Program-made: the position numbers and the translations under genes
Shown: one piece after another, positions 1 through 64,000 of the stretch
Numbering within the stretch: position 1 is the first letter of the stretch
Layout: each line of letters begins with the position of its first letter
The notes under the pieces: model-generated
Seen by the model: only the letters and a program-made list of their open reading frames with translations
Databases searched by the model: none
What the model was told of the DNA's origin: nothing
Source of the DNA: Dictyostelium discoideum
Lineage: Eukaryota
DNA length: 64,000 nucleotides
NCBI GenBank assembly: GCA_000004695.1
Contig: CM000150.2
Coordinates: 3,584,001-3,648,000, forward strand
Reading direction: 5' to 3'

Positions 1-21
1 AAGGTATTAGAAATTTAATTA

Positions 22-100
<79 letters not shown>
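1..100. repeat. (AAT)n microsatellite, about 33 units, directly after the stop of the 102..968 gene (3' UTR, or an intron if that gene continues off-window)
   Basis: Perfect AAT trinucleotide repeat visible in the sequence. On the minus strand it reads ATT/TTA/TAT, so it is unlikely to be coding. Confidence 0.9.
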
Positions 101-101
<1 letters not shown>

Positions 102-102
<1 letters not shown>

Positions 103-968
103 TACATTTTAGTTGAAAAAACACCACTTGTAGGAGAACCAATTAAAATATGAGATTGATAAAATTCTACTTTTAATTTTTCAGAATCTAACATTACCCA
201 ACCTTTTTCTTCATCAGTTTCAGAGAAACTATAGATGAAAGCTTCGACAGGTGAGGAAATTTGTTTTTCCGATGATTTACTATCGATTTGTGGTGATTTA
301 TTATTTTGATTATTTGGTGAAGAAGGTGATGAAGAAGATGAGGAATTATTATTATTATTATTGTTATTATTATTATTGTTATTATTATTATTATTATTGT
401 TGTTGTTTTTAGATTTCTCTGGTGATTTTGAAGCGGTTAATGCACCACCCTCAGGTACGGGTCTATTTAAAAAGAAGACTGTCCAATCGTCATTTCTCTT
501 ATGGGCACCATCTGGTAACATATACTCTGATAACATTAACTCCATCTCTCCAGTTGCAATTGGATAAGGATATTGATATTTAACTTTACTACCTTGTAGA
601 ATATCAAACTCTGCTAATAATATAAACTCTACCAATTTCTTTGATTTACTACCACCATTTAATAATGATGATTGAGTTCCATTATTATTTGCTGCTGCTG
701 CTGTTGCCACTGCTGCCGCTGCTGCTGCTGTTGCTGCATTAACTGTGTTAATTACTGATGTTGATAATGTACCTTGAATTGGTGTGCCATTATTTGTTGT
801 GGTTGTAGTTGTTGATGTTGATGTTGCTGTAGTTGTGGCTGTTGAATTAATAGTTGATGATCCTCCTGAGGTTGTTGTATTAGAAGCCACTATATTTGGT
901 TGTGATAAATTGGGTGACAATGGTGATTGTGATGTTGATGATGGTGATGATCTACCATTACTTGTCAT
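102..968 (-). CDS. Ser/Thr/Asn-rich protein with a uDENN/longin-like segment; possibly partial, since the 3' end may continue off-window
   Basis: ATG at 968 follows a long poly(T)/poly(A) upstream region. The segment LLAEFDILQGSKVKYQYP...LPDGAHKRNDDWTVFFL resembles the start of uDENN/longin-type domains (my recall, not searched). Poly-N, poly-S/T and poly-A runs are present. The stop at 102 is followed by GTAATT, so a downstream intron cannot be excluded. Confidence 0.4.
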
Positions 969-1137
969 TTTTTTTTTTTTCTTTTTCTTTTTTTTATTAT
1001 TTGTTATTTATTTTTTTATTTATTCCGCTTTTTAAATAAAAAAAAAAAAAATAAAAAAATTCTTTTTTAACCCTTTTTTTTTTTTTTTTTTTTTATATAT
1101 TTATAATACAAATTTAAATTACAAGATCAACAAATGT

Positions 1138-1176
<39 letters not shown>

Positions 1177-2114
1177 AATAATATAATACAAATAAATAAA
1201 ACAGATAAACAATATAAAAAACGAATAGCAAATGGTTATTTGTATTTGTTTTTATTATTATTATTATTATTATGATCAGCACAATTGTTGTTATTCTTTT
1301 TTGATTTTTTTTTTTTTAAAAAAAAAAAAAAATTTTGCTTTTTTTTTATTTTTTTTTTTTTTATTTTTTTTTTTTTTTTTTTTATTTTAAAAACAAAAAA
1401 AAAATTGCTATATTTTTTTTTTTTAAAAAAAAAAAAAAGATATTTTAGTCCCTATTTAAATTTTCTATTCATAAATAAAAAAAAAAAATTATTTGATTAA
1501 AAGTTTTATTATTTTTTTAAGGTGTTCGGAATCGGTTTACGTGAAAAGTAATTTTCATAAACAAATTCCAACTTTTTATTTTTTTTATTTTTTTTTTTAG
1601 TTTTTTTATTTTTTTTATTTTTTTTATTTCCCAAAACACTTTATTTCCACCTTTCATTTTATTTTTCATTTTTTTTTTTTTTTTCTTTTACAATGATTTA
1701 ATTTTATTTATTTTTAATGTAGATTTGGTGTAGATAAATATAGCACTCAAAAATACAAATGATATGAAATATAAAAAAAATGAATGTAACTATTCTGTTT
1801 TATTTTTTTTTTTAATCAAAAATTTTATTTTTAGAATTTAATTATTTATCATCCATTTTTTGTAATTGTTTTTTATTTTGAAGAACAACGAGTGGGGAAT
1901 AAATTTTATATAAAAAATAGATTTATATAAAAAAAAAAAAAAAAAAAGTTTGGTTGAATTTGTTTATTTTTCTAAGTTTTATTTATTTAATAAAATAAAA
2001 TATAAAAAAAAATAAAAAAATTAAATAATTTAAACCATCAACGAGCCATTCACGATTCGTTCATAGAAATGATAATAATAATAAAATGCGATAACAAGGG
2101 TGTTAATTAAAAAT

Positions 2115-2153
<39 letters not shown>

Positions 2154-2308
2154 TATTATTATTTTTTTTTTTTATTATTATTTTTTTTTATTATTATTAT
2201 TTTTTTTTTTTTTTTTTTTGTTATTTTAATTTTATTATTTTTTTTTATCTTTGATGCACCATTGGCTATTATCTATATCTTTTAACTAATTTTTTTTTAT
2301 TTTTGGAA

Positions 2309-2323
2309 TTAGTTTAAATTAAG

Positions 2324-2355
<32 letters not shown>

Positions 2356-4840
2356 AATAAATTAACATATAATAAGTGCTTACATTTTTTGTATATTCAC
2401 CCAAAGCACCTATAAGAACGTCATTGGAGTCTATTTTTCCTAGAACATTTTGTTTATTTTCGGTTAAGATAATACAATAGATGAGAAGATCTTGACAACC
2501 TGGAAGATATTTAATGATTTTTGAATCTGGATCGTTTGGATAAGCTTTACATATTTCTTTATTTTTTTCATTGTCTGAGAATTCAAATGGTTCTAATTTC
2601 ATTTGGACTTCTTTCAATTGAATGATGTTTTTATTTGTGCTTAATAACAATTTTGTATAGATTTGTTGAACTAATTTGACAGTTTTTAAATCGACATATA
2701 TCCTATCTGGGAAAGGTGAGACTATTGATGGTACGATAACTTCATTGACTATTTCAATAATTGGATGATCAAATTTATCTAATTCAACATCTGTAAATGT
2801 TGATTCAACATAGATATCTTTAAACAATTGGTAAGATTTGGATTTTTCAAAGCTACAAGTGACATCATTATCATCACATAAAATAATTTCCCCTTTGACT
2901 GATGGAAACACATTGAAATCAAAAAACTCTGATTTGTATTTATTTGTTGTAGTTTGTCCTATAAGTTTAGTTAATAATGGAATATAAACATTTTCATATC
3001 CAAAGTTATATTCATTTGCAAATAATTTATCTTCATTGTAAACGATATTAAATGGATTCAAATGATAGTAGTTTTTATCATCTCCATAACCTTTTACCTT
3101 GGTTTCAAAGTCTAGCTTTCTCTTACCTAAAATTGCTCTGAGATCACTTGGATATTTAGTTATTAATACATTTAAATTCAACTTTTGACCTGCAATGCTA
3201 TTTAATCTTAATGATTCTTTTTTAAGATATTGGTTATCCTCTGGGTGTCTAATAATACTAACTCTCCTGTAAAAGTATTCAGAAAGATATTTCATTTTAT
3301 CACTACAAAAAGCACCACCTCCACGTGCCTCTTGCTTTCCTTGCCAATTTAAATCACCAAAGCATATCATTCCACCACCACCACCGCTACCTACTTTATC
3401 TACATCATTGAATTGATAGGACATTTTTGAATGGTCACTTCCTGAATCAGCCCTAATAACTTTTGACCAAGGTGTTTCGAATCTGTAAGAAATATTAATT
3501 GATTCAACTGCTTGAGTAATTGAATTTCTACCTCTTCCTTTCTTTGTTTGAGTATGGACCATTGTTTTAAAATTATTACCATTTGGTAAATCATTTTTAG
3601 AACTATCGATAAAATGCCAAACTATAAAAAATTTGATTCCATCCTTGTGGGCTTCTTTATTTTTTTCACTATACTCTTTATAAAGGTTTATATTTGTTGT
3701 TTGAATGAAGTATCTTCCTTTATCACTCTCATTAATTTTATAATAGTGAACATTTGTTTCTTTAGGTTTTAGATTTGTATCTGATGATGTAATATCTTTG
3801 TTTAGAATTAAATCTGCCTATTTTAAGAATGTTAGTTTGTAATTAATAAACACAAATTTATAATTAAAATTACTTACCAATTGTGACCATTTATTTAAAT
3901 AAATAACTCCATTCCATATATCAGGATCACCATCATTCTTTTTATTATCAAAAATATATTCACTCATTAGACCATCCAATTCTTTAAAAGTTTTGGGAAT
4001 TTTTGTTGCCAAAATTTTACTATCAATTACATCCAAATCAATGACTCCTGTTTTTTTCTTGTCAACCTCTTCTTTGAGGACTTGAGAATACAAAAACATG
4101 GCTGATGATACCCTTTTTGCTCCAGAACCTGGAGAAACTGTATTAATGGTTTGAATATTTAAATTACCATAAATAATATACTTTGGAATAATATGAAGTT
4201 CTTCTTTTGACAAAGTTATACAAATTGAATGCTGCGCGTGTTGACTCTTTAAAGTATTTTCCTTGAAATTAAAAAGAGGTTTATATCCTGTTTCTGGAGA
4301 ATTTGGAACACTGTGAATTACATGAATTCCCCCTTCTTCATTCCAAATGAAAAATCCTTTTGCATGTGCCTTTTTTAACACATGAAATAAATGAAAAAAA
4401 AAGAATTAACAACAACAAATTATAATAAAAAAAAAAAATAAAAATAAAAATTAAAAATTAACACATACACTATTACCACTATTACTGGGTTGATCATTAT
4501 AGGTCAAACTATTATATATAGTTTTACCAGACTTATTTGGATAACTCTGTATGTATGTTGATGTAATTGGGTTTGGCTCATCTGGATTCCTAATATTATA
4601 ATAAGCTAATTCATTAATCACTGGATTCGCCCCATTTAATTCATTATCAGTATAAATAGCACCTTGACTCTGACTCAATTGTTCTAAAACCCACCATTCA
4701 ACATTCTTTTCTCCATCTTTATCTATAAACACCTGACTTTTTGTATAAACATTTTTTGTTGTTATACATTTTGGAGGAACACAATAAATTTGTGATATTA
4801 ATAAAAATAAATATAGAACTATTATATATTTATTTTTCAT
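2309..4840 (-). CDS. DNase II-family (acid deoxyribonuclease-like) secreted protein, copy A, with a roughly 330-aa C-terminal extension; exons 4840..4469, 4369..3878, 3817..2309
   Basis: Signal-peptide-like N-terminus MKNKYIIVLYLFLLISQIYC. Splice junctions deduced as AGT|GTATGT...AAAAAG|GCACATGC and CAATTG|GTAAGT...AAATAG|GCAGAT, all phase 0, frame verified by coordinate arithmetic. The motifs AHAKGFFIWNEEGGIHVIHSVPNSP and DHSKMSYQF...ICFGDLNWQGKQEARGGGAFC match the two HxK catalytic motifs of human DNase II (GHTKGV..FWLVHSVPNFP and DHSKW..[20 protein letters not shown]). About 330 aa follow the last conserved Cys, with no recognisable domain. Confidence 0.75.
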
Positions 4841-5094
4841 TTCTTAGATATATTGTTTTTTTTTTTATTCTAGCATAAAAAAAAAAAAAAAAAAAAAATG
4901 AGACCGTTTTGTTTCAGAAAAAAAAAAAAAAAAATTGATTTTTTTGTGTGAAAAAAAAAAATGAATCTATTTTTGCACTAAAATCTAAATTTGGATTTTT
5001 TTAAAAAAAAAACGAACGAATTTTTTTTTTATTGTTTTCGAGCATCTCTGCAAATCTTTTTTAATTTTTTTTTTACGAAACAGTTCTAAAATGT

Positions 5095-5126
<32 letters not shown>

Positions 5127-5159
5127 CTCAAAAAAAAATTATTAAATCACAGAATATGT

Positions 5160-7075
5160 TTTTTTTAAATCATATTTAAATTAATAATATCATTTTTATT
5201 TTTTATTTTATATTGCAATTGTTTCACATTTGGTAGTTACACATTTGATACAAAAAATTGGTCAACAAATTGTGCACTATCATCATGTGTTTTTTATGAA
5301 TTTAATAATAATAATTATTATGATTTAAGTTCTATTGTCCACAATGATCATCAAGGTCCTTACAAAGCAAGTTTTCCTGCCGAACTTCCTGGTGGAATTC
5401 AAACACCTTATACAATGTATTTTAATCCTTGTTTTAATGATAATGTGTGTCCAGGTGGTCTTTCAGTAGGTAAATTCACAAAAAATTCTTAATTCCGTTG
5501 GTTCACTTTCAGAGCCACATTCTATAACATTAAATTCAGAAGGTATTTCTATTGAATATCAATCAGCTCTTTTACCATCAACAACATGTACCTCTAATGG
5601 TAACCGTAGAACTTTGGTTTTATTTATTACTTGTATCCCAACCGAAACATTTAAAATTATTGGTACTTATAACAGAAGAGTATTATGTGAACATACAATT
5701 TATATATCTTCAAAATTAGTTTGTAAAGATAGAGGAATATTATTTAATCAAGGTCTATTTTATGATTTAACACCAATGAAATTGTAAGTTGTTAAATTCT
5801 TTTTTATATTTTTTTTTTATTTCAATTTTTTTTTTTTTTTTGTTTTTAATAAAAAAAAAAAACACCAAACACGAAATTTCAAAATAAAAATAAAAATTAA
5901 AATATCTAACCACTTTTTTTTCAATTTTTTATTTTTTTCTTCCCACAGATTAACAAGCACTTCACACCAAATTACCAACAGTGACCAAACACAAGATATT
6001 CTCTTAATTTATTTGGAAATGTAAATAGATGTGGTACTTTCGGTACATCAACATTAAGTTGTCAATCATGTATTTTAACAGTTGCTAATAAAGCGATCGA
6101 TTATAAACTAGATTCAAGATATGCAACATCACCAAAATCAGTTATGGTAGGATCTCTCAGTCAACCAAGAATTACATTTACAAATGATGGAATAACTATA
6201 ATTTATAGCGCAATAGCAGGCTTCACTGAATGCTCATCAAATGGTAACAAATATTCATCAAAGTATATTTTAATTTGTGATCCATTCACAGAATATTATG
6301 TAGATAAATTTACATTAGAATCACAATGTATTTATCAAATTAAGGTTTATACTAAATACGCATGTCCAACATTACGTTTATTCAAACAAACACAATATTA
6401 TGACCTTTCACCATTGATGTTGTAAGTATTCAATTTATTCTTGTATTTCTTCAAACAGTTATTAATTAATAATAAAATAAATAATAGGGATTCAACAAGA
6501 AATTATACAACAAGTCATATTACAGACGGATATGAGTATAATATTGTATTCAATATTGGTAATAAAGCACAAATGTGTAGCGATGCATTTAATGATTATT
6601 ATTTTGCTTGTCAATATGATCCACGTTATAAAAGTTTTATTCCACTTGCAAAGGCAAGTTTAGGTCAAAGAGTAACATTTGATTTAAATCAAGTTAAATT
6701 CGAATATACTTCACCAATGTCAGGTTGTTTAAGAACTTTTATTATTGTTTTAACTTGTGATGAAAACCAACATTATCAATTAGTTTCAACTTTAGAATCT
6801 CCTGCATGTGTATATACAGTAACAATTAAAACTAAATATGTATGTGAATCAACAATTTATTACAATAGATTCGACTATACATATTATGATATTACTCCAA
6901 TAAAAACGTAAGTTTTAAATTAAATTTGAAATTAAATTTAAATATAAATAATAATAATAATAATATTAATAATCTTTATTGTCAACAACTAAAATATTAA
7001 TTTAATTAGAAAAAAAGATAGTCCAAATAAAATAGATATTGATGTTGGTGGATATCCATATAGAGTAAGTAAATT

Positions 7076-7120
<45 letters not shown>

Positions 7121-10100
7121 AACAAATATTTTTCTAATAGCTTTTTTATGGTATCGGTAATACTGTTGATTATTGCGGAGAACAAGTGGGATCAGTCCCT
7201 GGTGTAGATTATCAAGCTTGTCAATATCTCAGTGGTCTTGTTATTCAAGTCGGTAGTTTAAAAAATACATCAATGATTCTTAATAAGGATGGTATAAGTA
7301 TATATCAAACCTCACCATTCGATTTAACCAAAGTGTGCCAAAATACAAGATATCAAAGAGTAAACATTTTAAATATGGTATGTGATCCAACAGCAACAAA
7401 TGATGTGGTTAGCGCTACTGAGACTGCCAACGATTGGGCATGTGAATATACAATCGAAATTAAAACTAAATATGAATGTTCAATTAATTATGCACCAGTA
7501 TTACCGGTTGTTGGAAATCCATGTTCATACAGTTGTACACCACCAGGTGCTTTAAATCCAAAAGATATAGTTAGTGTACTTTTAAATTTAGGTGTTTGTT
7601 CTCAGAGATTAATAAATATGGTACAGGTGCAATCATTACTTAATATATTTAAAGATACTTGGGTTTCAAATCACAATGGGTATGATGATTGGATGGGTGG
7701 ACAACTTTATTCACTATTATTAACAGGTAAACCACAGTCAACAATTTCACCATATGTTATTTCAATTACACATGATAATTTAAGTACATATGGTACCAAT
7801 GGGTTAAGTAAAGCAAAAAATTCAATCAATGATTTTCTTACTATTACAAATGATCTTCTTGAAATTTCAAATCGTGCAGCCAGTTCAACCGTTACCAAAT
7901 ATACATATTCAGATGGAGCAATTACATAAACTTTTATCAACATCAACTGGAGGTCTTGCAATTATTAAATACAAAAATTTGCTATGCTACTATTCAATAG
8001 TCCCAAATTTACAAACTTTAATTATTGGGAGTTATTTGCTTTCTTGCCCATATTATTCACTACCAACTATACAGTGCACAGTTTAACACCATCAATAGGG
8101 AAAGTTGGAGATACTATCACAATTAATGGTCAAAATTTAGATACAGATATATATGATGTTTATTTCAACATTATTGATGACAACAGTAAAATTAAAGCAA
8201 CAATAACATCAAGAACCGTAAGTTTTGTAAAAGTAATTGTTCCAAATGGTTTTGGTTATGCATTAGTCTACACTCAAAATATACTTAATCCAACTACCTC
8301 TGATAAACTTTCATTTTCATATCCATCACCAGCGATTGTCAAAGTAATTAGTCAACCATTTAGTACAGATATCATCAATAGATTCTTTGTTATTGGTCAA
8401 AACCATCGTTCTTTAATAACCAATATTGTTATTAATCCATACATCGATAATATTGAAAAAGAAGCAATTTATTGTGAAATTGTTGTCGGTAAACAAGCGT
8501 CAAAGACTATATATCCAAGTGATTTAGATGAAAATCCAACAAATTATAATTTATATTATTATCCCCCAGCAGTTGTTGACATATCAGAAGTTTCAACTGA
8601 TGGTGGTGAAGTTATAATAAAAGGTACAAATTTTATTCCAGCCTCGCTTAAAGATCAAATTAATAATCAACCAATAATCGGTTCACCACATTCAGTAGAG
8701 TTTAATAATGTTTTATCTTCATCATGGACATGGATTGATTCAACACATGTAGAAGCCATCGTACAAAAAGGTATTGGTACAATCTCTACAATTGTAAATG
8801 TTGGTGGTCAAAGATCTGATTTAAATCCAATTCCTGTAAATTTTTACAAAAGACCTGAACTAGATAATAAAAAATATGAAAACTTTGCAAATAGTGATAT
8901 TTTAATAACTGGTTCTAATTTTGTGCCAGTTGGTTTTTCAGCAGGTTCATCAAGTTCTGTCAAAATTGGAGGTATTCCCTGTAACTCTGTAACATGGGTA
9001 GATTCAAAATCTGTTATTTGTAATGTGCCAATTGGAACTGGTGATAATTTAAATATCATCAAAAAACCGAATTAAATGATTATTTCTCATATTTAGGGCA
9101 ATGCGATTTCCTCTGTAGCGATTTATCAAATTTAGTAAGTTTTTAAACATTTTAATTACAGAAAAAAAAAAAAAAACTAAAAAATACTAATTTATTATCA
9201 TTTTTATCTCAAAGGAATTAGCAAAAGTTATTAGAGAGAATAAAAAAGATTTAAAGAGTACTCTTTTATTAACAGGTGTATGTTTAGAACAAATCGAGCA
9301 ATATAATTTCACAGATATTAATGATGAAATTGAATCAAGTTGGATTGAAAACTCAATTATTAATGATTGGACAAGTGGTAAATTCTATAATTATTTTAAA
9401 TCATCAGAATCATACTCAACAGTTAAAACACTTGCAAAATATATTACTCCAAAGAATCCATGTATTTATGATAATAAAAGAGTAAAGAATTCATTAGATT
9501 ACCATTTTGAAATCAATTCAGATATTTTCCATTTAATTGAACTTTCAATTTCATCAAAAATCAGTTATCCAGATTCACCATATGAAACTTATTTCTATGA
9601 ATCATCAAGCAACCCAGAGTATGGTCTTTCAATTATTACATTTGATTCAGCAATTTGTAGCTTTACAGAATCAACTATTCAAGACTATCAAAGTGGAAAA
9701 GAATTACAATCATGTTCAATCATTCCAATTATAAATCAAGTAATTAATCCAACAACAACACTTCAAGCACCATATCAATATTCACTTACAATTATTGGTA
9801 GATTATTTGATAGTTCAACTAGAATATTTTTATCAGGTTATGAATGTCCAATCATTGGTAATATCGCTACTAATCAAAATGATTATATTCAAACTCTTAG
9901 TTGTTCAGTACCACCAGAAATCGAATCATACTCGCCCTCTCAAATTAGTTTTTACAATGATTATAGTGAAAATAATATATAGAATATGAAGATGGATCTG
10001 ATGAAATTGTTGTTAAATTTAATAATGAACCAACAGCTATCATTGAAAACACAGAAACATACATTAAAATTAAAACCCTTAGTGGTGATGAATTTAATGT

Positions 10101-11487
10101 ACCAATTGCTGTAGAATTAAACGGTCAAATAAGTAATACAGATACTTCATTCGTTTACTCAAATCCAATAATTGAAAGTGTAACACCATCATCAAGTAGC
10201 TCAAAATCAAATACTAATATCATCATTAAAGGACAAAATCTTGGATATTTAACAAACACTCCCAAAATTACAATTGGAAGTAGTAATTGTTTAAATATCA
10301 AAACTATATCTCCAAATGAAATTCATCGTTATGAAATCAAGCGCAGGCACTAAACAATTAACATTAACCTATGAAAGTTATCAACCAACCTATTCACAAT
10401 TCACTCACAAAAACGATGATGACAGTGATAGCCACGATGATGATGATGATGACCATAAAAACAATAATGGACCAAAAAACACCATATTAAGTATTCTTGG
10501 AGGTATAATTGGAGCAGCAGCATCAGCGGCCGTAAGTGGATTTATAACAAGCATTTTCGGTGGTGCGACATCAGTAGCTACAGCAGCAGCAACAGCAACA
10601 GCTATTGCCGGTGCAATTACCGAAGGTGTTGCAGTGGCCTTTACAGGGGTATCAGTAATAGCAGCAACAGCAGGTGGTATTGTTATTACTTCAATTGTAA
10701 CAGCAACAGCCATCCTTATTTCAGGTGGAAGTACACAATCACCAAACCCAACGCCAACCGATAACTATTGGGTAAGATGTATGGTCGATTATTCAAGATT
10801 AACTTTACAAGTCGATAATCTTTACGGTCAAGATATAGTATGGATTGATGGTAATGGAATTTCATCAATTTTCAAAGAATCATTCTCTTGTAAACCTGAC
10901 CTTATTAACGATGGTATGATATGCACTCAACAACATCAAAATGGAACAAATTCAACAACCACATTTGGTAATTCAACATTAATTTGTCATATTGACCCAA
11001 CAAAATCATGTGAAATTTCACCACCATTCATCATACCATCCGATCCAATTGAAGATGATGAATATTCAAATATTTTAGAATGTCAATATAATCTCATTGA
11101 AAATTCATTATCAACACACTCTAATAATAGTCCATTAAGATGTTATAATAATGAAACTGAAAATTACTTCACTATGAATACTACACTTTCATGCTCAAAA
11201 GATGAATCATTAAGTCAAGATAAATATACGATTTCTTGTTTATCAGATACAGATGATACCCAAATCTTTTTCTATAAGAACTCAATTACATGCATTACAG
11301 ATTATCCATACTATAAATGTACAATAAAAATTAGTTAACGACTGGAACTAATGCTGAATGTCCAAAAAATGAAAAAGAACTTCATTATGATCTTTCAACT
11401 TCTCTAACATGCACAGATTATATCACACTTAAAAACTCCACTTATTCAATTTCATATTCAAATTACATTTGCATTAAAACAAAATAA
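5160..11487 (+). pseudogene. Decayed copy A of the giant MRH-lectin/IPT-TIG gene, with multiple frameshifts and a roughly 3.1-kb internal deletion
   Basis: Aligns exon by exon to copy B (15415..25732). Exon 1 has a roughly 20-bp deletion near 5460 and a degraded start. Exon 2 carries 1-bp and 3-bp deletions. The exon-5 equivalent has -1/-2 compensating indels near 7600, a 10-bp deletion at 7927 (frame break at ORF 7186..7929) and a roughly 23-bp deletion at 9060. At about 9980 the sequence jumps from the copy B position 20900 to 24035, so most TIG repeats of the last exon are lost. The tail has a further deletion. ORF fragments 6144..6425, 6441..6911, 7186..7929, 7984..9075 and 10316..11338 sit in different frames. 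Confidence 0.7.
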
Positions 11488-11849
11488 AAACAATTAAAAA
11501 ATTTTAAAAAACAAAATGATATAATAATTTAATGAAATAATTTAATTACTATTTTTACTATTTTTATTTTCGAAAAACTGTAATTAAATTATTTCATTAA
11601 ATCATTATGTCACACCACCCAAAATTCAATTCTGAAAACTTTTTTTTTTATTTAATTACCCTTAATAAAAAATTAAATGTGAAAATAAATGTTATATTTA
11701 TTTTAGTATTGTTTTTTTTTTTTATTTCTTAGTGCACCATTTGGTTTTATCTAATTTTGAAAACTAAAAAAAAAAAAAAAATTTATTTTTGGAATTAGTT
11801 AAATTTAAAAAAAAATAAATTTTTGGGATAGTTAAATTTAAAAAAAAAT

Positions 11850-13990
11850 TTAAATTAAAATATAATTAATACTTACATCTTTGGTATATTCACCCAAAAC
11901 TTTTGTAAATTCCTCAATGGAATTGATGTTTTGTAGATCACCATGTTTATTTTCAGTTAAGAGAATACAATAGATAAGATGATCTTGGCAATCTGGATGA
12001 TAATTAATGATTTTTGAGTCTGTATCACTTGGATAAGCTTTACATATTTTTTTATTAATTTCATTGTAATCCTTATCATCATGACCTTCTTCGCTATCAC
12101 TTTGATCGCCTTCGATTTTATTTGGGAATTTAAATGGTTCTAAATCATCTTTGATTTTAACTTCTTTCAATTGAATGATGTTTTCATTTTTAATAAATTT
12201 CAATTTTTTATAAAGTTCTTTTACTAAATCAATATTTTTTAAATCGATATATATCTTATCTGGGAAAGGTGCGAGTATTGATGTTGGTTCGATAACGGTA
12301 TTTTGTGTTATAGCAGTTATCGTTTCTTTACCATCTTTATTTTTTGATGAGGTAACTGTTAATGTTGATTCAACATAGATATCTTTAAACAATTGGTAAG
12401 ATTTGGATTTTTCAAAGCTACAAGTGACATCATCATTATCATCACATAAAATAATTTCCCCATTGATTGATGGAAACACATTGAAATCGAATAACTCTGA
12501 TTTGTATTCATTTGTAGTTTGATCCTTAAGTTGAGTTAATAATGGAATGTAAACATTGTCATAACCATAGTTATATTCATTTGAAAATAATTTATCTTCA
12601 TCTTTTTCATTATTGTAAACGATAATAAATGGATTCAAATGATAGTATTTTTCATCATCTCCATAACCTTTAACCTTGGTTTCAAAGTCTAACTTTCTGT
12701 TACCTAAAATTTTATTTAGATCCTTTGGATATTTAGCTATTAATCCGTTTAAATTCAACTTTTGACCTGCAATGCTATTTAATCTTAATGATTCTTTTTT
12801 AAGATATTGATTATTCTCTGGGTGTCTAATTATACCAACTCTTCTATAAAAGTATTCAGAAAGATATTTCATTTTATCACTGCAAAAAGCACCACCTCCA
12901 CGTGACTCTTGCTTTCCTTGCCAATTTAAATCACCAAAGCAAATAGTCCCACCACCGCCACCGCTATCTACTTTATCTATATTATTGAATTGATAAGAAA
13001 TTTTTGAATGGTCACTTCCTGAATCAGCACTAATAACTTTTGACCAAGGTGTTTCGAATCTGTAAGAAAGATAAATTGATTCAACTGCTTGAGAAATTGC
13101 ATTTTCACCTTTTGTAATCTTTGTTTGAGTATGGACCATTGTTTTAAAATTATTACCATTTTTAAAATTATCTATATAATGCCAAATTATAAAAAATTTA
13201 ATTTTTTCCTTGTGAGTTTCTTCAATTTTTTCATTATACTTTTTATAAAGGTTTTTATTTGTTGTTTGAATGAAGTAATCCCCTTTATTTTTACTCTCAT
13301 AAATTTTATTATAGTGAACATTTGTTTCTTTAGGTTTTAGAGTTAAATCTGATGATGTAATATCTTCGTTTAGAATTAATTTTGCCTATTTTAAGAATGT
13401 AAGTATGATGATTTATTAACACAAATTTATAATTAAAATTACTTACCAATTGTGACCATTTATTTAAATAAATAATTCCATTCCATATATCAGGATCACC
13501 ATCATTCTTTTTTTTAACCAAAATATAATCACTCATTAGACCATCCAATTTTTTAAAAGTTTTGGGAATTTCTTTTGCTAAATTTTCAATTACATCCAAA
13601 TTAATGACTCCTGGGCTTATCTTTTCAACCTCTGTATGGAGATTTTCGGAATAAAGATTGGCTGATGATACCTTTTTAGCCTTTTTACCAAGTCCTGTTG
13701 AAACTGTATTAATGGTTTGAATATTTAAATTACTATAAATAATATACTTTGGAATAATATGAAGTTCTTCTTTTGACAAAGTTATACAAATTGAATGTTG
13801 AGCATGTTGATTATTTAAAGTATCTTTGTCGTAATTAAAAAGAGGTTCATATCCTGTTTCTGGAGATTTTGGAACACTGTGAATTACATGAATTCCCCCT
13901 TCTTCATTCCAAATGAAAAATCCTTTTGCATGTGCCTTTTTTAAATAAATAAATTAAAAAAAAAAAATATGTTAACAAATAATGATAACC

Positions 13991-14021
<31 letters not shown>

Positions 14022-14413
14022 AAATAATAAACACAAACACTATCGGAACCACCACTGATCTGATCATTATAAGTCAAACTATTATATATAATTTTTTTAG
14101 ATTCATTTGGTAAACTCTGTTTGTATGTTGATGTAATAGGGTTTGGTTCTTTTGGATCTCTAATATTATAATTTGCAATTTCATTTATCTCTGAACTTCC
14201 TCCTTTTAATGTGTTATCAGTATAAATAGAACCTTTACTGTGACCTAATTGTTCTAAAAACCACCATTCGACATTCTTTTCTATTGTAACCCCATCCCCA
14301 AATACTTGACCATCCTTGTAAATATTTTTTGTTGTTATACATTTTGGAGGAACACAATAAATATGTGATATTAATACAAATAAATATAGAAAAATAATAT
14401 ATTTATTTCTCAT
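11850..14413 (-). CDS. DNase II-family secreted protein, copy B; exons 14413..14039, 13935..13447, 13385..11850
   Basis: Same three-exon structure as copy A. MRNKYIIFLYLFVLISHIYC signal peptide; AHAKGFFIWNEEGGIHVIHSVP; DHSKISYQF...ICFGDLNWQGKQESRGGGAFC; C-terminal extension ends ...EYTKDVSINYILI. Exon 1 donor is GTTTGT, shared with copy C. Frames checked by arithmetic (375, 489 and 1536 nt). Confidence 0.75.
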
Positions 14414-14483
14414 TTTCTTAAGTCTAATGTTATAATGTTTCAATTTTTTAATGGTATAAAAAAAAATTGGGTGTGTTTTTGCG

Positions 14484-14514
<31 letters not shown>

Positions 14515-14879
14515 GCTTTGTTGTCAACAAAGAAAAAAACCTAAAATTGGATCATTTAAAATAAAATAAAAAAACGAACGAAAATATTTTTTTTTAATCG
14601 TTTTTAGATGATTTTCCCACTTCTTTGATTATTGAAAATCTTTTAAATATTTTAGATTTTTTTTTTTATTTTTTTCGACCCATTATTTAATAAAAAAAAA
14701 AAATTATAAAAATTACCCCCACAAACCGTTTAGTTTTTTTTTTTTTTTCACAAAGCCTGGTTTTTATTTTTTTTGACACTTTTTAGCTTTGCATCTTTAT
14801 CGCTTTAAATACGTAAAATACAACATTTTTTTTAAAAAAAAAAAAAAAGTATGGTTAAAAAAAAAAAAAAATCATACTG

Positions 14880-15075
14880 AAATTAAAAAAAAAATGGTAA
14901 AATTTAAAATAGTTATATCATTTTTATTATTTATTTTATATTTTAATTGTTTCACATTTGGTAGTCATGTGTTTTTTATATTAATACAAATAAATATAAA
15001 AAAATAATATATTTATTTCTCATTTAAATTTTTTAATGGTAAAAAAATTGGGTGTTTTTTGTGAAAAAAAAAAAA
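14880..15075. other. Rearrangement scar: partial tandem duplication of the bidirectional promoter region, fusing 72 bp of the giant-gene start (MVKFKIVISFLLFILYFNCFTFGS) to the inverted DNase II start region
   Basis: 14893..14964 repeats the exon 1 start found at 15415. The sequence then continues as 'tcatgtgttttttatattaatacaaataaatataaaaaaataatatatttatttctcat', which is the reverse complement of the DNase II-B start and upstream region (14370..14540). The motif 'aaacgaacgaaaat...aatcgtttttagatgatttt' occurs at both about 14565..14650 and 15155..15240. The chimeric ORF 14789..15007 comes from this scar. Confidence 0.6.
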
Positions 15076-15414
15076 AAATAGCCTTTTTGTGAAAAAAAAA
15101 GAAAAAAAAAAATCTAAAATTGGATCATTGAAAAAATAAAATAAAAAACGAACGAAAATTTTTTTTTAATCGTTTTTAGATGATTTTTCCACTCCTTTTA
15201 TTATTGAATCTTTTTGAACATTTTTCTACCGCTTGGTTTTTTTTTTTTTTACAAAGCTTTGCTAGTTTTTATTTTTTTTTTACACTTTTTAGCTTTGCAT
15301 CTTTAAAACTTTAAAATACGTTTTGGAAAATACTATATTTTTTTTTTTCAATCAACCACACTCTTTTTTTTTTTTTTTTTAAAAAAAATAATCATATTGA
15401 AATTAAAAAAAAAA

Positions 15415-17250
15415 ATGGTAAAATTTAAAATAGTTGTATCATTTTTATTATTTATTTTATATTGTAATTGTTTCACATTTGGTAGTTACACATTTGATAC
15501 AAAAAATTGGTCAACAAATGGTACACTATCATCATGTGTTTTTTATGATTTTGTAAATAACGATTATTATGATTTAAGAGCTATTGTCATACCTGATCAT
15601 CAAGGTGCTTACAGAGCAAGTTTCACAGCTGAACTTTCTGGTGGAATTCAAACACCATATACAATATATTTTAATCCTTGTTTTAATGATCATATGTGTC
15701 CAGGTGGTCTTTCAGTAGGTTGTACTTTTATTGTACAAAATTCACAAAGAGTTCTTAATTCTGTTGGTTTACTTTCAGAATCTCATTTTGTTACATTTAG
15801 AACAGATGGTATTACTATTAAATATCAATCAGCTCTTTTACCATCAACAACATGTGCCTCTAATGGTAACCGTAGAACTATGATTTTAGTTATCACTTGT
15901 GATCCAAATGAACCATTTAAAGTTACAAGTACTTATAACAGAAGAGTGTTATGTGAACATACAATTTATATCGCTTCAAAATTAGTATGCAAAAATAGAG
16001 GAGTATTATTTAATCAAGGTCTATTTTATGATTTAACACCAATGAAATTGTAAGTTATTTAATTCTTTTTCATATTTATTTTTTTTTATTTTTTTTTTTT
16101 TAAAATAATTATCCAAAAATAAAAAAAAAAAAAAAAGGATCAAACACGAAATTTCAAAATAAAAAAATCTAATCTTTTTTCACTTTTTTTTATTTTTTTT
16201 TAATTTTTTTATTTTTATTTTTTTTTCCCACAGATTAACAAGCACTTCACACCAAATCACCAATGATGACCAAACAAAAGATATTCTCTTTAATTTATTC
16301 GGAAATGTAAATAGATGTGGTACTTTCGGTACATCAACATTAAGTTATCAATCATGTATTTTAACAGTTGCTAATAAAGCGATCGATTATAAACTAGATT
16401 CAAGATATGCAACATCACCAAAATCAGTTATGGTAGGATCTCTCAGTCAACCAAGAACAATTACATTTACAAATGATGGAATAACTATAATTTATAGTTC
16501 AACAACTGGTTTCACAGAATGCTCATCAAATGGTAACAAATATTCATCAAAGTATATTTTAATTTGTGATCCATTCACAGAATATTATGTAGATAAATTT
16601 ACATTAGAATCACAATGTATTTATCAAATTAAGGTTTATACTAAATACGCATGTCCAACATTACGTTTATTCAAAGAATCACAATATTATGACCTTTCAC
16701 CATTGATGTTGTAAGTATTCAATTTAATTAAAAAACCTTTTTAATGTTTTATTCTTGCACTTCTAACAATTATTAATAATAAAATAAATAATAGGGATTC
16801 AACAAGAAATTATACAACAGGTCATATTACAGGCGGATATGAATATAATATTGTATTCAATATTGGTAATAAAGCACAAATGTGTAGCGATGCATTTAAT
16901 GATTATTATTTTGCTTGTCAATATGACCCACGTTCTAAAAGTTTTATTCCACTTGCAAAGGCAAGTTTAGGTCAAAGAGTAACATTTGATTTAAATCAAG
17001 TTAAATTCGAATATACTTCACCAACAACAACTAGTTGCCCATTAAATTCCAATAAAAGAACTTTTATTATTGTTTTAAATTGTGATGAAAACCAACATTA
17101 TCAATTAGTTTCAACTTTAGAATCTCCTGTATGTGTATATACAGTAACAATTAAAACTAAATATGTATGTGAATCAACAATTTATTACAATAGAATTAAT
17201 ACTACCTTTTATGATATTACTCCAATAAAAACGTAAGTTTTAAATTAAAT

Positions 17251-17336
<86 letters not shown>

Positions 17337-20300
17337 CTTTATTAACAACCAAAACTATTAATTTTAATTAGAACGAAAGATAGTCCAAAAACTGTAGATA
17401 TTGTTGTTGGTGGATATCCATATAAAGTAAGGGATAATTTTTAAAATTTTTTTTTTTTTTGTTTTTTTTTTTTTAAACAAACATCAAACGTGTCAAACTG
17501 AAATTTAAATATTTTATGTATATATTTAAAAATATTTACTAACTTTACTTTATTAATTTTTTATAACAGCTTTATTACAGTATAGGTAATACTGTTAATT
17601 ATTGTGCAAATCAAGTGGAGTCAGTTCCAGGGGTTGATTATCAAGCTTGTCAATATCTCAGCGGTCTTGTTATTCAAGTCGGTAGTTTAAAAAATACATC
17701 AATGTATCTAAGTAATAATGGTATAAATATATATCATACTACACCATTTGATTTAACCAGAGTATGCCAAAATACAAGATATCAAAGAGTGAACTCTTTA
17801 AATATGGTATGTGATACAACAGCAATAAACGTTGTGGTTAGCGCGACTGAGACTGCCGATGATTGGGCATGTATATATACAATCGAAATTAAAACCAAAT
17901 ATGCATGTCCAATTAATTATGCACCAGTATTGCCAGCTGTTGGAAATCCATGTTTATACAGTTGTACACCACCAGGTGCTTTAAATACAAAAGATATAGT
18001 TAGTGTACTTTTAAATTTGGGCGTTTGTTTCTCAGAGATTAATAAATATGGTACAGGTGCACAATCATTACTTGGTATATTCAACAATACTTGGGTTTTA
18101 AACCACAATGGATATGATGATTGGATGGGTGGACAACTTTATTCACTATTATTAACAGGTAAACCACAAACATCGATTTCACCATATGTTATTTCAATTA
18201 CACATGATAATTTATGTACATATGGTACCAATGGGTTAAGTAAAGCAAAAAATTCAATCAATGATTTTCTTACTATTACAAATGATCTTCTTGAAATTTC
18301 AAATCGTGCAGCCAGTTCAACCGTTACCAAATATACATATTCAGATGGAGCAATAACATTATCAACACATAAACTTTTATCAACATCAACTGGAGGTCTT
18401 GCAATTATTAAATACAAAAATTTGCTATGCTACTATTCAATAGTTTCAAATTTACAAACTTTAGTTATTTCGAATTATTTGCTTTCATGTCCATATTATT
18501 CACCAACCATTACATTGTACAGTTTAACACCACCAACAGGGAAAATTGGAGATACTATCACAATTAATGGCCAAAATTTAGATACAAATAGATATGATGT
18601 TTATTTCAACATAATTGACGACAACAGTAAAGTCAAAGCAACAATAACATCAAGAACCGTAAATTCTGTAAAAGTAATTGTTCCAAATGGTTTTGGTAAT
18701 GCATTAGTCTACACTCAAAATATACTTAATCCAACTACCTCTGATAAACTTTCATTTTCATATCCATCACCAGCGATTGTCAAAGTAATTAGTCAACCAT
18801 TTAGTACAGATATCATCAATAGATTCTTTGTTATTGGTCAAAACCATCGTTCTTTAATAACCAATATCACCATTTATCCATACATCGATAATATTGAAAA
18901 AGAAGCAATTTATTGTGAAATTGAAAAGTATTGTCCAAGTTCATCAAAAATTCCATCAATTCCAGAATCAGCAGTAGGTCATCCATGTATTAATTCAACA
19001 GTTTACTCTGAGAATTCCCAGTTTTTCGATTATTCCAAGTATGATGTTTTTGTTTGTATCAAATCATCATTAGGTGTTGGAAGTGGTATCATTAAATTCC
19101 CATCACAAACATTTACATTTGCATACTCTTATAAAGCACCTCTCTTATATTATACACAACCTGGCATTCGTATTCCAACCGATGGTGGTAGTTTTCAATT
19201 GAGTGGTAAAAACTTTCCACCAACACAAGAAATCATTGATCTCGGTTTAAACACATCTGTAATCATTTGGAATAATGATAATTTTGTTACATTCAAAGGA
19301 ACAAATCTTACAAGCACCAATATCAATTGGAAGAGTTCTAAATCGATTTTATGTGTTGCACCACCAGGTTTCGGTGGACCATTCATCGTTACGGTAACTG
19401 TCGGTAAACAAGCGTCAAAAACTATATATCCAAGTGATTTAAATGAAAATCCAATAGATTATTATTTATATTATTCTCCACCAACTTTGCTCGACATATT
19501 AGCAGTTCCAACTGATGGTGGGGAAACTATAATAAAAGGTACAAATTTTATTCCAGTCTCGCTTGCAGATCAAATTAATAATCAATCATTAATTGGTTCA
19601 CCAAATTCAGTCACGTTTAATAATGTTTTATCTTCATCATGGAAATGGATTAACTCAACACATGTAAAAGCCATCGTACAAAAAGGTATTGGAGCAATCC
19701 TTACAATTGTAAATGTTGGAAGCCAAAGTACTGAAACGAGTCCATATCCCGTAATTTTTTATAAACAACCTGAATTAGATAATAAAAAATATGAAAACTT
19801 TGCAAATAGTAATATTTTAATAACTGGTTCTAATTTTGTACCAGTTGGTGTTTCAGCAGGTTCATCAAGTTCTGTCAAAATTGGAGGTATTCCTTGTAAC
19901 TCTGTAACATGGGTAGATTCAAAATCTGTTATTTGTAATGTACCAATTGGAACTGGTGATAATTTAAATATCCAAGTAACAGTTGGAGGTCAACAAACCG
20001 AATTAAATGATTATTTCTCATATTTAGGGCAATGCGATTTCCTCTGTAGCGATTTATCAAATTTAGTAAGTTTTTAAACATTTTAATTACAGAAAAAAAA
20101 AAAAAAACTAAAAAATACTAATTTTTTACATTATAATCTCAAAGGAATTAGAAAAAGTTATTAGAGAAAATAAAAAAGATTTAAAGAGTACTCTTTTATT
20201 AACAGGTGTATGTTTAGAACAAATCGAGCAATATAATCTCACATATATTAAAAATAAAATTGAATCAAGTTGGATTGGAAGTTCAATTATTAATGATTGG

Positions 20301-23300
20301 ACAAGTGGTAAATTCTATAATTATTTCAAATCATCAGAATCATACTCAACAGTTAAAACACTTGCAAAATATATTACTCCAAAGAATCCATGTATTTATG
20401 ATAATAAAAGAGTAAAGAATTCATTAGATTACCTTTTCGAAATCAATTCAGATATTTTCCATTTAATTGAACTTTCAATTTCATCAAAAATCAGTTATCC
20501 AGATTCACCATATGAAACTTATTTCTATGAATCATCAAGCAACCCAGAGTATGGTCTTTCAATTATTACATTTGATTCAGCAATTTGTAGCTTTACAGAA
20601 TCAACTATTCAAGACTACCAAAGTGGAAAAGTATTACAATCATGTTCAATCATTCCAATTATAAATCAAGTAATTAATCCAACAACAACACTTCAAGCAC
20701 CATATCAATATTCACTTACAATTATTGGTAGATTATTTGATAGTTCAACTAGAATATTTTTATCAGGTTATGAATGTCCAATCATTGGTAATATTATTAC
20801 AAATCAAAATGATTATATTCAAACTCTTAGTTGTTCAGTACCATCAGAAATCAAATCATACTCGGCCTCTCCAATTAGTTTTTACAATGGTTATAGTGAA
20901 AATAATATATATAATTTCTTGTTGGATTTTAAAAAATCATTCTTTTTTATATATCCAATTTCAACAGTAACTCAAATTCAATACCCATCAAGTGGTCCAA
21001 TTCAAATGAATTCTGAAATTAAAGTAATTGGTTTTAATTTCTTCCCATATGGTATTACAAATCCAAGCATTCAAGTTTTTATTGATGATCTTGAATTAAC
21101 AGGTACTATCTTTGGATTAACAAGCATAAATGGAGTTGATTCATTTTCATTTATTGCTTCTGGTTTAGGTTCTTTAAAGTATGTAAAAAAAAAAAAAAAA
21201 TTAAAAAAAAAATTAAATTATTAATATTTAAAATATATTTTTTTCAAAGTTACATTCAATTATTTTATAGTGATAGTTTACCAATGATTATAAACGATGA
21301 TATTAATTTAGAATTTTCATTTGAAAGACCAATTGTTAATAGTATATTACCAACAAATGGAGATTACAATACAAAGGTTACAATTAATGGTAATAATTTT
21401 AGAAAAGGTCAATCAGTAAAAATTGGAGACATATTAGTAAATGATATTGAATTCATTTCAAATCAAAAGATTATTGTTTCAGCACCATTTGGATTTATTA
21501 ATGGACTTGTAGTTGTTTATTCAGATGATCAATACAGTTTAGAAGAAATATCATTTAGTTATCCTTCACCAATTATAGACCAAGTCATTCTTTCAAATTA
21601 TGAATCAAAATTAAACACAACAGGTACAAATTATTTCACAGTAATAGGTAGAGGTTTAGGTACATACATTGCAGAACAAGTCGATATTATTATTAACCAA
21701 GAGTTTTATGCAAGTTGCGAATTCGATTTCTGTGAAAGTTTAGAAATTATTGAAGATATAGATATAAAAGATCAAGGAATTTGTCAATATTTAAAATATA
21801 AAAATTATCAATATATCGATGAAAACTTTGATATATTAAATTGTATTTTAGCTGATTCGATTGGTAAAGATAAATCAATCAGTATCAAAATTTCAGAATT
21901 CCAAAACCAAACTTTCACCTACTCTTATTATGAACCATGGATTGAAAAATTAACACAAAACTCTTCATCAGCAACAACTGATGGTGGTGAAGTTATCGTT
22001 ATAAATGGTTACAACTTTTTACCATTCGAAAATTTAAGTCCATACTATGAAAACAATGAAACTATTGCACAATGGTTAAATCAATCAGAAATATTAATTG
22101 GTGAAAGCTATCTTTGTCAATCAATTAATTGGACCAATTCCTATGAATTAAATTGTACAATCCCACCGGGAATTGGTGTTAATCATACAATCATTGTAAA
22201 AGTAGGCCTTCAATCATCAAATCATACTGATTATTTGTATTCTTACGATCCACCAAAACTTGATACAATCAATAATTCCACCAAAAATGAGACACATTAC
22301 TATTCTTCAACAGATGGTAACAATGAAATTATAATAACAGGTAATAACTTTATTCCAAAAGAGTTATCAGATCATTACAACCAGAATGAAAATAAAACTA
22401 TAAATTCAATACTATTAGGTAAACAATATTGTAATGAAACTATTTGGATTAATTCAACAATAGTTAAATGTAAACCATTAGCAGGTATTGGGTCAAATTA
22501 CAAAATAAACATTAAAGTTGGTAATCAAAATTCAAATGAAACCATTTACTTCTCATATGAGAAGCCAATTTTAGATTTAAAGAATTACACAGGTTCAACA
22601 AATGGTAATACTGAAATTACAATAACAGGTATCAACTTTATTCCAAAAGAATTAGCAGATAATAATAATTTCAATCAATCAGAGAACTATATAATGATTG
22701 GTGATAATAAATGTAATGAAACTATTTGGATCAATTCAACAACAGTTAAATGTAAACCAATATCAGGTACTGGTACCAATCATAGAGTTATCATAACAGT
22801 TGGTAATCAAAACTCAAATGAAACGGTCTACTTTTCATATGATAAACCAATTTTAGATATTAAAAACTATAGTAGTCCAACTGATGGCAATACTGAAATC
22901 ACAATTACAGGTGAAAACTTTATTGAAAATTATAATCAAGAAAAACATAATGAAAATGATAATTTCGTTAGAATCGGTGAAAATAAATGTAATGAAACAA
23001 AGTGGATAAATTCGACAACAATTAAATGTAAATTAATTCAAGGTATTGGTTTAGATTATAAAATAGTTGTAACAGTCGCCAATCAACAATCAAATGAAAA
23101 TGTTTTCTTTTCATATGAAAAACCAATGATTGATAGTAAAACACTATTAGCATCAACCAGTGGTAGTGAAACTATTAAAATTACAGGTACCAATTTCATT
23201 CCATCAACTTTAGTAGAACATTACAACAAAGAAGAAAATAAAGATAACTCAATAAATTCAGTTACTATCAATAACGAGTTTTGTAATGATATTACATGGA

Positions 23301-25732
23301 TTAACTCAACAGAACTAACATGTAAACCATTAGCAGGAGTTGGAACTAATCATACTATATTCATTTTGGTTGGAACTCAAAAATCAAATCAAGTAAAATC
23401 ATTCTCATATAAACCTCCAAAGATTGAAGAGTTTAAATACTACACAGCACCAACACATTCCAATAAAATTATTACTATAACTGGTGAAAACTTTATTCCA
23501 ATCGAATTATTATCAAAAGACAACAGCAATAGTTCAGTACTCATTGATAATATAAAATGTGAAGAAATCAAATGGATTGATTCTACAAAAGTTTCATGTC
23601 AAGTTCCAGTAGGTCAAGGTAAAGATTTATCGATTAAAGTTAAAATTGAAAATCAAGAAACTGAAGAAAATCAACAATTTTCATATGATAAACCATTTAT
23701 TCAATCAATCAATCCAAATAAAGGAAGATGTAATCAAGAAGTATTAATTACAATTCAAGGTGATAGTTTTGGAAAGAGTGATCAACTAATTAAAATTGGT
23801 AATAACGAATGTCAAGATATTCAATTCTATCCAAATCATACATTTACATGTAAAGTTCCAATCGTGGAGAATTCAATTAAATCCATTGTTTTATTAAATG
23901 TTGGAAATCAAGATTCAAACGATAACATTACATATAAATACTATGGACCACCAGAAATTAAAAGTATTGGTTTACCATCATATCTTTCATTCAAAGGTGA
24001 TGATTTAATAACAATCATTGGTAATAACTTTATAGAATATGATGATGGATCTGATGAAATTGTTGTTAAATTTAATAATGAACCAACAGCTATCATTGAA
24101 AAAACAGAAACATCTATTAAAATTAAAACTCTTAGTGGTGATGAATTTAATTTACCAATTGCTGTAGAATTAAATGGTCAAATAAGTAATATCGATACTT
24201 CATTCGTTTACTCAAATCCAATAATTGAAAGTGTAACACCATCATCAAGTAGCTCAAAATCAAATACTCATATCACCATTAAAGGACATAATCTTGGATA
24301 TTCAACAAACACTCCCAAAATTACAATTGGAAGTAGTAATTGTTTAAATATCAATACTATATCTCCAAATGAAGTTCGTTGTATAGTGTTGAAATCAAGC
24401 GCAGGCACTAAACAATTAACATTAACCTATGAAAGTTATCAACCAACCTATTCACAATTCACTCACAAAAACGATGATGACAGTGATAGCCACGATGATG
24501 ATGATGATAAAGACAATAATGGACCAAAAGATACCATAATAAGTATTATCGGAAGTGCAATTGGAGCAGCAGTATCAGCAGCCATAAGTGGACTAATAAC
24601 AAGCATTTTCATTGGTGGAACATCAGTAGCCACAGCAGCAGCAACAACAACAGCAACAGGTACCGCGATTGCAACAGCAACTACAGCGTCAACAGCAACA
24701 GCTATTGCCAGTGCAACGACCGAAGGTGTTGCAGTAGTCTTTACAAGGGTATCAGTAATAGCAGCAACAGCAGGTGGTGTTGTTATTACTGCAATTGTAA
24801 CAGCAACAGTCATCCTTATTTCAGGTGGAAGTACACCATCACCAACTCCAACTATAACTCCAACTATTTCACCAACTCCAACACCAACCGATAACTATTG
24901 GGTAAGATGTATGGTCGATTATTCAAGATTAACTTTACAAGTCGATAATCTTTACGGTCAAGATATAGTATGTATTGATGGTAATGGAATTTCATCAATT
25001 TTCAACGAATCATTCTCTTGTAAACCTGATCTTATTAACGATAGTATGATATGCACTCAACAACATCAAGATGGAACAAATTCAACAACCACATTTGGTA
25101 ATTCAACATTAATTTGTCATATTGACTCAACAAAATCATGTGAAATTTCACCACCATTCATTATACCATCCGATCCAATTGAAGATGATGAATATTCAAA
25201 TATTTTAGAATGTCAATATAATCTCATTGAAAATTCATTATCAACACACTCTAATAATAGTCCATTAAGATGTTATAATAATGAAACTGAAAATTACTTC
25301 ACTATGAATACTACACTTTCATGCTCAAAAGATGAATCATTAAGTCAAGATAACAATACGATTTCTTGTTTAGCAGATACAGATGATACTCAAATCTTTT
25401 TCTTTAAGAACTCAATTACATGCATTACAGATTATCCATACTATAAATGTACAATGAAATCTGAACCATCACAAGATGATAACATAATTCCAGAACCAAC
25501 ATTACCACCAACTCCATCAATTGATGATGATTCCACATGTATTTATGATTCAGCCAATCCATATTCAATAGATCTCCAACCAACGATTGGAACTAATGTC
25601 AAATGTCCAACAAATGAAAAAGAACTTCATTATGATCTTTCAACTTATCTAACATGCACAGATAATACCACCCATAAAAACTCCACTTATTCAGTTTCAT
25701 ATTCAACTTATGTTTGCATTAAAACAAAATAA
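15415..25732 (+). CDS. Giant secreted/membrane glycoprotein, copy B, about 3,200 aa: signal peptide, 4 P-type-lectin (MRH, CI-MPR-like) domains, at least 15 IPT/TIG repeats, Asp/His stretch, Ala/Thr/Gly hydrophobic region, Pro/Thr linker, Cys-rich C-terminal domain. Exons 15415..16049, 16234..16710, 16796..17232, 17372..17426, 17570..20065, 20145..21178, 21271..25732
   Basis: All seven exon junctions have GT..AG boundaries and the phases reconcile (2-2, 2-2, 2-2, 0, 0, 2). The ORF-track pieces 15397..16053, 16430..16714, 16880..17236, 17615..20077, 20919..21224 and 21284..25732 all join into one frame. Each lectin exon ends in YDL(T/S)P(M/L/I) and contains Cys pairs plus Y-x-(I/V)-x-(I/V)-x-T-K-Y-(A/V)-C. 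This resembles the CI-MPR repeat signatures (YDLSxL, FxWxTxxAC), from my recall. The motif IT(I/V)xGxNF(I/L) recurs as in IPT/TIG domains. NxS/T sites are abundant. Confidence 0.6.
17262..17337. repeat. (AAT)n microsatellite inside intron 3 of giant gene B
   Basis: Perfect trinucleotide run visible in the sequence. Confidence 0.9.
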
Positions 25733-26345
25733 AAACAATTAAAATAATTTTTAAAAAAAAATAAAAAATAAAATGAGATAATGGTTTTATCAATAATTTA
25801 ATTTGATACAAAATTCATTTTTAGTGTTTTTACATGTATAACATTTTAATTATTGTTTACTAATATTAATATTAATTATTCCTCTGAATATTTCTAATTA
25901 ATTTTAATTTTTTGAATAAAAAAACTAAATTAACCTTTTTGTAACATTCAAGAGGTCAAGTTATAGCTAACTATCCAATTAATACTTTATTAATAGTAAT
26001 AGTAAAGGTAAAAGAAAAATTAAAAATGAAATAGAAAAACTAGAAAAAGATAAACAGGATGAAATTAAAAATTAAAAAAATGATAAATTCAATGGTTTAA
26101 ATCAAAAAGAATAATTAGAAAATCTGGCTACAGTAATTCAATTATGGCAACCATCTTCATATTTTCAAGCTTCATTTTTTTATTTGATTAACCATTAAAA
26201 AATAATTAAATGTGAAAATAAATGTGATATTTATTTTAAAATAGAATTTTTTTTTTTTTATTTCTTAATGCACCATTTGGTTTTATCGAATTTTGAAAAC
26301 TAAAAAATTTTATTTTTGGAATTAGTTAAATTTTAAAAAATTAAA

Positions 26346-28888
26346 TTAAAATAAAATATATTTAATACTTACATCTTTGGTATATTCACCCAAAACTTTT
26401 CTAAACTCTTCAATGGAATCGATATTTTGTAGATCACCATGTTTATTTTCTGTTAAGAGAATACAATAGATAAGATGATCTTGGCAATCCGGATGATAAT
26501 TAATGATTTTTGAATCTGTATCACTTGGATAAGCTTTACATATTTTTTTATTAATTTCATTATAATCCTTATCATCATGACCTTCTTCGCTATCACTTTG
26601 ATCGCCTTCTTTTGGGAATTTAAATTTTTCTAAATCTTCTATATTGACTTCTTTCAATTGAATGATGTTTTCATTTTTTTTAAAATTCAATTTTTCATAG
26701 AGTTCTTTAACTGAATTCACAGTTTTTAAATCGATATATATCTTGTCTGGGAAAGGTGTGACTGTTGATGTTGGTACAACAATTGTATTTTCTGTTTCAT
26801 CTTTTACACTTTTATCTTTTTTTAAAGTAACTGTTAATGTTGATTCAACATAGATATCTTTATACAATTGGTAAGATTTGGACTTTTCAAAGCTACAAGT
26901 GACATCATTATCATCACATAAAATAATTTCCCCATTGATTGATGGAAACACATTGAAATCAAAAAACTCTGATTTGTATTTATTTGTTGTAGTTTGATCC
27001 TTAAGTTGGGTTAATAGTGGAATATAAACATTGTCATAACCATAATTATATTCATTTGAAAATAATTTATCTTCATCTTTTTCATTATTGTAAACGATAA
27101 TAAATGGATTCAAATGATAGTATTTTTCATCATCTCCATAACCTTTAACCTTGGTTTCAAAGTCTAGCTTTCTGTTACCTAAAATTTCTTTGAGACTATT
27201 TGGATATTTAGTTATTAATCCGTTTAAATTCAACTTTTGACCTGCAATGCTATTTAATCTTAATGATTCTTTTTTAAGATATTGATTATTCTCTGGGTGT
27301 CTAATTATACCAACTCTTCTGTAAAAGTATTCAGAAAGATATTTCATTTTATCACTACAAAAAGCACCACCTCCACGTGCCTCTTGCTTTCCTTGCCAAT
27401 TTAAATCACCAAAGCAAATAGTCCCACCACCGCCACCACTATCTACTTTATCTATATTATTGAATTGATAAGAAATTTTTGAATGGTCACTTCCTGAATC
27501 AGCACTAATAACTTTTGACCAAGGTGTTTCGAATCTGTAAGAAAGATAAATTGATTCAACTGCTTGAGAAATTGCATTTTCACCTTTTGTAATCTTTGTT
27601 TGAGTATGGACCATTGTTTTAAAATTATTACCATTTTTAAAATTATCTATATAATGCCAAATTATAAAAAATTTAATTTTTTCCTTGTGAGTTTCTTCAA
27701 TTTTTTCATTATACTTTTTATAAAGGTTTTTATTTGTTGTTTGAATGAAGTATCTCCCTTTATCACTTTCATAAATTTTATTATAGTGAACATTTGATTC
27801 AAGAGGATTTAGAGTCGGGTTTGATGATGTAATTTCTTGGTTTAGAATTAATTCTGCCTATTTTTTAAGAATATTAGTTTGGTAATTTAAAAACACAATT
27901 TTAAAAATATAAATTTCTTACCAATTGTGACCATTTATTTAAATAAATAACTCCGTTCCATATATCAGGTTCATTTCCAACAATAATATGGTCCTTCATT
28001 AGGTTATCCAATTCAATAAAAGTTTTGGGAGGTTCAATTTTACTATTAATTGTTTCCAAATTAATGACATTTTGGTTCTTACGGTCAAGCTCAGTTTTGA
28101 GGTATTCTGAATAAGAATTGGCTGATGATACCCTTTTTACCTTTTTAAAAACTGTATTAATGGTCCGAATATTTAAATTACTATAAATAATATACTTTGG
28201 AATAATATGAAGTTCTTCTTTTGACAAAGTTATACAAATTGAATGTTGAGCATGTTGATTATTTAAAGTATGTTTGTCGTAATTAAAAAGAGGTTCATAT
28301 CCTGTTTCTGGAGATCTTGGAACACTGTGAATTACATGAATTCCCCCATTTTCATTCCAAATGAAAAATCCTTTTGCATGTGCCTTTTTTTAGATAAATA
28401 AAAAAAATAAAAAAAAAATAAAAATATTAGAAAACTATTAACAACAAATAATAATCAAAAAAAAAAAAAAAAAAAAAAAAAAAGATAAAATAATTAACAC
28501 AAACACTATCATCACCATTACTGGGTTGATCATTATAAGACAAACTATTAAATAAAATAGCACCAGATTCATTTGGTATACTCTGTTTGTATGTTGATGT
28601 AATCGGGTTTGGTTTTGTTGTATTTGGATCTCTAATATTAAAATCAACTATTTCATTAATCTCTGAATTCATTTCTTTTAATGTGCTATCAGTATAAATA
28701 GCACCTTTACTGTGACTCAATTGCTCTAAAAACCACCATTCCACATTCTTTTCTTTAGAATCTCCATCTCCAAATACCTGACTATCCTTGTAAACATTTT
28801 TTGTTGTTTTACATTTTGGAGGATCACTACAATAAATCTGTGATATTATTACAAATAAATATAAAAATATTATATATCTATTTCTCAT
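26346..28888 (-). CDS. DNase II-family secreted protein, copy C; exons 28888..28505, 28383..27922, 27857..26346
   Basis: Same structure as copies A and B: MRNRYIIFLYLFVIISQIYC; AHAKGFFIWNENGGIHVIHSVP; DHSKISYQF...ICFGDLNWQGKQEARGGGAFC. Exon 2 is the most diverged and is 27 nt shorter than in B. The C-terminal extension is closely similar to B. Confidence 0.7.
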
Positions 28889-28944
28889 GTTATTATTTTT
28901 GTTTTATTTATTTTAATATAAAAAAAAAAAATTATTTATATATA

Positions 28945-29015
28945 AAAAAAAAAAGAGTACAGTTGAGAAAAAAAAAAGAGTACAGTTGAGAAAAAAAAAA
29001 GAGTACAGTTGAGAA
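28945..29015. repeat. Three tandem units of a 25-bp motif, aaaaaaaaagagtacagttgagaaa
   Basis: Direct tandem repeat visible in the sequence, immediately upstream of DNase II-C on the divergent side. Confidence 0.85.
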
Positions 29016-29524
29016 AAAAAAAAAAAATTACAATCGATTTGCATCAAAATCAAAATTTTAATCTTAAAAAAAAACAAAAAATTATTTTCCTAATGTTTTT
29101 TTGATTTTAAAGAGATAATTTTTCTTTCTTTTTTTTTCAAAATGCAAACTAAAAAAATTTTCGTTTGTTTTTTTTTTTTTTATATCACAAAATATCGAAC
29201 GGGCACGAGCAAAAAAAAAGCAAGGAGGTGTCTCGAAAAAAAAAATTGTGTTGAGAAATGCAACAATTTTTTTTATTGGTACCCATTACTTCATTAGCAT
29301 CAAGTCCACTTCTCCATACGATAAAAAAAAAAAAAAAAAAAAAAAAAAGGGATCGCTAATTTTTAAAAGAGAAAAAAGTGTTGTTGCTCCACTAAAAAAA
29401 TAAATATATTTTTTTTTTAGAAAAAGATGGTACTTGTTTTGTGAATGAAAATTTTTTTTTTTCTTTTTTTTTTTTTATTTTTTTTTTTTTTTATTTTTTT
29501 TTTTTTGATCATTTTTTTTTAACA

Positions 29525-31579
29525 ATGGAAATAAACTTTTGGAAATTTTATAGAAACAAATATTTGAATAAAATTATATATTCAAATTTTGAATTTTCAA
29601 ATATTTATTCATATGATAGATTATATAATGTTTCAGAAATTTTATCTAAATATACAAATGGTATTGAAATTTTAAAAGATAAAGTCAAAAATAATCAATA
29701 TTTATTTTTTGAAATTAAAATTACAGGTATTATTAGAGAAACATTCCCAAATTTGATCTTAGAGCTAATTAAAAAGGATGAACTATTTTATAATCAATTA
29801 TTTGGTAATAATGAATATTATTCAAAAAACTTTAATCTTAATGAATTATTTATTAAAATTATTCAATCATCAAATTTAGTAGCATTAAAATCATTTATCA
29901 AATTAATATATAAAAAAAACAAAAATAAAATTAATAAATTTAATGATAATTTTAAAGTTTTTAATTATAAAAGTTTAAAAATGTTGAAATATATAATAAC
30001 GATTGGTGGTGATAAACTATTAAAGAATTTAGAATATGGTGATATAGAATTGTTTAATAACTCTTTTAAATTAAAACATTTAATTGAAATTTTAAAATTT
30101 TCTTCACAAACAATGTCAAGCAATAATCAAATAAACAAAGAAATATTAGAATCTAATTTATTTACAAATCAATTAAAAAAATTGTCAATTAATGAAATTT
30201 TAGAAGAATATTCATCAATTTTAAATAATAACCAACAACCAGAAATTAAATTTAAAATATTAGAACTAATTAATTTATTTTATTTAATAATTAATAAAAA
30301 TGAAAATGAAAAACCATTAAATTATTATATTTTATTTAAAAATGAAAATGAAATTGAAAATAAAATTTATCAAGATTATCAACAACAAGAACCGCAACAA
30401 AGACAGTATGGATGTTTTTTTAATTTATTTAAATATAAATCTGAGAAATTAAATCAACTAATTTCAAATTTATTAAAAAGGATTGAACTAAATCCAAATT
30501 CAAATGAAACTACAAGTAAAAGACAAGAGATTGAATATTTAATTAATTCATTTATTTTATCAAGTAATAATATTGAATTGTTAGATAAAGTTATTAAAGA
30601 AAACAATTCAATAAATTTTTATGAAAAATATAAATCAATTACATTTTCAAGAATACTATCAATTGAAATTTTAAATTATTTTTTTGAAAATTATCAAGAT
30701 TTATTTTTTAATGATTTAAATTTGAATTGGGTTAATATTGAATCAATTAAAGTATTTAAACATTATAAATTATTAATGAAAAGTTTAAATAGAAATTTAT
30801 CAATTATCATTAATGATAGTAATCATCAAATTGAATTAATACCAAATCAATTTAAAACAGTTTCAACAAATTTTAAAAAACCAGGTGAATTATTTTTAGA
30901 TTTATTATTAAATTATAATAATAATCATCTTAAAGAAATACCTAATTTGGATTTATTTAAGGAATTAATATATAATTCATTAAATTATTATAATAAGCAA
31001 GATTCATTTATTGAAATTTTAAAAACATTTAAAATTAAATCATCTTCTTTTGATTTTTCATTAATTGAAAATGAAAATCATAATAATTATAAAATTATTA
31101 AATGGTTATTTTCAAAAACACCAACAACATTTAATGAATTTAAAAATTCAAAAAAGGAAATTATAATTAACCAAAATTTAAAAATTAATTCAATTAATAA
31201 TGAACAATTATTTATTTCATTATTTAAAATTGGTTATTATAAAAAAATATTTCAATTATTAGATAATAATCAAATTTCAAGAATGAATATAATTAATTTT
31301 CATTTTCCTGGTAATTCAATAGATACAAAATATTATATTAAATATATTACAGTTGAATATATTGATTATTTATTTAATTTTATTTTTAATAAAAAAATTG
31401 AAATTATGCAGCTTGGTTGTCATTCTAAAAAATTTAATTGGGAAACCTTTATAAATGAAATAATGAGAAATGGTGATTTATTAATTTTTAAACATTTAAT
31501 TAAAAATTATGGTGGTTCATTTATTATTAATTCTCAATTATTTAATTTGGAATTTAAAGAATTTTATAAAAATAAATAA
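29525..31579 (+). CDS. Hypothetical Asn/Lys/Ile-rich protein of about 685 aa (ORF track 29441..31579; likely start MEINFWKFY at about 29525); unknown function
   Basis: A 2.1-kb uninterrupted ORF in a genome where TAA stops are frequent by chance. It has no counterpart in the intergenic spacers of copies A or B. No motif recognised. Confidence 0.5.
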   Translation: MEINFWKFYRNKYLNKIIYSNFEFSNIYSYDRLYNVSEILSKYTNGIEILKDKVKNNQYLFFEIKITGIIRETFPNLILELIKKDELFYNQLFGNNEYYSKNFNLNELFIKIIQSSNLVALKSFIKLIYKKNKNKINKFNDNFKVFNYKSLKMLKYIITIGGDKLLKNLEYGDIELFNNSFKLKHLIEILKFSSQTMSSNNQINKEILESNLFTNQLKKLSINEILEEYSSILNNNQQPEIKFKILELINLFYLIINKNENEKPLNYYILFKNENEIENKIYQDYQQQEPQQRQYGCFFNLFKYKSEKLNQLISNLLKRIELNPNSNETTSKRQEIEYLINSFILSSNNIELLDKVIKENNSINFYEKYKSITFSRILSIEILNYFFENYQDLFFNDLNLNWVNIESIKVFKHYKLLMKSLNRNLSIIINDSNHQIELIPNQFKTVSTNFKKPGELFLDLLLNYNNNHLKEIPNLDLFKELIYNSLNYYNKQDSFIEILKTFKIKSSSFDFSLIENENHNNYKIIKWLFSKTPTTFNEFKNSKKEIIINQNLKINSINNEQLFISLFKIGYYKKIFQLLDNNQISRMNIINFHFPGNSIDTKYYIKYITVEYIDYLFNFIFNKKIEIMQLGCHSKKFNWETFINEIMRNGDLLIFKHLIKNYGGSFIINSQLFNLEFKEFYKNK

Positions 31580-31753
31580 AAATAAAAAAAACTAATAATT
31601 TAAAAAAAAAAAAAAAAAACTTAAATCAATTGACAAATATAACCCAATTAGAATGAAGTTAAGGAAAATTTTTAAAAATGGAAATTGCTTTTTTTTTTTT
31701 TTTTTTTTTTAATTTTATTTTAATTTTTTAACATCCAACAGTCTTAAAAATTT

Positions 31754-32036
31754 TTTTATAGAAAATTACGAGTATGTCGTAATAAAAACTAAAAAACATC
31801 AAAATTATTTTTTTTTTTTAGATGCGATCATTTGTTGATGTTGGAAATCTTTTTTTCATTTTCGAAATGGTTTTTCTGTGAAAATAAAAAAAAAAAAAAA
31901 AAAATCCAACTCAGAAACCTTTTCTTATTGGCGAGTTTAAAAAAAAAAAACTGCCAAACGATCGCATCTAAAAAAAAAAGATAAGTTTGATGTTTTTTAG
32001 TTTTTATTACGACATACTCGTAATTTTCTATAAAAA
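31754..32036. repeat. Inverted repeat: roughly 77-bp arms (outer 47 bp perfect) around a roughly 130-bp spacer; foldback/MITE-like element or inverted duplication of the promoter-proximal motif
   Basis: 31756..31802 'tatagaaaattacgagtatgtcgtaataaaaactaaaaaacatcaaa' is exactly reverse-complementary to 31990..32036. The inner parts, ...tagatgcgatc at 31819..31829 and gatcgcatcta at 31960..31970, are also complementary. The element ends about 110 bp upstream of the giant gene C ATG. Confidence 0.8.
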
Positions 32037-32146
32037 AATTTTGATAAAAATCTTACTATTATTTTTTTTTTTTTTTTTTTTTTTAAAAATAAAAGAGAAT
32101 TAATTGTTTATGAAAAATTACGTTGTAAAAAAAAAAAAAAAAAAAA

Positions 32147-35100
32147 ATGGTAAAATTTAAAATAGTGATATCATTTTTATTATTTATTATATATTGTAAT
32201 TGTTTCACATTTGGTAGCTACCCATTTGATACAAAAAATTGGTCAACAAATGGTACACTATCATCATGTGTTTTTTATGATTTTGTAAATAACGATTATT
32301 ATGATTTAAGTTCTATTATCATACCTGATCATCAAGGTTCTCATAGAGCAAGTTTTGATGCAGAACTTTCTGGTGGAATTCAAACATCTTATTTAATGTA
32401 TTTCAATCCTTGTTTTAATGATCATATGTGTCCAGGTGGTCTTTCAGTAGGTTGTATTGCTATTTTTCAAAATTCGCAAACAATATATAATTCTGTTGGT
32501 TCACTTTCAGAACCACATTTTGTTACATATAGAACAAACGGTATTACTATTAAATATCAATCAACTCTTTTACCATCAACAACATGTGCCTCTAATGGTA
32601 ACCGTAGAACTTTGATTTTAGTTATTACTTGTGATCCAATTCAACAATTTTCAGTAACAAGTACTAATAACAGAAGAGTATTATGTGAACATACAATTAA
32701 TATCGCTTCAAGACTAGTATGTAAAAATAAAGGAGTATTATTTAATCAAGGTCTATTTTATGATTTAACACCAATGAAATTGTAAGTTATTAAATTCTTT
32801 TTCATATTTTTAATTATCCATTTTTTTATTTTTATTTTTTATTTTTATTTTTATTTTTATTTCCCACTTTTTTCAATTCATTTTTTTTAATTTTTTTTTT
32901 TTTTTTTAATTTTTTTTTTTTCCAATAGATTAACAAGCACTTCACACCAAATCACCAATGATGACCAAACAAAAGATATTCTCTTTAATTTATTCGGAAA
33001 TGTAAATAGATGTGGTACTTTCGGTACATCAACATTAAGTTATCAATCATGTATTTTAACAGTTGCTAATAAAGCGATCATTATAAACTAGATTCAAGAT
33101 ATGCAACATCACCAAAATCAGTTATGGTAGGATCTCTCAGTCAACCAAGAACAATTACATTTACAAATGATGTAATAACTATACTTTATAGTTCAACAAC
33201 TGGTTTCACAGAATGCTCATTAAACGGTAACAAATATTCATCAAAGTATATTTTAATTTGTGATCCATTCACAGAATATTATGTAGATAAATTTACATTA
33301 GAATCACAATGTATTTATCAAATAAAAGTTTATACCAAATACGCATGTCCAACATTACGTTTATTCAAACGACAAATACAATATTATGACCTTTCACCAT
33401 TGATGTTGTAAGTATTAAATTTAGTTTTTTAATATTTTATTTATCGTGCCCCTCCTCTAAATAATTAACAATTCGGTAAATCTATATATATAGAGATTCA
33501 ACAAGAAATTATACTGCAAGTTATAGTACAGGAGAAATTATATTTAATATTGGTAATAGAGCACAAATTTGTAACGAACCCTTGAATGGTACAATTTTTC
33601 ATTTTGCTTGTCAATACGATCCAATCAATAGAGTATACAATCAAATCGCTCAAGCAAGTTTAGGTCAAAAGGTAACATATGATTTAAATCAAATTAAATT
33701 TGAATACTCTTCAAGACTAACAACTAGTTGCTCATCAAATTCCAATAAAAGAAATTTTATTATTGTTTTAAATTGTGACGAAAATCAACATTACCAATTG
33801 GTTTCAACTATTGAATCTCCTGCATGTGTATATACAGTAACAATTAAAACTAAATATGTATGCGAATCAACAATTTATTTTAATGCATTTAACTATACCT
33901 ATTATGATATTACTCCAATAAAAACGTAAGTTTAAAGTAATAATAACTAGGTAATAATAGTAAAAATAATATTGATTTTTATTAACAAACACAATATATC
34001 AAACTATTAATTTTAATTAGAACAAAAGATAGTCCAAAAACAGTGGATATCACTGTCAGTGGAGTCACAAATAGAGTAAGAATTTAACTTTTAAAAAAAA
34101 AAACTAAAACTAAAACTAACATATTTATTTATTATTTTTTTAAATAGCTTTATTATGGTATAGGTAATACTGTTAACTTTTGTACAAATCAAGCTACAGC
34201 AGTTCCTGGTGTAGATTATCAAGCTTGCCAATATATCAATGGTGTTGTTATTCATGTTGGTAGTTTAAAAAATACTTCTATATATATTGGTGATAGTAAT
34301 GATATATATATCGCTCATACATCAGTAACTGATTCAACTAGACCACCATGTAGAGGTAAATATCAAAGGGCTGACATTTTAAGTATGACATGTGATCCAA
34401 CGGCTACATACACTTTTGTCAGTGCCAAAGAGGTTTCTTCTAACGGGGGATGTCATTATTATATTTACATTAAAACCAAATATGCATGCCCAATTAATTA
34501 TGCACCAGTATTGCCAGCTGTTGGAAATCCATGTTTATACAGTTGTACACCACCAGGTGCTTTAAATACAAAAGATATAGTTAGTGTACTTTTAAATTTA
34601 GGCGTTTGTTTTTCAGAGATTAATAAATATGGTACAGGTGCTCAATCATTACTTGGTATATTCAACAATACTTGGGTTTTAAACCACAATGGATATGATG
34701 ATTGGATGGGTGGACAACTTTATTCACTATTATTAACAGGTAAACCACAAACATCGATTTCACCATATGTTATTTCAATTACACATGATAATTTATGTAC
34801 ATATGGTACCAATGGGTTAAGTAAAGCAAAAAATTCAATCAATGATTTTCTCACTATCACAAATGATCTTCTTGAAATTTCAAATCGTGCAGCCAGTTCA
34901 ACCGTTACCAAATATACATATTCAGATGGAGCAATTACATTATCAACACATAAACTTTTATCAACATCAACTGGAGGTCTTGCAATTATTATGTATAAAG
35001 GCTTGCTATGCCATTACTCAGTGGTTTCAAATATTCAAACTTTAGTTATTTCGAATTATTTGCTTTCATGTCCATATTATTCACTACCAATTACATTGTA

Positions 35101-38100
35101 TAGTTTAGCACCATCAACTGCGAAAATCGGAGATACTATTACAATTAATGGTGAAAATCTAGATAAAGACAACTATGATGTTTATTTTAAAATCATTCAA
35201 GATTCATATTCTGAAGTCAAAGCAACAATAACATCAAGAACAGCAAATACTGTAAAAGTAATCGTTCCAAAAGGTTTTGGTGGTGCCTTTGTTCTCACTC
35301 AAAATAGAATCAATAAGTTAATCTCTAATAATCTTGAATTTTCATACCCATCATCAACCATTGTCAAAGTAATTAGTCAACCATTTAGTACAGGTATCAT
35401 CAATAGATTCTTTGTCATTGGTGAATATTATCGTTCATTAATAACCAATATCACCATTTATCCATACATCGATAATATTGAAAAAGAAGCAATTTATTGT
35501 GAAATTGAAAAGTATTGTCCAAGTTCATCAAAAATTCCATCAATTCCAGGATCAGAAGTAGGTCATCCATGTATTGATTCAACAGTTTACTCTGAGAATG
35601 CCCAGTTTTTCAATTATTCCAAGTATGATGTTTTTGTTTGTATCAAATCATCATTAGGTGTTGGAAGTGGTATCATTAAATTCCCATCACAAACATTTAC
35701 ATTCGCATACTCTTATAAAGCACCTCTCTTATATTATGCACCACCTGGCGCTCGTATTCCAACTGATGGTGGTAGTTTTCAATTGAGTGGCAAAAACTTT
35801 CCACCAACACAAGAAATCATTGATCTCGGTTTGAACACATCTAAAATCATTTGGAATAATGATAATTTTGTTACATTCAAAGGAACAAATCTTACAAATA
35901 CCAACATCAATTGGAAGAGTTCAGATACGATTGTATTTATTGCGCCACCAGGTTTTGGTGAGTGGATCACCGTTTCAGTAACTGTCGGTAAACAAGCGTC
36001 AACAACTACATACCCAGGTGATTTAGATGAACGTCCAACTGGAAATTATACTTTGCATTATCTATTTCCAACAATTGTTGATTTATCAGCAGTTCCAACT
36101 GATGGTGGTGAAACTATAATAAAAGGTGCCAACTTTATTCCAGCTATCTTTGTAGGTCAAATTAATAATCAATCATTAATTGGTTCGCTACATTCAGTCA
36201 CGTTTAATAATGTTTTATCTCCATCATGGACATGGATTAACTCAACACACGTAAAAGCCATCGTACAAAAAGGTATTGGTACAATCTCTCCAATGGTAAG
36301 AGTTGGTGGTCAAAGATCAGATTTGTACCAACTTTTTGCAACATTATACAAAAAACCTGAATTAGATAATAAAAAATATGAAAACTTTGCAAATAGTAAT
36401 ATTTTAATAACTGGCTCTAATTTTGTACCAGTTGGTGTTTCAGCAGGTTCATCAAGTTCTGTTAAAATTGGAGGTATTCCTTGTAACTCTGTAACATGGG
36501 TAGATTCAAAATCTGTTATTTGTAATGTACCAATTGGAACTGGTGATAATTTAAATATCCAAGTAACAGTTGGAGATCAACAAACCGAATTAAATGATTA
36601 TTTCTCATATTTAGGGCAATGCGATTTCCTCTGTAGCGATTTATCAAATTTAGTAAGTTTTTAAACATTTTAATTACAGAGAAAAAAAGAAAAAAAAAAC
36701 TAAAAAATACTAATATATTATCATTTTTACCTCAAAGGAATTAGAAAAAGTTATTAGAGAGAATAAAAAAGATTTAAAGAGTACTCTTTTATTAACAGGC
36801 GTATGTTTAGAACAAATCAAGCAATATAATCTTACATATATTAAAAATAAAATTGAATCAAGTTGGATTGGAAATTCAATTATTAATGATTGGACAAGTG
36901 GTAAATTCTATAACTATTTCAAATCATCAGAATCATACTCAACAGTTAAAACACTTGCAAAATATATTACTCCAAAGAATCCATGTATTTATGATAATAA
37001 AAGAGTAAAGAATTCATTAGATTACCTTTTCGAAATCAATTCAGATATTTTCCATTTAATTGAACTTTCAATTTCATCAAAAATCAGTTATCCAGATTCG
37101 CCATATCAAACTTATTTCTATAAATCATCAAGTAACCCACAGTATGGTCTTTCAATTATTACATTTGATTCAGCAATTTGTAGCTTTACAGAATCAACTA
37201 TTCAAGACTACCAAAGTGGAAAAGTATTACAATCATGTTCAATCATTCCAATTATAAATCAAGTAATTAATCCAACAACAACACTTCAAGCACCATATCA
37301 ATATTCACTTACAATTATTGGTAGATTATTTGATAGTTCAACTAGAATATTTTTATCAGGTTATGAATGTCCAATCATTGGTAATATTGTTACAAATCAA
37401 AATGATTATATTCAAACTCTTAGTTGTTCAGTACCATCAGAAATCAAATCATACTCAGCCTCTCCAATTAGTTTTTACAATGGTTATAGTGAAAATAATA
37501 TATATAATTTCTTGTTGGATTTTAAAAAATCATTCTTTTTTATATATCCAATTTCAACAGTAACTCAAATTCAATACCCATCAAGTGGTCCAATTCAAAT
37601 GAATTCTGAAATTAAAGTAATTGGTTTTAATTTCTTCCCATATGGTATTACAAATCCAAACCTTAAAGTTTTTATTGATGATCTTGAATTAACTGATACT
37701 ATCTTTGGATTAACAAGCATAAATGGAGTTGATTCATTTTCATTTATTGCTTCTGGTTTAGGTTCTTTAAAGTATGTAAAAAAAAAAAAAATTAAAAAAA
37801 AAATTAAATTAAATTATTAATATATAAATTTCTTTTTAAAAGTTACATTCAATTATTTTATAGTAATAGTTTACCAATGATTATAAAAAATGGTGTTAAA
37901 TTAGAATTTTCATTTGAAAGACCAATTATTAATAGTATATTACCAACAAATGGAGATTACAATACAAAAGTTACAATTAATGGTAATAATTTTAGAAAAG
38001 GTCAATCAGTAAAAATTGGAGACTTATTAGTAAATGATATTGAATTCATTTCAAATCAAAAGATTATTGTTTCAGCACCATTTGGATTTATTAATGGACT

Positions 38101-41100
38101 TGTAGTTGTTTATTCAGATGATCAATACAGTTTAGAAGAAATATCATTTAGTTATCCTTCACCAATTATAGACCAAGTCATTCTTTCAAATTATGAATCA
38201 AAATTAAACACAACAGGTACAAATTATTTCACAGTAATAGGTAGAGGTTTAGGTACATACATTGCAGAACAAGTCGATATTATTATTAACCAAGAGTTTT
38301 ATGCAAGTTGCGAATTCGATTTCTGTGAAAGTTTAGAAATTATTGAAGATATAGATATAAAAGATCAAGGAATTTGTCAATATTTAAAATATAAAAATTA
38401 TCAATATATCAATGAAAACTTTGATATATTAAATTGTATTTTAGCTGATTCAATTGGTAAAGATAAATCAATCAGTATCAAAATTTCAGAATTCCAAAAC
38501 CAAACTTTCACCTACTCTTATTATGAACCATGGATTGAAAAACTAACACAAAACTCTTCATCAGCAACAACTGATGGTGGTGAAGTAATCGTTATAAATG
38601 GTTACAACTTTTTACCATTCGAAAATTTAAGTCCATACTATGAAAACAATGAAACTATTGCACAATGGTTAAATCAATCAGAAATATTAATTGGTGAAAG
38701 CTATCTTTGTCAATCAATTAATTGGACCAATTCCTATGAATTAAATTGTACAATCCCACCGGGAATTGGTGTTAATCATACAATCATTGTAAAAGTAGGC
38801 CTTCAATCATCAAATCATACTGATTATTTGTATTCTTACAATCCACCAAAACTTGATACAATCAATAATTCCACCAAAAATGAGACACATTACTATTCTT
38901 CAACAGATGGTAACAATGAAATTATAATAACAGGTAATAACTTTATTCCAAAAGAGTTATCAGATCATTACAACCAGAATGAAAATAAAACTATAAATTC
39001 AATACTATTAGGTAAACAATATTGTAATGAAACTATTTGGATTAATTCAACAATAGTTAAATGTAAACCATTAGCAGGTATTGGGTCAAATTACAAAATA
39101 ATCATTAAAGTTGGCAATCAAAATTCAAACGAAACCGTTTACTTCTCATATGAGAAGCCAATTTTAGATTTAAAGAATTACACAGGTTCAACAAATGGTA
39201 ATACTGAAATTACAATAACAGGTATCAACTTTATTCCAAAACAATTAGCAGATAATAATAATTTCAATCAATCAGAGAACTATATAATGATTGGTGATAA
39301 TAAATGTAATGGAATTATTTGGATCAATTCAAGAACAGTTAAATGTAAACCAATATCAGGTACTGGTACCAATCATAGAGTTATCATAACAGTTGGTAAT
39401 CAAAACTCAAATGAAACGGTCTACTTTTCATATGATAAACCAATTTTAGATATTAAAAACTATAGTAGTCCAACTGATGGCAATACTGAAATCACAATAA
39501 CAGGTGAAAACTTTATCCAAAACTATAATCAAGAAAAACATAATGAAAATGATAATTTCGTTAGAATCGGTGAAAATAAATGTAATGAAACAAAGTGGAT
39601 AAATTCGACAACAATTAAATGTAAAATAATTCAAGGTATTGGTTTAGATTATAAAATAGTTGTAACAGTCGCCAATCAACAATCAAATGAAAATGTTTTC
39701 TTTTCATATGAAAAACCAATGATTGACAGTAAAACACTATTAGCATCAACCAGTGGCAGTGAAACTATTAAAATTACAGGTACCAATTTCATTCCATCAA
39801 TTTTAGTAGAACATTACAACAATATAAAAAATAAAAATAACTCAATAAATTCAGTTACTATCAATAACGAGTTTTGTAATGATATTGCATGGATTAACTC
39901 AACAGAACTAACATGTAAACCATTAGCAGGAGTTGGAACTAATCATACCATATTCATTTTAGTTGGAACTCAAAAATCAAATCAAGTAAAATCATTCTCA
40001 TATAAACCTCCAAAGATTGAAGAGTTTAAATACTACACAGCACCAACACATTCCAATAAAATTATTACTATAACTGGTGAAAACTTTATTCCAATCGAAT
40101 TATTATCAAAAGACAACAGCAATAGTTCAGTACTTATTGATAATATAAAATGTGAAGAAATCAAATGGATTGATTCTACAAAAGTTTCATGTCAAGTTCC
40201 AGTAGGTCAAGGTAAAGATTTATCGATTAAAGTTAAAATTGAAAATCAAGAAACTGAAGAAAATCAACAATTTTCATATGATAAACCATTTATTCAATCA
40301 ATCAATCCAAATAAAGGAAGATGTAATCAAGAAGTATTAATTACAATTCAAGGTGATAGTTTTGGAAAGAGTGATCAACTAATTAAAATTGGTAATAACG
40401 AATGTCAAGATATTCAATTCTATCCAAATCATACATTTACATGTAAAGTTCCAATCGTGGAGAATTCAATTAAATCCATTGTTTTATTAAATGTTGGAAA
40501 TCAAGATTCAAACGATAACATTACATATAAATACTATGGACCACCAGAAATTAAAAGTATTGGTTTACCATCATATCTTTCATTCAAAGGTGATGATTTA
40601 ATAACAATCATTGGTAATAACTTTATAGAATATGATGATGGATCTGATGAAATTGTTGTTAAATTTAATAATGAACCAACAGCTATCATTGAAAAAACAG
40701 AAACATCTATTAAAATTAAAACTCTTAGTGGTGATGAATTTAATTTACCAATTGCTGTAGAATTAAATGGTCAAATAAGTAATATCGATACTTCATTCGT
40801 TTACTCAAATCCAATAATTGAAAGTGTAACACCATCATCAAGTAGCTCAAAATCAAATACTCATATCATCATTAAAGGACATAATCTTGGATACTTAACA
40901 AACACTCCCAAAATTACAATTGGAAGTAGCAATTGTTTAAATATCAATACTATATCTCCAAATGAAGTTCGTTGTATAGTGTTGAAATCAAGCGCAGGCG
41001 CCAAACAATTAACATTAACCTATAAAAGTTATCAACCAACCTATTCACAATTCACTCATGATGATGACAGTGATAGCCACGATGACAGTGGAAGCCATGA

Positions 41101-42352
41101 TCATAATGATCCTAATGGACCAAAAGATACTATAATAGGTATTATCGGAAGTGCAATTGGAGTATCAGTATCAGGAGTCTTGGCTGGATTAATACCAACT
41201 ATTTTCGGTAATGGAACATCAGTAGCCACTACGGCCGCAACAACAAGGGCGGTAGATACAGCGGTAGCGGCAGCAACTACAGCAGCAACAGCAACAGCCA
41301 TTGCCAGTGCAACGATCGAAGGTGTTGCTGTAGTCGTTACAAGGGTATCAGTAATAGCAGCAACAGCAGGTGGTGTTATCGTTACTGCAATTGTAACAGC
41401 AACAGCCATTCTTATTTCAGGTGGAAGTACACCATCACCAACCCCAACCATAACTCCAACCATAACTCCAACCATAACTCCAACTATTTCACCAACTCCA
41501 ACACCAACCGATAACTATTGGGTAAGATGTATGGTCGATTATTCAAGATTAGCTTTACAAGTCGATAATCTTTACGGTCAAGATATAGTATGTATTGATG
41601 GTAATGGAATTTCATCAATTTTCAACGAATCATTCTCTTGTAAACCTGATCTTATTAACGATGGTATGATATGTGCTCAACAACATCAAGATGGAACAAA
41701 TTCAACAACCACATTTGGTAATTCAACATTAATTTGTCATATTGACCCAACAAAATCATGTGAAATTTCACCACCATTCATCATACCATCCGATCCAATT
41801 GAAGATGATGAATATTCAAATATTTTAGAATGTCAATATAATCTCATTGAAAATTCATTATCAACACACTCTAATAATAGTCCATTAAGATGTTATAATA
41901 ATGAAACTGAAAATTACTTCATTATGAATACTACACTTTCATGCTCAAAAGATGAATCATTAAGTCAAGATAAAGATACGATTTCTTGTTTATCAGATAC
42001 AGATGATACTCAAATCTTTTTCTTTAAGAACTCAATTACATGCATTACAGATTATCCATACTATAAATGTACAATGAAATCTCAATCATCACCAGATGAT
42101 AACATAATTCCAGAACCAACATTACCACCAACTCCATCAATTGATGATGATTCCACATGTATTTATGATTCAGCCAATCCATATTCAATAGATCTCCAAC
42201 CAACAACTGGAACTAATGTCAAATGTCCAACAAATGAAAAAGAACTTCATTATGATCTTTCAACTTATCTAACATGCACGGATAATATCACCCATAAAAA
42301 CTCCACCTATTCAATTTCTTACTCAACTTATGTTTGTATTAAAACTAAATAA
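32147..42352 (+). CDS. Giant MRH-lectin/IPT-TIG glycoprotein, copy C; exons 32147..32781, 32929..33407, 33494..33925, 34021..34075, 34148..36652, 36738..37771, 37864..42352. Exon 2 carries a 1-bp deletion, so this copy may be a pseudogene or require exon skipping
   Basis: Same seven-exon structure and splice phases as copy B. Exon 2 lacks a G between 33079 and 33080 (gcgatcattat versus gcgatcgattat in copies A and B). This gives an in-frame TAG in the B-like frame, and ORF 33124..33411 is in the shifted frame. Exons 3 and 5 N-terminal lectin regions are diverged from B. Exons 6 and 7 are near-identical to B apart from a longer Pro/Thr linker (3 extra TPTI units) and a variant Asp/His stretch. 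Confidence 0.5.
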
Positions 42353-42489
42353 ATAAAATATAAATAAATATAATCTTTTATCATTAAACGTATGGAAGGA
42401 TCTTCCTTCCTTAAATTTCAATAAATTATTATTTTTTTTTTTTTTTTTTTTATGTTTAGATATTATTTATTTTATATATTTAATATTGT

Positions 42490-42695
42490 AATCTTTTACA
42501 TATAATGATTCAGATGCTGAACCAGTTTATTCCTCACCAGTGCATTTGCCGAATTGAGCAAGAGAGTTACACTTGGCACGATGTAAATAAACTTACGAGC
42601 AGCTTCAACGTTGGCAGATTCACCTTTCCAAGTGAAGGGTACGAACGTTGAATTCACCGTTCGTACCAATTGTTCAGAGGTGAGCAAATTTGGAA
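42490..42695. other. GC-rich roughly 200-bp island in AT-rich intergenic DNA with a perfect 10-bp hairpin; candidate ncRNA or relic gene fragment
   Basis: ggtacgaacg-ttgaattcac-cgttcgtacc at about 42631..42660 forms a 10-bp stem. The ORF-track minus-strand ORF 42496..42687 (63 aa) has non-Dictyostelium-like composition. No family recognised. Confidence 0.3.
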
Positions 42696-42796
42696 TTCAT
42701 TTTAAAAAAAAAGTATGTAGTATATCGGTGTAATACAAAATATTGGAGAATTAAAAAAAAGGAAAAAAAAAAAAATAATAGTAACAATAAAAAATG

Positions 42797-42831
<35 letters not shown>

Positions 42832-43245
42832 TTTTTTGATCATTTTTTATAACTTTTTTTTTTTTTCTTATTTTGTCTTCTTAATTTATTTTTCGTTTAT
42901 TTTTATGGTTAAATAATATGAAAAAAAAATAAAATATAAAAAATCGGGAAGTGAATAAAATGAAAATTCATTTCGCCAGTAAAAAGTTTTTTAAAAAAAA
43001 AGAAAAAAAAAAAATTTATATTAATTAACACAAAGCCTATTACTTTGATTTCTTGTTTATTTATTTGGTATCAATTTTTTTTTAAAGTCTTTACCTCTTA
43101 AAAAAATTTTATTTTTATTTTATTTTTTTTTTTTTTTTTTTTCATGTGGGTAATATTTCCATTTTTTTTTTTTTTTTTTTATTTTTATTATTTTTTCTTA
43201 ATTTTATGAAAAAAAAAAAATAAAGGCGCACATTCTCAACGTTTT

Positions 43246-44552
43246 ATGAAAATGACATCAAAAATAGATGAAATAGATATTGATAATGGAGAGGAGGTTT
43301 TCGAAGAAATTGAAGATTTTGAAGACGAAGATAGTGATGATGGTGTATCTAAATCCAAATCAGATTCAAATAGAAAACGAAAGGTTTCAACACCAGCCCT
43401 AAAACCACATCCACCAATACCAAAATTACCATATAATGACCGTGTATTTATTATTCAACAACCTAAAAATGATACAAACATTATAGATTATGAAATTTTA
43501 ACATTACCAAGTCCAAAACATAGTAAGATTAATTATTATAATATTTTTTTAAAAAAAAAAAATAAAAAAAAAATAAAAAAAAAATAAAAAAAAAAACTAA
43601 CATTTTTTTAATCATTTCAGAATCAGTAAAATGTAGATATATATTAGATAAAGAGAATGATAGAATATTAGAGATTAATAAATTTAATAGTAAACCATCA
43701 TCATGGTTCATTGATAATGGTGTTAGACATGATGGATCAATGTATTTATCATCAGACATTGATCCATTGTTCCTTTTAATACCATTCCTTGAAAAGTATA
43801 AATCACTTCATAAAAATGAATACCTTGAAATTTCATCAATCATTAATGATTCATATTATTGTAATCTTTCAAAAATTCCTTTTAAACATTCACAATTATC
43901 TTTAATTTGTGATTCTAAAGGTAATATAAATCATTTATTAATTATAATAATTATAATAATAATATGTTTATTAATTTTTTTTTTTTTAAAAAAAAAATAT
44001 TTTATAGAAATTGCAGGATCAAAATTATATAGATTAGAAGATGAAAAATTATTAATATGGTTAAGATGTAAAGTAAAGAATATTTCAAATTATTTAAAAG
44101 AAACCAATACAGATATTTTTAAAACTTCAAATTATGTAAAAAAAGATTTATCATGGGAGACATTGTATACAATGTCAATTGGATTCGTTAGTGAATATCT
44201 ATCAGAATCAAATTGTAAAATGTTAAATCAAAGTTTTAATCTATTATCAGCAACAGCACAACAAACAATTAAATCTGAATCAGAGTATTTAGTTTACACA
44301 GAGAGAATAATAGATGAACCTGAACCACCAAAATCAAAAAGAGGTGCCTCTAAAAAAGCACCTGCAAAGAAATCTCCTGTAAAAGGTGGTGGAATTTCAA
44401 ATTTCCTCTCTCTAAAAAATGATACACCAACACCAATCACAGTGCCATCACTTAAACCTTCAAAAAAATCTGAGCCAATAATACCAACTACAACAACAAT
44501 AGCAGCAGAAACTAAAGGGAAAATAACAGATTTTTTTACTAAAATAACATAA
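43246..44552 (+). CDS. rnh2B: Ribonuclease H2 subunit B; exons 43246..43522, 43621..43929, 44008..44552
   Basis: KPSSWFIDNGVRHDGSMYLSSDIDPLFLLIPFLEKYKS aligns with human RNASEH2B [39 protein letters not shown]. The C-terminal KGKITDFFTKIT resembles the RNASEH2B PIP-box tail (MKSIDTFF). Splice sites A|GTAAGA..TTTCAG and AAG|GTAATA..TTATAG, phases verified by arithmetic. Confidence 0.8.
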
Positions 44553-44623
44553 TAAAAACAAAAAAAAAAAGAAAAAAATATATACAAAATTGTTTTTTTT
44601 TTATTTATTTATATATATCTATA

Positions 44624-46336
44624 TTATTTCTTTATTAAATTTGGTTGAATTCTTCTTTTAGGTTTGACATCAGTATTATTATTATTGTTATTGTTATTAT
44701 TAATTGTAGATGAAGATAAAGTAGAAGGTGTTATGGTTGGTGTTTCTTCATCAGTTTTTTGTTTTTTTATTTGTTCATTTTCATCTATTATTGAATCATT
44801 TTTTACAATACCACTAGAGTTTATATTGTTATTATCATCATCATCATCATTATCATCATCATCGTCATCATCATCACCGTCGTCATCATCATTTGATTCA
44901 CCAACATTACTATCATCATTATTATTTTCATTATCATTACTATTGTTATTATTGGGGTCATTCTTTCTTTTTAAATTGTTTTTATTTTCATTACTATTAT
45001 TGAATTGTTGTTGAAGCTGTTCATTGATTGTAGTGTTTACGATTGCTCTTTGTTTATATAATATACATTGTTTTAATGATTCTGGATATTCAGATTCTGG
45101 TAAAGGATCACCCAATTCATTTGGTGCAAATGAAACATATGAACAAAAACCATCAGATGAAGTAATCAATAGGATGGTACCATCAGATGACCATGATACA
45201 TCAGTTATTGATGAATAATGTAAATTTGATAGTATGGAAATTGGTTTATCGGTTTTTTGTGTATCATAAATTGCAACTGTATCTAGTGATGAAATTGCAA
45301 ATATCATACGATATTTAATATTTAATAAATTATTATTATTTTCATCATCATCGTCATCATCCATATCCATATCATCCATATCCATATCATCTTCATCATC
45401 ATCTTCAATATCATCATCTTCGTCACTATCGCTATCAGTATCATTATCATTATCATTATCATTATTGGTATTATTATTATTATTAATATTATTATTATTA
45501 TTATTATTGTTATTATTATCGTCATTATTATTGGAATCATCATCATTATTATTATTATTATTATTATTATTTGTATCTGGTCTTAATTTAAAAATTATTG
45601 GATTAAATTTTACAACTACGGTTGGATTATTTGATGGTAGATGTATTAGTGGTCTATCTCTAATATGTCTTGAGAAAATGTATGAAGTACTTTGATATTT
45701 TGAAGTTGGGGAATCTCTGAATTTGCCTGTTGGTGTGATAAATATTGAACCATCTGGTGACCATGATGGTCTTCTAAAAAAGGTTGATGCTCTTTCATCA
45801 TAAAACATTCTATGACTAACTAAACTTTCTTCTTTTATTTTTGCTTCATCCAGTTGTTGTTGTTGTTGTTGTAGTTCTTCAATCTCAGCTATATCTTCAT
45901 TTGGAATTGATGTATTATTATAAGATCTTCTAGATAAAACATTTGATATAATTAAATTTAATTTCTTTCTACTATTTGTATTTACATCTTCAATTGTAGC
46001 ACTATTTACTACATTATTACCTGTACTATTACTATTTGTATTATTATTATTACTATCATTACTATTGCTGTTGTCATTGTCATCAGTGTCTTCACTATCT
46101 TTATCCTTTTCTGAAACTGGTGTAGAGGAAGAAGGGCATGATGATGGTTGTGTGATTATTTTTTTTTTTTTCTTTTCATTTCTATATATTCTGCAAGTAC
46201 CATCAGAACTTTGAGTAATCATAAAATCATTTAATGGATCCCATGATACACCTTGAACATAATGACTATGCTCTGTAATTAATTGATGATGTGTTTCTAT
46301 TTTTTTTTTTTTAAAAAAAAAAATAAAATAAAATAA

Positions 46337-46402
<66 letters not shown>

Positions 46403-47009
46403 TATAAAATTTTATAAAAGTGAATATACATACTAGATAGAGGACTCCAAATTGAAACACTATTATCAGTACTAACAGTAGATAGGTATTGACCATCACA
46501 AGACCAAGAGAGATCATATACATCAGTAGTAACACGTAAAACGGTTACAATTGACCAAATCTCTTTCATTGATGAGTCAGATGGTGGTATTGCATTTTGA
46601 TTTAATCTCCAAATTACAATTGAACCATCATCACTTCCTGATGCTAATAAATTACCACCAGGTGAAAATCTTGCAATATTAACTGGTTTGACATGTTTAG
46701 CTAAACTTGATAAAAATTCAACTGATAAATGTCCATCTTTATTCTTTGTATATCCCCATATCTATATTATAGAAAATAATAATAATAATAATAATATTAA
46801 TAATAATAAATAATAATATTAATAATAATAAAAGTGTTTATTAATATTAGTTTAAAAATAATAAATTAATTAATATGTGAAGTAGCTAAGCTTACTTTAA
46901 TTTCATTATCAAAACCAGTAGTACAAAATTTATTTGATGTTGGGTCAAAATCAGCAGAATAAATTGGATCTTTATTATGCCAAAGAATCATAACGGTTTC
47001 GCATTTCAT
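44624..47009 (-). CDS. chaf1b: Chromatin assembly factor 1 subunit B (CAF-1 p60), WD40 protein; exons 47009..46896, 46761..46434, 46296..44624
   Basis: MKCETVMILWHNKDPIYSADFDP (human [22 protein letters not shown]). HLSVEFLSSLAKHVKPVNIARFSPGGNLLASGSDDGSIVIWR (human [34 protein letters not shown]). FFRRPSWSPDGSIFITP..YIFSRHIRDRPLIHLP (human FFRRLSFTPDGSLLLTP..YVFSRKNLKRPIAHLP). LDTVAIYDTQKTDKPISILSNLHYSSITDVSWSSDGTILLITSSDGFCSYVSF (human [52 protein letters not shown]). Introns GTAAGC..TATAG and GTATGT..AATAG. The C-terminal half is N/D-rich low complexity. Confidence 0.85.
46334..46400. repeat. (ATT)n microsatellite inside chaf1b intron 2
   Basis: Perfect trinucleotide run visible in the sequence. 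Confidence 0.9.
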
Positions 47010-47590
47010 TTTCTTTATGTTGCAGCAAATGGAGGTAATGTTATGAAAATTAAAAAAAAAAAAAAAAATTTGAAAAAACTTTATTTATTTATTGGTTTTT
47101 TTTTTTTTTTAAATTTTAGCGCGAAACCGATTTTTTTTTGAAAAAATAATAATAAAAATAAAATAAAAGAAAAGAAAAGAAAATAAAAATAAATATTACA
47201 TTTAAATTACAAATTTTTAATTTTCCCAAGATAATCTAAGTATTAGGAGGAAAAAAAAAAAAAAAAAAAAAACAGATTTGTTGCATTCATTTTTTTATAA
47301 TTTAATTTCATGTATTTTTGAGTGCTCTATTTTTTTTTTTTTCAAGTACCAAATCTATATGTTTTATTAATAAATAATTTTTTTGTTAAAGTAACTTTAA
47401 TAAAGTTAAAAAAAAAAAATATTAAAATGTTGGGAATAAATATTGGAAAAAAAGAAAAAAAAAAAATAAAAGAGAAAAAAAAAAGAAAAAAAATGAGAAA
47501 TCACAAATTTTTTTTGTAATTTTTTTTTTTTTTTTTAAATTTTTTTTTTTTTTTTATTTATTTTATTTTAACCAATTAAAACAAATTATT

Positions 47591-49444
47591 ATGAATATAA
47601 TAAAATCAAATAAAAAGATTAAAAAGAATAAAATTAATAATGAAAATTTAGATAATAGTAAATTATTTTTTAAAGTATGGAGAAATTCATATATAAGATA
47701 TCAAATTTTTCAACATTTAAGATTATATAATATTCATAAGAATCAAATATCATTAACAAATGAACAATTAGAAGAATATAAATATTTAAATTATTGTAGA
47801 TCAATTTATTTAGTTGGTGATAAAATTGATAGTTCATTTTTAAAGGATAAATTACCAGATAGTGTTGAATGTTTATCATTTGTTTATTATTTCAACCAAC
47901 CGATATTAAATAGAATCGATTTCAATTACAATTCAAATTATCATTGTAATTTGAAATCGATAACCTTTGGATACGACTTTAATCAAGAAATTAAAGAGAC
48001 TGCACTACCAAGATCATTAGAGTCTTTAAAATTTGGTAGATTATTCAATCAGGAGTTGACCGAAACTACATTTAAAAATCAAATTAATTTAAAATCAATA
48101 GAATTTGGTGCAAAGTTTAATAATAAAGGTAAACCAATAAAGGTTGGAGTATTTCCAAAATCCATTGAATCTTTAAAGTTTGGTTTTCATTTTAATTCAT
48201 TCTTTGATGCGCATTCATTACCTAATGGTTTAAAATTAATTGAATTGGGTTCAAATTATTATCAAGATTTAAATCAAGAGGATATATTACCACGTTCACT
48301 TACAAGTCTATCATTATCAAATGAATATAAAATTCCAATCACTTTAAAAACAATTAAATCATTACCAAACTTAATGCATTTAGATTATCCAGGTTTCATT
48401 TTACCATTTGGTTCGAATGATGAAGTTTTACCATCTTTAAAATCACTTCGTAGTTTTATTGAATGGAATGATGATGATGATGATGGTGATGTTGGTGATG
48501 GTGGTGGTGGTGGTGGTGGTGGTAGTAGTAACTCAAAATTACCAAGTTCTTTAAATAAATTAACAATATGTGGTACAAATAAAATTTTTAAAAATATTTC
48601 AATACCAATTGGTTTAAAGGAAATTTATATTAAATCCTTATTAACATTTGATTCATTTCATAATGGTAAAGATAATGGTGATGTTGACATTTCAGATTTA
48701 CAGTTAGAGAAAATGACAATTGATATTCAAAGAGTGTTTGCAGAAGATATAAAACTTGGTTTACCAAAATTCTCAATACCAACATTTAAAAAATTGGAAA
48801 TTCTTTATTTAAATAGTGAATTCACTCAAGATATCTTTCCATCCACTATTACTTCATTAACATTGGATACCTATAATATGGTTTTTAATTCATACTCTCT
48901 ACCTAAATCATTAAAACATTTGAAATTACCAAATTATAATCAACCATTCACCAATATTGATTCATTTCCATGGAGAACTTTAGAGGAATTAGAATTTGGT
49001 ATGCCATTTTTTCAATCATTCCCACCATCGATATCTTTTAAAAATTTAAAATCTTTAACTATTGGTATTGATTGTTTTATGTCATTCTCAAAAAATTCAA
49101 CCGTTGATACTTTGTTCCCAGTTTTAGAATCAATTGTTTTTATAATTCCTCAAGAACTTAAATATATAATTTCAACCGATTGTTTCTTCCAATTATTACC
49201 TATTTCTATAAAGCATTTAAAACTTGGAAAGTATGGATTCGATAAACCATTCAATGATGAATCAATCATTTGGCCACCTAAATTAACAACTATTTCAATA
49301 CCTAACAGAATAATTCATTTAATTTTTGACAAAAACTTTTCATTACCACATCAATTAAAAAGTTTAGTTTGTGACAGGCTATCTGCTGTTGATGAATTTT
49401 ATTTTAAAATTATAAAAGTTTGTCCAGAAATAAAATTTTATTAA
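47591..49444 (+). CDS. FNIP-repeat-containing protein
   Basis: Repeated units of the form FG(x)FNQ(x)L..LP.SL.SL.FG..FNQ, for example FGYDFNQEIKETALPRSLESLKFGRLFNQELTE. These are characteristic of the dictyostelid FNIP repeat family. A Gly-rich run DDDDDGDVGDGGGGGGGG is present. Single 617-aa ORF. Confidence 0.7.
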   Translation: MNIIKSNKKIKKNKINNENLDNSKLFFKVWRNSYIRYQIFQHLRLYNIHKNQISLTNEQLEEYKYLNYCRSIYLVGDKIDSSFLKDKLPDSVECLSFVYYFNQPILNRIDFNYNSNYHCNLKSITFGYDFNQEIKETALPRSLESLKFGRLFNQELTETTFKNQINLKSIEFGAKFNNKGKPIKVGVFPKSIESLKFGFHFNSFFDAHSLPNGLKLIELGSNYYQDLNQEDILPRSLTSLSLSNEYKIPITLKTIKSLPNLMHLDYPGFILPFGSNDEVLPSLKSLRSFIEWNDDDDDGDVGDGGGGGGGGSSNSKLPSSLNKLTICGTNKIFKNISIPIGLKEIYIKSLLTFDSFHNGKDNGDVDISDLQLEKMTIDIQRVFAEDIKLGLPKFSIPTFKKLEILYLNSEFTQDIFPSTITSLTLDTYNMVFNSYSLPKSLKHLKLPNYNQPFTNIDSFPWRTLEELEFGMPFFQSFPPSISFKNLKSLTIGIDCFMSFSKNSTVDTLFPVLESIVFIIPQELKYIISTDCFFQLLPISIKHLKLGKYGFDKPFNDESIIWPPKLTTISIPNRIIHLIFDKNFSLPHQLKSLVCDRLSAVDEFYFKIIKVCPEIKFY

Positions 49445-49883
49445 TTTTTTTTTCTTTTTTTATTTTTTTTCCAAGATAAAAATAAAATTAAGATAAAAAT
49501 AAAATAAAGATAAAATTTAATAATTATTTTTTTTATTGTTTTTATTTTATTAGTGTCATATAAGGCTTTTAGTCACCCTAGGAATAATATCTTAATTATT
49601 TTTTTTGAAAATTTTTGTCAGTTTTTAATTTAATTTTCATGAGGTGTTTTTTTAAGTTTTTAAAAAAAAAAAAATAAAAAAAAAAAAATATTTTGAGATA
49701 TTATTTTGGCGGTGATTAAAAATGTTTTTTTTTTTTTTTGTCCTCAATCCAATTATTTCGAAAATAAATATAAAAAAAATATAAAAGTAAATATAAAAAC
49801 AAAAAATAAAAATAAAAATAGAAATAAAAAAAATAAACAAAAATAAAAATAATAAAAATTAAAAAAAAAAATAATAAATAATT

Positions 49884-51911
<2,028 letters not shown>

Positions 51912-52563
51912 TCAATTCTTTTCAATGGAATATCTAAATAATTAAAATAAAAAAATTTAAATTTAAAAATTAAATGACATAGAATAAAATGTTTGATTTA
52001 CACATTTATATCCCCTATAAGAAATAAACAGTTAATAATAGTTTTGTTTGTGGAATTAATAATAAAATGTAAATTGATTATTGTTTTTTTAATGAAGCAA
52101 TTAAATAAATAAAAAATTGTAATTAATTAAATGAATTTTTGGAAGTTGTTCGAATGTGTAAACTAGTTTTACTTGATTACTTTAACGTTGAGTTGTTGGG
52201 ATGAAAGTGTAACAAGATCTCAAAAAAATATCTTGTTAATACTAATATTTATTTAATTTTATGAAATGTTCTAAACAGAACATTTAAAAATAACTATTAA
52301 TATTGAATTGATAATTCAATATTAATTATTACTAACTTAATTCATTTTAATAAATTGTTTCATTTTATATAATAAACTCACTAAACACAACTAAACAATA
52401 ATTCAAAAATAAATAATAATAATTTAGAATATAGTTTTGTTTCAACATTTTGTTATGACACATACAATTCAGAAAATAATAATAATTTATTTTATTGTTT
52501 TGTTTAAAGGGGTTTTCTCCCGTTGTAATTAAATTTAATTAATTTTAAATTAAATTTAATTTT

Positions 52564-52601
<38 letters not shown>

Positions 52602-52770
52602 TTGAATTTCACAAAAGTTTTCATAACAGATATTAGATACCAGATATTAAAAATGCCACACACAAAATCACCATATAAAATAATAATATAAATTTAAAAA
52701 TAATTTAATTAGAAGAGAAAATAATAATTAAATTAAAATAATATAATATTGTAGTTTAAATTGGATCTAA

Positions 52771-52898
52771 CCCTATCGGCCGAGGTTGGAGTAGTTAATA
52801 GATTTGAGTTCGCTCAAATCTAAGGACTATAAAAGGAAACTAGGTTTCCAATTCAACCTCAGTAGTAAATATATACAAATAATAAAAACACGATAGGG
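52771..52898. ncRNA. Candidate structured small ncRNA of about 128 nt; class unknown
   Basis: Local GC enrichment. Outer 8-bp stem CCCTATCG(52771..52778)/CGATAGGG(52891..52898). Internal perfect hairpin AGATTTGAG-TTCG-CTCAAATCT (9 bp with a TTCG tetraloop, 52799..52820). Second hairpin GGAAAC-tag-GTTTCC. A GAGGTTG/CAACCTC pairing is also present. A T-run follows at 52916..52919. Strand undetermined. Confidence 0.35.
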
Positions 52899-53011
52899 CT
52901 ACGGTCATTAATTAATTTTGTGTACATTTATTTCTAAAATAATTAATCATTTTACTTTAATAATAGAATAAATAAATAATTAAATTTTATTAAATAATTT
53001 ATTTTAAGAGA

Positions 53012-53461
53012 ATGTCAACTAATAATAACGAAGATATTGATAATGATGAATTGCAACAACAGGATAATGAGGAACAACAACAACAACAACAACCACAGGT
53101 ATCAACATTCAATGAACAGCAACGTCAGATAAGGGAACAGCAGCAGGTAATAGATAAACAAAATCAACTTCTTCAACAACACATTCAATTAATAAATCAA
53201 CAATCTCAACTACAATTGAATAATCATACGACACCACCATCATCACCCAACATTACAACACCAATAACTTCAGCAGCAATAACCAACACAATAAAGAAAT
53301 CATTAGGAAAAATTAACACTGATGATACCGACCACCAGTTGTTACAGAAAGTGATAATGATCTTCCACAACAAACCAATTCAAAAAAACAACATTACATT
53401 TATTATCAATGCCCAAAATTACTCGAAGAAAATTTTAATATCTTCAAATTTATATTTTTAA
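53012..53461 (+). CDS. Gln-rich small hypothetical protein (149 aa)
   Basis: ORF with ATG start and poly-Q/N composition typical of Dictyostelium. No domain recognised. Weak support. Confidence 0.3.
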   Translation: MSTNNNEDIDNDELQQQDNEEQQQQQQPQVSTFNEQQRQIREQQQVIDKQNQLLQQHIQLINQQSQLQLNNHTTPPSSPNITTPITSAAITNTIKKSLGKINTDDTDHQLLQKVIMIFHNKPIQKNNITFIINAQNYSKKILISSNLYF

Positions 53462-54214
53462 ACCAATCCAATTATTTAAAATAAAAAAAATAAAAAATAA
53501 AAAATTTTATACAATTTTTTTAAATAGTTTTTTTTCTTTATTATTTAATTATTATTAAATGTGTTTTGAAATGTAATTCTATTTAAAAATTCTAAAGGTA
53601 ATTGAAGTTTAGGGAATGATATCGTCATCTAATCTGAATGTCATAGTGCATAGATAAATCTTTCTTTTCTCTGACATAAGATTAATATGATCATTTTTAT
53701 TTTCCTTTGAGTGATAGTATTGATATGAACATTAACTTTTCTAAATGATATAGTGCATAGATAAATCTTTCCTTTCTCTACCATTTGATTGTGTTATGAT
53801 TCATCTCAAATTACTTAATTTTCTTTTAAAGTAACCACTTATAAATTCCTTTTTCTATATTTTTAATTGATAAATTAGATTATTTATTTATTATTATTTT
53901 TTTATTTATTTTCAATTTCTTACTTTTGTTTCTCTTTTATTCCATCTTAAATCATTTTATTTCTTTGTTTTTGAAATAATACTATTTCATTTTATTTGAT
54001 TTAATTTTTTGGTTTTTTGGAATGAAAAAAAAAAAAAAAAAAAAGATCAATTTATACTCTTATAATTTTTTATTATTCCTATTTAATATTTATTAGATTT
54101 TTCCTAAAAAGCAATTTTTACTTTTTTTTTCCTTTTTTTTTAATTGATCAAAAAAATTTCTAAATTGGAACTTATTAGATAATAAAAAATGGTTAAATAT
54201 TGAAATTTATTTAA

Positions 54215-54252
<38 letters not shown>

Positions 54253-54833
54253 AATTTTAAAATTCCTACTCAAACAATGAATCAAAAAATTAAATAAATA
54301 AAAAAAAAATAAAAATAAATTATACAGATGTAATAATAATTATATTTTATATTTATTTTACCTTTTAATTTTATTTTATTTTATTATTTTAATTTGGTAA
54401 TATAACTTTTCTGATTTTTTCTATCTATAATTGGATATCAAAAAACAACCTGCTGGTAAATTTTTATTTTTTAACATCCAAAGTTGTGGTCATCTAAGTT
54501 AGTGGTGTAAATATTACCTCTGAAATTTTTGAGGATCGTACAGTTTGAATTAATTTAAGAGATTATTGTGTTCAACTTAGTATGGTTGGAGTTTTTTTTT
54601 TAATTTTTTTTTTTTAATATTAATTAATAGATGTTTATAAATTAAAGGAAATAAACAGATATAGGTTTATTTATGAATTTTAAAATACAACTATTATTGG
54701 AAAACTCCAATCATTCCTTTTTTTTTTTTTTTTTACCTGTGATCAGACCTTCAAGGAATGTCCTTGTGTCTTTTCGGCGGTGTTTGTTAAACGGTTTTAT
54801 TTTTATTATTCAATTGTATTAAATTTTTTAAAC

Positions 54834-54845
<12 letters not shown>

Positions 54846-54887
<42 letters not shown>

Positions 54888-57467
54888 ACTACTTAAATTG
54901 GAAGAGGGTTCGGAGCTGCTAGGGTTTGCCAGGCTTTGTTGAATTTGTATTTGTGAAGATCTTGATTGGTGTTTTTTAGTATTGCTTCGTCGTGTTTGAT
55001 TTTCTTTAGTGTGATGAATTTTTCAGTTTCGATGAGATTTAGTAATTCTGTTTCTATGACCTTTTGTTCGAATTTTGGCTCTGGTTGCTTTCATCAGTGT
55101 TGAACAATTTGTGACAGATTATCTTCCATAATTGGTGTGCTATTATTCCTATGAGATTGGGGAAGATTCTCTCAGTTCTGTTGTATTTTGATATGTCTAA
55201 GGTATCCATTGACCATCTGTGGATTTTGATGAATGATAATTTGTTAACTGTTGATATGATGGTTTTTTCAATATCTAGGATATCTTGGCATAGAGTGAAG
55301 AGGTGAGAATAAGGGTCTCTGAATAGGTGGCCACAGATCTTGCATCTGGTGTCTCTTTCGTGGTTGATACCTGGAAGTGATCTTGAGAAGAATCTGAAGA
55401 GGGTGTTTCTACCTTTTTGGTGAGAAATGCTGTTGATGTTTATGAATACTTTGGGTATTGCTGTGTTGTATCTCACCGCCCATAACTTCTGCCATTCTGT
55501 TCTTCTTGGTGTTGGGTGTCTGTCTTTGATCATGAGTTCGTAAATTTCTTTCAGTTTTAGTGGTTCATCATTGTCGTTTCTTATACAGTCTGGAAGTTCA
55601 TTTATCTTTGGATGGTTTTGGTAAAATTTGACTCTGAATACACCCCAGTGTCTGCACATATCGTTGAGGGTTGAAGTGTGGGCTTTTTTTCTACTTAATT
55701 GCTCCATGTACCATTCTTGTAAGGTATTGTTGTTGTTGTTGTAGTTGTTATGGAGTAGCCTGTTCATGTACCAGATTTTGAATGCTATATGTCTTAGTTC
55801 TATATCCCATAATTTTATGCCTCCTTCTTTCCAATCTGCATATGCTCTGTCTATTTTCATCATAGTTTTGTATTTTCTCTCTTCTGTATATGTATTCTTA
55901 ACTGAGGAGAATAAGAACCATCTGGTCATGTTATTGATTTCCTCAATTTGTTCTTCATTTAGATTATCCATGTATTGATGGTATGTTAATTTGGATAGAA
56001 CGTATGTTTTGAGAATTGTCATCTTTGCCTTCATCGTTATTGCTTGTGATTTCCATTTGATTAGATTGTTTTTCATTTCTTGGATTAAAGTGTTGTATTT
56101 TGAATTTAAACCTGTTTTGGTGAAATTGAGGCCAAGATATCTTTCTGGGACTGTAATCTCTTGGAATGGTAGATCGTGTGGTTTATCTCCTATTGCTATC
56201 ATTACTGTTTTCTCTTTGTTTAACGATGATGATGTTGCTGAGCAGTACTTTTGGATTTTAGTATTAATTTTCATTAGTTCTTCTGTGGAGTTTGTAAAGG
56301 TTGCTATGTCGTCAGCAAATGCAGTGAGTTTTCATGATTTGGAATTTGGTAGAGTGAAGCCTTTGATTGTATTATCATTGATGATATCTATTAGAAGTGG
56401 TTCTAAAACTAGAGCAAAGATTGTTGGTGATATTGGGTCTCCTTGTTTTGTTCCTCTTCTGATTGTTATTCCATTGACTAAAAAGTCGTTGATCTTTATT
56501 TTGTTTTTAGTATCTTTGAGTAGGTTTAGTAGGATCGCTGTGAATTTTGGGGGGATACCAATATGCTCTAATGTTCTTGTGATACTCTTGTGGCTGATTG
56601 AATCGAATGCTTTGTTAAAATCGTAAAAGGTAATGAGTGTATTGTTCTTTCTTTTGTTACTTATTTCTATTACTTCCTTCATGATCTGAATATTGTCTTG
56701 GATGAACCTGTTTGGAACAAAGCCTTTTTGAAATTTGTTGATAATTTTACTGGTGATATCTAATAATCTACTGTTGAGAATTTTGCTTAAAATTTTGTAA
56801 TCTGTATTGAGAAGGGTGATTGGTCTTCTATTTGAAATGTTTAGTTCATCTCCTTTTTTGAATATTGTTGTTATTACTCCTTCTTTGAATTTTGTGGGGA
56901 TTTCTTTCTTATTTGTGAGGAGGTCGTTGAAAGCTATAGTCAATATTCTTGCTATTGAGTTGATGTGGTACTTGTAGAATAGTGCATTGATACCGTCTAA
57001 ACCTGGAGATTTGTGGATACTTGAAGTTTTGATTGCTTTGGTCACTTCATGTATTCTCATCGGTCTGTCTATCTCGAGTTTCTTGATTAAATCAACGTCT
57101 ACTTCCCATTTTTCTAATAACTTCTTGTGGGTTTCTTCGTTATCTTCTTTCTCTTCATAGAATTCAACAAATCTTTTTGCTATGTTCTCTTTATCTGATA
57201 TGGTCTTATTATCTTTATCTTTTATTTGGAATATTGATTTATCTTTGGCTCTGGATTTAAGGATACTTGTGAGGTATTTGCTTGGTGTTTCTTGATGCAG
57301 GTGGAGTTTTAATTTGATATCCCATGCTTTTACCTTTTTAAAAAAAAAAACTCCAATCATTCCTAAAAATATTTTATTTTATATTTAGAAAGGAATGATT
57401 GGAGTTTTCCAATCATTTCTAAAAATATTTTATTTTATATTTAGAAAGGAATGATTGGAGTTTTCCA

Positions 57468-57510
<43 letters not shown>

Positions 57511-60150
57511 TGGATTAACAAGATTGATATATGTCCATCTGTGTTAATACGAGTTTTTATTTAATATTTATTTATAGGCTTATCATTTAAGCTGAAGGGT
57601 TATTTTAATCATATGAATTGATCTAAAAGATATAATATTTGGGAGAGATGATTCTGGAATACAATAGTAATTAGCTGTTGTTTTTCTTAGCTTGATCGTT
57701 GAGGTGAGAAGGATCTTAGGATCTTTGAAGTTATTATGGTCTTTTGCTGATAGAGTTATGGTTGGATGACAGCTCCCTTGAATAATCGTTAAGTAGGAAG
57801 TCTATTTTCTTAAGCATTATGCTTGAGAGGATTGAGGATTTTTTTAATCTCCATCTGCGCTTGTTCATCTGTATGTTGGGTAGAGTGAAAGTGGTTGATA
57901 GGAAGTTGTGATCTGATAGAGGTATGTCGTTAATTTTTGGGGGGATTAGGTTCCTTAAGTATAATTGGCTGTAGTTGATTAAGCTATTGTTAAGGTATAT
58001 TCTGTCTAGTCTCCTTTCCAAGATTCTTGTGAGGTAATGTATCGTTCTTGAGAAGGTGGGTCTTTTATTTAGTTGGTCCATATCCATTAGGTTATTTGAA
58101 ATTCTGATGGCTTCGATTACTGTGGCCATCTCATCTGGGGATTGTGTTGTCAAGTTGCCTTGGTCATCACTTGATGTGTGATTGTCATTGAAGTCTAAAC
58201 AGTTGAAGTCGCCTGCTATGATGTCGATGTTTTTATTAGGGTTAGACGTAAGGTTGTGGTATTGGTTGTTGAAGTGTTTGTTTAGTGTTGAAGCTAGTGT
58301 TTTTCTTTTATCAGGTTGGGCCGGGGCGTATATGGCCAAGATTCTCGTTGTGGTATCTTTTATTAGAATGTCTGATATTATTAGTCTACCTTCTATTATG
58401 AATATTGGTGAGAGTTTTATGTTTTGGTTGTTGTGGTTTAGTATTCCTATTCCGTTGCCTCTGTTGGTTGCGCTAATGATGGAGCCAGAGAATAGCTGGT
58501 GTGCTTGTGTTGCGTCGGCGTTGAGTTCATTGACTATGGTTAGTGCCAATGAGTTTGGGGGGGATTGGGATTTGATAAAGTCTGTTTTGTTTTTGAAGGA
58601 GGTGTCAGTGCCCCAACCTCTGACATTCCATTGGTTGATTTTGATTACTACTATTATGAGATGATATCGATCTCCTCTTGGGAGTCGTATAGCTGCGGTT
58701 TGGATGGTGAAGGGTAGATACTCCCTATGAAGCTCTCAATGATTCCTTTCCTTTCTTTTTTGACAGGTGTCTTAGGGGTGGATGGGATGTAAGGGTTGCT
58801 TCTGTTTATTGTTGGTGAGAGTTGGTTGACTTCATTGTTTGAGTGGATTTCCTCGTTCTTGCGTTTATGTGATGGAGGGATGTTTAGTGTCTTCTCTCTG
58901 TTTTCCGAGGATGAATGGGTGTTAGTGCTCGTTTTGTTGGCATTGTCTTTTTGGATGGCGTTGGATGTTGTGGTAGTGGTTGTGGTGGGTTTGACAGATT
59001 GAGATTCTGCTGGGTTTTTGCGGGGAAGAGGTAGAGATGACTTTTTTGCTTGGGCTTTTTTCTCTTGGGTTGATTGTTTATCAGACTGATTGTTTGCTGG
59101 GTTGTTTGTTTGTTGTTGTGGTTTTGGTTGAGAGGATTTGATTGCTATCCTGTTTTGGGTGTTAGGAGGATCTGTCATCTCATCTTCTAATGGTTCCTCC
59201 GTGTTGTTTGTCTCTACTTTCTTGTTTTTCTTTTGTGAGGAGTAGGTTTTGGTGGCCGTTCTGATGGTAAAGTTTGCGATTTCTGTAATGTGTTGGCCAG
59301 ATTTCATTTGATCGCCTATTTTGCATTCTATTAGACCGAATACTATGAGGTGGTCGGTGGAGTATATAGTATTGTATATTGCATAGGGTATTTCTTCTGC
59401 AAAGGCAGTTTTGATGATGGCGTCCACTATTCCTGCCTTTTCTCTGGGAATTCTTACTCTTCTTGTGAGGACGTGGAAGTCTCTACTGGAGGTGATGAAG
59501 GTTCCCAATTTGCTTCTATCTCTAATGATATTTATGAGAGATTGTTCGTTTTTAATCATCAGGTGGATCGTTTTTCTAGTTCCTTTGCCTATGTATATCT
59601 TGTCGATTGGGATATCGTAGTTTGAGAGTGTTTTTCTCATTTCTTCTAACCCCTTGAGATCCATTTTGGGGAATTCGAGTGTAATTGGGTAGAATCCGTT
59701 GTTCTTCTCGTAGGTTGAGAGCGCAGTCATGTTCAATATGGTCTCGCAGTATTTGGAGATGTCTTTGAGGCCTATTGATAGTTTGGGGTAGGTCTCCTTT
59801 ATCTCTGCTGTTTTTGTGGAGAATTCCTTAATGAAGTTCTCCGATGCCTCGTCCATATGGGTGGAGGGGTTGGCCATTTTAGCCGCGTCTGCGTAGGAAT
59901 TCATCTCGATGGGATTCCTTTGAATCGGCGATTTGTAAGTTAGATCTGTAGATCGTGGTGGATTGGTGATTTTTTTTGAAAGATTGGTTAAAATTGACCG
60001 AGATTAAGGATAGAAAAGGATGAATTACTTTTCACGTGTATCTTGTATCCTCTTGATCGCGGTACGGTTTTTTCACTTTCCAATAATAGTTGTATTAAAG
60101 GTTGGTGGTGTTTGAAATCCTGCAACTCGGACCCACTTAATTTAAGGAAT
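54846..60150 (-). mobile_element. TRE3-like non-LTR (LINE) retrotransposon about 90-100 bp downstream of a tRNA gene: ORF1 58654..59904, APE-type endonuclease 57734..58549, reverse transcriptase 56332..57360, C-terminal Cys/His domain 55054..56274, poly(A) tail as a plus-strand T46 at 54846..54893
   Basis: EN motifs DIIAGDFNC. RT motifs FVPNRFIQDNIQ, TFYDFNKAFDSISH, GTKQGDPISPTIFALVLEPL. Zinc-knuckle-like CKICGHLFRDPYSHLFTLC. Poly(A) sits at the 3' end on the minus strand, and the element 5' end faces the 3' end of tRNA-Thr at 60185. Position and orientation fit the TRE3 class of dictyostelid tRNA-gene-targeted elements (recall). The 5' boundary is approximate. Confidence 0.7.
57350..57510. 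repeat. Two tandem copies of a roughly 60-bp palindromic hairpin unit (CTCCAATCATTCC..loop..GGAATGATTGGAG) followed by a roughly 38-nt homopolymer (plus T, minus-strand A), located between the EN and RT ORFs of the retroelement
   Basis: Visible in the sequence. The same 20-mer ttggaaaactccaatcattcc recurs at 54692..54712, just beyond the element's terminal poly(A). Confidence 0.7.
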
Positions 60151-60184
60151 TGAACCGGCGATCAATTGTTTCCAGTTATAAAAA

Positions 60185-60256
60185 AGGCTCCTATGAGGAT
60201 CGAACTCATGACCTCTTCCTTACTAGGGAAGCGCAATACCACTATGCTAAGGAGCC
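60185..60256 (-). tRNA. tRNA-Thr (anticodon AGU)
   Basis: Minus-strand sequence GGCTCCTTAGCATAGTGGTATTGCGCTTCCCTAGTAAGGAAGAGGTCATGAGTTCGATCCTCATAGGAGCC folds by hand into a cloverleaf. Acceptor stem 7 bp, D-loop with GG, anticodon stem CTTCC/GGAAG with loop CTAGTAA (anticodon AGT), 5-nt variable loop, T-arm CATGA GTTCGATC TCATG. Confidence 0.85.
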
Positions 60257-60456
60257 ATTTTTGAAATTTTAAAATATAAGACATCTATAAGTTAATTTTT
60301 TAAGGAAATTTAATTTTTTGTTATTTTTTTGATTCATTTTATTTTGTAATTTAGAGAATAGAATTAAATGAAAACAATGAAAGACCCTATATTCAATTAA
60401 AAGTTAAAATTCATGAATCTAAGTTTAAAAGTAATTTGAAAGAATTTACTAGTAAA

Positions 60457-60936
60457 TTAAATAATTGGGTTGTCAATGAATTTTTTTTTATTATATGGAA
60501 GCATTTGGGATAAAAGTAAAATAGTTTTTACTTTTGAATATTTGTTTGGATGATGTGAATTGAAAATGGAATATTCTGTGTTTCTCCAAAGTGAAATTAA
60601 ATCCAAATATTCTTTCTCTAAACCATTTGTTTGTAATGGCTCCTCTTTATTGAAATCAGTTACAACGCCAGAACTATGATAGCTACGAAGTTTGGATTGA
60701 ATAATATTTCTTGAGTTATTTATATTATTTTGAATTTGAGATAAATCACTGTTGTATGAAGATTCATCGAATACCTTTTTGATTTCATCTTTGCACTTTG
60801 GGGCTTTTCTAGATTTTGTTACCGGAATTTGTTTTGTAATGATTTCAGGTTGTTCTTTAACAATATTAATTTCTTTGACAATTTTTTCTACCTCTTCATC
60901 CACTGTTACCTCTTCTGTGACAGCAACATCTGTCAT
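60457..60936 (-). CDS. Hypothetical protein (159 aa from the first ATG); open frame continues upstream to about 61290 but contains one in-frame TAA at 61168..61170
   Basis: ORF track plus my own translation of the upstream region. No domain recognised. Confidence 0.3.
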   Translation of the reverse strand: MTDVAVTEEVTVDEEVEKIVKEINIVKEQPEIITKQIPVTKSRKAPKCKDEIKKVFDESSYNSDLSQIQNNINNSRNIIQSKLRSYHSSGVVTDFNKEEPLQTNGLEKEYLDLISLWRNTEYSIFNSHHPNKYSKVKTILLLSQMLPYNKKKFIDNPII

Positions 60937-62238
60937 TATTTCTTTTTTATTGGTAAAAGTTTCTTTTCTTGTTACTGGAACACTTTTAATTATTATCTTT
61001 TCATCTTTTAGTTTTCCACCAATGGTGCTAATTCCAAGAGTAACAATTCCTGTAATCCATGATCTAACAGGTGCATCTTCAGTAATTCTTTCTTCAAATG
61101 TATGTGGGACAGGCTTTTTTTCAATTCTTGTAATTGTTTTGGTTGGAACTATTTCTTTGACAGTTTAGTAAGAAATAACTTCTTTATCAACAAGATTAAC
61201 TTTTATTTCATTTATTGTTTCATTTTCAGTGTATTTCTCGTCGATTTCACAATCAAACACTTTAACAGTTTCATCTTTGTTATATTTTGAATTTTAATTA
61301 TCCTTTAAAAGAGCATGCTCTTTCAATTGCTTATTTAATTCTAAATGTTTATCAAATCAATTTTTGACATCACTGGTTTTACAAGATATTTAAATGATAT
61401 TACTGATGGATGATTTTAAAAAGTTGTAACCATTTTTTGACAATGTTTCAGTAATTTACAATTGAGTCTTAATCAAACCTTGTTTAATACCAGTTGAAGA
61501 AACCCAATCGATTAAAGAATTTTTGTTTTTAATAAATTGAGATAAATAGATTAACTCTTCATTTAAATCTATCAATTGTTTAGATTGATTTAAATTTGAA
61601 TTTCCTAAAACCAAATCTAATAAGTTTGAAAATTCCATTAGTTCATTTTTGTACCTTGATTTAAATTTGTTAATAAATCATTAAAAAGCTTCATTTCAAC
61701 GGAAAATATTTTAATTGGAAGGAAACCTTGAAAAAGCAAGGTTTCCTTCTAGCTTTATAATTTTCAATCTTTGATTTACTACCATAAATGAAAATCCAAT
61801 AAATTGTGAATGAGATGAAATTGAAATAAATTATCTGGCAATGAAACATATGAAAGACTATTAATCATTTCCTTAATAAGTTCTCTTTGATTTTGGTTTG
61901 GTGGAACATAGCTTTTATCATCTTCACTTGGTTTTGCAAAAATTGAAGCTTTATCACAACGTATTAAATTGTCAATAATTTTCTTTGATTGTTCATCAAC
62001 GGAAATGTTTCAACAAATTTTCAAGACTTTTTTTGCAATTTTGGAGAGCCAATTTACTTCTTGATGTTTTAGTGAATACAATACCCATGCATTTTTCAAG
62101 ATCTGATCCAACTTTTTGAAAGAGATTGCCATTTTTGTTCAAACAATCTTTTAAAGCGGTTAAGTAAAAAAAATCTTTTAAGAGAGAATTTTAATCATTA
62201 CCCACCAGTTGCTCCTAAGCTTTCATGGTGGGTAATGA

Positions 62239-62709
62239 TTAAAATTTTGACTTTTTGATTTTGATATTTGATTTAATTAAACCATTAATTAAATCAACTA
62301 TTTCTCCACCGGAATCAGCATCACCAGCCAAATCCAAAAGATTGCCAAAATTGGTTATTTTTAAATTTGTAATTAATGTTTTAGAACCACTTCCATCACC
62401 AATTTCAAAGCCTTTCGAATTTTCACCCAATTTTAATTCTTCATTTTCATTAATAATAAAATCACTATCCAATAATTCAAAATAATTTGTTAAAGTAGTC
62501 TTTCCAGAGCCAGTTGGACCAACTAAGAGAATTGCATCTTCAATATTTCTTTCAAATGATTTTGAACAATTTCTAATGAAACCAATAATTGTTGAAACTG
62601 TTGAATATGTTTCTTCACAATGATCATAATTGTCCAAGGTATGAATGGAATCTTTAATTTTTAAATATTTATCATTATAATCTTTAATTTCTTCTCTTTT
62701 CATTTTCAA
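62239..62709 (-). CDS. P-loop NTPase/GTPase-like protein (possibly AIG1/GIMAP-like); may be a terminal exon of a longer gene
   Basis: Walker A LLVGPTGSGKTTLTNY and a DxxG-like LLDLAGDADSG. Domain assignment from motif recall only. Confidence 0.4.
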   Translation of the reverse strand: MKMKREEIKDYNDKYLKIKDSIHTLDNYDHCEETYSTVSTIIGFIRNCSKSFERNIEDAILLVGPTGSGKTTLTNYFELLDSDFIINENEELKLGENSKGFEIGDGSGSKTLITNLKITNFGNLLDLAGDADSGGEIVDLINGLIKSNIKIKKSKF

Positions 62710-62730
62710 TAAATAATTTTAAAAAGATTT

Positions 62731-62762
<32 letters not shown>

Positions 62763-63264
62763 CTAATTATGCAAAAAAAAAAACTAAAAAAAAAAAAAAT
62801 AAAAAAAAATAATAAAAAAAAAATACTATATCCTCTTAAATATTAAATCTACTTATTTTTTAAGATTTATAAAAAACTAATTTTAATTTTTTATTTATTA
62901 TTACTATTAAATGATTTTTTTATTTTTTGTGATTGTAATTAATATATATATTTATTTATTTATTTATTTTTTTTACAGTTTTTTCATATGCAATTAATGA
63001 TATTTACAAATTAATTAAAAAAAAAAAAAAATTTTTTAATTTCGGGCTTGGCTTGTTATGTAATGAAAATAAGTCAAAGGGGTCAATTTCTCGAAATTTT
63101 AATAAATAAAAAAAAAAAATATAAAAATAAAAAAAAAAAAATAAATCAAATAAAAAAAAATTCCAATACCGAAATTTAAACAATAGTAATTAAAAAAAAA
63201 AATTAAACAAAGGAACTTTTAAAAAAAAAAAAAATATTCATTCCTTATAAAATAATTTTTTGAA

Positions 63265-64000
63265 ATGTTAAATAAAAAATATCTTTTAACCATTTCTAGT
63301 ATTATACTAACAAGTTCATTTCTTCTTTATAAACTTTATGATTATTTTAATGAAGAAAATAAACTAAATAAATTTAATCAAATTTCAATTGACAAAATTA
63401 TAATTTATCCAGGTAATAAAATAAAATAAAAAATAAAATATAATAAAATATAAAATAATAATAAAATATTAATAAATATAAATTAGTTAAAGCATGTAAA
63501 GGAATTGAAGTTAAAAAATGTAAATTAACTGAATATGGATTTGAAAATGATAGAAGATGGATGGTAATTAAGGATAATAGATATGTAGGACAAAAGCCAT
63601 ATCCAGTATTATCAACAGTAAAAACAGAATTTTCCGAGGATGGATTGTTTTTAATAATTTCTAAAGCAGGTATAAAAAAACAATTAAAAATTTCAACGAA
63701 ACCATTGAGTTCGAGTGAAATGAATCCGGAATTAATCTATTCAAACATTTCCACACTTGATAATATTTCACAATGTTATGATCAAGGTGATGAAGCTGCA
63801 CAATGGTTTTCAAATATTATGAATGATTCAAGTGGTACTATCAGATTCGTTCAAATGTGTCCACCTGATTTATGGAAAAGAAATATTAGAAAACATATTG
63901 GTGATAATTTAAAAACCAACTCAACCAATCAAGATAATGAAAAAGAGTATAAAAACTCTTTATCAAATTCATGTCAAATTATGTTTTTATCAAAAAGTTC
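63265..64000 (+). CDS. MOSC-domain protein (mitochondrial amidoxime-reducing-component-like), 5' part; exon 1 63265..63412, intron GTAATA..AATTAG, exon 2 from 63487 running past the window end
   Basis: The N-terminal hydrophobic anchor then IIYP|VKACKGIEVKKCKLTEYGFENDRRWMVI matches the MOSC N-terminal beta-barrel signature (IYPIKSCKG...DRxWxV in mARC). Phase-1 splice verified by arithmetic. Confidence 0.65.

Follow-up and report, generated by a model that had tools for sequence, protein, structure and literature searches.

The window, a stretch of 64,000 nucleotides from chromosome 1 of Dictyostelium discoideum AX4, contains a tandemly triplicated two-gene module. Each of the three units (A, B and C; Table 1) consists of a minus-strand DNase II-family gene placed head-to-head with a plus-strand giant gene. 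A preliminary description of this DNA had proposed three tandem units with divergently oriented genes; self-BLASTN of the window recovered the units, and the orientation is the same in all of them. By the same comparison identity is 87-91% between units B and C and 79-93% between unit A and the other two, and the giant gene of unit A is short of ∼0.5 kb and ∼3.1 kb. Of the limits first assigned to the locus, 42352 coincides with the stop codon of giant gene C, whereas 2309 is only the end of a long ORF that holds most of exon 3 of nuclease A; the gene runs on via a small terminal exon to 2238. An assembly artefact is ruled out: the nuclease paralogues differ by 13-30% in protein sequence, and the independent ACTFIT assembly, from a strain very close to AX4, has annotated proteins that are 100%, 99.8% (nuclease B versus ACTFIT_007548) and 97-99% (nuclease C versus ACTFIT_007547) identical to those of the window. 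A search of the literature and its supplements by the gene IDs of the locus found no publication on these genes, and on that basis the unit of a nuclease and a giant lectin protein is previously undescribed.

Table 1. Features of the triplicated locus (positions in the window).
Feature	Position	Strand	Description
Unit A	2221-∼11550		self-BLASTN
Nuclease A, DNase II-like gene DDB_G0270642	2235-4840	-	782 aa, intact
Nuclease A coding exons	4840-4469, 4369-3878, 3817-2384, 2285-2238	-	followed by stop codon
Unit A spacer	4841-5169	.	329 bp, 16% GC
Giant gene A	5170-11484	+	pseudogene; start codon lost, at least 4 in-frame stops, several frameshifts
Unit B	11643-∼25800		self-BLASTN
Nuclease B, DNase II-like gene	11722-14413	-	804 aa, intact
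Nuclease B coding exons	14413-14039, 13935-13447, 13385-11877, 11763-11725	-	followed by stop codon
Unit B spacer	14414-15414	.	1001 bp, tandem duplication of promoter and 5' region
Giant gene B	15415-25732	+	intact, 3,198 aa, 7 exons
Giant gene B introns	16050-16233, 16711-16794, 17233-17371, 17427-17569, 20066-20144, 21179-21270	+
Four CI-MPR-like P-type lectin (MRH) domains, giant gene B	15529-17914	+	residues 39-194, 199-354, 358-498, 504-650
X1, ∼190-aa alpha+beta module, copy 1	17945-18514	+	no Pfam family
Two IPT/TIG arrays split by X2	18527-20065, 20961-24460	+	at least 13 domains in total
X2, copy 2 of the ∼190-aa module	20154-20729	+	no Pfam family
Hydrophobic Ala/Thr/Gly-rich region	24530-24841	+	two predicted membrane spans, residues ∼2799-2832 and ∼2864-2902 (Kyte-Doolittle)
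Pro/Thr linker, then ∼300-aa Cys-rich C-terminal domain	24842-25732	+	many N-glycosylation sequons, no Pfam family
Unit C	26175-42373		self-BLASTN
Nuclease C, DNase II-like gene	26258-28888	-	792 aa, intact
Unit C spacer	28889-32146	.	3258 bp, 3.2-kb insertion
Unrelated ORF in unit C spacer	29522-31579	+	685 aa
Giant gene C	32147-42352	+	colinear with B, 91% DNA identity

The assignment of the minus-strand genes to the DNase II family was confirmed by Pfam: DNase_II (PF03265) matches their exons in all three units, and spliced nuclease B scores 135.9 bits (cut-off 23) over profile positions 7-324 of 326. The same domain is present in all 30 nuclease relatives. Nucleases A, B and C each have a signal peptide, both HxK motifs (AHAKG and DHSK in nuclease A) and a family-specific C-terminal extension of ∼300 aa. 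The A-H126-x-K128-G and H417-S-K419 motifs are invariant in 27 sequences, down to 28% identity with DDB_G0270642. Because both HxK catalytic motifs are conserved, the predicted activity is probable, and this gene of the module probably encodes an active nuclease. By sequence the protein belongs to the DNase II branch of the phospholipase-D superfamily and is of the secreted type; it has no TIG domain and no membrane segment other than the signal sequence. The family profile gave no match among PDB sequences, and the DNase II/PLD fold was recovered by fold comparison alone; in that comparison the C-terminal extension (beta-rich/helical) had no structural match. There are only 1-3 N-glycosylation sequons per nuclease, one of which (N102-106) is common to A, B and C. 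No small conserved ORF lies downstream of the nuclease in units A or B. The AX4/ACTFIT background has at least 4-5 type-1 copies of the family, and types 2 and 3 occur in D. discoideum-group strains.

The giant gene had been taken as present in each unit, whereas it is intact in only one of the three (B); the decay of some copies, also noted at the outset, is real. Giant gene A is dead, with deletions that correspond to residues ∼987-1143 and ∼1632-2631 in B numbering, and in the annotation of a near-identical strain it is split as two proteins (P0033 and P0032). Giant gene C carries a 1-bp deletion after 33079, within lectin domain 2, which shifts the frame; either the gene has recently become a pseudogene or the reference is wrong at this point. 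The splice finder behind the model of giant gene B reproduces NCBI protein P0007 exactly, and the modelled protein aligns with the independently annotated ACTFIZ_008384 over residues 1-3198 of both, with 91.6% identity and four gap positions. Word-indexed homology searches with the giant-gene ORFs gave four and five matches with no AX4 entry among them; the 3,198-aa product of giant gene B was thus not found among annotated AX4 proteins in these searches. An exhaustive HMMER search returned 17 representative proteins, and the eight with organism names are all from dictyostelids bar one Rhizomastix transcript.

The product of the giant gene is predicted to be a giant membrane glycoprotein with four CI-MPR-type lectin domains on a long X/TIG stalk. 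The four P-type lectin domains first proposed are borne out by the MRH-type Pfam families ATG27 (31.3 bits, cut-off 27) and PRKCSH_1 (29.1 bits, cut-off 23) and by a profile of 11 of the repeated N-terminal domains, which matches bovine CI-MPR with E = 1e-45, best over its domains 3, 9 and 5; the same profile gives 4e-3 for CD-MPR, 3e-4 for ERLEC1 and 4e-3 for GII-beta. Four cysteines (C44, C55, C110 and C139) are the same in all 11 domains, and conservation of a fifth, C127, is at least 90%. HMMER aligns the columns of the Q-R-E-Y tetrad with the Q/R/E/Y of CI-MPR domain 3. In both B and C the tetrad is complete in lectin domains 3 and 4, as it is in domain 3 of the paralogue at L002; domains 1 and 2 are degenerate and lack it. 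Lectin domains 3 and 4 therefore look competent for sugar binding. The many IPT/TIG repeats of the preliminary description were likewise found: Pfam TIG (PF01833) matches 10 and 3 stretches of the plus-strand ORFs in B and, in the full-length orthologue from a wild strain, 13. The Cys-rich C-terminal domain is kept in the L002 and D. dimigraforme relatives. By inspection, the region C-terminal of the hydrophobic segments is rich in Cys and in sequons with no cytosolic sorting tail apparent, and it is probably lumenal or extracellular, not cytosolic.

This architecture bears on whether the giant protein could be an intracellular MPR-type sorting receptor that carries the nuclease, or methylphosphomannosylated hydrolases generally, from the Golgi to the lysosome. 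CI-MPR-like lectin domains with an intact binding tetrad and a nuclease from a lysosomal-type enzyme family are both in keeping with such a role. The apparent lack of a tail for sorting signals, with a Cys-rich, sequon-rich region instead, is not, and a protein of 3,198 aa with a 13-TIG stalk has the typical build of a surface adhesin; variable copy number and frequent pseudogenization are also unlike a core trafficking receptor. Lysosomal sorting in Dictyostelium, moreover, reportedly does not depend on these glycan modifications (Cardelli 1990, as cited in PMC11795075). We regard a sorting receptor as highly improbable.

The spacers between the paired genes had been described as shared and as 0.3, 0.9 and 3.3 kb long. 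The measured lengths (329, 1001 and 3258 bp) agree, but that of unit C is not simply shared, since the unrelated 685-aa ORF intervenes. Within the spacer of unit B, 14725-14965 resembles 15228-15486 and 14368-14674 resembles 14978-15250 (self-BLASTN), and an ORF at 14789-15007 is a dead copy of the giant-gene signal-peptide exon. Spacers of ∼500-630 bp are found at L002, L006, L007 and L009. When the spacers were screened for conserved promoter blocks, poly-A/T runs dominated the result, which is uninformative.

It was originally argued that the preserved pairing speaks for functional coupling. That argument is strengthened by the recurrence of the head-to-head pair outside the window: it is found, with a spacer of 0.3-0.6 kb, in three deep lineages (this window, L002, next to the DDB_G0291033 type, and L009, next to ACTFIZ_010631), between which the nucleases are ∼30% identical. 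It is also present in wild strains, one of which has both genes intact (3,198 and 802 aa), and a remnant survives in D. dimigraforme. Coupling is nevertheless not obligate, because nuclease A has stayed intact although its partner is dead and because unpaired loci exist: no giant gene neighbours the nuclease genes at L003 and L005 of D. purpureum or L004 of D. firmibasis, and at the syntenic locus of D. firmibasis there are giant genes with no nuclease within 28 kb. These nuclease-only arrays, the giant-gene-only locus and the independent decay of the partners in unit A are what would be expected if there were no functional coupling at all and two fast-evolving secreted or surface families were adjacent by ancestry, co-copied by segmental duplication and held together by inertia. 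Nor do the three copies in the window count as independent observations, as every duplication unit includes both genes. What speaks against mere inertia is that order, orientation and a short spacer have been kept across three lineages at ∼30% nuclease identity, despite heavy rearrangement, deletion and insertion in the region. Adjacency without coupling seems to us somewhat unlikely, while still a serious contender.

The nucleases evolve quickly: their dN/dS is 0.5-0.9, above 1 in some windows of the comparison and below 1 overall, with the catalytic core conserved. In the sole strain pair with flanking sequence, AX4 and ACTFIR, dN/dS is 0.06/0.10 for the nuclease and 0.0075/0.086 for the flanking Afi1-domain gene, an 8-fold higher dN at equal dS, with the orthology of the nuclease copies uncertain. 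As the nuclease dS equals that of the flank, the excess protein divergence in this comparison appears to reflect a high dN/dS and not old balanced alleles. Gene conversion has made a mosaic of giant genes B and C. Strains appear to vary in copy number, with one type-1 nuclease protein in ACTFIR and three each in ACTFIZ and the window, these being counts of recovered proteins and not of whole loci.

A polymorphic cell-cell recognition locus like tgrB1/tgrC1 was one of the readings first offered. In a greenbeard-type version of it, recognition would fall to the giant IPT/TIG protein, and the nuclease would be an effector directed at non-kin. Its architectural part stands: the genes lie head-to-head, and the giant one encodes an IPT/TIG ectodomain. 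The high dN/dS with some windows above 1, the gene-conversion mosaic and the apparent copy-number differences (again among recovered proteins) would all suit recognition, and DNase II-like proteins serve as secreted toxins or effectors in other organisms, among them plancitoxin and the Trichinella expansion (PMC4148230). Between AX4 and ACTFIR, however, the nuclease dS of 0.10 matches the flank dS of 0.086 and gives no sign of ancient balanced alleles in that comparison. The dN/dS stays below 1 overall, the pair has a single TIG protein and no immunity or partner gene is evident at the locus. Kin recognition that depends on tgr is normal in AX4, although only one of its three giant genes is unbroken. 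Taken together, these points make a recognition locus unlikely.

Our preferred reading, to which we give somewhat less than an even chance, is that the module encodes a co-regulated secreted nuclease and a lectin-bearing surface protein, and that the lectin captures the nuclease. Both genes would be co-expressed from a shared AT-rich spacer of 0.3-1 kb; the nuclease would enter the secretory pathway and gain high-mannose or methylphosphomannosyl N-glycans, and the lectin domains of the giant protein would capture it and so concentrate or display it at the cell surface or at a phagocytic or endolysosomal interface. There it may digest the foreign DNA of prey, biofilm or competitors, and the single intact giant protein (B) could serve three nucleases in trans. 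The co-expression and the binding of nuclease by lectin are purely what we infer. A lectin that acts as the receptor of the nuclease, as proposed at the outset, would be compatible with the tetrad in two lectin domains, with the likeness of these domains to the M6P-binding domains 3, 5 and 9 of CI-MPR, and with the signal peptide and conserved sequon of the nuclease. D. discoideum makes methylphosphomannose glycans via a biochemically proven GlcNAc-1-phosphotransferase (PMC11795075), and the N-terminal sugar-binding site of mammalian CI-MPR recognizes Dictyostelium lysosomal enzymes (Marron-Terada 2000, as cited in PMC7481795). Against capture, the nucleases have few N-glycosylation sequons (1-3), and two genes that are duplicated as a block can stay adjacent by inertia. 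As AX4 has only one unbroken giant gene out of three, the module is dispensable for axenic growth. Its proteins evolve fast, its copies change in number, gene conversion has left mosaics and pseudogenes are frequent, all of which fits conflict with other organisms better than housekeeping.

Dictyostelium places mannose-6-phosphate methyl esters on its secreted and lysosomal enzymes. To our knowledge no endogenous Dictyostelium P-type lectin that reads these esters has been characterized, and our searches turned up none. The locus offers candidate readers, CI-MPR-like domains with an intact tetrad, next to a plausible glycoprotein client. In its boldest form, which we consider decidedly improbable, the idea is that methylphosphomannose glycans have their missing endogenous readers in the lectin/TIG giants, each of which tethers its co-expressed DNase II-like enzyme on a surface stalk, as a two-gene eukaryotic counterpart of bacterial contact-dependent nuclease weapons or as a DNA-digesting feeding device, diversifying in conflict with prey or rival amoebae. 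The module would also be a second divergent, fast-evolving and copy-number-variable surface-gene pair in the organism of tgrB1/tgrC1, with an enzyme as one partner. Should the pairing be merely historical, the analysis still yields the annotation of a 3,198-aa gene, revised pseudogene calls and a family of long DNase II-like proteins that is restricted to dictyostelids.

Several known systems resemble parts of this module. The giant protein shares with CI-MPR tandem repeats of ∼145 aa with the same Cys pattern and a 'YDLSPL' start, the tetrad in two of its four repeats and a profile that matches best the sugar-binding domains 3, 5 and 9; it differs in having four repeats rather than fifteen, in their fusion to IPT/TIG arrays and in the lack of a recognizable cytosolic sorting tail. 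With DNase II, plancitoxin-1 and the Trichinella spiralis family (PMC4148230) the window nucleases share the fold, both HxK motifs and the signal peptide, and like the latter two families they form a lineage-specific multigene expansion. Unlike DNase II, nucleases of the window type are about twice as long (750-830 aa), with an insertion and the ∼300-aa C-terminal extension, and are genomically paired with a lectin/TIG gene. The bacterial polymorphic toxins CdiA and Rhs also combine a long repetitive surface stalk with a nuclease, diversify rapidly and change in copy number; here, in contrast, the nuclease is a separate divergent gene, not fused to the filament, and units A and B have no adjacent small conserved ORF. 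The tgrB1/tgrC1 genes of D. discoideum are a divergent pair with a short shared spacer that encodes IPT/TIG membrane proteins and shows rapid evolution and strain variation (PMC12745789). The pair in the window is likewise divergent across a short spacer, with an IPT/TIG membrane protein, and is fast-evolving, duplicated, pseudogenized and apparently strain-variable. Its second partner, however, is a secreted-type nuclease and not a TIG protein, and the giant protein is several times larger than the Tgr proteins (∼900 aa) and carries lectin domains in addition.

Self-BLASTN resolves three tandem units in the window, each placing a minus-strand DNase II-like nuclease gene head-to-head with a plus-strand giant gene, and the coordinates, boundaries and spacer sizes proposed in the preliminary description proved essentially right (the measured spacers are 329, 1001 and 3258 bp in A, B and C, respectively). 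Units B and C are 87-91% identical to one another and unit A is 79-93% identical to both; the large gene of unit A lacks ~0.5 kb and ~3.1 kb, and the spacer of unit C carries a 3.2-kb insertion. The spacer of unit B contains a tandem duplication of a putative bidirectional promoter/5' region, in which both the 5' end of the nuclease and the signal-peptide exon of the giant gene are repeated, the exon copy being dead. The window is AT-rich, with a GC content of 16-32% over most of its length. The many off-diagonal self-BLAST matches are due to long period-3 simple repeats, which the Afi1-domain gene, a WD40 gene and an FNIP gene have in common with intron 3 of giant gene B. A stretch in which GC rises to as much as 41%, with pronounced skew in both GC and AT, is flanked by two FNIP-repeat genes; it is probably a retrotransposon, as it holds a reverse-transcriptase ORF.

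Features of the window and their coordinates
Feature	Position	Strand	Description
Unit A	2221-~11550		self-BLASTN
Nuclease A	4840-2238	minus	782 aa, four exons, intact
Unit B	11643-~25800		self-BLASTN
Nuclease B	14413-11725	minus	804 aa, four exons, intact
Unit B spacer	14414-15414		contains a tandem duplication
Dead signal-peptide exon	14789-15007		ORF
Copy of nuclease 5' end	14978-15250
Giant gene B	15415-25732	plus	3,198 aa, seven exons, intact
Unit C	26175-42373		self-BLASTN
Nuclease C	28888-26261	minus	792 aa, four exons, intact
Inserted ORF	29522-31579	plus	685 aa, in unit C spacer
Giant gene C	32147-42352	plus	colinear with B; 1-bp deletion after 33079, inside second lectin domain
Period-3 repeats	11-104, 17242-17373, 45433-45588, 50345-50654
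FNIP-repeat genes	47591-49444, 49884-51911
GC-richer stretch	54000-60000		probable retrotransposon
Reverse-transcriptase ORF	56332-57360	minus

Gene models came from a splice-aware gene finder based on dynamic programming, for which the long ORFs of the window served as the training set. It reproduced the NCBI protein P0007 exactly, and its spliced model of nuclease A is 100% identical to DDB_G0270642 of D. discoideum AX4, which lies on a 4.92-Mb contig, presumably chromosome 1. Giant B aligns end-to-end with the independently annotated ACTFIZ_008384 of a wild strain (3,198 aa) with 91.6% identity and four gap positions. In giant gene A the start codon is gone, and the reading frame is interrupted by several frameshifts and no fewer than four in-frame stops, besides two large deletions. 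As judged from these models, AX4 has three good nuclease genes and only one giant gene that is certainly functional, because C carries its 1-bp deletion and A is decayed. The independent ACTFIT assembly of an AX4-like strain yielded no protein for either giant B or giant C; the ACTFIT tags 007548, 007547, 007562 and 007563 (proteins P0002, P0005, P0032 and P0033) do not run in an order that plainly corresponds to that of the genes in the window.

The molecular identities of both proteins are secure. The minus-strand genes had been described as DNase II-family genes, and Pfam DNase_II matches exons in all three units; spliced nuclease B scores 135.9 bits, with a match that covers nearly the entire profile. 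Two HxK motifs, A-H126-A-K128-G and H417-S-K419, are invariant in an alignment of 27 family members reaching down to 28% identity with DDB_G0270642. DNase II is a member of the phospholipase-D superfamily, which has these motifs as its catalytic signature. An N-glycosylation sequon at N102-106 is common to all three nucleases.

The P-type-lectin (MRH) and IPT/TIG domains attributed to the giant protein are likewise borne out, by MRH-type Pfam families above their cut-offs (ATG27, 31.3 against 27; PRKCSH_1, 29.1 against 23) and by Pfam TIG matches to the plus-strand ORFs. A signal sequence is followed by four ~145-residue repeats, each opening with a 'YYDLSP'-type motif; four cysteines are invariant and a fifth is kept in at least 90% of domains. 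A profile built from these repeats finds its best single stretches on CI-MPR domains 3, 9 and 5 and also matches ERLEC1, glucosidase II beta and CD-MPR. The columns holding the mannose-binding Q, R, E and Y of P-type lectins align with CI-MPR domain 3; all four residues are present in domains 3 and 4 of giant B and C, and domains 1 and 2 are degenerate there. Downstream, two copies of a ~190-aa module that matches no Pfam family alternate with two IPT/TIG arrays, in the order X1, array, X2, array; the second array is the longer, and there are at least 13 TIG domains in total. An acidic stretch then leads into ~100 hydrophobic residues rich in Ala, Thr and Gly, where two peaks have the length of a membrane span, and on to a Pro/Thr linker and a Cys-rich tail of ~300 residues with many N-glycosylation sequons.

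We tentatively propose from these sequences that nuclease and giant gene may be co-regulated as one module: the giant surface protein would capture the secreted nuclease, its lectin domains binding the N-glycan of the enzyme, and the captured nuclease would be displayed or routed at the phagocytic interface or the surface of the cell. Such capture is plausible because the lectin domains look sugar-competent and resemble M6P-binding CI-MPR domains, because all three nucleases keep the sequon, because D. discoideum makes methylphosphomannose glycans via a proven GlcNAc-1-phosphotransferase (PMC11795075) and because the N-terminal site of mammalian CI-MPR binds Dictyostelium enzymes (Marron-Terada 2000, as cited in PMC7481795). 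That the giant protein is instead a classical intracellular sorting receptor is very unlikely, given that its stalk is adhesin-like, that no cytosolic tail is apparent and that the family is dispensable.

As the copies in the window represent one event repeated, other loci were examined for the pairing. In the wild strain ACTFIZ the two genes, a nuclease of 802 aa and an intact giant gene of 3,198 aa, are head-to-head at ~500 bp; in ACTFIR the flanking Afi1-domain gene is the same, and the single nuclease beside it stands opposite a split giant gene. The D. dimigraforme nuclease (51% identical) faces a truncated giant-gene remnant. The DDB_G0291033-type nuclease, 29-32% identical to those of the window, is paired head-to-head, at ~510 bp, with a gene of 2,462 aa homologous over the lectin, X, TIG and C-terminal parts. 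A third lineage, ACTFIZ_010631 (33% identical), has the same orientation towards a lectin/TIG gene of 4,314 aa, at ~630 bp. Each of the three nuclease lineages is as distant from the other two as from D. purpureum members. The preliminary description held that the pairing is preserved; it does recur in two further lineages and in wild strains, but no giant-gene neighbour is found at two D. purpureum nuclease loci or a three-gene D. firmibasis nuclease array, and no nuclease lies within the 28 kb fetched at the D. firmibasis locus syntenic with the window, although giant genes are present. The pairing is thus an old and recurrent one that can be lost. At the syntenic locus (L008, 24455-28391), the annotation gives one lectin/TIG gene a length of 6,307 residues, and there are rearranged fragments of further copies.

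The capture model is weakened by partners that decay independently or are absent at some loci. A purely historical linkage, with no functional coupling of nuclease and giant gene, seems somewhat doubtful.

The 685-aa ORF in the unit C spacer has an N-terminal 'FWKFYRNKYL' motif and matches no Pfam family. Relatives lie immediately 3' of DNase II-like genes in D. purpureum (L005, 15004-15282; L003, 15561-16129) and D. dimigraforme (L001, 16253-16582), exactly the loci where the nuclease stands without an intact giant partner. This family may be a third recurrent neighbour of the nucleases.

Among the nuclease paralogues the overall dN/dS is 0.5-0.9, with several 60-codon windows above 1 and only 0.08-0.18 near the second HxK motif. 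Giant B and C form a mosaic that indicates gene conversion: long blocks, most of them in the 3' two-thirds, have a dS near zero, and between them lie blocks of dS 0.2-0.48, which take in the membrane region, the first TIG array and lectin domains 3-4. A recognition/effector locus of the tgr kind draws only on the architecture and fast evolution, and is improbable. One partner is not a TIG protein, and between AX4 and ACTFIR dN is 0.06 and dS 0.10 for the nuclease (set against the closest copy in AX4), compared with 0.0075 and 0.086 for the flanking Afi1-domain gene, so that a high dN/dS, and not a greater depth of the allelic lineages, accounts for the excess protein divergence.

The strains appear to vary in copy number. 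Outside the window, AX4 carries one or more further family members, among them DDB_G0270848 (P0013); type-1 nuclease (the type of units A-C) or giant copies outside the window in the AX4-type genome also include ACTFIT_007952, ACTFIT_000930, ACTFIT_007376 and ACTFIT_007972. At least one of these copies is on the same contig as DDB_G0270642, and the family is therefore larger than three units. An exhaustive HMMER search with the lectin+X region gave only 17 matches among 1.84 billion representative proteins; the eight with a named organism are all from dictyostelids except for one Rhizomastix transcript, and the names are only automatic (e.g. 'MRH domain-containing protein').

Divergent fast-evolving surface-gene pairs are already known in D. 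discoideum. Full-text searches by gene identifier, and others on Dictyostelium combined with DNase II or MRH, returned no description of these genes or their pairing. Nor are they mentioned in the main text of a recent multi-genome tgr study (PMC12745789), from which the wild-strain assemblies analysed here apparently come. The components each come from known families; the combination of a nuclease with a lectin/TIG protein, and its recurrence, is new.

What the first reader, a model, noticed from the sequence alone, without database searches (positions are those of the whole stretch)
2309..4840. DNase II paralogs carry a long, conserved but unassignable C-terminal extension
In all three copies the second catalytic motif (DHSK...GGGAFC) is followed by roughly 330 more residues. 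Canonical DNase II ends about 60 aa after that motif. The extension is conserved between copies B and C, for example ...ICKAYPSDTDSKIINYHPDCQDHLIYCILLTENKHGDLQNI..., with a variable acidic insert. It is AT-codon-typical but not low-complexity. It may be a new targeting, inhibitory or interaction module fused to an otherwise active-looking nuclease; the signal peptide and both HxK motifs are retained.
Basis: partly seen in the sequence, partly recalled or inferred. Interest (0 to 1): 0.6.

Follow-up and report, generated by a model that had tools for sequence, protein, structure and literature searches.

The report
DNase II with orphan C-terminal domain
Three tandem Dictyostelium genes encode secreted-type DNase II enzymes with intact catalytic motifs, each followed by a roughly 310-residue folded, cysteine-braced tail that matches no known domain and was found only in this genus; it is a real lineage-specific add-on whose role is untested.

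Summary
The window is Dictyostelium discoideum DNA. It carries three minus-strand, four-exon paralogs of 782, 804 and 790 aa. Copy A is 100% identical to DDB_G0270642.

After the last DNase II helix come 308-333 more residues, inside the same exon as the second motif. This extension is not low-complexity. It has six conserved cysteines and is usually acidic. AlphaFold models it confidently, and the full-length pTM is 0.82.

No test placed the extension in a known family:
- Pfam and PDB sequence or profile searches found nothing.
- It does not match the DNase II domain itself.

A profile search of 1.84 billion proteins found it only in Dictyostelium, and always fused to DNase II.

I read it as a rigid, non-catalytic accessory region. 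Whether it regulates, targets or docks a partner cannot be settled here.

Seen in passing: the genes lie in a tandem triplication, head-to-head with MRH/TIG receptor-like genes, and that pairing recurs at distant paralog loci.

Verdict: a new variant of a known kind, of moderate interest.

The parts
2235..4840 (-). Copy A gene (DDB_G0270642), 4 exons: 4840-4469, 4369-3878, 3817-2384, 2285-2235 (including the stop codon); 782 aa
   Evidence: Splice model. The protein is 100% identical over its full length to P0001, DDB_G0270642.
4781..4840 (-). Copy A N-terminal hydrophobic signal-peptide-like segment (residues 1-20, MKNKYIIVLYLFLLISQIYC)
   Evidence: This is the only Kyte-Doolittle window above 1.6 in the whole protein. 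It is modelled as helix 2-19. No SignalP run was possible.
3260..4780 (-). Copy A DNase II catalytic domain (residues about 21-474, interrupted by two introns). It is enlarged by about 110 residues between the two HxK motifs.
4358..4366 (-). First catalytic HxK motif of copy A (H126-A-K128, within AHAKG)
   Evidence: Coordinates. H126 and K128 are invariant in 37 sequences. The motif aligns to GHTKG of Burkholderia DNase II.
3425..3433 (-). Second catalytic HxK motif of copy A (H417-S-K419, within DHSK)
   Evidence: Coordinates. Invariant in 37 sequences. It aligns to DHAK of 5i3e.
2384..3259 (-). Copy A C-terminal extension, main part (residues 475-766). It lies in the same exon as the second catalytic motif and contains conserved C602, C609, C711, C729 and C736.
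   Evidence: AlphaFold block pLDDT is mostly 65-90.
2235..2285 (-). Copy A terminal mini-exon (residues 767-782 plus the stop codon), with the last conserved cysteine, C776.
   Evidence: Splice model. It matches the database protein exactly. The equivalent exon is conserved in B and C.
11722..12836 (-). Copy B extension (residues 472-804; exon 3 part 12836-11877, an intron, then exon 4 at 11763-11722). It includes the acidic insert at 12113-12060 and the quoted peptide at 12047-11925.
   Evidence: The protein is identical to ACTFIT_007548.
26258..27311 (-). Copy C extension (residues 465-790; exon 3 part 27311-26373, an intron, then exon 4 at 26299-26258). It includes the acidic insert at 26609-26556 and the quoted peptide at 26543-26421.
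   Evidence: The protein is identical to ACTFIT_007547.
11722..14413 (-). Copy B gene, 804 aa
26258..28888 (-). Copy C gene, 790 aa

Best explanation
Each of the three genes encodes a soluble, signal-peptide-bearing DNase II with an intact two-HxK, phospholipase-D-type active site. It should therefore cut DNA by the usual covalent-histidine mechanism in an acidic lumenal or extracellular compartment. This step is inferred from family membership.

The 308-333 residues that follow are a genuine folded protein region found only in the genus Dictyostelium, within what was searched. The model shows a small alpha/beta part, a beta-rich part and a helical part. Six conserved cysteines (three possible disulfides) probably hold it together.

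The region is joined to the last DNase II helix without a flexible linker and is predicted to pack against the catalytic domain as one body. It has no catalytic-looking conserved residues and is usually acidic.

The most likely role is therefore a non-catalytic accessory region that controls what the nuclease meets, through protein-protein docking, oligomerisation or shielding of the basic catalytic domain. An extra DNA-binding or enzymatic module is less likely. The domain's existence and novelty are shown. Its role is inference.
For: Real and translated:
- It lies in the same exon as the second catalytic motif in all three copies.
- The models are identical to independently annotated proteins.
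- It is retained in 34 full-length relatives from D. discoideum, cf. discoideum, citrinum, dimigraforme, firmibasis and purpureum.
- dN/dS between B and C is 0.33 in the extension.

Folded and integrated:
- The extension alone gives pLDDT 72.9 and pTM 0.72.
- Full-length A gives pLDDT 78.7 and pTM 0.82. Helix 464-472 runs straight into strand 474-478, and R472 and V474 are invariant.

No known domain:
- Pfam.
- PDB sequence and profile searches.
- hhalign against the DNase II domain gives only the 13-residue overlap built into both alignments.
- No internal repeat.
- Foldseek against PDB best E 0.16.

Always in cis with DNase II and restricted to the genus:
- An exhaustive profile search of 1.84 billion representatives gave 6 hits. 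Every hit carries a Dictyostelium species name in the source records and places the extension after residue 424-466.

Structural rather than catalytic conservation:
- The near-invariant extension positions are G498, E526, C602, C609, C711, D731, L733 and C736.

Acidic:
- The computed extension pI is between 4.5 and 6.2 in 30 of 34 members, against 5.7-9.1 for the catalytic domain.

Active enzyme:
- H126, K128, H417, K419 and R453-G-G are invariant.
Against: - There is no experimental or expression evidence for any member. No paper mentions these gene IDs.
- I could not inspect model coordinates or PAE. 'Packs against the catalytic domain' rests only on the pTM value.
- Four of 34 members have a basic extension, so the charge argument is not universal. 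Part of the acidity comes from variable inserts and tails.
- dN/dS of A against B or C is 0.7-1.1 in both the domain and the extension. This could mean relaxed constraint rather than function.
- The alignment behind the models is shallow (15-37 sequences from one genus).
- The AlphaFold-database fold library was unavailable, so a structural relative among unsolved proteins is not excluded.
Confidence: 0.55

Rival explanations
1. Built-in inhibitor or pro-domain. The acidic extension masks the basic nuclease or its DNA-binding cleft during transit through the ER and Golgi. It is clipped off or released in the acidic endolysosome or phagosome, which activates the DNase.
For: - The extension is acidic in most members while the catalytic domain is mostly neutral to basic.
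- It is always in cis with the nuclease.
- A lower-confidence loop at about 481-490, just after the junction, could be a processing site.
- From general knowledge: many nuclease inhibitors (barstar, colicin Im proteins) are acidic, and Dictyostelium lysosomal hydrolases are made as larger precursors.
Against: - The junction has no flexible linker and is conserved (R472, V474).
- DNase II is already restrained by its acid pH optimum.
- Six conserved cysteines and a 310-residue three-part fold are more than a typical pro-peptide needs.
- Four members have basic extensions.
Confidence: 0.18
2. Docking handle for the neighbouring receptor. The extension is the surface through which each DNase II-long protein binds the large MRH-repeat/TIG-repeat membrane protein encoded head-to-head next to it. 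That binding would give sorting to lysosomes or phagosomes, or display at the cell surface.
For: - In all three window units the divergent neighbour carries MRH-type (PRKCSH_1/ATG27/CIMR-like) and IPT/TIG domains.
- Homologs of that neighbour lie head-to-head upstream of distant (about 30% identical) family members in L001, L005, L006 and L007.
- Both products carry secretory-pathway features.
- The last third of the extension evolves fastest, as expected for a co-evolving interface.
Against: - The pairing is absent within 10 kb at three D. purpureum loci and one D. firmibasis locus, all of which still have the extension.
- Shared synteny may simply be inherited from duplication of a block.
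- MRH domains bind glycans, yet most extensions have no N-glycosylation sequon.
- There is no co-expression or binding evidence.
Confidence: 0.1
3. Intramolecular clamp or oligomerisation element. The extension takes the place of, or reinforces, the second protomer of the U-shaped DNase II dimer, shaping the DNA-binding groove.
For: - Burkholderia DNase II is an intertwined homodimer forming a U-shaped clamp (PMC5449587).
- The high full-length pTM (0.82) suggests a fixed position of the extension relative to the catalytic domain.
- The extension never occurs apart from the nuclease.
Against: - An acidic surface is a poor DNA partner.
- The extension has no similarity to the DNase II fold.
- Coordinates could not be inspected.
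Confidence: 0.1
4. The tail is a decaying or annotation-derived stretch with no function of its own, for example read-through or a fused neighbouring gene.
For: - dN/dS is near 1 for A against B or C in the last third.
- The tail diverges faster than the catalytic domain: 20% against 35% identity among distant members.
Against: - It is a continuous ORF in the same exon as the catalytic motif.
- It is conserved in length, cysteine pattern and predicted fold across 34 proteins and at least five named species.
- dN/dS between B and C is 0.33.
- The splice sites of the terminal mini-exon are conserved.
Confidence: 0.03

Closest known systems
Canonical DNase II (human DNASE2; Burkholderia thailandensis DNase II, PDB 5I3E/5UNB; Pfam PF03265)
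   Same: - Signal-peptide-type N-terminus.
- Two HxK motifs with the GD(L/I/M)N...RGGG segment.
- Pfam 141 bits.
   Different: - About 780-800 aa instead of about 350-360.
- An extra 308-333-residue C-terminal region of unknown fold.
- About 110 extra residues between the two catalytic histidines.
- The Trp after the second HxK (DHSKW; W282 in the Burkholderia enzyme) is replaced by M, I, L or F.
Expanded secreted DNase II-like families of parasites (Trichinella spiralis, about 125 predicted genes; plancitoxin-1-like, PMC4148230)
   Same: - Lineage-specific multiplication of DNase II genes with signal peptides.
- Rapid divergence.
   Different: That paper describes no comparable C-terminal region. 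The Dictyostelium extension profile hit nothing outside Dictyostelium among 1.84 billion proteins.
Other PLD-superfamily nucleases (PLD3/PLD4 lysosomal exonucleases, Nuc, TDP1)
   Different: These are different families. Their accessory parts show no detectable similarity to the extension.
Generic beta-sandwich and beta-barrel modules (PapC usher C-terminal domain, FN3, C2; TTM/CYTH; Med18/20)
   Different: - Scores are below the level that implies homology.
- RMSD is large (up to 12 A).
- The TTM and Mediator hits were not reproduced with the extension-only model.
- There is no ExExK signature.

Membership tests
DNase II (PF03265) | Significant match to the family HMM | tested here: met
   6.3e-41, 141.1 bits against a gathering cutoff of 23, covering residues 43-378 plus a second stretch. 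All 41 word-index hits carry PF03265.
DNase II (PF03265) | Two HxK catalytic motifs (H100/K102 and H279/K281 in the Burkholderia enzyme) | tested here: met
   A has H126/K128 and H417/K419, and B and C have the equivalents. These residues are invariant in 37 sequences. They align to GHTKG and DHAK of 5i3e. The motif definition comes from PMC5449587.
DNase II (PF03265) | PLD-type alpha/beta fold like the solved DNase II | tested here: met
   [not shown]
DNase II (PF03265) | Conserved Trp after the second HxK (W282) stacking with R298 | tested here: not met
   The family has DHSK followed by M, I, L or F. The Arg of RGGG (R453) is invariant. The feature is taken from PMC5449587.
DNase II (PF03265) | Single-domain architecture of about 350 aa, ending about 60-70 residues after the second motif | tested here: not met
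   363-388 residues follow the second catalytic lysine.
DNase II (PF03265) | Metal-independent endonuclease activity at acid pH | not testable with these tools
   This needs a recombinant enzyme assay.
Secreted or lysosomal protein | N-terminal signal peptide and no other membrane segment | tested here: met
   In copies A and B the only hydrophobic window (KD19 above 1.6) lies at residues 3-8 onward. There is none in the extension, and the C-terminus is hydrophilic. Copy C has no window above 1.6 (N-terminal maximum 1.49). This is a heuristic; SignalP was not available.
Any Pfam domain (for the extension) | A match above or near the gathering score, recurring in several members | tested here: not met
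   The best hits are single and sub-threshold (E 0.006-0.7). No family was hit by more than 2 of 15 members.
Third PLD/DNase II-like repeat (for the extension) | Profile-profile similarity to the DNase II domain | tested here: not met
   hhalign of alignment A2 against A3 gives only the 13-residue overlap deliberately shared by both alignments.
[not shown]
   [not shown]

The most novel reading that the evidence does not exclude
The extension is the docking surface that couples each DNase II-long enzyme to the giant MRH-repeat/TIG-repeat membrane protein encoded head-to-head beside it. The two would form a nuclease-receptor cassette that duplicates as a unit. Such a cassette could be a lysosomal or phagosomal enzyme-sorting system in an organism for which, to my knowledge, no mannose-6-phosphate-type sorting receptor has been identified. 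Alternatively it could be a surface-displayed nuclease effector tied to a rapidly evolving recognition protein in social amoebae.
Probability: 0.08. Interest if true: 0.75.

Novelty: new variant of a known kind. Interest (0 to 1): 0.42.

Why it matters
DNase II is normally a compact single-domain lysosomal enzyme. Here a whole multigene family in a bacterivorous, social amoeba carries a large, confidently folded C-terminal region with no detectable relative anywhere else. At least eight D. discoideum AX4 gene models belong to the family, some of them truncated.

If the region regulates, sorts or docks the nuclease, it would show how an old hydrolase is re-tooled for lineage-specific jobs such as digesting prey DNA, handling extracellular DNA traps or dealing with neighbours. 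It would also add a new fold or domain family to the catalogues.

The recurrent head-to-head pairing with MRH/TIG receptor-like genes gives a concrete, testable lead. By itself, though, the finding is an orphan domain on an uncharacterised paralog family, so the interest is moderate.

Tried and rejected
1. Known domain. Pfam scans of A, of the A and B extensions, and of all 15 aligned extensions gave only isolated sub-threshold hits: DUF3882, Trypan_glycop, DUF1776 and others.

2. PDB by sequence (phmmer) gave only a spurious eL27 match at E 0.46. PDB by profile gave nothing at E up to 10.

3. The extension as a degenerate DNase II or PLD repeat is rejected by hhalign.

4. An internal repeat within the extension is rejected.

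6. Wider homologs. Two word-index searches (extension profile, DNase II-domain profile) and one exhaustive HMM search found nothing outside Dictyostelium. Canonical DNase II sequences were not retrieved by the word index, so I could not date the acquisition of the extension against other dictyostelids.

7. Literature. There is no paper for any of the gene IDs. DDB_G0270640 (rrgB) is an unrelated gene.

8. CaaX reading of the C-terminal CIKK/CTKK in B and C is rejected. It is not conserved in A (CIKDKKK) or in distant members, and it is irrelevant for a lumenal protein.

9. TM or GPI anchor in the extension: no hydrophobic segment.

Full report
**What is in the window.** The DNA is very AT-rich (GC 0.16-0.41 in 2-kb windows). 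Three minus-strand loci share the same three long ORF pieces.

Reading the minus strand gave four-exon models with GT...AG introns of 60-121 nt:
- A: exons 4840-4469, 4369-3878, 3817-2384, 2285-2235; 782 aa.
- B: exons 14413-14039, 13935-13447, 13385-11877, 11763-11722; 804 aa.
- C: exons 28888-28505, 28383-27922, 27857-26373, 26299-26258; 790 aa.

Model A is 100% identical over 100% of its length to 'hypothetical protein DDB_G0270642 [Dictyostelium discoideum AX4]'. B and C are letter-for-letter ACTFIT_007548 and ACTFIT_007547 of another D. discoideum assembly. The AX4 models for the same loci are DDB_G0270958 (806 aa) and DDB_G0270644 (808 aa), and they differ slightly. The gene models are therefore independently corroborated.

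**Checking the observation.**
- The first motif AHAKG is at A 125-129, at the start of exon 2.
- The second motif DHSK is at A 416-419, B 413-416 and C 406-409.
- GGGAFC follows, and 323, 348 and 341 residues come after it.
- The solved Burkholderia DNase II chain has 358 residues with its DHAK near 285, so a canonical enzyme ends about 70 residues after the motif.
- The quoted peptide and the acidic insert EGDQSDSEEGHDDKDYNE are in B and C. A lacks the insert.
- Windowed sequence entropy of the extension equals that of the catalytic domain, so it is not low-complexity.

The true C-terminus is a 16-residue mini-exon (2285-2238, stop at 2237-2235) with a conserved cysteine. Second, the catalytic domain is itself enlarged. 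Its two catalytic histidines are 291 residues apart, against 179 in the Burkholderia enzyme.

**The nuclease part.**
- Pfam gives DNase_II at 6.3e-41 and nothing else.
- In a 37-sequence family alignment, H126, K128, H417, S418, K419 and R453-G-G are invariant. C25, C440 and C459 are also invariant and C174 is nearly so.
- A profile of the domain aligns both motifs to the Burkholderia enzyme.
- In copies A and B the only hydrophobic segment is the N-terminal one; copy C's N-terminal maximum falls just below the cutoff.

One departure from the family: the Trp that follows the second HxK in canonical enzymes is M, I, L or F here.

I conclude these are bona fide, probably active, secretory-pathway DNase II paralogs. 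Activity itself is inferred.

**The extension.** It begins right after the last DNase II helix (464-472, with invariant Y465, L466, Y469, R472 and V474). It continues as a beta-strand with no linker.

Modelled alone with 15 sequences it gives pLDDT 72.9 and pTM 0.72. In the full-length model most 10-residue blocks score between 65 and 90. The predicted order is:
- a small alpha/beta part (about 475-560);
- a beta-rich part with a long hairpin (about 570-650);
- a helical part (about 659-765).

Near-invariant positions are G498, E526, C602, C609, C711, D731, L733 and C736. C729 and the last-exon cysteine are also widely conserved. Nearly every full-length member has six cysteines in the extension. 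This is a structural, not a catalytic, conservation pattern.

The extension is acidic in 30 of 34 members (computed pI between 4.5 and 6.2). The catalytic domain's pI is 5.7-9.1. N-glycosylation sequons are mostly absent from the extension.

**Is it a known domain?** Every test was negative:
- Pfam on single sequences and on all 15 aligned extensions.
- PDB by sequence and by profile.
- Profile-profile comparison against the DNase II domain, which found only the 13 residues deliberately shared by both alignments.
- Internal repeat search.
- Foldseek against PDB, best E 0.16 with TM about 0.1.

**Distribution.**
- Word-index searches with full-length A, the extension profile and the domain profile returned only Dictyostelium proteins. 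Most are 708-834 aa and cover 92-99% of A. A few are longer (948 and 1054 aa) and some are fragments. The species are D. discoideum, cf. discoideum, citrinum, dimigraforme, firmibasis and purpureum.
- An exhaustive HMMER search of 1.84 billion cluster representatives with the extension profile gave six hits. All are Dictyostelium, and all place the extension after residue 424-466.
- That set includes a divergent 661-aa member whose sequence carries the DNase II motifs.

So the extension was not found alone or with another partner. It has not been found outside this genus, within the reach of a one-genus profile.

AX4 gene IDs recovered for the family are DDB_G0270642, 0270644, 0270958, 0270848, 0270706, 0270476, 0267616, 0291033 and 0290837. 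Some of them are truncated models.

A separate AX4 transcript (XM_630570.1) has been used in the literature as 'the' D. discoideum DNase II (PMC4148230 supplement). I could not retrieve it to compare lengths.

**Evolutionary rates.**
- Among distant paralogs the extension keeps 20% identity to A, against 35% for the catalytic domain.
- Nei-Gojobori estimates give dN/dS 0.33 for the extension between B and C.
- For A against B or C they give 0.66-1.10 in the extension segments and 0.68-0.85 in the catalytic domain. The highest values are in the last third of the extension.

The family is therefore evolving fast, under either relaxed or diversifying selection, while keeping catalytic residues, cysteines and reading frames intact.

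**How it most likely works.**
- Shown: a real, folded, genus-restricted region fused without a linker to an intact DNase II.
- Inferred: it is a non-catalytic accessory region. Conservation is structural, it never travels independently, and it is predicted to sit in a fixed position on the enzyme.
- Its usual acidity argues against a DNA-binding add-on.
- Its acidity fits shielding of the basic nuclease or protein docking.

I give about 0.55 to this general reading. Narrower variants are listed as rivals: auto-inhibitory pro-domain (0.18), docking to the neighbouring receptor (0.10), clamp or oligomerisation element (0.10), and non-functional tail (0.03).

**Context seen on the way.** Self-comparison shows three tandem units, 2576-11329, 12123-25459 and 26613-42079, at 82-97% nucleotide identity. 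Each unit is a DNase II-long gene on the minus strand, head-to-head with a large plus-strand gene. That gene carries MRH-type (PRKCSH_1/ATG27/CIMR-like) repeats and up to ten IPT/TIG domains.

Homologs of that neighbour lie in the same head-to-head position at distant family loci:
- L001, the DDB_G0291033 locus.
- L007, the P0016 locus, with a 4314-aa gene carrying CIMR/ATG27 and TIG hits.
- L005 and L006, in D. dimigraforme.

They are absent at one D. firmibasis locus and three D. purpureum loci. The pairing may be inherited synteny or a functional couple. It motivates the 'novel case' but does not prove it.

**Verdict.** The finding is correct and survives its own refutation tests. It is a DNase II paralog family with an orphan C-terminal region, so a new variant of a known kind. 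No publication on these genes turned up in the searched library. Interest is moderate (0.42): the novelty of the domain is well supported, and its function is open.

Noticed in passing
window 2576-11329, 12123-25459, 26613-42079: There are three tandem copies of a unit 9-15 kb long, at 82-97% nucleotide identity. Each is a DNase II-long gene (minus strand) plus a large plus-strand gene. Unit A's plus-strand gene lacks about 3 kb that is present in units B and C.
   Followed up: partly
window 5169-11335, 15307-25732, 32129-42352 (+ strand); L001 1162-9512, L007 196-9395, L005 5110-7580, L006 6269-9452 (- strand): The gene head-to-head with each DNase II-long copy encodes MRH-type (PRKCSH_1/ATG27/CIMR-like) repeats plus many IPT/TIG domains. 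Homologs occupy the same divergent position next to family members only about 30% identical to A. They are absent at three D. purpureum loci and one D. firmibasis locus.
   Followed up: partly
window copies A/B/C coding sequence: dN/dS between A and B or C is 0.66-1.10 in both the catalytic domain and the extension, highest in residues 641-782. Between B and C it is 0.33 in the extension and 0.68 in the domain. This means fast evolution or relaxed constraint in a young tandem family.
   Followed up: partly
window 3434-4357 (copy A residues 129-416): The DNase II domain itself carries about 110 extra residues between the two catalytic histidines, compared with the Burkholderia enzyme. The canonical Trp after the second HxK is replaced by M, I, L or F throughout the family.
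   Followed up: partly
P0021-P0039 (distant subfamily; e.g. DDB_G0291033, DDB_G0290837, DDB_G0267616): After the last conserved cysteine these members have a Pro-rich stretch. It is followed by a conserved acidic C-terminal peptide (for example ...IDEVMESQA.DD....SMNDL..) that is absent from A, B and C, which end in WCIKDKKK, WCTKK and WCIKK.
   Followed up: no
P0032 (KAM9993409.1, D. cf. discoideum, 661 aa): This is the most divergent member found. It keeps AHAKG and EHAK but lacks the RGGG segment after the second motif, while still carrying the cysteine-patterned extension.
   Followed up: no
window copies B and C versus AX4 annotation: The AX4 protein models for these loci (DDB_G0270958, 806 aa; DDB_G0270644, 808 aa) differ in length from the 804- and 790-aa models. 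The latter are exact matches to another strain's annotation, so the likely cause is different splice choices.
   Followed up: no
[not shown]
   Followed up: no
window 44624-46222 (-), 47591-49444 (+), 49884-51911 (+): Other genes in the window are a CAF1B/HIR1-type WD40 beta-propeller protein and two FNIP-repeat proteins, one with a B-box zinc finger.
   Followed up: no
window 54001-60000: This stretch has unusually high GC for the window (up to 0.41) and strong GC skew (+0.17 to +0.32) and AT skew (-0.27 to -0.40). It coincides with several long minus-strand ORFs at 55054-59904. I did not examine it.
   Followed up: no

Follow-up and report, generated by a model that had tools for sequence, protein, structure and literature searches.

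The window analyzed in this study (64 kb of chromosome 1 of Dictyostelium discoideum AX4) carries three tandem units, in each of which a DNase II-like gene and a giant gene with a TIG/IPT domain face each other. In unit C, an inverted repeat is located upstream of the giant gene, and the initial annotation offered two explanations of its presence, i.e. insertion of a MITE/foldback element or inverted duplication of the native promoter element. Which of these accounts for the structure, and what it may mean for the giant gene, is the question addressed below.

Organization of spacer C

Spacer C (positions 28889-32146; 3,258 bp) extends from the start of the DNase II-like gene (28888, minus strand), on whose minus-strand exons DNase_II Pfam matches were found, to the ATG of the giant gene at 32147. 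The corresponding spacers of units A and B have about 315 bp and about 1 kb (the latter with an internal tandem duplication), and therefore the 3.3-kb spacer is, as originally noticed, unique to copy C. An orthologous region was identified on a 5.8-kb contig (L001) of an assembly labelled as D. discoideum, which may represent another strain or a cryptic species. The ORF and the start of the giant gene are the same there, and the sequence identity to spacer C is about 94%.

The first part of the spacer (28889-29524), as delimited from the sequence, is a divergent intergenic region separating the DNase II-like gene (minus strand, ATG at 28888) from the gene DDB_G0295763. It contains a perfect tandem repeat (23 nt x 3.4, at 28945-29023, identified with TRF) and shows no significant similarity to spacers A or B. 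The 2.1-kb ORF previously placed at 29441-31579 is real, but position 29441 is a GTG inside a poly-T tract and the coding sequence starts with the ATG at 29525. The intact CDS (29525-31579, plus strand) has 684 codons and its product is identical to the AX4 protein DDB_G0295763, the sole difference being a predicted 75-nt in-frame intron.

Comparison of DDB_G0295763 with its L001 orthologue (dN/dS of 0.24 at dS of 0.075) points to purifying selection. Nineteen distant relatives of this protein were found in D. purpureum, D. discoideum and D. dimigraforme, some of them with a SAP domain; DDB_G0295763 is without this N-terminal SAP-domain extension. The protein gave no Pfam match, and its AF2 model (pLDDT 70, i.e. 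moderate confidence), which is all helical, had no significant fold match in the PDB (best E >= 0.02, TM <= 0.25), the best matches being apparently generic alpha-solenoids. Judged from this model, DDB_G0295763 is a predicted all-alpha, helical-repeat hypothetical protein belonging to a small, dictyostelid-only family, and no mention of it was found in the searchable literature. This ORF is a constrained, lineage-restricted, ordinary gene and not a transposase. The extra ORF is an already known hypothetical gene, and together with the probable rearrangement described below it makes a real, if fairly ordinary, finding.

The 3' flank of the ORF (31580-31746, plus strand) is AATAAA-rich and includes an A18 run and a T22 run (31689-31710). 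At the other end of the spacer, the proximal promoter and 5' leader of giant gene C (32043-32146, plus strand, again delimited from the sequence) consist of a T23 run (32062-32084) followed by an A-rich leader and the ATG. The transcription start site of giant gene C is likely to lie just after this T23 run, considering that a TSS in D. discoideum is usually preceded directly by a poly-T tract (PMC6161686).

Structure of the inverted repeat

The repeat is composed of two 88-nt arms (31747-31834 and 31955-32042), which are 97% complementary (3 mismatches) and are separated by a 120-nt, non-palindromic loop. It is therefore not the 280-bp perfect repeat described initially. A perfect outer part does exist, but it comprises 57 nt beginning at 31747 (31747-31803) instead of 47 bp beginning at 31754. 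The motifs tagatgcgatc (31819-31829) and gatcgcatcta (31960-31970) are present inside the arms as reported; their labelling as promoter-like is without support, the motif merely belonging to the duplicated stretch. The outer end of the left arm (AAAATTTTTTTATAG) forms a TATA-like box on the minus strand, and the right arm contains a TATA-like TATAAAAAAA at 32029-32038. For a 46-nt probe derived from the arm, 0 chance matches are expected in the window, and the structure is the sole complex inverted repeat of at least 45 nt in the 64 kb, all others being of low complexity (A/T or AAT).

Fold-back chimeras occur in clone-based sequencing, and such a chimeric clone could have introduced an assembly or cloning artefact into the AX4 reference. 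However, there are 3 differences between the arms and the loop consists of native sequence, unlike in a perfect snap-back. Moreover, the repeat is base for base the same, including the 3 arm mismatches, in another assembly (L004; GCA_054883475.1), in which 8 kb around it, on different contigs, match the window with only a 3-nt difference in poly-A length. As this independent assembly reproduces the structure, the artefact explanation can practically be dismissed unless L004 was reference-guided.

Comparison with the orthologous locus

The L001 contig contains only one copy of the arm, in the right-arm orientation and contiguous with the flank down to the giant-gene ATG. Positions 31962-32160 of the window align directly to L001 3057-3260, and the right arm (31955-32042, plus strand), collinear with L001 up to the ATG, would therefore be the in situ, native copy of a segment here designated y2. 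The left arm (31747-31834, minus strand) appears to be an inverted copy of this native proximal-upstream segment, since, once reverse-complemented, it matches L001 3049-3136. The longer stretch 31746-31926, likewise reverse-complemented, aligns end-to-end and in a single block with L001 2951-3136, which means that the left arm carries ~95 nt of extra native sequence, unlike the arm of a transposon. This extra sequence lies in the loop (31835-31954, minus strand), for which BLAST gave a match to L001 on the minus strand only, and which aligns poorly in the direct orientation. The loop from 31835 to ~31926 is an inverted copy of a segment (y1) located directly upstream of y2 in L001, while the right end of the loop (31927-31954) is a junction sequence of uncertain origin.

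The complete order in L001 is: 3' end of the ORF, poly-T, segment X (~176 bp), y1 (~95 bp), y2 (~88 bp, with a TATA-like end), proximal promoter and ATG. Relative to this order, AX4 has the contiguous y1-y2 block inverted and a direct y2 kept beside the proximal promoter, and lacks X and the direct y1. On the left side, AX4 positions 31711-31746 have no alignable counterpart in L001 (no alignment to segment X scored above shuffles) and the left breakpoint is thus undefined. Segment X itself gave a weak match only, to an intron-like AT-rich stretch.

These results bear on the proposal that a MITE or a foldback-type, non-autonomous DNA transposon was inserted upstream of giant gene C. D. discoideum has small inverted-repeat DNA elements, e.g. 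thug-S (PMC4894637), and the structure resembles such elements in its size of ~300 bp, its terminal inverted repeats (of 88 nt, a feature that is not family-specific), its short internal region and its AT-rich intergenic setting. However, the target-site duplication sought at the flanks (which end with CAGTCTTA on the left and start with GATAAAAA on the right) was not found: there is no symmetric direct repeat of at least 3 nt, and the outer boundary reads AAAATTTT. The two arms are the only copies in the 64-kb window, and no similarity to transposases was found. No empty site was seen either, since L001 has, collinear with the right flank, one arm and the loop sequence as native DNA in single copy, which means that half of the putative unit is native at the orthologous site. 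In addition, the TATA-like box of the gene itself lies within the right arm, and a metagenome scan with a 20-mer common to AX4 and L001 returned two chance matches only, both on unrelated 33%-GC contigs. An inserted mobile element is thus highly improbable.

Origin of the inverted repeat

The second of the two original proposals, i.e. inverted duplication of the native promoter element, agrees with the alignments, in which the right arm with its TATA-like box remains in place and the left arm together with ~95 nt of the loop is the inverted copy. We consider it probable that the inverted repeat arose by local rearrangement of giant gene C's own upstream DNA and not by insertion of an element.

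The arrangement rc(y2)-rc(y1)-y2 would be the expected leftover of one event. This could have been a micro-inversion of ~180 bp with a staggered right breakpoint that spanned y2 and was then filled in, giving a breakpoint duplication of ~90 bp; a two-jump replication template switch is an equal option. The outer arm boundary lies in the self-complementary AAAATTTT, which could have supplied microhomology. Ranz et al. reportedly put forward in 2007 a staggered-break model, in which inverted duplications arise at inversion breakpoints. The locus resembles those breakpoints in having an inverted segment with the inter-nick stretch at both ends in opposite orientation and one copy collinear with the ancestral flank, and in that no repeats or transposons are required. 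In contrast to the Drosophila breakpoints, where kilobases to megabases are inverted, only ~180 bp would have been inverted here, and another ~176 bp would have been lost at the other breakpoint. Replication template-switch mutations, including quasi-palindrome events, are said to have been described by Loytynoja and Goldman in 2017. Such a switch would likewise yield, in one event, an inverted adjacent copy and loss of the intervening bases, with the switch point at the self-complementary boundary; however, the described events mostly involve tens of bases whereas ~180 nt would have been copied here, and the second junction (31927-31954) is without clear microhomology.

The rearrangement most likely would have taken place in the AX4 lineage after its split from the L001 lineage, and the single-copy state is probably ancestral, with the repeat derived in the AX4 lineage. 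Searches for an outgroup returned, for the ORF, AX4 and a single further D. discoideum assembly only, gave no matches for exon 1 of the giant gene, and for the DNase II-like gene matched D. discoideum only. In a three-way alignment the two AX4 arms share ~6 differences from L001 and differ from each other at 3 positions. The arms being closer to each other than to L001 is compatible with a young duplication, and would also be compatible with an old repeat whose arms underwent gene conversion.

The arms of short-spaced inverted repeats can be homogenized, and the opposite polarity may be envisaged, in which rc(y2)-loop-y2 was already present in the common ancestor, recombination between the arms flipped the loop in the L001 lineage, which then lost its left arm or had it replaced by X, and gene conversion homogenized the arms in AX4. 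Consistent with such a history, L001 has the ~176 bp (X) missing from AX4, and the AX4 orientation of the loop gives the top, though weak, match to spacer B, where the sequence has the same orientation. This similarity depends strongly on how it is assessed. With strict BLASTN, the comparison of spacer C with A and B detected only the inverted repeat itself, and permissive scoring detected only compositional noise. Composition-aware Smith-Waterman scores for spacer C versus A and B looked significant against mononucleotide shuffles, but no longer did so when all window segments served as a broad empirical null. When AT-rich segments only were used as the null, spacer B1 in the plus orientation ranked first at z of about 3.4, a match that is suggestive at most of the AX4 loop orientation being the older one. 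Furthermore, the loop and spacer B match through a generic T-run/CACA promoter-like motif (TTTTTNTGNGAAAA), which is found in spacer A too. An ancestral repeat would also require at least 2 events and ongoing conversion, versus one event for a local rearrangement, and segment X of L001 shows no detectable trace of a left arm. We therefore regard it as a possible but doubtful alternative to a local rearrangement in the AX4 lineage.

Possible hairpin RNA and invertible cassette

Regardless of its origin, the repeat could be an RNA hairpin locus, transcribed from the T22 run or by read-through from the ORF and diced to small RNAs matching the promoter. Folding predicts a very stable hairpin (-128 kcal/mol, z = -19 versus shuffles), with the T22 run 37 nt upstream of the left arm. 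In D. discoideum, DrnB-dependent miRNAs are derived from hairpins, and their primary transcripts begin downstream of T-runs (PMC6161686). However, the arm strings were not found in the miRNA supplements of two studies (PMC6161686 and PMC4894637), and the canonical miRNA precursors reported there do not resemble a near-perfect stem of 88 bp closed by a 120-nt loop. An Rfam search at E <= 5 gave two chance-level matches only, far below the gathering scores. Such a role of the repeat thus seems improbable. Young plant MIRNA genes, according to what Allen et al. reportedly proposed in 2004, were born by inverted duplication, and the likeness consists in a recent inverted duplication producing a long, near-perfect hairpin, which may feed Dicer. 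The difference is that the duplicated DNA here is promoter/upstream sequence and not a target coding region.

The loop holds a T-run and a CACAGAAAAA initiator-like element, which in L001 is directed toward the giant TIG-domain gene but in AX4 faces the opposite way. By analogy with bacterial invertons, the 88-bp arms might be imagined as a recombination-driven, invertible promoter cassette of a eukaryote, although we give this very little credence. If it were true, flipping of the loop between the arms could toggle upstream transcription of a member of a cell-surface-type gene family, and either orientation could also yield promoter-matching hairpin small RNAs. The loop has the same orientation in both AX4-type assemblies (AX4 and L004), with no sign of flipping. 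A scan for bacterial-type promoters and terminators, which is irrelevant for this eukaryote, performed no better than shuffles.

Possible consequences for giant gene C

The local rearrangement would have kept the core promoter of giant gene C, i.e. the TATA-like box and the T-run, while ~270 bp of upstream DNA would have been lost or turned round. The T-run/initiator-like element would now face away from the gene, and a 296-bp hairpin-forming stretch would have been created. The repeat may, as suggested initially, insulate or alter the expression of this copy.

The exon-2 frameshift attributed earlier to copy C was confirmed: a 1-nt deletion after 33079 (33079-33080, plus strand; GCGATC-ATTAT versus GCGATCGATTAT) is present in AX4 and L004, and absent from L001 and from copy B. 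Both the frameshift and the inverted repeat co-occur in AX4 and both are absent from L001. As the same lineage carries the frameshift, the repeat would most simply be read as a scar, neutral or slightly harmful, in a gene copy undergoing decay.

For the annotation of this locus, it follows that a candidate mobile element should be struck from it, the structure being a small structural variant upstream of one of the tandem TIG-domain genes. As regards the evolution of the gene family, of the recently triplicated gene pair, one copy is diverging in the lineage of the laboratory strain, where it is probably also decaying, while the diverged isolate represented by L001 keeps a simple promoter and an intact exon. 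If the polarity is confirmed, the locus would offer a clean example of a small-scale inversion with breakpoint duplication, or of a large template switch, in a genome with extremely high AT content.

Spacer architecture of the tandem units

The window has an A+T content of approximately 75-80%, with poly-A and poly-T tracts between genes, and three units (A, B and C) follow one another in tandem within it. In each, a minus-strand DNase II-like gene lies opposite a plus-strand giant gene, which combines MRH-like N-terminal exons with many IPT/TIG domains. The initial annotation described an enlarged spacer in copy C alone, and measurement between the divergent start codons confirmed this: spacer C (28889-32146), which contains an ORF and an inverted repeat, is 3,258 bp long, versus ~315 bp for spacer A and ~1 kb for spacer B. 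Strict BLASTN searches revealed no similarity of spacer C to spacers A and B. Spacer B carries a tandem duplication of the entire divergent promoter (14400-14960 and 15000-15480), which takes in the first codons of the DNase II-like gene (tatttatttctcat) and of the giant gene (atggtaaaatttaaaatag...), and thus creates a truncated extra start for both.

The giant genes also differ in length. Giant gene A (5156-11338) is ~4 kb shorter than B (15416-25732) and C (32147-42352), and the inter-copy offset along these genes shifts from ~10.25 kb to ~14.1 kb. Three internal repeats of ~280 bp, found in B (22409-23205) and C (39002-39798), have no counterpart in A.

The ORF of spacer C is a real gene

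The 2.1-kb ORF, initially placed at 29441..31579, is a real gene: its translation is identical to the D. discoideum AX4 protein DDB_G0295763, except for one predicted 25-codon in-frame intron, and this match places the window on AX4 chromosome 1. Its start had to be moved to the ATG at 29525, the GTG at 29441 being located inside a poly-T tract. The AX4 gene model splices out this 75-nt GT...AG "intron" (30407-30481); the frame is open across it, two other assemblies annotate the stretch as coding (684 and 691 aa), and the predicted intron may be an artefact of gene prediction.

An exhaustive HMMER search identified 19 relatives of the protein (25-43% identity), and those looked up were all hypothetical proteins of dictyostelids (D. 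purpureum, D. discoideum and D. dimigraforme). Several of them have an N-terminal SAP domain, which is missing from DDB_G0295763. A Pfam search of the protein found no domain, and its AlphaFold model, which is all helical (pLDDT 70, pTM 0.69), had no significant match in a PDB fold comparison. Nothing found for the ORF points to a transposase.

The region could be compared with L001, a 5.8-kb contig of a diverged assembly labelled as D. discoideum (GCA_054859385.1), which shows ~94% identity to the window from the DNase-like start through the ORF into the giant gene. Against its L001 orthologue the ORF has a dN/dS of 0.24. The ~6% nucleotide difference across the region and the dS of 0.075 within the ORF are far above the divergence expected among isolates of one species; L001 may represent a cryptic or mislabelled species, or polymorphism may be unusually high in this tandem TIG-gene region. 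Between the start of DNase II-like gene C and DDB_G0295763, at 28945-29023, lies a perfect tandem repeat with a 23-nt unit (AAAAAAAAAAGAGTACAGTTGAG x 3.4); L001 aligns here in separate pieces, with a gap across most of the array.

The inverted repeat as a probable duplication of native promoter DNA

The inverted repeat is composed of two 88-nt arms (31747-31834 and 31955-32042), 97% complementary and separated by 120 nt. The initial annotation was correct as to its presence but not its extent (31754..32036, with the outer 47 bp perfect), since perfect complementarity covers the outermost 57 nt. The chance expectation for a 46-nt arm probe is 0, the RNA fold reaches -128 kcal/mol (z = -19), and no second non-low-complexity inverted repeat of such size was found anywhere in the 64 kb. 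An assembly artefact was ruled out because L004, an independent AX4-like assembly (GCA_054883475.1), reproduces the same structure, matching the surrounding 8 kb with a 3-nt difference in poly-A length as the sole deviation.

The inverted repeat is absent from L001, which carries a single arm copy in right-arm orientation, unbroken with the flank to the giant-gene ATG. The order in L001 is poly-T, segment X (~176 bp), segment y1, segment y2 (the arm sequence) and the proximal promoter, versus poly-T, 36 unplaced nt, the reverse complements (rc) of y2 and y1, a junction of ~28 nt, y2 and the proximal promoter in AX4. Judged by this alignment, the right arm is native DNA, because L001 has y2 once and collinear with its flank. 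This arm contains a TATA-like TATAAAAAAA (32029-32038). A T23 run (32062-32084) comes 23 nt downstream of this box, and beyond the run lie an A-rich leader and the giant-gene C ATG; T-runs of D. discoideum are usually placed just upstream of transcription start sites (PMC6161686).

The reverse complement of 31746-31926 (left arm plus ~95 nt of the "loop") aligns to L001 2951-3136 as a single block, whereas the loop in direct orientation aligns poorly. Of the two origins initially proposed, these data support an inverted duplication of native promoter DNA, which makes the repeat another instance of an already known type of small structural variant. The other, a MITE/foldback insertion, was rejected as far as the window and L001, short of the whole genome, can show: L001 keeps one native arm copy, and no target-site duplication was found at the repeat flanks.

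A true mobile element of very different character lies elsewhere in the window. It is a non-LTR retrotransposon (55054-59904, minus strand), GC-richer (up to 41% G+C) and with strong GC skew, with coding sequence for an endonuclease (Exo_endo_phos) and a reverse transcriptase (RVT_1). A tRNA-Thr(AGT) gene (60185-60256) lies immediately upstream of it on the same strand, and the element resembles tRNA-gene-targeted retrotransposons of the TRE type.

Origin of the rearrangement

We infer a single-event mechanism, which would leave rc(y2)-rc(y1)-y2. It may have been a micro-inversion in which the right-hand break was staggered across y2 and the ends were then filled in, the same model as that reportedly put forward for the inverted duplications that accompany inversion breakpoints in Drosophila. 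The other candidate is a replication template switch with two jumps, for which the self-complementary AAAATTTT at the outer edge of the arms would be a plausible switch point.

The AX4 arms have ~6 differences from L001 in common and 3 between them, a pattern that fits a duplication later than the split of the AX4 and L001 lineages. Gene conversion between arms could imitate a young duplication. It is unlikely that the repeat is old and that the L001 lineage turned the loop round and later lost one arm. The best-scoring, if weak, match of the AX4 loop orientation is to spacer B, in the same orientation, which would favour the AX4 loop orientation as the older one; this match depends on a generic T-run/CACA motif and has no significance against a broader null. 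Searches with the ORF, giant-gene exon 1 and the DNase II-like gene found no outgroup locus.

Structural consequences for giant gene C

After the proposed duplication, AX4 kept the core promoter (TATA-like box and T-run), while ~270 bp of upstream DNA were lost or turned round. A T-run and CACAGAAAAA element in y1 points toward the giant gene in L001 and away from it in AX4, where a strong hairpin-forming stretch lies 104 nt upstream of the giant-gene C ATG. That the repeat acts as a hairpin small-RNA locus seems improbable: a T22 run precedes the left arm by 37 nt, but an Rfam search gave no match to the repeat and the arm sequence is not in the D. discoideum miRNA supplements of PMC6161686 and PMC4894637.

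The exon-2 frameshift reported for copy C was verified as a 1-nt deletion after 33079, the site being intact in paralogue B and L001; it is not a sequencing error, because it is also found in L004. Taken most simply, the repeat would be a scar, neutral or slightly harmful, in a gene copy undergoing decay.

Follow-up and report, generated by a model that had tools for sequence, protein, structure and literature searches.

Mosaic divergence and probable partial gene conversion between two tandem MRH-TIG genes of Dictyostelium discoideum

Copies B and C of an MRH-TIG gene, tandem paralogues on chromosome 1 of Dictyostelium discoideum AX4 with products of about 3200 aa each, differ from one another as a mosaic, in which nucleotide identity switches between 61-89% and 97-100% along the gene. 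The topology that relates the copies to their orthologues also switches along the gene, synonymous divergence is heterogeneous, and homogenisation has taken place independently in a sister lineage. Sequence comparison supports interlocus gene conversion between B and C, and the explanation that we favour, with considerable confidence, is repeated conversion over part of the gene, with old type-specific blocks persisting. Under this explanation, other copies would act as donors in repeated non-reciprocal exchange that overwrites part of each copy, namely the 3' ~6 kb and three islands of about 400 bp in the 5' half. Five blocks would have escaped: part of MRH1, the N-terminal half of MRH3 through MRH4, two blocks of TIG domains in exon 5, and the membrane hairpin. 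These would have gone un-overwritten for several-fold longer than the time since AX4 and D. cf. discoideum split, and would survive as old 'B-type' and 'C-type' sequences, each tied to its position.

Gene models and domain identity

Within the window (the whole 64,000-nucleotide stretch that was analysed, whose numbering is used throughout), each repeat unit carries one DNase II-like gene and one MRH-TIG gene. The DNase II-like gene of the C unit lies on the minus strand (26346..28888) in three ORF segments; its counterpart in the B unit, at 11643-14420, is only ~87% identical. Copy B of the MRH-TIG gene (15415..25732, plus strand) is intact, encodes 3198 aa and is an exact match to AX4 EEU04149.1/XP_002649199.1, annotated as 'IPT/TIG domain-containing protein'. 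Its exons, obtained by reading the splice sites, are 15415-16049, 16234-16710, 16795-17232, 17372-17426, 17570-20065, 20145-21178 and 21271-25732. Copy C (32147..42352, plus strand) has the same pattern of seven exons (32147-32781, 32929-33407, 33494-33925, 34021-34075, 34148-36652, 36738-37771 and 37864-42352) and, from its splice sites and translation, would encode 3209 aa once a 1-bp deletion is repaired. The exon coordinates given in a preliminary description of this DNA fit the gene model whose B product is XP_002649199.1, and the B and C peptides quoted there are present as written.

The deletion, which that description overlooked, lies in exon 2 of C (33079..33080, plus strand), where C reads GCGATC^ATTATAAAC and B reads GCGATCGATTATAAAC, and it breaks the frame. 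It is also present in an independent AX2-like assembly (L004); the isolate that carries P0004 has an intact site.

Both products are predicted to be secreted or membrane proteins. They begin with a signal peptide and four MRH/P-type lectin domains, followed by ~20 IPT/TIG domains, an acidic stretch and a hydrophobic hairpin of two segments, and end in a Pro/Thr linker and a Cys-rich tail; the tail matches no known family. The Pfam TIG family (PF01833) is matched with E=1.7e-112 over 10 stretches in exon 7 and with E=4.7e-25 in exon 5. When the MRH modules were tested singly against Pfam, module 3 scored above the gathering cutoff of PRKCSH_1, and modules 1, 2 and 4 were below threshold; a profile of all modules matched CI-MPR (2e-11), ERLEC1 (2e-5) and the glucosidase II beta MRH domain (0.03). 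An AlphaFold2 model of C MRH4 (pLDDT 81.5, pTM 0.79) is predicted to adopt the flattened beta-barrel of the MRH fold: in a Foldseek search of the PDB, the top 48 matches were proteins of the MRH/P-type lectin fold (best E=4e-7, TM 0.6), including CD-MPR, CI-MPR/IGF2R domains, OS-9, Yos9, XTP3-B and Elapor1. The canonical mannose-binding residues of CI-MPR and OS-9, Gln, Arg, Glu and Tyr, are all present by alignment in modules 3 and 4 of both B-type and C-type; module 2 is without Gln and Arg, and module 1 without Gln, Glu and Tyr.

Alternating blocks along the two copies

The preliminary description had proposed mosaic divergence between B and C, and a 200-nt sliding-window plot bears this out, being non-uniform from 65% to 100%. 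Identity is 65-83% in the N-terminal half of MRH3, introns 3 and 4, exon 4 and MRH4, and 97-100% across most of C 36,400-42,350. Amino acid identity is 81% in MRH1, 98% in MRH2, 73% in MRH3 and 62% in MRH4. The same description called the lectin exons diversified, which does not apply to every one of them, since exon 2 (MRH2) is homogenised.

All of the following blocks are given in the coordinates of C, on the plus strand. Exon 1, with the signal peptide and MRH1 (32147..32781), is moderately variable, with 88-92% nucleotide identity to B, dS of 0.135, and 49 informative sites that unite B with its orthologue By against 16 that unite B with C. Exon 2 (32929..33407) is a homogenised island, with 96-100% nucleotide identity, dS of 0.051 and 11 B=C sites against 7 B=By. 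The main variable block (33408..34500; 61-89% to B) extends from intron 2 across exons 3 and 4 and introns 3 and 4 into the beginning of exon 5; it includes MRH3, mainly its N-terminal half, in exon 3, and MRH4 in exon 5. Here dS is 0.47 in the MRH3 N-terminal half and 0.63 in MRH4 (dN/dS 0.48 and 0.45), B=By sites outnumber B=C by 181 to 20 when its rows are summed, and C is 95-99% identical to its orthologue Cx. This block apparently holds ancient B-type and C-type heads.

Exon 5 then alternates. A homogenised island in the Cys-containing region after MRH4 (34501..34940) is 98-100% identical to B, with dN of 0 and 13 B=C sites against 3 B=By. It is followed by a second variable block in the region of the first IPT/TIG domain (34941..35395), at 76-91% to B, with dS of 0.30, dN/dS of 0.52, and orthologue groupings in the majority (C=Cz 54 against B=C 20; B=By 60 against B=C 12). 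A partly homogenised island (35396..35800; 93-97%) separates this from a third variable block of TIG domains (35801..36440), at 74-91% to B, with dS of 0.27, dN/dS of 0.60 and again more orthologue sites than B=C sites (77 C=Cz to 35, and 72 B=By to 17). Near-identity had been placed from mid exon 5 onward; this stands from ~36,440, ~210 bp upstream of the exon 5 end, where continuous homogeneity begins, and does not describe the alternating exon 5 before it.

From there to the stop codon C is 97-100% identical to B, except in a block around the membrane hairpin. The homogenised 3' tract (36441..40980) starts in the last part of exon 5 and runs through exon 6 and most of exon 7 with its TIG repeats; it has dS of 0.026-0.035 and 217 B=C sites against 32 C=Cz and 39 B=Cz, and its longest stretch without a mismatch, at 40136-40868, measures 733 bp. 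A type-specific block (40981..41420; 78-86% to B; B=By 44 against B=C 6) then contains the Asp/His acidic stretch and two hydrophobic segments with an Ala/Thr-rich linker between them. The Pro/Thr linker and Cys-rich domain (41421..42352) are again homogenised. Two exceptions to near-identity had been recorded in the 3' part, and the indels themselves are real, being a 24-nt repeat-number indel in the Pro/Thr linker at ~41440 and 6- and 9-nt indels in the Asp/His stretch, but the second exception is in fact the whole 440-bp block. This block and the two variable TIG blocks of exon 5 had been overlooked. Introns follow the same pattern, with ~77-82% identity in introns 2-4, on par with the divergence of flanking exons, and 92-96% in introns 5 and 6.

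Synonymous divergence, topology and competing explanations

Synonymous divergence between B and C varies about 10-fold, from 0.47-0.63 in the MRH3 N-terminal half and MRH4 and 0.27-0.30 in the TIG blocks to 0.05-0.07 in the homogenised islands and 0.03-0.05 in the 3' part, and synonymous differences in 100-codon bins are strongly heterogeneous (chi2=224, df 32, p=1e-30). The homogenisation extends to silent sites and introns and therefore does not stem from constraint on the protein. All dN/dS values were obtained by the Nei-Gojobori method with Jukes-Cantor correction and are approximate, since the genome is 75% A+T.

Positional orthologues in D. cf. discoideum (By for B; Cz and Cx for C) were assigned by synteny in loci of 6-30 kb, with one sequence per copy per lineage, a sample whose resolution stops short of exact tract borders and donors. 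In the variable blocks it is the orthologues that group, not the paralogues (B=By 347, B=C 62, C=By 69 sites), and in the 3' part the order is reversed (B=By 51, B=C 176, C=By 40), a contrast that is highly significant (chi2=242, p=3e-53) and recurs when Cz is used. In the 3' 6 kb and the conserved 5' islands, AX4 copies B, C and D resemble one another more than any of them resembles its positional orthologue. The gene conversion across the array suggested in the preliminary description is thus upheld by tests stronger than those proposed there. Copy D lies in another array at a distance of 1.1 Mb and takes part in the exchange: its identity to B and C is 95-100%, and it shares more sites with C than C shares with its orthologue (D=C 182, C=Cz 86). 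In some patches B matches D or A and not C, therefore several tracts and several donors are involved. In exon 7 of isolate ACTFIY, By=Ay sites outnumber By=B sites by 100 to 24, which places the two local copies together; homogenisation in this sister lineage is therefore independent. We infer that the exchange is conversion in many tracts and not one crossover.

A single recent unequal crossover or partial duplication that joined a B- or C-type 5' part to a shared 3' part, with no ongoing conversion, is improbable. It could account for the lone long 3' tract (~6 kb, 97-100%), which one crossover might leave in a chimeric gene and which stops at the limit of homology just past the stop codon, but it does not account for at least five old/young alternations within 4.3 kb of the 5' half, for ages that vary inside the tract from 733 identical bp to windows of 95%, for the patches common to D or A and absent from the other local copy, or for the parallel homogenisation in ACTFIY. 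That the 3' part merely looks homogenised, through stronger purifying selection or a lower mutation rate, is very improbable: it is 93-100% identical among all copies examined, as such a cause would require, yet only paralogue synonymous divergence drops ~10-fold there, dS between B and By being even along the whole gene at ~0.10 (range 0.07-0.155), and the 3' paralogues group within each genome. We give equally little weight to an assembly artefact from collapsed or mis-polished repeats. The genes are long, A+T-rich, internally repetitive and arranged in tandem, but the independent AX2-like assembly, which is probably the AX2-214 genome that PMC12745789 obtained from Nanopore+Illumina data, matches the window exactly over 22 kb, a span that takes in the whole 5' 9.4 kb of C, apart from one 3-nt homopolymer indel; the B product is identical in both assemblies, and the remaining B-C differences are scattered, as between real copies.

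The preliminary description had also invoked diversifying pressure on the ligand-binding lectin modules, as at a recognition locus, and it is unlikely that positive selection drives rapid amino acid divergence of these modules. MRH3 and MRH4 are indeed the most divergent coding segments, vary among all of copies A, B, C, E and F, and are the only modules keeping Gln/Arg/Glu/Tyr; dN/dS in the C-terminal part of MRH4 is 0.64-0.73, not significantly below 1, and B and F differ in MRH4 by 25.5 nonsynonymous and 4.5 synonymous differences. The B-F excess, however, traces to exon 4 and a single complex patch in which the changes cluster within ~90 bp, and not to scattered substitutions; B-C differences in MRH4 are not enriched in loops (27/68, against 31/85 in strands and helices), and TIG domains and the membrane hairpin are variable too. 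Both dS and intron divergence rise with dN in the same blocks. B-C dN/dS, at 0.45-0.60 in the lectin and other variable blocks, has confidence intervals that overlap those of the 3' part (0.41); the most variable sub-blocks reach 0.5-0.73. Nowhere between B and C did dN/dS exceed 1, with 0.51-0.73 in the hypervariable sub-blocks of the ligand-binding region, where orthologue values were 0.24-0.50. Each type appears to be under ordinary purifying selection, with dN/dS between B and By of 0.27 over MRH1-4 and 0.32 elsewhere, between C and Cx of 0.24 over MRH1-4, and between orthologues of 0.24-0.31 in MRH4. Orthologue divergence above that of flanking single-copy genes was not found with the one sequence per lineage compared: B-By and C-Cx both have a dS of ~0.10 and C-Cz one of 0.12-0.23, against 0.075-0.19 in the flanking genes. 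Nor is the idea of a recognition locus supported by an orthologue dS (0.10-0.15) equal to that of the flanking genes, or by a copy C that is frameshifted in AX4/AX2 and missing from the syntenic site in one sister isolate. These sequences give no sign of rapid adaptive diversification in B and C.

Under the favoured explanation of repeated partial conversion, the variable blocks may escape by one of two routes. Mismatch of >15-35% may block heteroduplex extension, which would be self-reinforcing, or selection may keep the heads distinct. A further, doubtful possibility is that B-type and C-type heads, each made up of MRH3-MRH4, the first TIG domains and the matching membrane-hairpin block, are functionally distinct ligand-specificity cassettes kept apart by selection on a conversion-uniform stalk. 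If so, the locus would be a glycan-reading system, for example of prey bacteria, extracellular matrix or other amoebae, and would resemble the 'variable head, constant body' system of protocadherins. That the same islands escape over several species-split ages, and that the sugar-binding residues are kept in both types, would fit such cassettes without proving them.

Relation to known systems

Modules of B and C resemble CD-MPR, CI-MPR, OS-9, ERLEC1/XTP3-B and glucosidase II beta in MRH fold and Cys pattern, and share with CI-MPR the tandem arrangement of MRH domains; modules 3 and 4 appear to have retained the four residues, Gln/Arg/Glu/Tyr, with which those proteins bind mannose. Unlike the mannose-6-phosphate receptors, B and C fuse four MRH domains to an IPT/TIG stalk of ~2000 aa and a hydrophobic hairpin, and unlike MRH lectins they have two modules, 1 and 2, that are without binding residues; their sugar binding is putative. 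Knockout of the paralogue DDB_G0270480 was scored as wild type in a dedifferentiation assay.

The tgrB1/tgrC1 allorecognition locus (PMC12745789) is likewise a Dictyostelium locus of large IPT/TIG-domain surface proteins, in which local duplicates are reshuffled by recombination and dN/dS is raised but below 1. Proteins of the tgr family, tgrA-T, however, have TIG domains with a single transmembrane segment and no MRH domains, and B and C are set apart by four MRH domains, a length of 3200 aa and the two-segment hydrophobic hairpin. The tgrBC locus also undergoes extreme turnover between strains (PMC12745789), whereas the orthologues of B and C diverge at the background rate.

Partial concerted evolution, in which blocks escape conversion, has been described in human RHD/RHCE and in vertebrate protocadherin clusters (Innan 2003; Noonan et al. 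2004; reviewed in PMC3966226). There, as in B and C, conversion homogenises part of the coding sequence of tandem paralogues while another part stays distinct (RH exon 7, most protocadherin ectodomains, and here the variable blocks), and the trees of the two parts conflict. Selection has been argued to protect the escaping part in RHD/RHCE and protocadherins (PMC3966226), to which dN/dS in B and C lends no support. B and C differ from both in organism, in protein family (MRH plus IPT/TIG) and in having several escaping islands, non-lectin domains among them, and are a new example of a known phenomenon, ordinary partial gene conversion.

Organisation of the MRH-TIG array

Self-comparison of the window identifies three repeat units, each with a DNase II-like gene on the reverse strand and a giant MRH-TIG gene (copy A, B or C) on the forward strand. 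Copy B (15415-25732) is intact, with seven exons and a 3198-aa product identical, by exact look-up of the spliced protein, to AX4 XP_002649199.1, 'IPT/TIG domain-containing protein', which validates both the exon model and the exon coordinates of the preliminary description. The same look-up supplied the full-length family members; a homologue search with exon 5 returned four partial proteins and no full-length member. Copy C (32147-42352) has the exon pattern of B, with exon 3 at 33494-33925 (+) and exon 5 at 34148-36652 (+), and the interval under study is exactly exons 3 to 5 of C. Copy A (about 5169-11484) has decayed to a pseudogene that contains several frameshifts and has lost 3.1 kb equivalent to B 20915-24023; another annotation splits it into two proteins (P0002 and P0003), and short patches nearly identical to B remain, for example 99% in the N-terminal half of the third lectin module. 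The same contig carries a second array, 1.1 Mb distant, with at least three further copies (D, E and F), F being DDB_G0270480, 'MRH domain-containing protein'.

The DNase II-like genes (11643-14420 and 26175-28895, both on the reverse strand), one per unit and divergent from the MRH-TIG gene, are only about 87% identical between the B and C units, and homogenisation therefore stops short of them. A DNase II homologue search gave two matches only, one of them leading to a third chromosomal site (L006), which has an isolated DNase II fragment (93-94% identical) and no MRH-TIG gene. Only the C unit carries, between its DNase II-like gene and C, a 684-aa A+T-rich ORF (29525-31579, forward strand) that has no Pfam match, is kept in three other isolates (dS 0.075-0.098, dN/dS 0.24-0.32) and served as our synteny marker. 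The adjoining RNase H2B gene is DDB_G0270966; exact look-ups of the AX4 RNase H2B protein and of two flanking FNIP genes returned no record. Further along, a tRNA-Thr(AGT) gene (60185-60256, reverse strand) has on its 3' side, at a distance of about 280 bp, a non-LTR retrotransposon (55054-59904, reverse strand) with reverse transcriptase and APE-type endonuclease ORFs and G+C of up to 41%, an arrangement consistent with TRE elements, which target tRNA genes in Dictyostelium.

Among the four P-type lectin modules (MRH1-4), module 3 matches Pfam PRKCSH_1 above the gathering threshold and the remaining modules match weakly. A four-module profile search recovered CI-MPR (E=2e-11), ERLEC1 (2e-5) and the glucosidase II beta MRH domain (0.03); a PDB search with the MRH1-4 region as a single sequence gave nothing meaningful. 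The AlphaFold2 model of C module 4 (pLDDT 81.5, pTM 0.79) has best PDB matches that are all of the MRH/P-type lectin fold, headed by CD-MPR and CI-MPR domains (E about 4e-7, TM about 0.6). In the alignment, Gln, Arg, Glu and Tyr, which we take to be the canonical mannose-binding residues of MPRs and OS-9, are retained, as predicted sugar-binding residues, in modules 3 and 4 of B-type and C-type proteins alike and not in modules 1 and 2. The remainder of the protein comprises IPT/TIG repeats, an acidic Asp/His stretch, two hydrophobic segments with an Ala/Thr-rich linker, a Pro/Thr linker and a Cys-rich tail; Pfam returned nothing for the C-terminal Cys-rich domain, the N-terminal part of exon 6 or the region after MRH4. 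Exon 7 contains an internal tandem array (22306-23516 in B, 38899-40109 in C) of four successive TIG repeats, which recur about every 280 bp, are 65-78% identical to one another and are laid out in the same way in both copies. Literature searches on the MRH domain in Dictyostelium and on DDB_G0270480 found no paper on the function of the MRH-TIG family; in a dedifferentiation screen, knockout of DDB_G0270480 gave a wild-type score (PMC7190356).

Mosaic divergence between copies B and C

Sliding-window nucleotide identity between B and C is clearly non-uniform along the gene. In C coordinates, it is 81-93% over exon 1 and intron 1 (32,150-32,930), 95-100% in exon 2 (about 32,950-33,350) and 65-90% from the N-terminal half of MRH3 through introns 3 and 4, exon 4 and MRH4 (33,400-34,500). 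Exon 5 then alternates between near-identical islands at 34,500-34,900 (97-99%) and 35,400-35,800 (94-98%) and variable blocks at 34,950-35,390 (81-92%) and 35,800-36,400 (77-88%). From the end of exon 5 through most of exon 7 (36,400-40,980) identity is 93-100%, mostly 97-100%; it falls to 80-94% in a membrane-hairpin block (40,980-41,420) and returns to 97-99% from 41,420 to the stop codon. The longest perfect run is 733 bp. At the protein level, identity is 81% in MRH1, 98% in MRH2, 73% in MRH3 and 62% in MRH4. A long (ATA)n microsatellite fills intron 3 of B (17250-17337) and is lacking from that of C.

The preliminary description was thus right that the 3' 6 kb is homogenised, and the peptides it quoted agree with the translations. 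Its statement that the copies are almost identical from mid exon 5 is incorrect, as two further variable blocks lie in the TIG domains of that exon. Of the exceptions it named, the Pro/Thr linker variation is a 24-nt indel; the Asp/His exception is real, though it is not that stretch alone that varies but a 440-bp block spanning the whole membrane hairpin.

Silent sites follow the same mosaic. By Nei-Gojobori counting, which yields only estimates in so A+T-rich a genome, dS between B and C is 0.47 in the N-terminal half of MRH3, 0.63 in exon 4 plus MRH4, and 0.30 and 0.27 in exon 5 variable blocks 2 and 3, against 0.05-0.07 in the homogenised islands and 0.048 over the whole 3' part. Synonymous differences are distributed very unevenly over the gene (chi2=224, df 32, p=1e-30), and introns 2-4 match the surrounding exons in divergence. 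The high dS and the divergent introns indicate that the variable blocks are old at silent sites, not merely fast in protein.

Orthologous copies and the case for gene conversion

Window bases 1-21338 are 99.8% identical to JBTAPE010000039.1 (GCA_054883475.1), and bases 19525-41579 match it except for one 3-nt homopolymer indel. The comparison assemblies, to judge by their accession series and locus tags, are probably the Nanopore and Illumina genomes of PMC12745789, which include AX2-214 and diverged 'discoideum-clade' isolates.

Three related loci, with one sequence per copy and lineage, supplied positional orthologues, the orthology being judged from synteny over short stretches. At locus L001, Cx has a C-type 5' part and, like C itself, comes after the 684-aa ORF. 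At L005 (D. cf. discoideum), an aldolase gene and RNase H2B lie immediately downstream of the 3203-aa gene Cz. In a second D. cf. discoideum isolate (L007), the 3206-aa gene By has a DNase II gene and a 684-aa-ORF homologue downstream of it, neighbours which place By at the position of B, and Ay lies upstream of By at the same locus.

Identity in the variable blocks is 89-98% for B-By, 87-99% for C-Cx and C-Cz, and 61-89% for B-C; in the 3' part it is 97-100% for B-C and about 91-98% for B-By and C-Cz. Informative sites in the variable blocks group B with By at 347 positions, B with C at 62 and C with By at 69, whereas the corresponding counts in the 3' part are 51, 176 and 40 (chi2=242, p=3e-53). 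With Cz as the comparator, the 3' part gives 217 sites for B=C, 32 for C=Cz and 39 for B=Cz, and the counts in the two variable blocks of exon 5 are 54 and 77 for C=Cz against 20 and 35 for B=C. The small islands (exon 2; 34,501-34,940) group B with C as well. In exon 7 of the sister isolate, By=Ay sites number 100 (By=B 24, Ay=B 37), which argues that homogenisation there was independent. Across the 3' part, copy D of the distant array shares 95-100% identity with B and C, and patches in which B matches D or A and not C suggest that several donors and tracts were involved. This switch of topology, together with the tracts, is at the level of sequence comparison the signature of repeated interlocus gene conversion, and the conversion across the repeat array proposed earlier is well supported by the site-pattern contrast and the orthologues.

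Copy C itself lacks one G after 33079 (33079-33080) in exon 2, which shifts the frame; it is otherwise open for 3209 codons. The deletion is also present in a second, AX2-like assembly, which lists C as a 3195-aa product, so that its gene model must bypass the 1-bp lesion; P0004, the homologous copy in another isolate, is intact at this site. In one D. cf. discoideum isolate the C-type gene is absent and the 684-aa-ORF homologue abuts an aldolase gene (L007 26537-30437 versus window 42353-43740), a presence/absence variation at the array end. C appears dispensable, being frameshifted in AX4 and AX2 and absent from the syntenic site of one sister isolate; another isolate has it intact. Annotation should flag C as frameshifted in laboratory strains. 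An aldolase paralogue between the C orthologue and RNase H2B is found in sister isolates and D. citrinum and not in AX4. The syntenic site of D. citrinum has no MRH-TIG/DNase II array, and it was ruled out for dating the B and C types.

Selection on the lectin modules

The preliminary description also read the divergent lectin exons as the product of diversifying pressure at a recognition locus, and neither reading is supported. Between B and C, dN/dS is 0.48 in the N-terminal half of MRH3 and 0.45 (95% bootstrap 0.25-0.71) in exon 4 plus MRH4, compared with 0.52 and 0.60 in exon 5 variable blocks 2 and 3 and 0.41 (0.30-0.60) in the 3' part; even the most variable sub-blocks reach 0.51-0.73, none exceeding 1, and dS is raised as well. 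The orthologues are conserved: dN/dS is 0.27 over MRH1-4 and 0.32 elsewhere for B-By, 0.24 over MRH1-4 for C-Cx, and about 0.2-0.3 for C-Cz outside the low-complexity hairpin block. Orthologue dS is even along the gene (0.07-0.155) and similar to that of flanking single-copy genes in the same lineage pairs (0.075-0.19), indicating that the family diverges at the background rate; this, and the frameshift or absence of C in some lineages, lend no support to a recognition locus. In MRH4, B and C differ at 27 of 68 predicted loop positions and at 31 of 85 strand and helix positions, with no enrichment in loops.

The sole value above 1, a dN/dS of 1.57 for B against F in MRH4, was rejected as positive selection, its source being one clustered, complex patch of about 90 bp together with exon 4 in F. 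These clustered substitutions cover exon 4 and the N-terminal part of MRH4 in F (L003 about 21115-21500, equivalent to B 17372-17670), where the conserved Gln of the 'ACQY' motif is lost ('ACSI'), and could stem from a complex mutation or from micro-conversion by a donor not seen here.

The contrast between B and C is best read as old surviving sequence next to freshly converted sequence. Gene conversion would keep the stalk uniform among copies, several divergent islands would have gone uncrossed by it for several times the age of the AX4/cf. discoideum split, and each resulting type, B and C, would be under ordinary purifying selection. The islands may have escaped because selection holds two head types distinct; the other option is that the 15-35% mismatch itself halts conversion tracts, a self-sustaining state that needs no selection. 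Should the two head types bind different glycans, the recognition of environmental or cell-cell glycans would become a candidate role for the family in Dictyostelium.

With this uncharacterised family of giant surface proteins of the MRH-TIG type, a social amoeba offers a clean and well-controlled case of partial concerted evolution. A divergent 'binding' domain beside near-identity need not imply adaptive diversification, and paralogue trees of this family are unreliable unless partitioned. Known parallels to the partly converted B and C are RHD/RHCE and the protocadherin clusters (PMC3966226), and within D. discoideum itself dN/dS is likewise below 1 at the recombining tgrBC locus (PMC12745789).

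Follow-up and report, generated by a model that had tools for sequence, protein, structure and literature searches.

Copy C of a tandem family of giant genes on Dictyostelium discoideum chromosome 1 is probably a null allele, or nascent pseudogene, produced by a genuine and recent 1-bp deletion in exon 2 of an AX4-type lineage, with exon 2 still spliced into the transcript in the normal manner. The window, which is the whole 64,000-nucleotide stretch of this chromosome that was analysed, contains three tandem copies (A, B, and C) of this gene of about 3,200 aa. Its architecture comprises four P-type-lectin (MRH/CI-MPR-like) modules with many IPT/TIG repeats after them, the encoded protein appears to be of a giant, cell-surface type, and a DNase II-like gene lies close to each copy. 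Copy B (positions 15415 to 25732, forward strand; exon 2 at 16234-16710) is the intact paralog with a 3,198-aa product, and copy A (5174 to 11487, forward strand; exon 2 at 5949-6421) is an old pseudogene.

The gene models are anchored by two exact matches, with the copy B model being identical to the AX4 protein XP_002649199.1 (UniProt C7FZW8) and the copy C ortholog of a diverged isolate (L001) being identical to the annotated protein P0001. All exons of copy C lie on the forward strand. Exon 1 (32147-32781, 635 nt) ends with two extra bases; its product runs from a signal-peptide-like N-terminus through MRH unit 1 into the first strand of unit 2. Exon 2 (32929-33407), which has phase-2 introns on both sides, supplies the greater part of MRH unit 2 together with the opening strand of unit 3; it measures 479 nt in the window (480 nt if intact), 477 nt in copy B, and 480 nt in the C ortholog of the diverged isolate. 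Exon 3 (33494-33925, 432 nt) is phase 2 on both sides, encodes MRH unit 3, and has a length of 438 or 432 nt across the copies. It is followed by a 55-nt mini-exon (34021-34075) leading from phase 2 to phase 0, and by exons 5-7 (34148-36652, 36738-37771, and 37843 or 37864 to 42352), which cover MRH unit 4 and the IPT/TIG repeat array through to a hydrophobic Cys-rich C-terminus, and which contain no further stops or frameshifts. The introns of the gene span 71-184 nt. The mini-exon is conserved and lies between exons 3 and 4 of the initial annotation, which did not include it. A copy B model joining exon 3 straight to a "tattacAG" acceptor was rejected in favour of the mini-exon, as that site is missing in copies A and C.

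Sequence comparison confirmed the earlier observation that copy C lacks one G relative to copies A and B. The base is missing between 33079 and 33080 on the forward strand, from the GAT (Asp) codon of ...ANKAIDYKL..., where copy C reads GCGATCATTATAAACTAG at 33074-33091 and copies A (6093-6111) and B (16379-16397) read GCGATCGATTATAAACTAG. The premature TAG had been placed 26 codons downstream, which is wrong: it is found in frame at 33089-33091 on the forward strand, inside the string quoted at the time, 3 codons past the deletion and as the fourth codon after ATC (...A-N-K-A-I-I-I-N-stop), leaving a product of 265 aa as the sequence stands. Apart from the missing G, the first 245 nt of exon 2 are identical in copies B and C. 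The 9.65-kb coding sequence of copy C carries this single lesion and is open elsewhere; restoring one G gives an ORF of 3,216 aa, and the shifted frame contains 186 stops. Copy A, which had served as a clean reference alongside copy B, fails in that role, since its exon 2 carries its own 1-bp deletion at 6003/6004 with a TAA 7 codons on, and the copy has further deletions of about 17 bp in exon 1 and of 11 bp, 16 bp, about 475 bp, and about 3.1 kb. These lesions of copy A are the ones that the model of the annotated protein P0002 works around.

The deletion in copy C is real and not a sequencing artefact, because the independently assembled genome of a near-identical isolate (GCA_054883475.1, L003:13550) has the same deletion at a site, ATC[G]ATT, that is not a homopolymer. 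Over the approximately 60 kb compared, its only differences from the window are shortened A/T homopolymers and 4-5 single-base substitutions. In the C ortholog of the diverged isolate (L001:4173) the G is present, as it is in copies A and B, and exon 2 is open; strain ACTFIW has an annotated length of 3,213 aa for its last copy. Judged from these genomes, the deletion appears to be specific to an AX4-type lineage. The two assemblies with the deletion represent almost identical strains; they establish the lesion in that lineage and do not speak to its spread beyond it. A true genome with the G, obscured by a sequencing or assembly error or by cross-paralog mis-assembly, is very unlikely. In favour of an error, one absent base would be the smallest slip possible, and the AT-rich genome and the 84-98% identity of the tandem paralogs make the locus hard to assemble. 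Against it, the identical deletion recurs in the second assembly, whose systematically shorter homopolymers point to a different technology and which has a few true SNPs; the C-specific variants around the site also speak against a collapse of copy A or B.

The locus was fetched from other assemblies using as anchor a single-exon, DDB_G0295763-like gene (684 aa; 29525-31579, forward strand) located between the nuclease gene and copy C. Orthologs of this anchor were found in AX4 and ACTFIR only, and the DNase II search for the locus in ACTFIW and ACTFIY yielded only distant paralogs. The absence of AX4 among the homology-search matches is uninformative, as the giant proteins themselves were not returned. 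A literature search with the gene IDs of the locus found nothing.

Selection on the last exon (1,483 codons) bears on the age of the lesion. The changes specific to copy C of the window have a nonsynonymous-to-synonymous (N:S) ratio of 14:14, compared to 30:39 in the intact orthologs and about 3.5:1 under neutrality (P=0.0012), so the last exon of copy C gives no sign of relaxed constraint. Had the branch been wholly neutral, the remaining 9.2 kb should have gathered about 8-21 more disabling mutations; 0 are seen. Since copy C has no other lesion and its last exon shows purifying selection, the frameshift is recent; the estimate confines it to at most the final 15-39% of a branch whose dS is about 0.015. 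Unrelaxed constraint of this kind fits only a very recent lesion or a gene that is still in use. The open and formerly constrained remainder of the gene is also what continued function through a bypass would predict. Inside exon 2, the changes specific to the window copy have an N:S ratio of 4:1 against 0:7 in L001 (Fisher p=0.01), which we did not accept as evidence of relaxed constraint, because at least one of the "derived" changes (Gly to Val in TNDVITI) is common to the paralogs DDB_G0270480 and ACTFIY_000540; this change is variation within the family that gene conversion has moved. The N:S contrast between exon 2 and the other exons of copy C is not significant (p=0.62).

Assuming that normal splicing keeps exon 2 in the copy C transcript, translation would end at the TAG and release a 265-aa fragment. 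This would comprise the signal peptide, MRH unit 1, and a third of unit 2; the remaining MRH units, the whole IPT/TIG array, and the membrane-anchor region would be missing. We infer both the normal splicing and the resulting loss of function from the sequence. The suggestion in the initial annotation of a very young pseudogene is well supported by the single lesion, the second assembly, the intact ortholog, and the unrelaxed last exon. Its pairing with an intact nuclease is true but uninformative: the DNase II-like gene upstream of copy C (26349-28903, reverse strand) has three open exon segments, and among its counterparts at 11853-14551 (copy B) and 2312-4843 (copy A), the one beside the long-dead copy A is just as open.

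The other proposal made for copy C was an exon-skipped variant, for which the arithmetic is correct. Exon 1 does end with two extra bases and introns 1-3 are all phase 2, so that joining exon 1 to exon 3 across the phase-2 introns 1 and 2 keeps the frame and gives a single open ORF of 3,056 aa with three MRH modules. Each exon also encodes the rest of one unit and the first strand of the next (YYDL[ST]P motif), meaning that a direct join of exon 1 to exon 3 would yield a whole, chimeric MRH unit; the downstream 9.2 kb are open and record past purifying selection; and unit 2 is odd, with a 15-aa insertion, a Tyr for a conserved Arg, and no Pfam match, and might be dispensable. However, positive evidence is absent, and the splice sites, relatives, and annotations are all against it. 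The exon-2 splice sites of copy C are as good as those of copy B (GTAAGT donors and T-rich ..AG acceptors), the deletion sits 150 nt past the acceptor and 328 nt ahead of the donor, the flanking introns of 147 and 86 nt indicate an intron-definition architecture, and skipping would create a 712-nt intron, far outside the intron range of the gene. Exon 2 is kept by all intact relatives (copy B, DDB_G0270480, ACTFIY_000540, and ACTFIR_009687) and is also contained in ACTFIT_007970, and exact look-ups of the exon-2-skipped products (3,056 and 3,049 aa) found neither in the public protein collection. Amoebozoans have low levels of exon skipping, with the enrichment for frame-preserving skipping being an animal feature (PMC6142364), and the constraint signal is explained equally by a very recent lesion. 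The symmetry of the phase-2 exons goes back to the origin of the four MRH modules by tandem exon duplication and is not evidence of regulated skipping. We therefore consider it highly improbable that copy C is functional through constitutive or nonsense-associated skipping of exon 2, and we would hardly expect that a premature stop in a symmetric module exon triggers or tolerates such skipping and that copy C persists as a functional three-MRH-module variant. If it were true, an amoebozoan, from a group in which skipping is otherwise rare, would offer a natural case of a modular protein reshaped by nonsense-associated, frame-preserving exon loss.

Least probable of all is some other rescue of the frame or repurposing of the gene, by a cryptic short intron over the lesion, by -1 ribosomal frameshifting, or by use of the 265-aa product as a secreted single-MRH protein. 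A GT..AG interval of 41 nt (33051-33091) covers both the deletion and the TAG, and its removal would restore an ORF of 3,195 aa, the exact length annotated for copy C in GCA_054883475.1, but it is far shorter than the real introns of the gene, has an exon-like composition (73% AT versus 78-94%) and a poor GTATTT donor, and its exact product is missing from the public collection. As the model behind that annotation, the 41-nt pseudo-intron was likewise set aside, with the length fitting and the exact sequence not being in the collection. The annotation of a 3,195-aa product for copy C indicates that the pipeline bridged the frameshift. For -1 frameshifting, a direct reading of 33062-33091 found no X XXY YYZ slippery heptamer ahead of the TAG. 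The truncated product would have a signal peptide and one complete MRH unit, in keeping with repurposing, but the exact 265-aa sequence is missing from the public collection. Two further routes were rejected: reinitiation would lose the signal peptide, and readthrough would leave the frame unrestored.

A young null allele fits the dynamics of the family. Along the gene, dS between copies B and C ranges from 0 to 0.5 and is 0 around the deletion, and exon 2 is 97.7% identical between the two copies, with the flanking introns at 68-73%, forming a gene-conversion mosaic. Copy C is deleted outright in D. cf. discoideum, with a remnant of about 200 nt left in ACTFIY. The tandem family is best read as turning over by duplication, gene conversion, and decay (birth-and-death), and a freshly dead copy, as copy C most likely is, is ordinary for a family with such fast turnover. 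As it stands, copy C is a routine case of a probable recent inactivation within a tandem multigene family, and of real interest in itself only if its transcripts skip exon 2. The series formed by intact B, apparently freshly broken C, long-dead A, and the deleted C of D. cf. discoideum is a tidy set in which gene conversion and gene decay in Dictyostelium can be followed. A probable null allele is hidden in public gene models, which read across the frameshift. AX4-type strains probably have one functional MRH-IPT/TIG copy fewer than some wild isolates, a difference to be taken into account in knockout and redundancy studies.

The MRH unit profile matches CI-MPR with an E value of 2e-45 and also the MRH domains of GII-beta, ERLEC1, and OS-9. 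The AF2 model of unit 2 (pLDDT 78.8) has CI-MPR and CD-MPR as top Foldseek matches (TMq 0.57-0.66), and the units are predicted to adopt the flattened beta-barrel fold of MRH/P-type lectins. Unit 3 passes the Pfam family PRKCSH_1 (PF13015) with 27.9 bits at a cutoff of 23; units 1, 2, and 4, scanned singly, gave no significant Pfam match. The conserved sugar-binding residues of MPR/MRH domains are Gln, Arg, Glu, and Tyr. By alignment column, the Arg of units 1, 3, and 4 (NRR, NKR, and YQR) is replaced in unit 2 by a Tyr (NKY), and an E-x-x-C-x-Y motif is present; sugar binding by the units is putative. The IPT/TIG domain (Pfam ID PF01833) matches the last exon of copy B in 10 stretches (E=3.5e-110) and exon 5 with an E value of 8.6e-26.

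The closest known proteins are C7FZW8 (copy B, "IPT/TIG domain-containing protein") and DDB_G0270480 (Q55EA6, "MRH domain-containing protein"), which belong to the same 90% cluster and share the architecture and exon structure of copy C; both are intact, whereas copy C has the exon-2 frameshift. The DDB_G0270480 knockout behaved as wild type in a dedifferentiation screen (PMC7190356). The units resemble those of the P-type lectin/MRH proteins CI-MPR, CD-MPR, glucosidase II beta, OS-9, and ERLEC1 by profile and predicted fold, but here they are fused to a long IPT/TIG array, and unit 2 stands apart by its additional 15-aa loop and by the Tyr in place of the conserved Arg. In animal nonsense-associated altered splicing and cassette exons, a symmetric 3n exon with a premature stop can likewise be removed in frame, whereas copy C has strong splice sites and short introns in an organism with rare exon skipping. 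The likeness to tgr, another Dictyostelium IPT/TIG family with documented polymorphic pseudogenisation, extends to tandem paralogs, mosaicism, and AX4 pseudogenes that are open in other strains (bioRxiv 10.1101/2025.10.22.684067), while the A/B/C family is much larger (about 3,200 aa), carries MRH modules, and is not annotated as tgr.

The window is AT-rich (about 25% GC) and its introns are short and bounded by GT..AG. Self-comparison of the window places the three tandem units at about 2576-11329 (A), 12123-25747 (B), and 26613-42367 (C). Matches to known proteins and contigs locate the window on chromosome 1 of Dictyostelium discoideum: the open reading frame (ORF) at 47591-49444 is identical to DDB_G0269802 of the reference strain AX4, and that at 29525-31579 is the gene DDB_G0295763. 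The spliced model for copy B has seven exons (15415-16049, 16234-16710, 16795-17232, 17372-17426, 17570-20065, 20145-21178, and 21250 or 21271 to 25732) and encodes 3,198 aa that match, residue for residue, the AX4 "IPT/TIG domain-containing protein" (XP_002649199.1; UniProt C7FZW8). Since an independently annotated protein (P0001, locus L001 from GCA_054859385.1) is also reproduced exactly, the gene model can be regarded as validated. The copy C exons lie at 32147-32781, 32929-33407, 33494-33925, 34021-34075, 34148-36652, 36738-37771, and 37843 (or 37864) to 42352. The fourth is a conserved 55-nt mini-exon (at about 7010-7064 in A), which is new relative to the gene described in the initial annotation; it leads from intron phase 2 to phase 0 and codes for the beginning of MRH unit 4 (TKDSPKTVDI...), and without it the junction of exons 3 and 5 fails in A and C. 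Intronic (TAA)n and (CTAAAA)n microsatellites (17250-17335 in B intron 3, 34095-34125 in C intron 4, and 5060-5130 and 5290-5350 in L001) are of very unequal length among paralogs and strains and explain much of the intron length variation.

The C-terminal two thirds of the giant protein consist of IPT/TIG repeats (PF01833, E=3.5e-110), and the N-terminal ~680 aa of four homologous units of about 150 aa each. In a profile search these units match the cation-independent mannose-6-phosphate receptor (CI-MPR; E=2e-45), with further matches to the MRH domains of glucosidase II beta, ERLEC1, and OS-9; unit 3 passes the Pfam MRH model PRKCSH_1, and unit 2 as modeled by AlphaFold (pLDDT 78.8) can be superposed on domains of CI-MPR and CD-MPR with a TM score of about 0.6. 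The earlier label "lectin module" is thus appropriate as a fold assignment, with sugar binding being putative. Unit 2 is atypical, having a tyrosine at the column where the other units share a conserved arginine, and a 15-residue insertion (ILTVANKAIDYKLDS), found in no other unit and predicted with low confidence, within which the copy C frameshift is located. Each exon encodes the remainder of unit n and the first strand, YYDL[ST]P, of unit n+1, which explains the identical intron phases; this layout is consistent with the units having arisen through tandem exon duplication.

Copy C has GCGATC-ATTATAAACTAG at 33074-33091, and the corresponding sequence is GCGATCGATTATAAACTAG in both A (6093-6111) and B (16379-16397), so that one G is missing from copy C between 33079 and 33080. 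In the frame set by the AX4 protein, the sequence continues ...A N K A I I I N stop, giving a 265-aa product; the premature TAG (33089-33091) lies 3 codons past the deletion and not 26, as had been stated. The unrepaired frame contains 186 stops, and adding one G restores a single 3,216-aa ORF, showing that copy C has exactly one lesion. Three loci of GCA_054883475.1 (L002, L003, and L004) together span the region and differ from the window, over about 60 kb compared, only by shorter noncoding A/T homopolymers and 4 to 5 single-base substitutions. The identical deletion is present there (L003:13550), at a site which is not a homopolymer, so that two independent assemblies of near-identical isolates agree that it is real. 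The copy C ortholog of the diverged isolate GCA_054859385.1 (L001) carries the G and is open throughout exon 2; its nucleotide identity to the window is about 94%, similar to the divergence in flanking single-copy DNA. The corresponding gene of strain ACTFIW is annotated at 3,213 aa. These comparisons indicate that the lesion is derived and lineage specific.

D. cf. discoideum (ACTFIY) retains only a 3' remnant of copy C, of about 200 nt (GCA_054859205.1, L006 2959-3453, against window 42158-42634). This remnant directly follows a DDB_G0295763-like gene, with an aldolase-family gene nearby; copy C has been deleted or rearranged in that lineage. The flanking single-copy DNA of ACTFIW and ACTFIR, both labeled D. 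discoideum, is about 90 to 96% identical to the window (L005, L007, and L006 flanks against 42900-64000), a divergence well beyond the ~0.3% that strains typically show among themselves (bioRxiv 10.1101/2025.10.22.684067), and these isolates may be members of a cryptic sister lineage. Their colinear alignment jumps from about 52100 to about 60100-60300, lacking a GC-richer block at about 55000-59900, where GC reaches 41%, both GC and AT skew are strong, and long ORFs lie on the minus strand. The matching region of L004 carries an annotated reverse transcriptase domain (PF00078), so the block is a retroelement insertion.

The initial annotation described copy C as either a very young pseudogene or an exon-skipped variant. 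The symmetric phases behind the latter are real: introns 1, 2, and 3 are all in phase 2, the length of exon 2 is 477 nt in B (480 nt in L001), and that of exon 3 is 438/432 nt. Copy C without exon 2 is indeed a single 3,056-aa ORF, and the skip would rebuild a complete chimeric MRH unit. However, both splice sites of the exon are as in B, with a consensus GTAAGT donor and a T-rich AG acceptor, the deletion is far from both splice sites, and skipping would turn flanking introns of 147 and 86 nt into one of 712 nt, where the gene's own range is 71 to 184 nt. Exon 2 is retained in all intact relatives, and the public protein collection has no match to the skipped product. In a 65-species survey, amoebozoan exon-skipping levels were comparatively low and enrichment of frame-preserving skipping was an animal feature (PMC6142364). 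The open downstream frame is equally well explained by the lesion being young, and we consider exon skipping very improbable.

A slippery heptamer was not found upstream of the copy C stop. The lesion could also be bridged if the 41-nt GT..AG interval 33051-33091 acted as an intron, whose removal gives a 3,195-aa ORF, exactly the length annotated for copy C in GCA_054883475.1 (L003:12623 onward). But the real introns of the gene are all far longer than this interval, which has exon-like composition and a poor donor, and whose exact product is absent from the public protein collection; it resembles the sort of workaround by which gene-finding software gets past a frameshift. Since the natural frame ends at residue 265, a near-full-length product means that the annotation pipeline must have bridged the frameshift, and the public model masks a probable null allele. 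Gene models differ also for a fourth paralog, DDB_G0270480, whose knockout showed a wild-type phenotype in one screen (PMC7190356): the AX4 model (P0013, 3,225 aa) translates part of intron 1 (…DLTPMKLTKHKIKKQKNLIFFHFFFFFFNFFIFIFFSHRLTSTS…), which a newer annotation (P0014, ACTFIT_007970, 3,197 aa) splices out, so that the reference proteome entry is probably misannotated.

A very young pseudogene is the best explanation, in view of the single lesion, the G in the ortholog, and the substitution pattern. The last exon (1,483 codons) was compared with B as the outgroup and the orthologs of ACTFIW and ACTFIR as sister sequences. It has 14 nonsynonymous and 14 synonymous changes specific to the window's copy C, indistinguishable from the 30:39 of the intact orthologs and far from the neutral expectation of 3.5:1 plus 5.6% stops (P=0.0012). 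Had copy C evolved neutrally along the entire branch (dS about 0.015), about 8 new stops would be expected in the other 9.2 kb, and about 21 disabling events once indels are counted; no further stop or disabling indel was seen there. Any time that copy C has spent as a pseudogene would therefore make up no more than about 15 to 39% of that short branch. An apparent relaxation of constraint in exon 2 of the window's copy C (nonsynonymous to synonymous 4:1 versus 0:7, p=0.01) does not hold up, with at least one variant being common to paralogs elsewhere and the contrast with the other copy C exons not being significant.

Between B (15415-25732) and C (32147-42352), dS in steps of 100 codons varies between 0 and about 0.5, and long near-identical stretches in exons 2, 6, and 7 lie beside diverged stretches and unalignable introns, a pattern indicating a strong gene conversion mosaic. 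In the 100 codons around the deletion dS is 0, and exon 2 is 97.7% identical, whereas its flanking introns are only 68 to 73% identical; the deletion thus arose after this tract was last converted.

Copy A had been taken as a clean comparator, which it is not. Its exon 2 (5949-6421) has its own 1-bp deletion at 6003/6004 (ATTCTC-TTAATT), followed by a TAA 7 codons later, so that exon 2 is frameshifted independently, at different sites, in two of the three tandem copies. Exon 1 has a deletion of about 17 bp, there are further frameshifting indels, and two large deletions remove about 475 bp and 3.1 kb. These lesions recur in another assembly, where the annotators modeled around them (P0002). 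Despite them, exon 2 of A is 95.8% identical to that of B, which suggests that gene conversion went on into the pseudogene copy. Each unit also carries a minus-strand DNase II-like gene (PF03265; 2312-4843, 11853-14551, and 26349-28903), and all three share the same three open exon segments. The pairing of copy C with an intact nuclease is therefore true but says nothing about the giant gene, being equally true beside the long-dead copy A. The annotated nuclease products, of about 782 to 804 aa, far exceed the 326-position Pfam DNase_II model, and only their N- and C-terminal parts match it, leaving a long surplus region.

Overall, the deletion and phase symmetry reported initially stand, and the stop position and the description of copy A are corrected. 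Copy C is quite likely a recent null allele, a nascent pseudogene, and as such an ordinary phenomenon. The tandem MRH-IPT/TIG family probably evolves through duplication, gene conversion, and decay, and a comparable pattern has been described for the Dictyostelium tgr IPT/TIG family (bioRxiv 10.1101/2025.10.22.684067).
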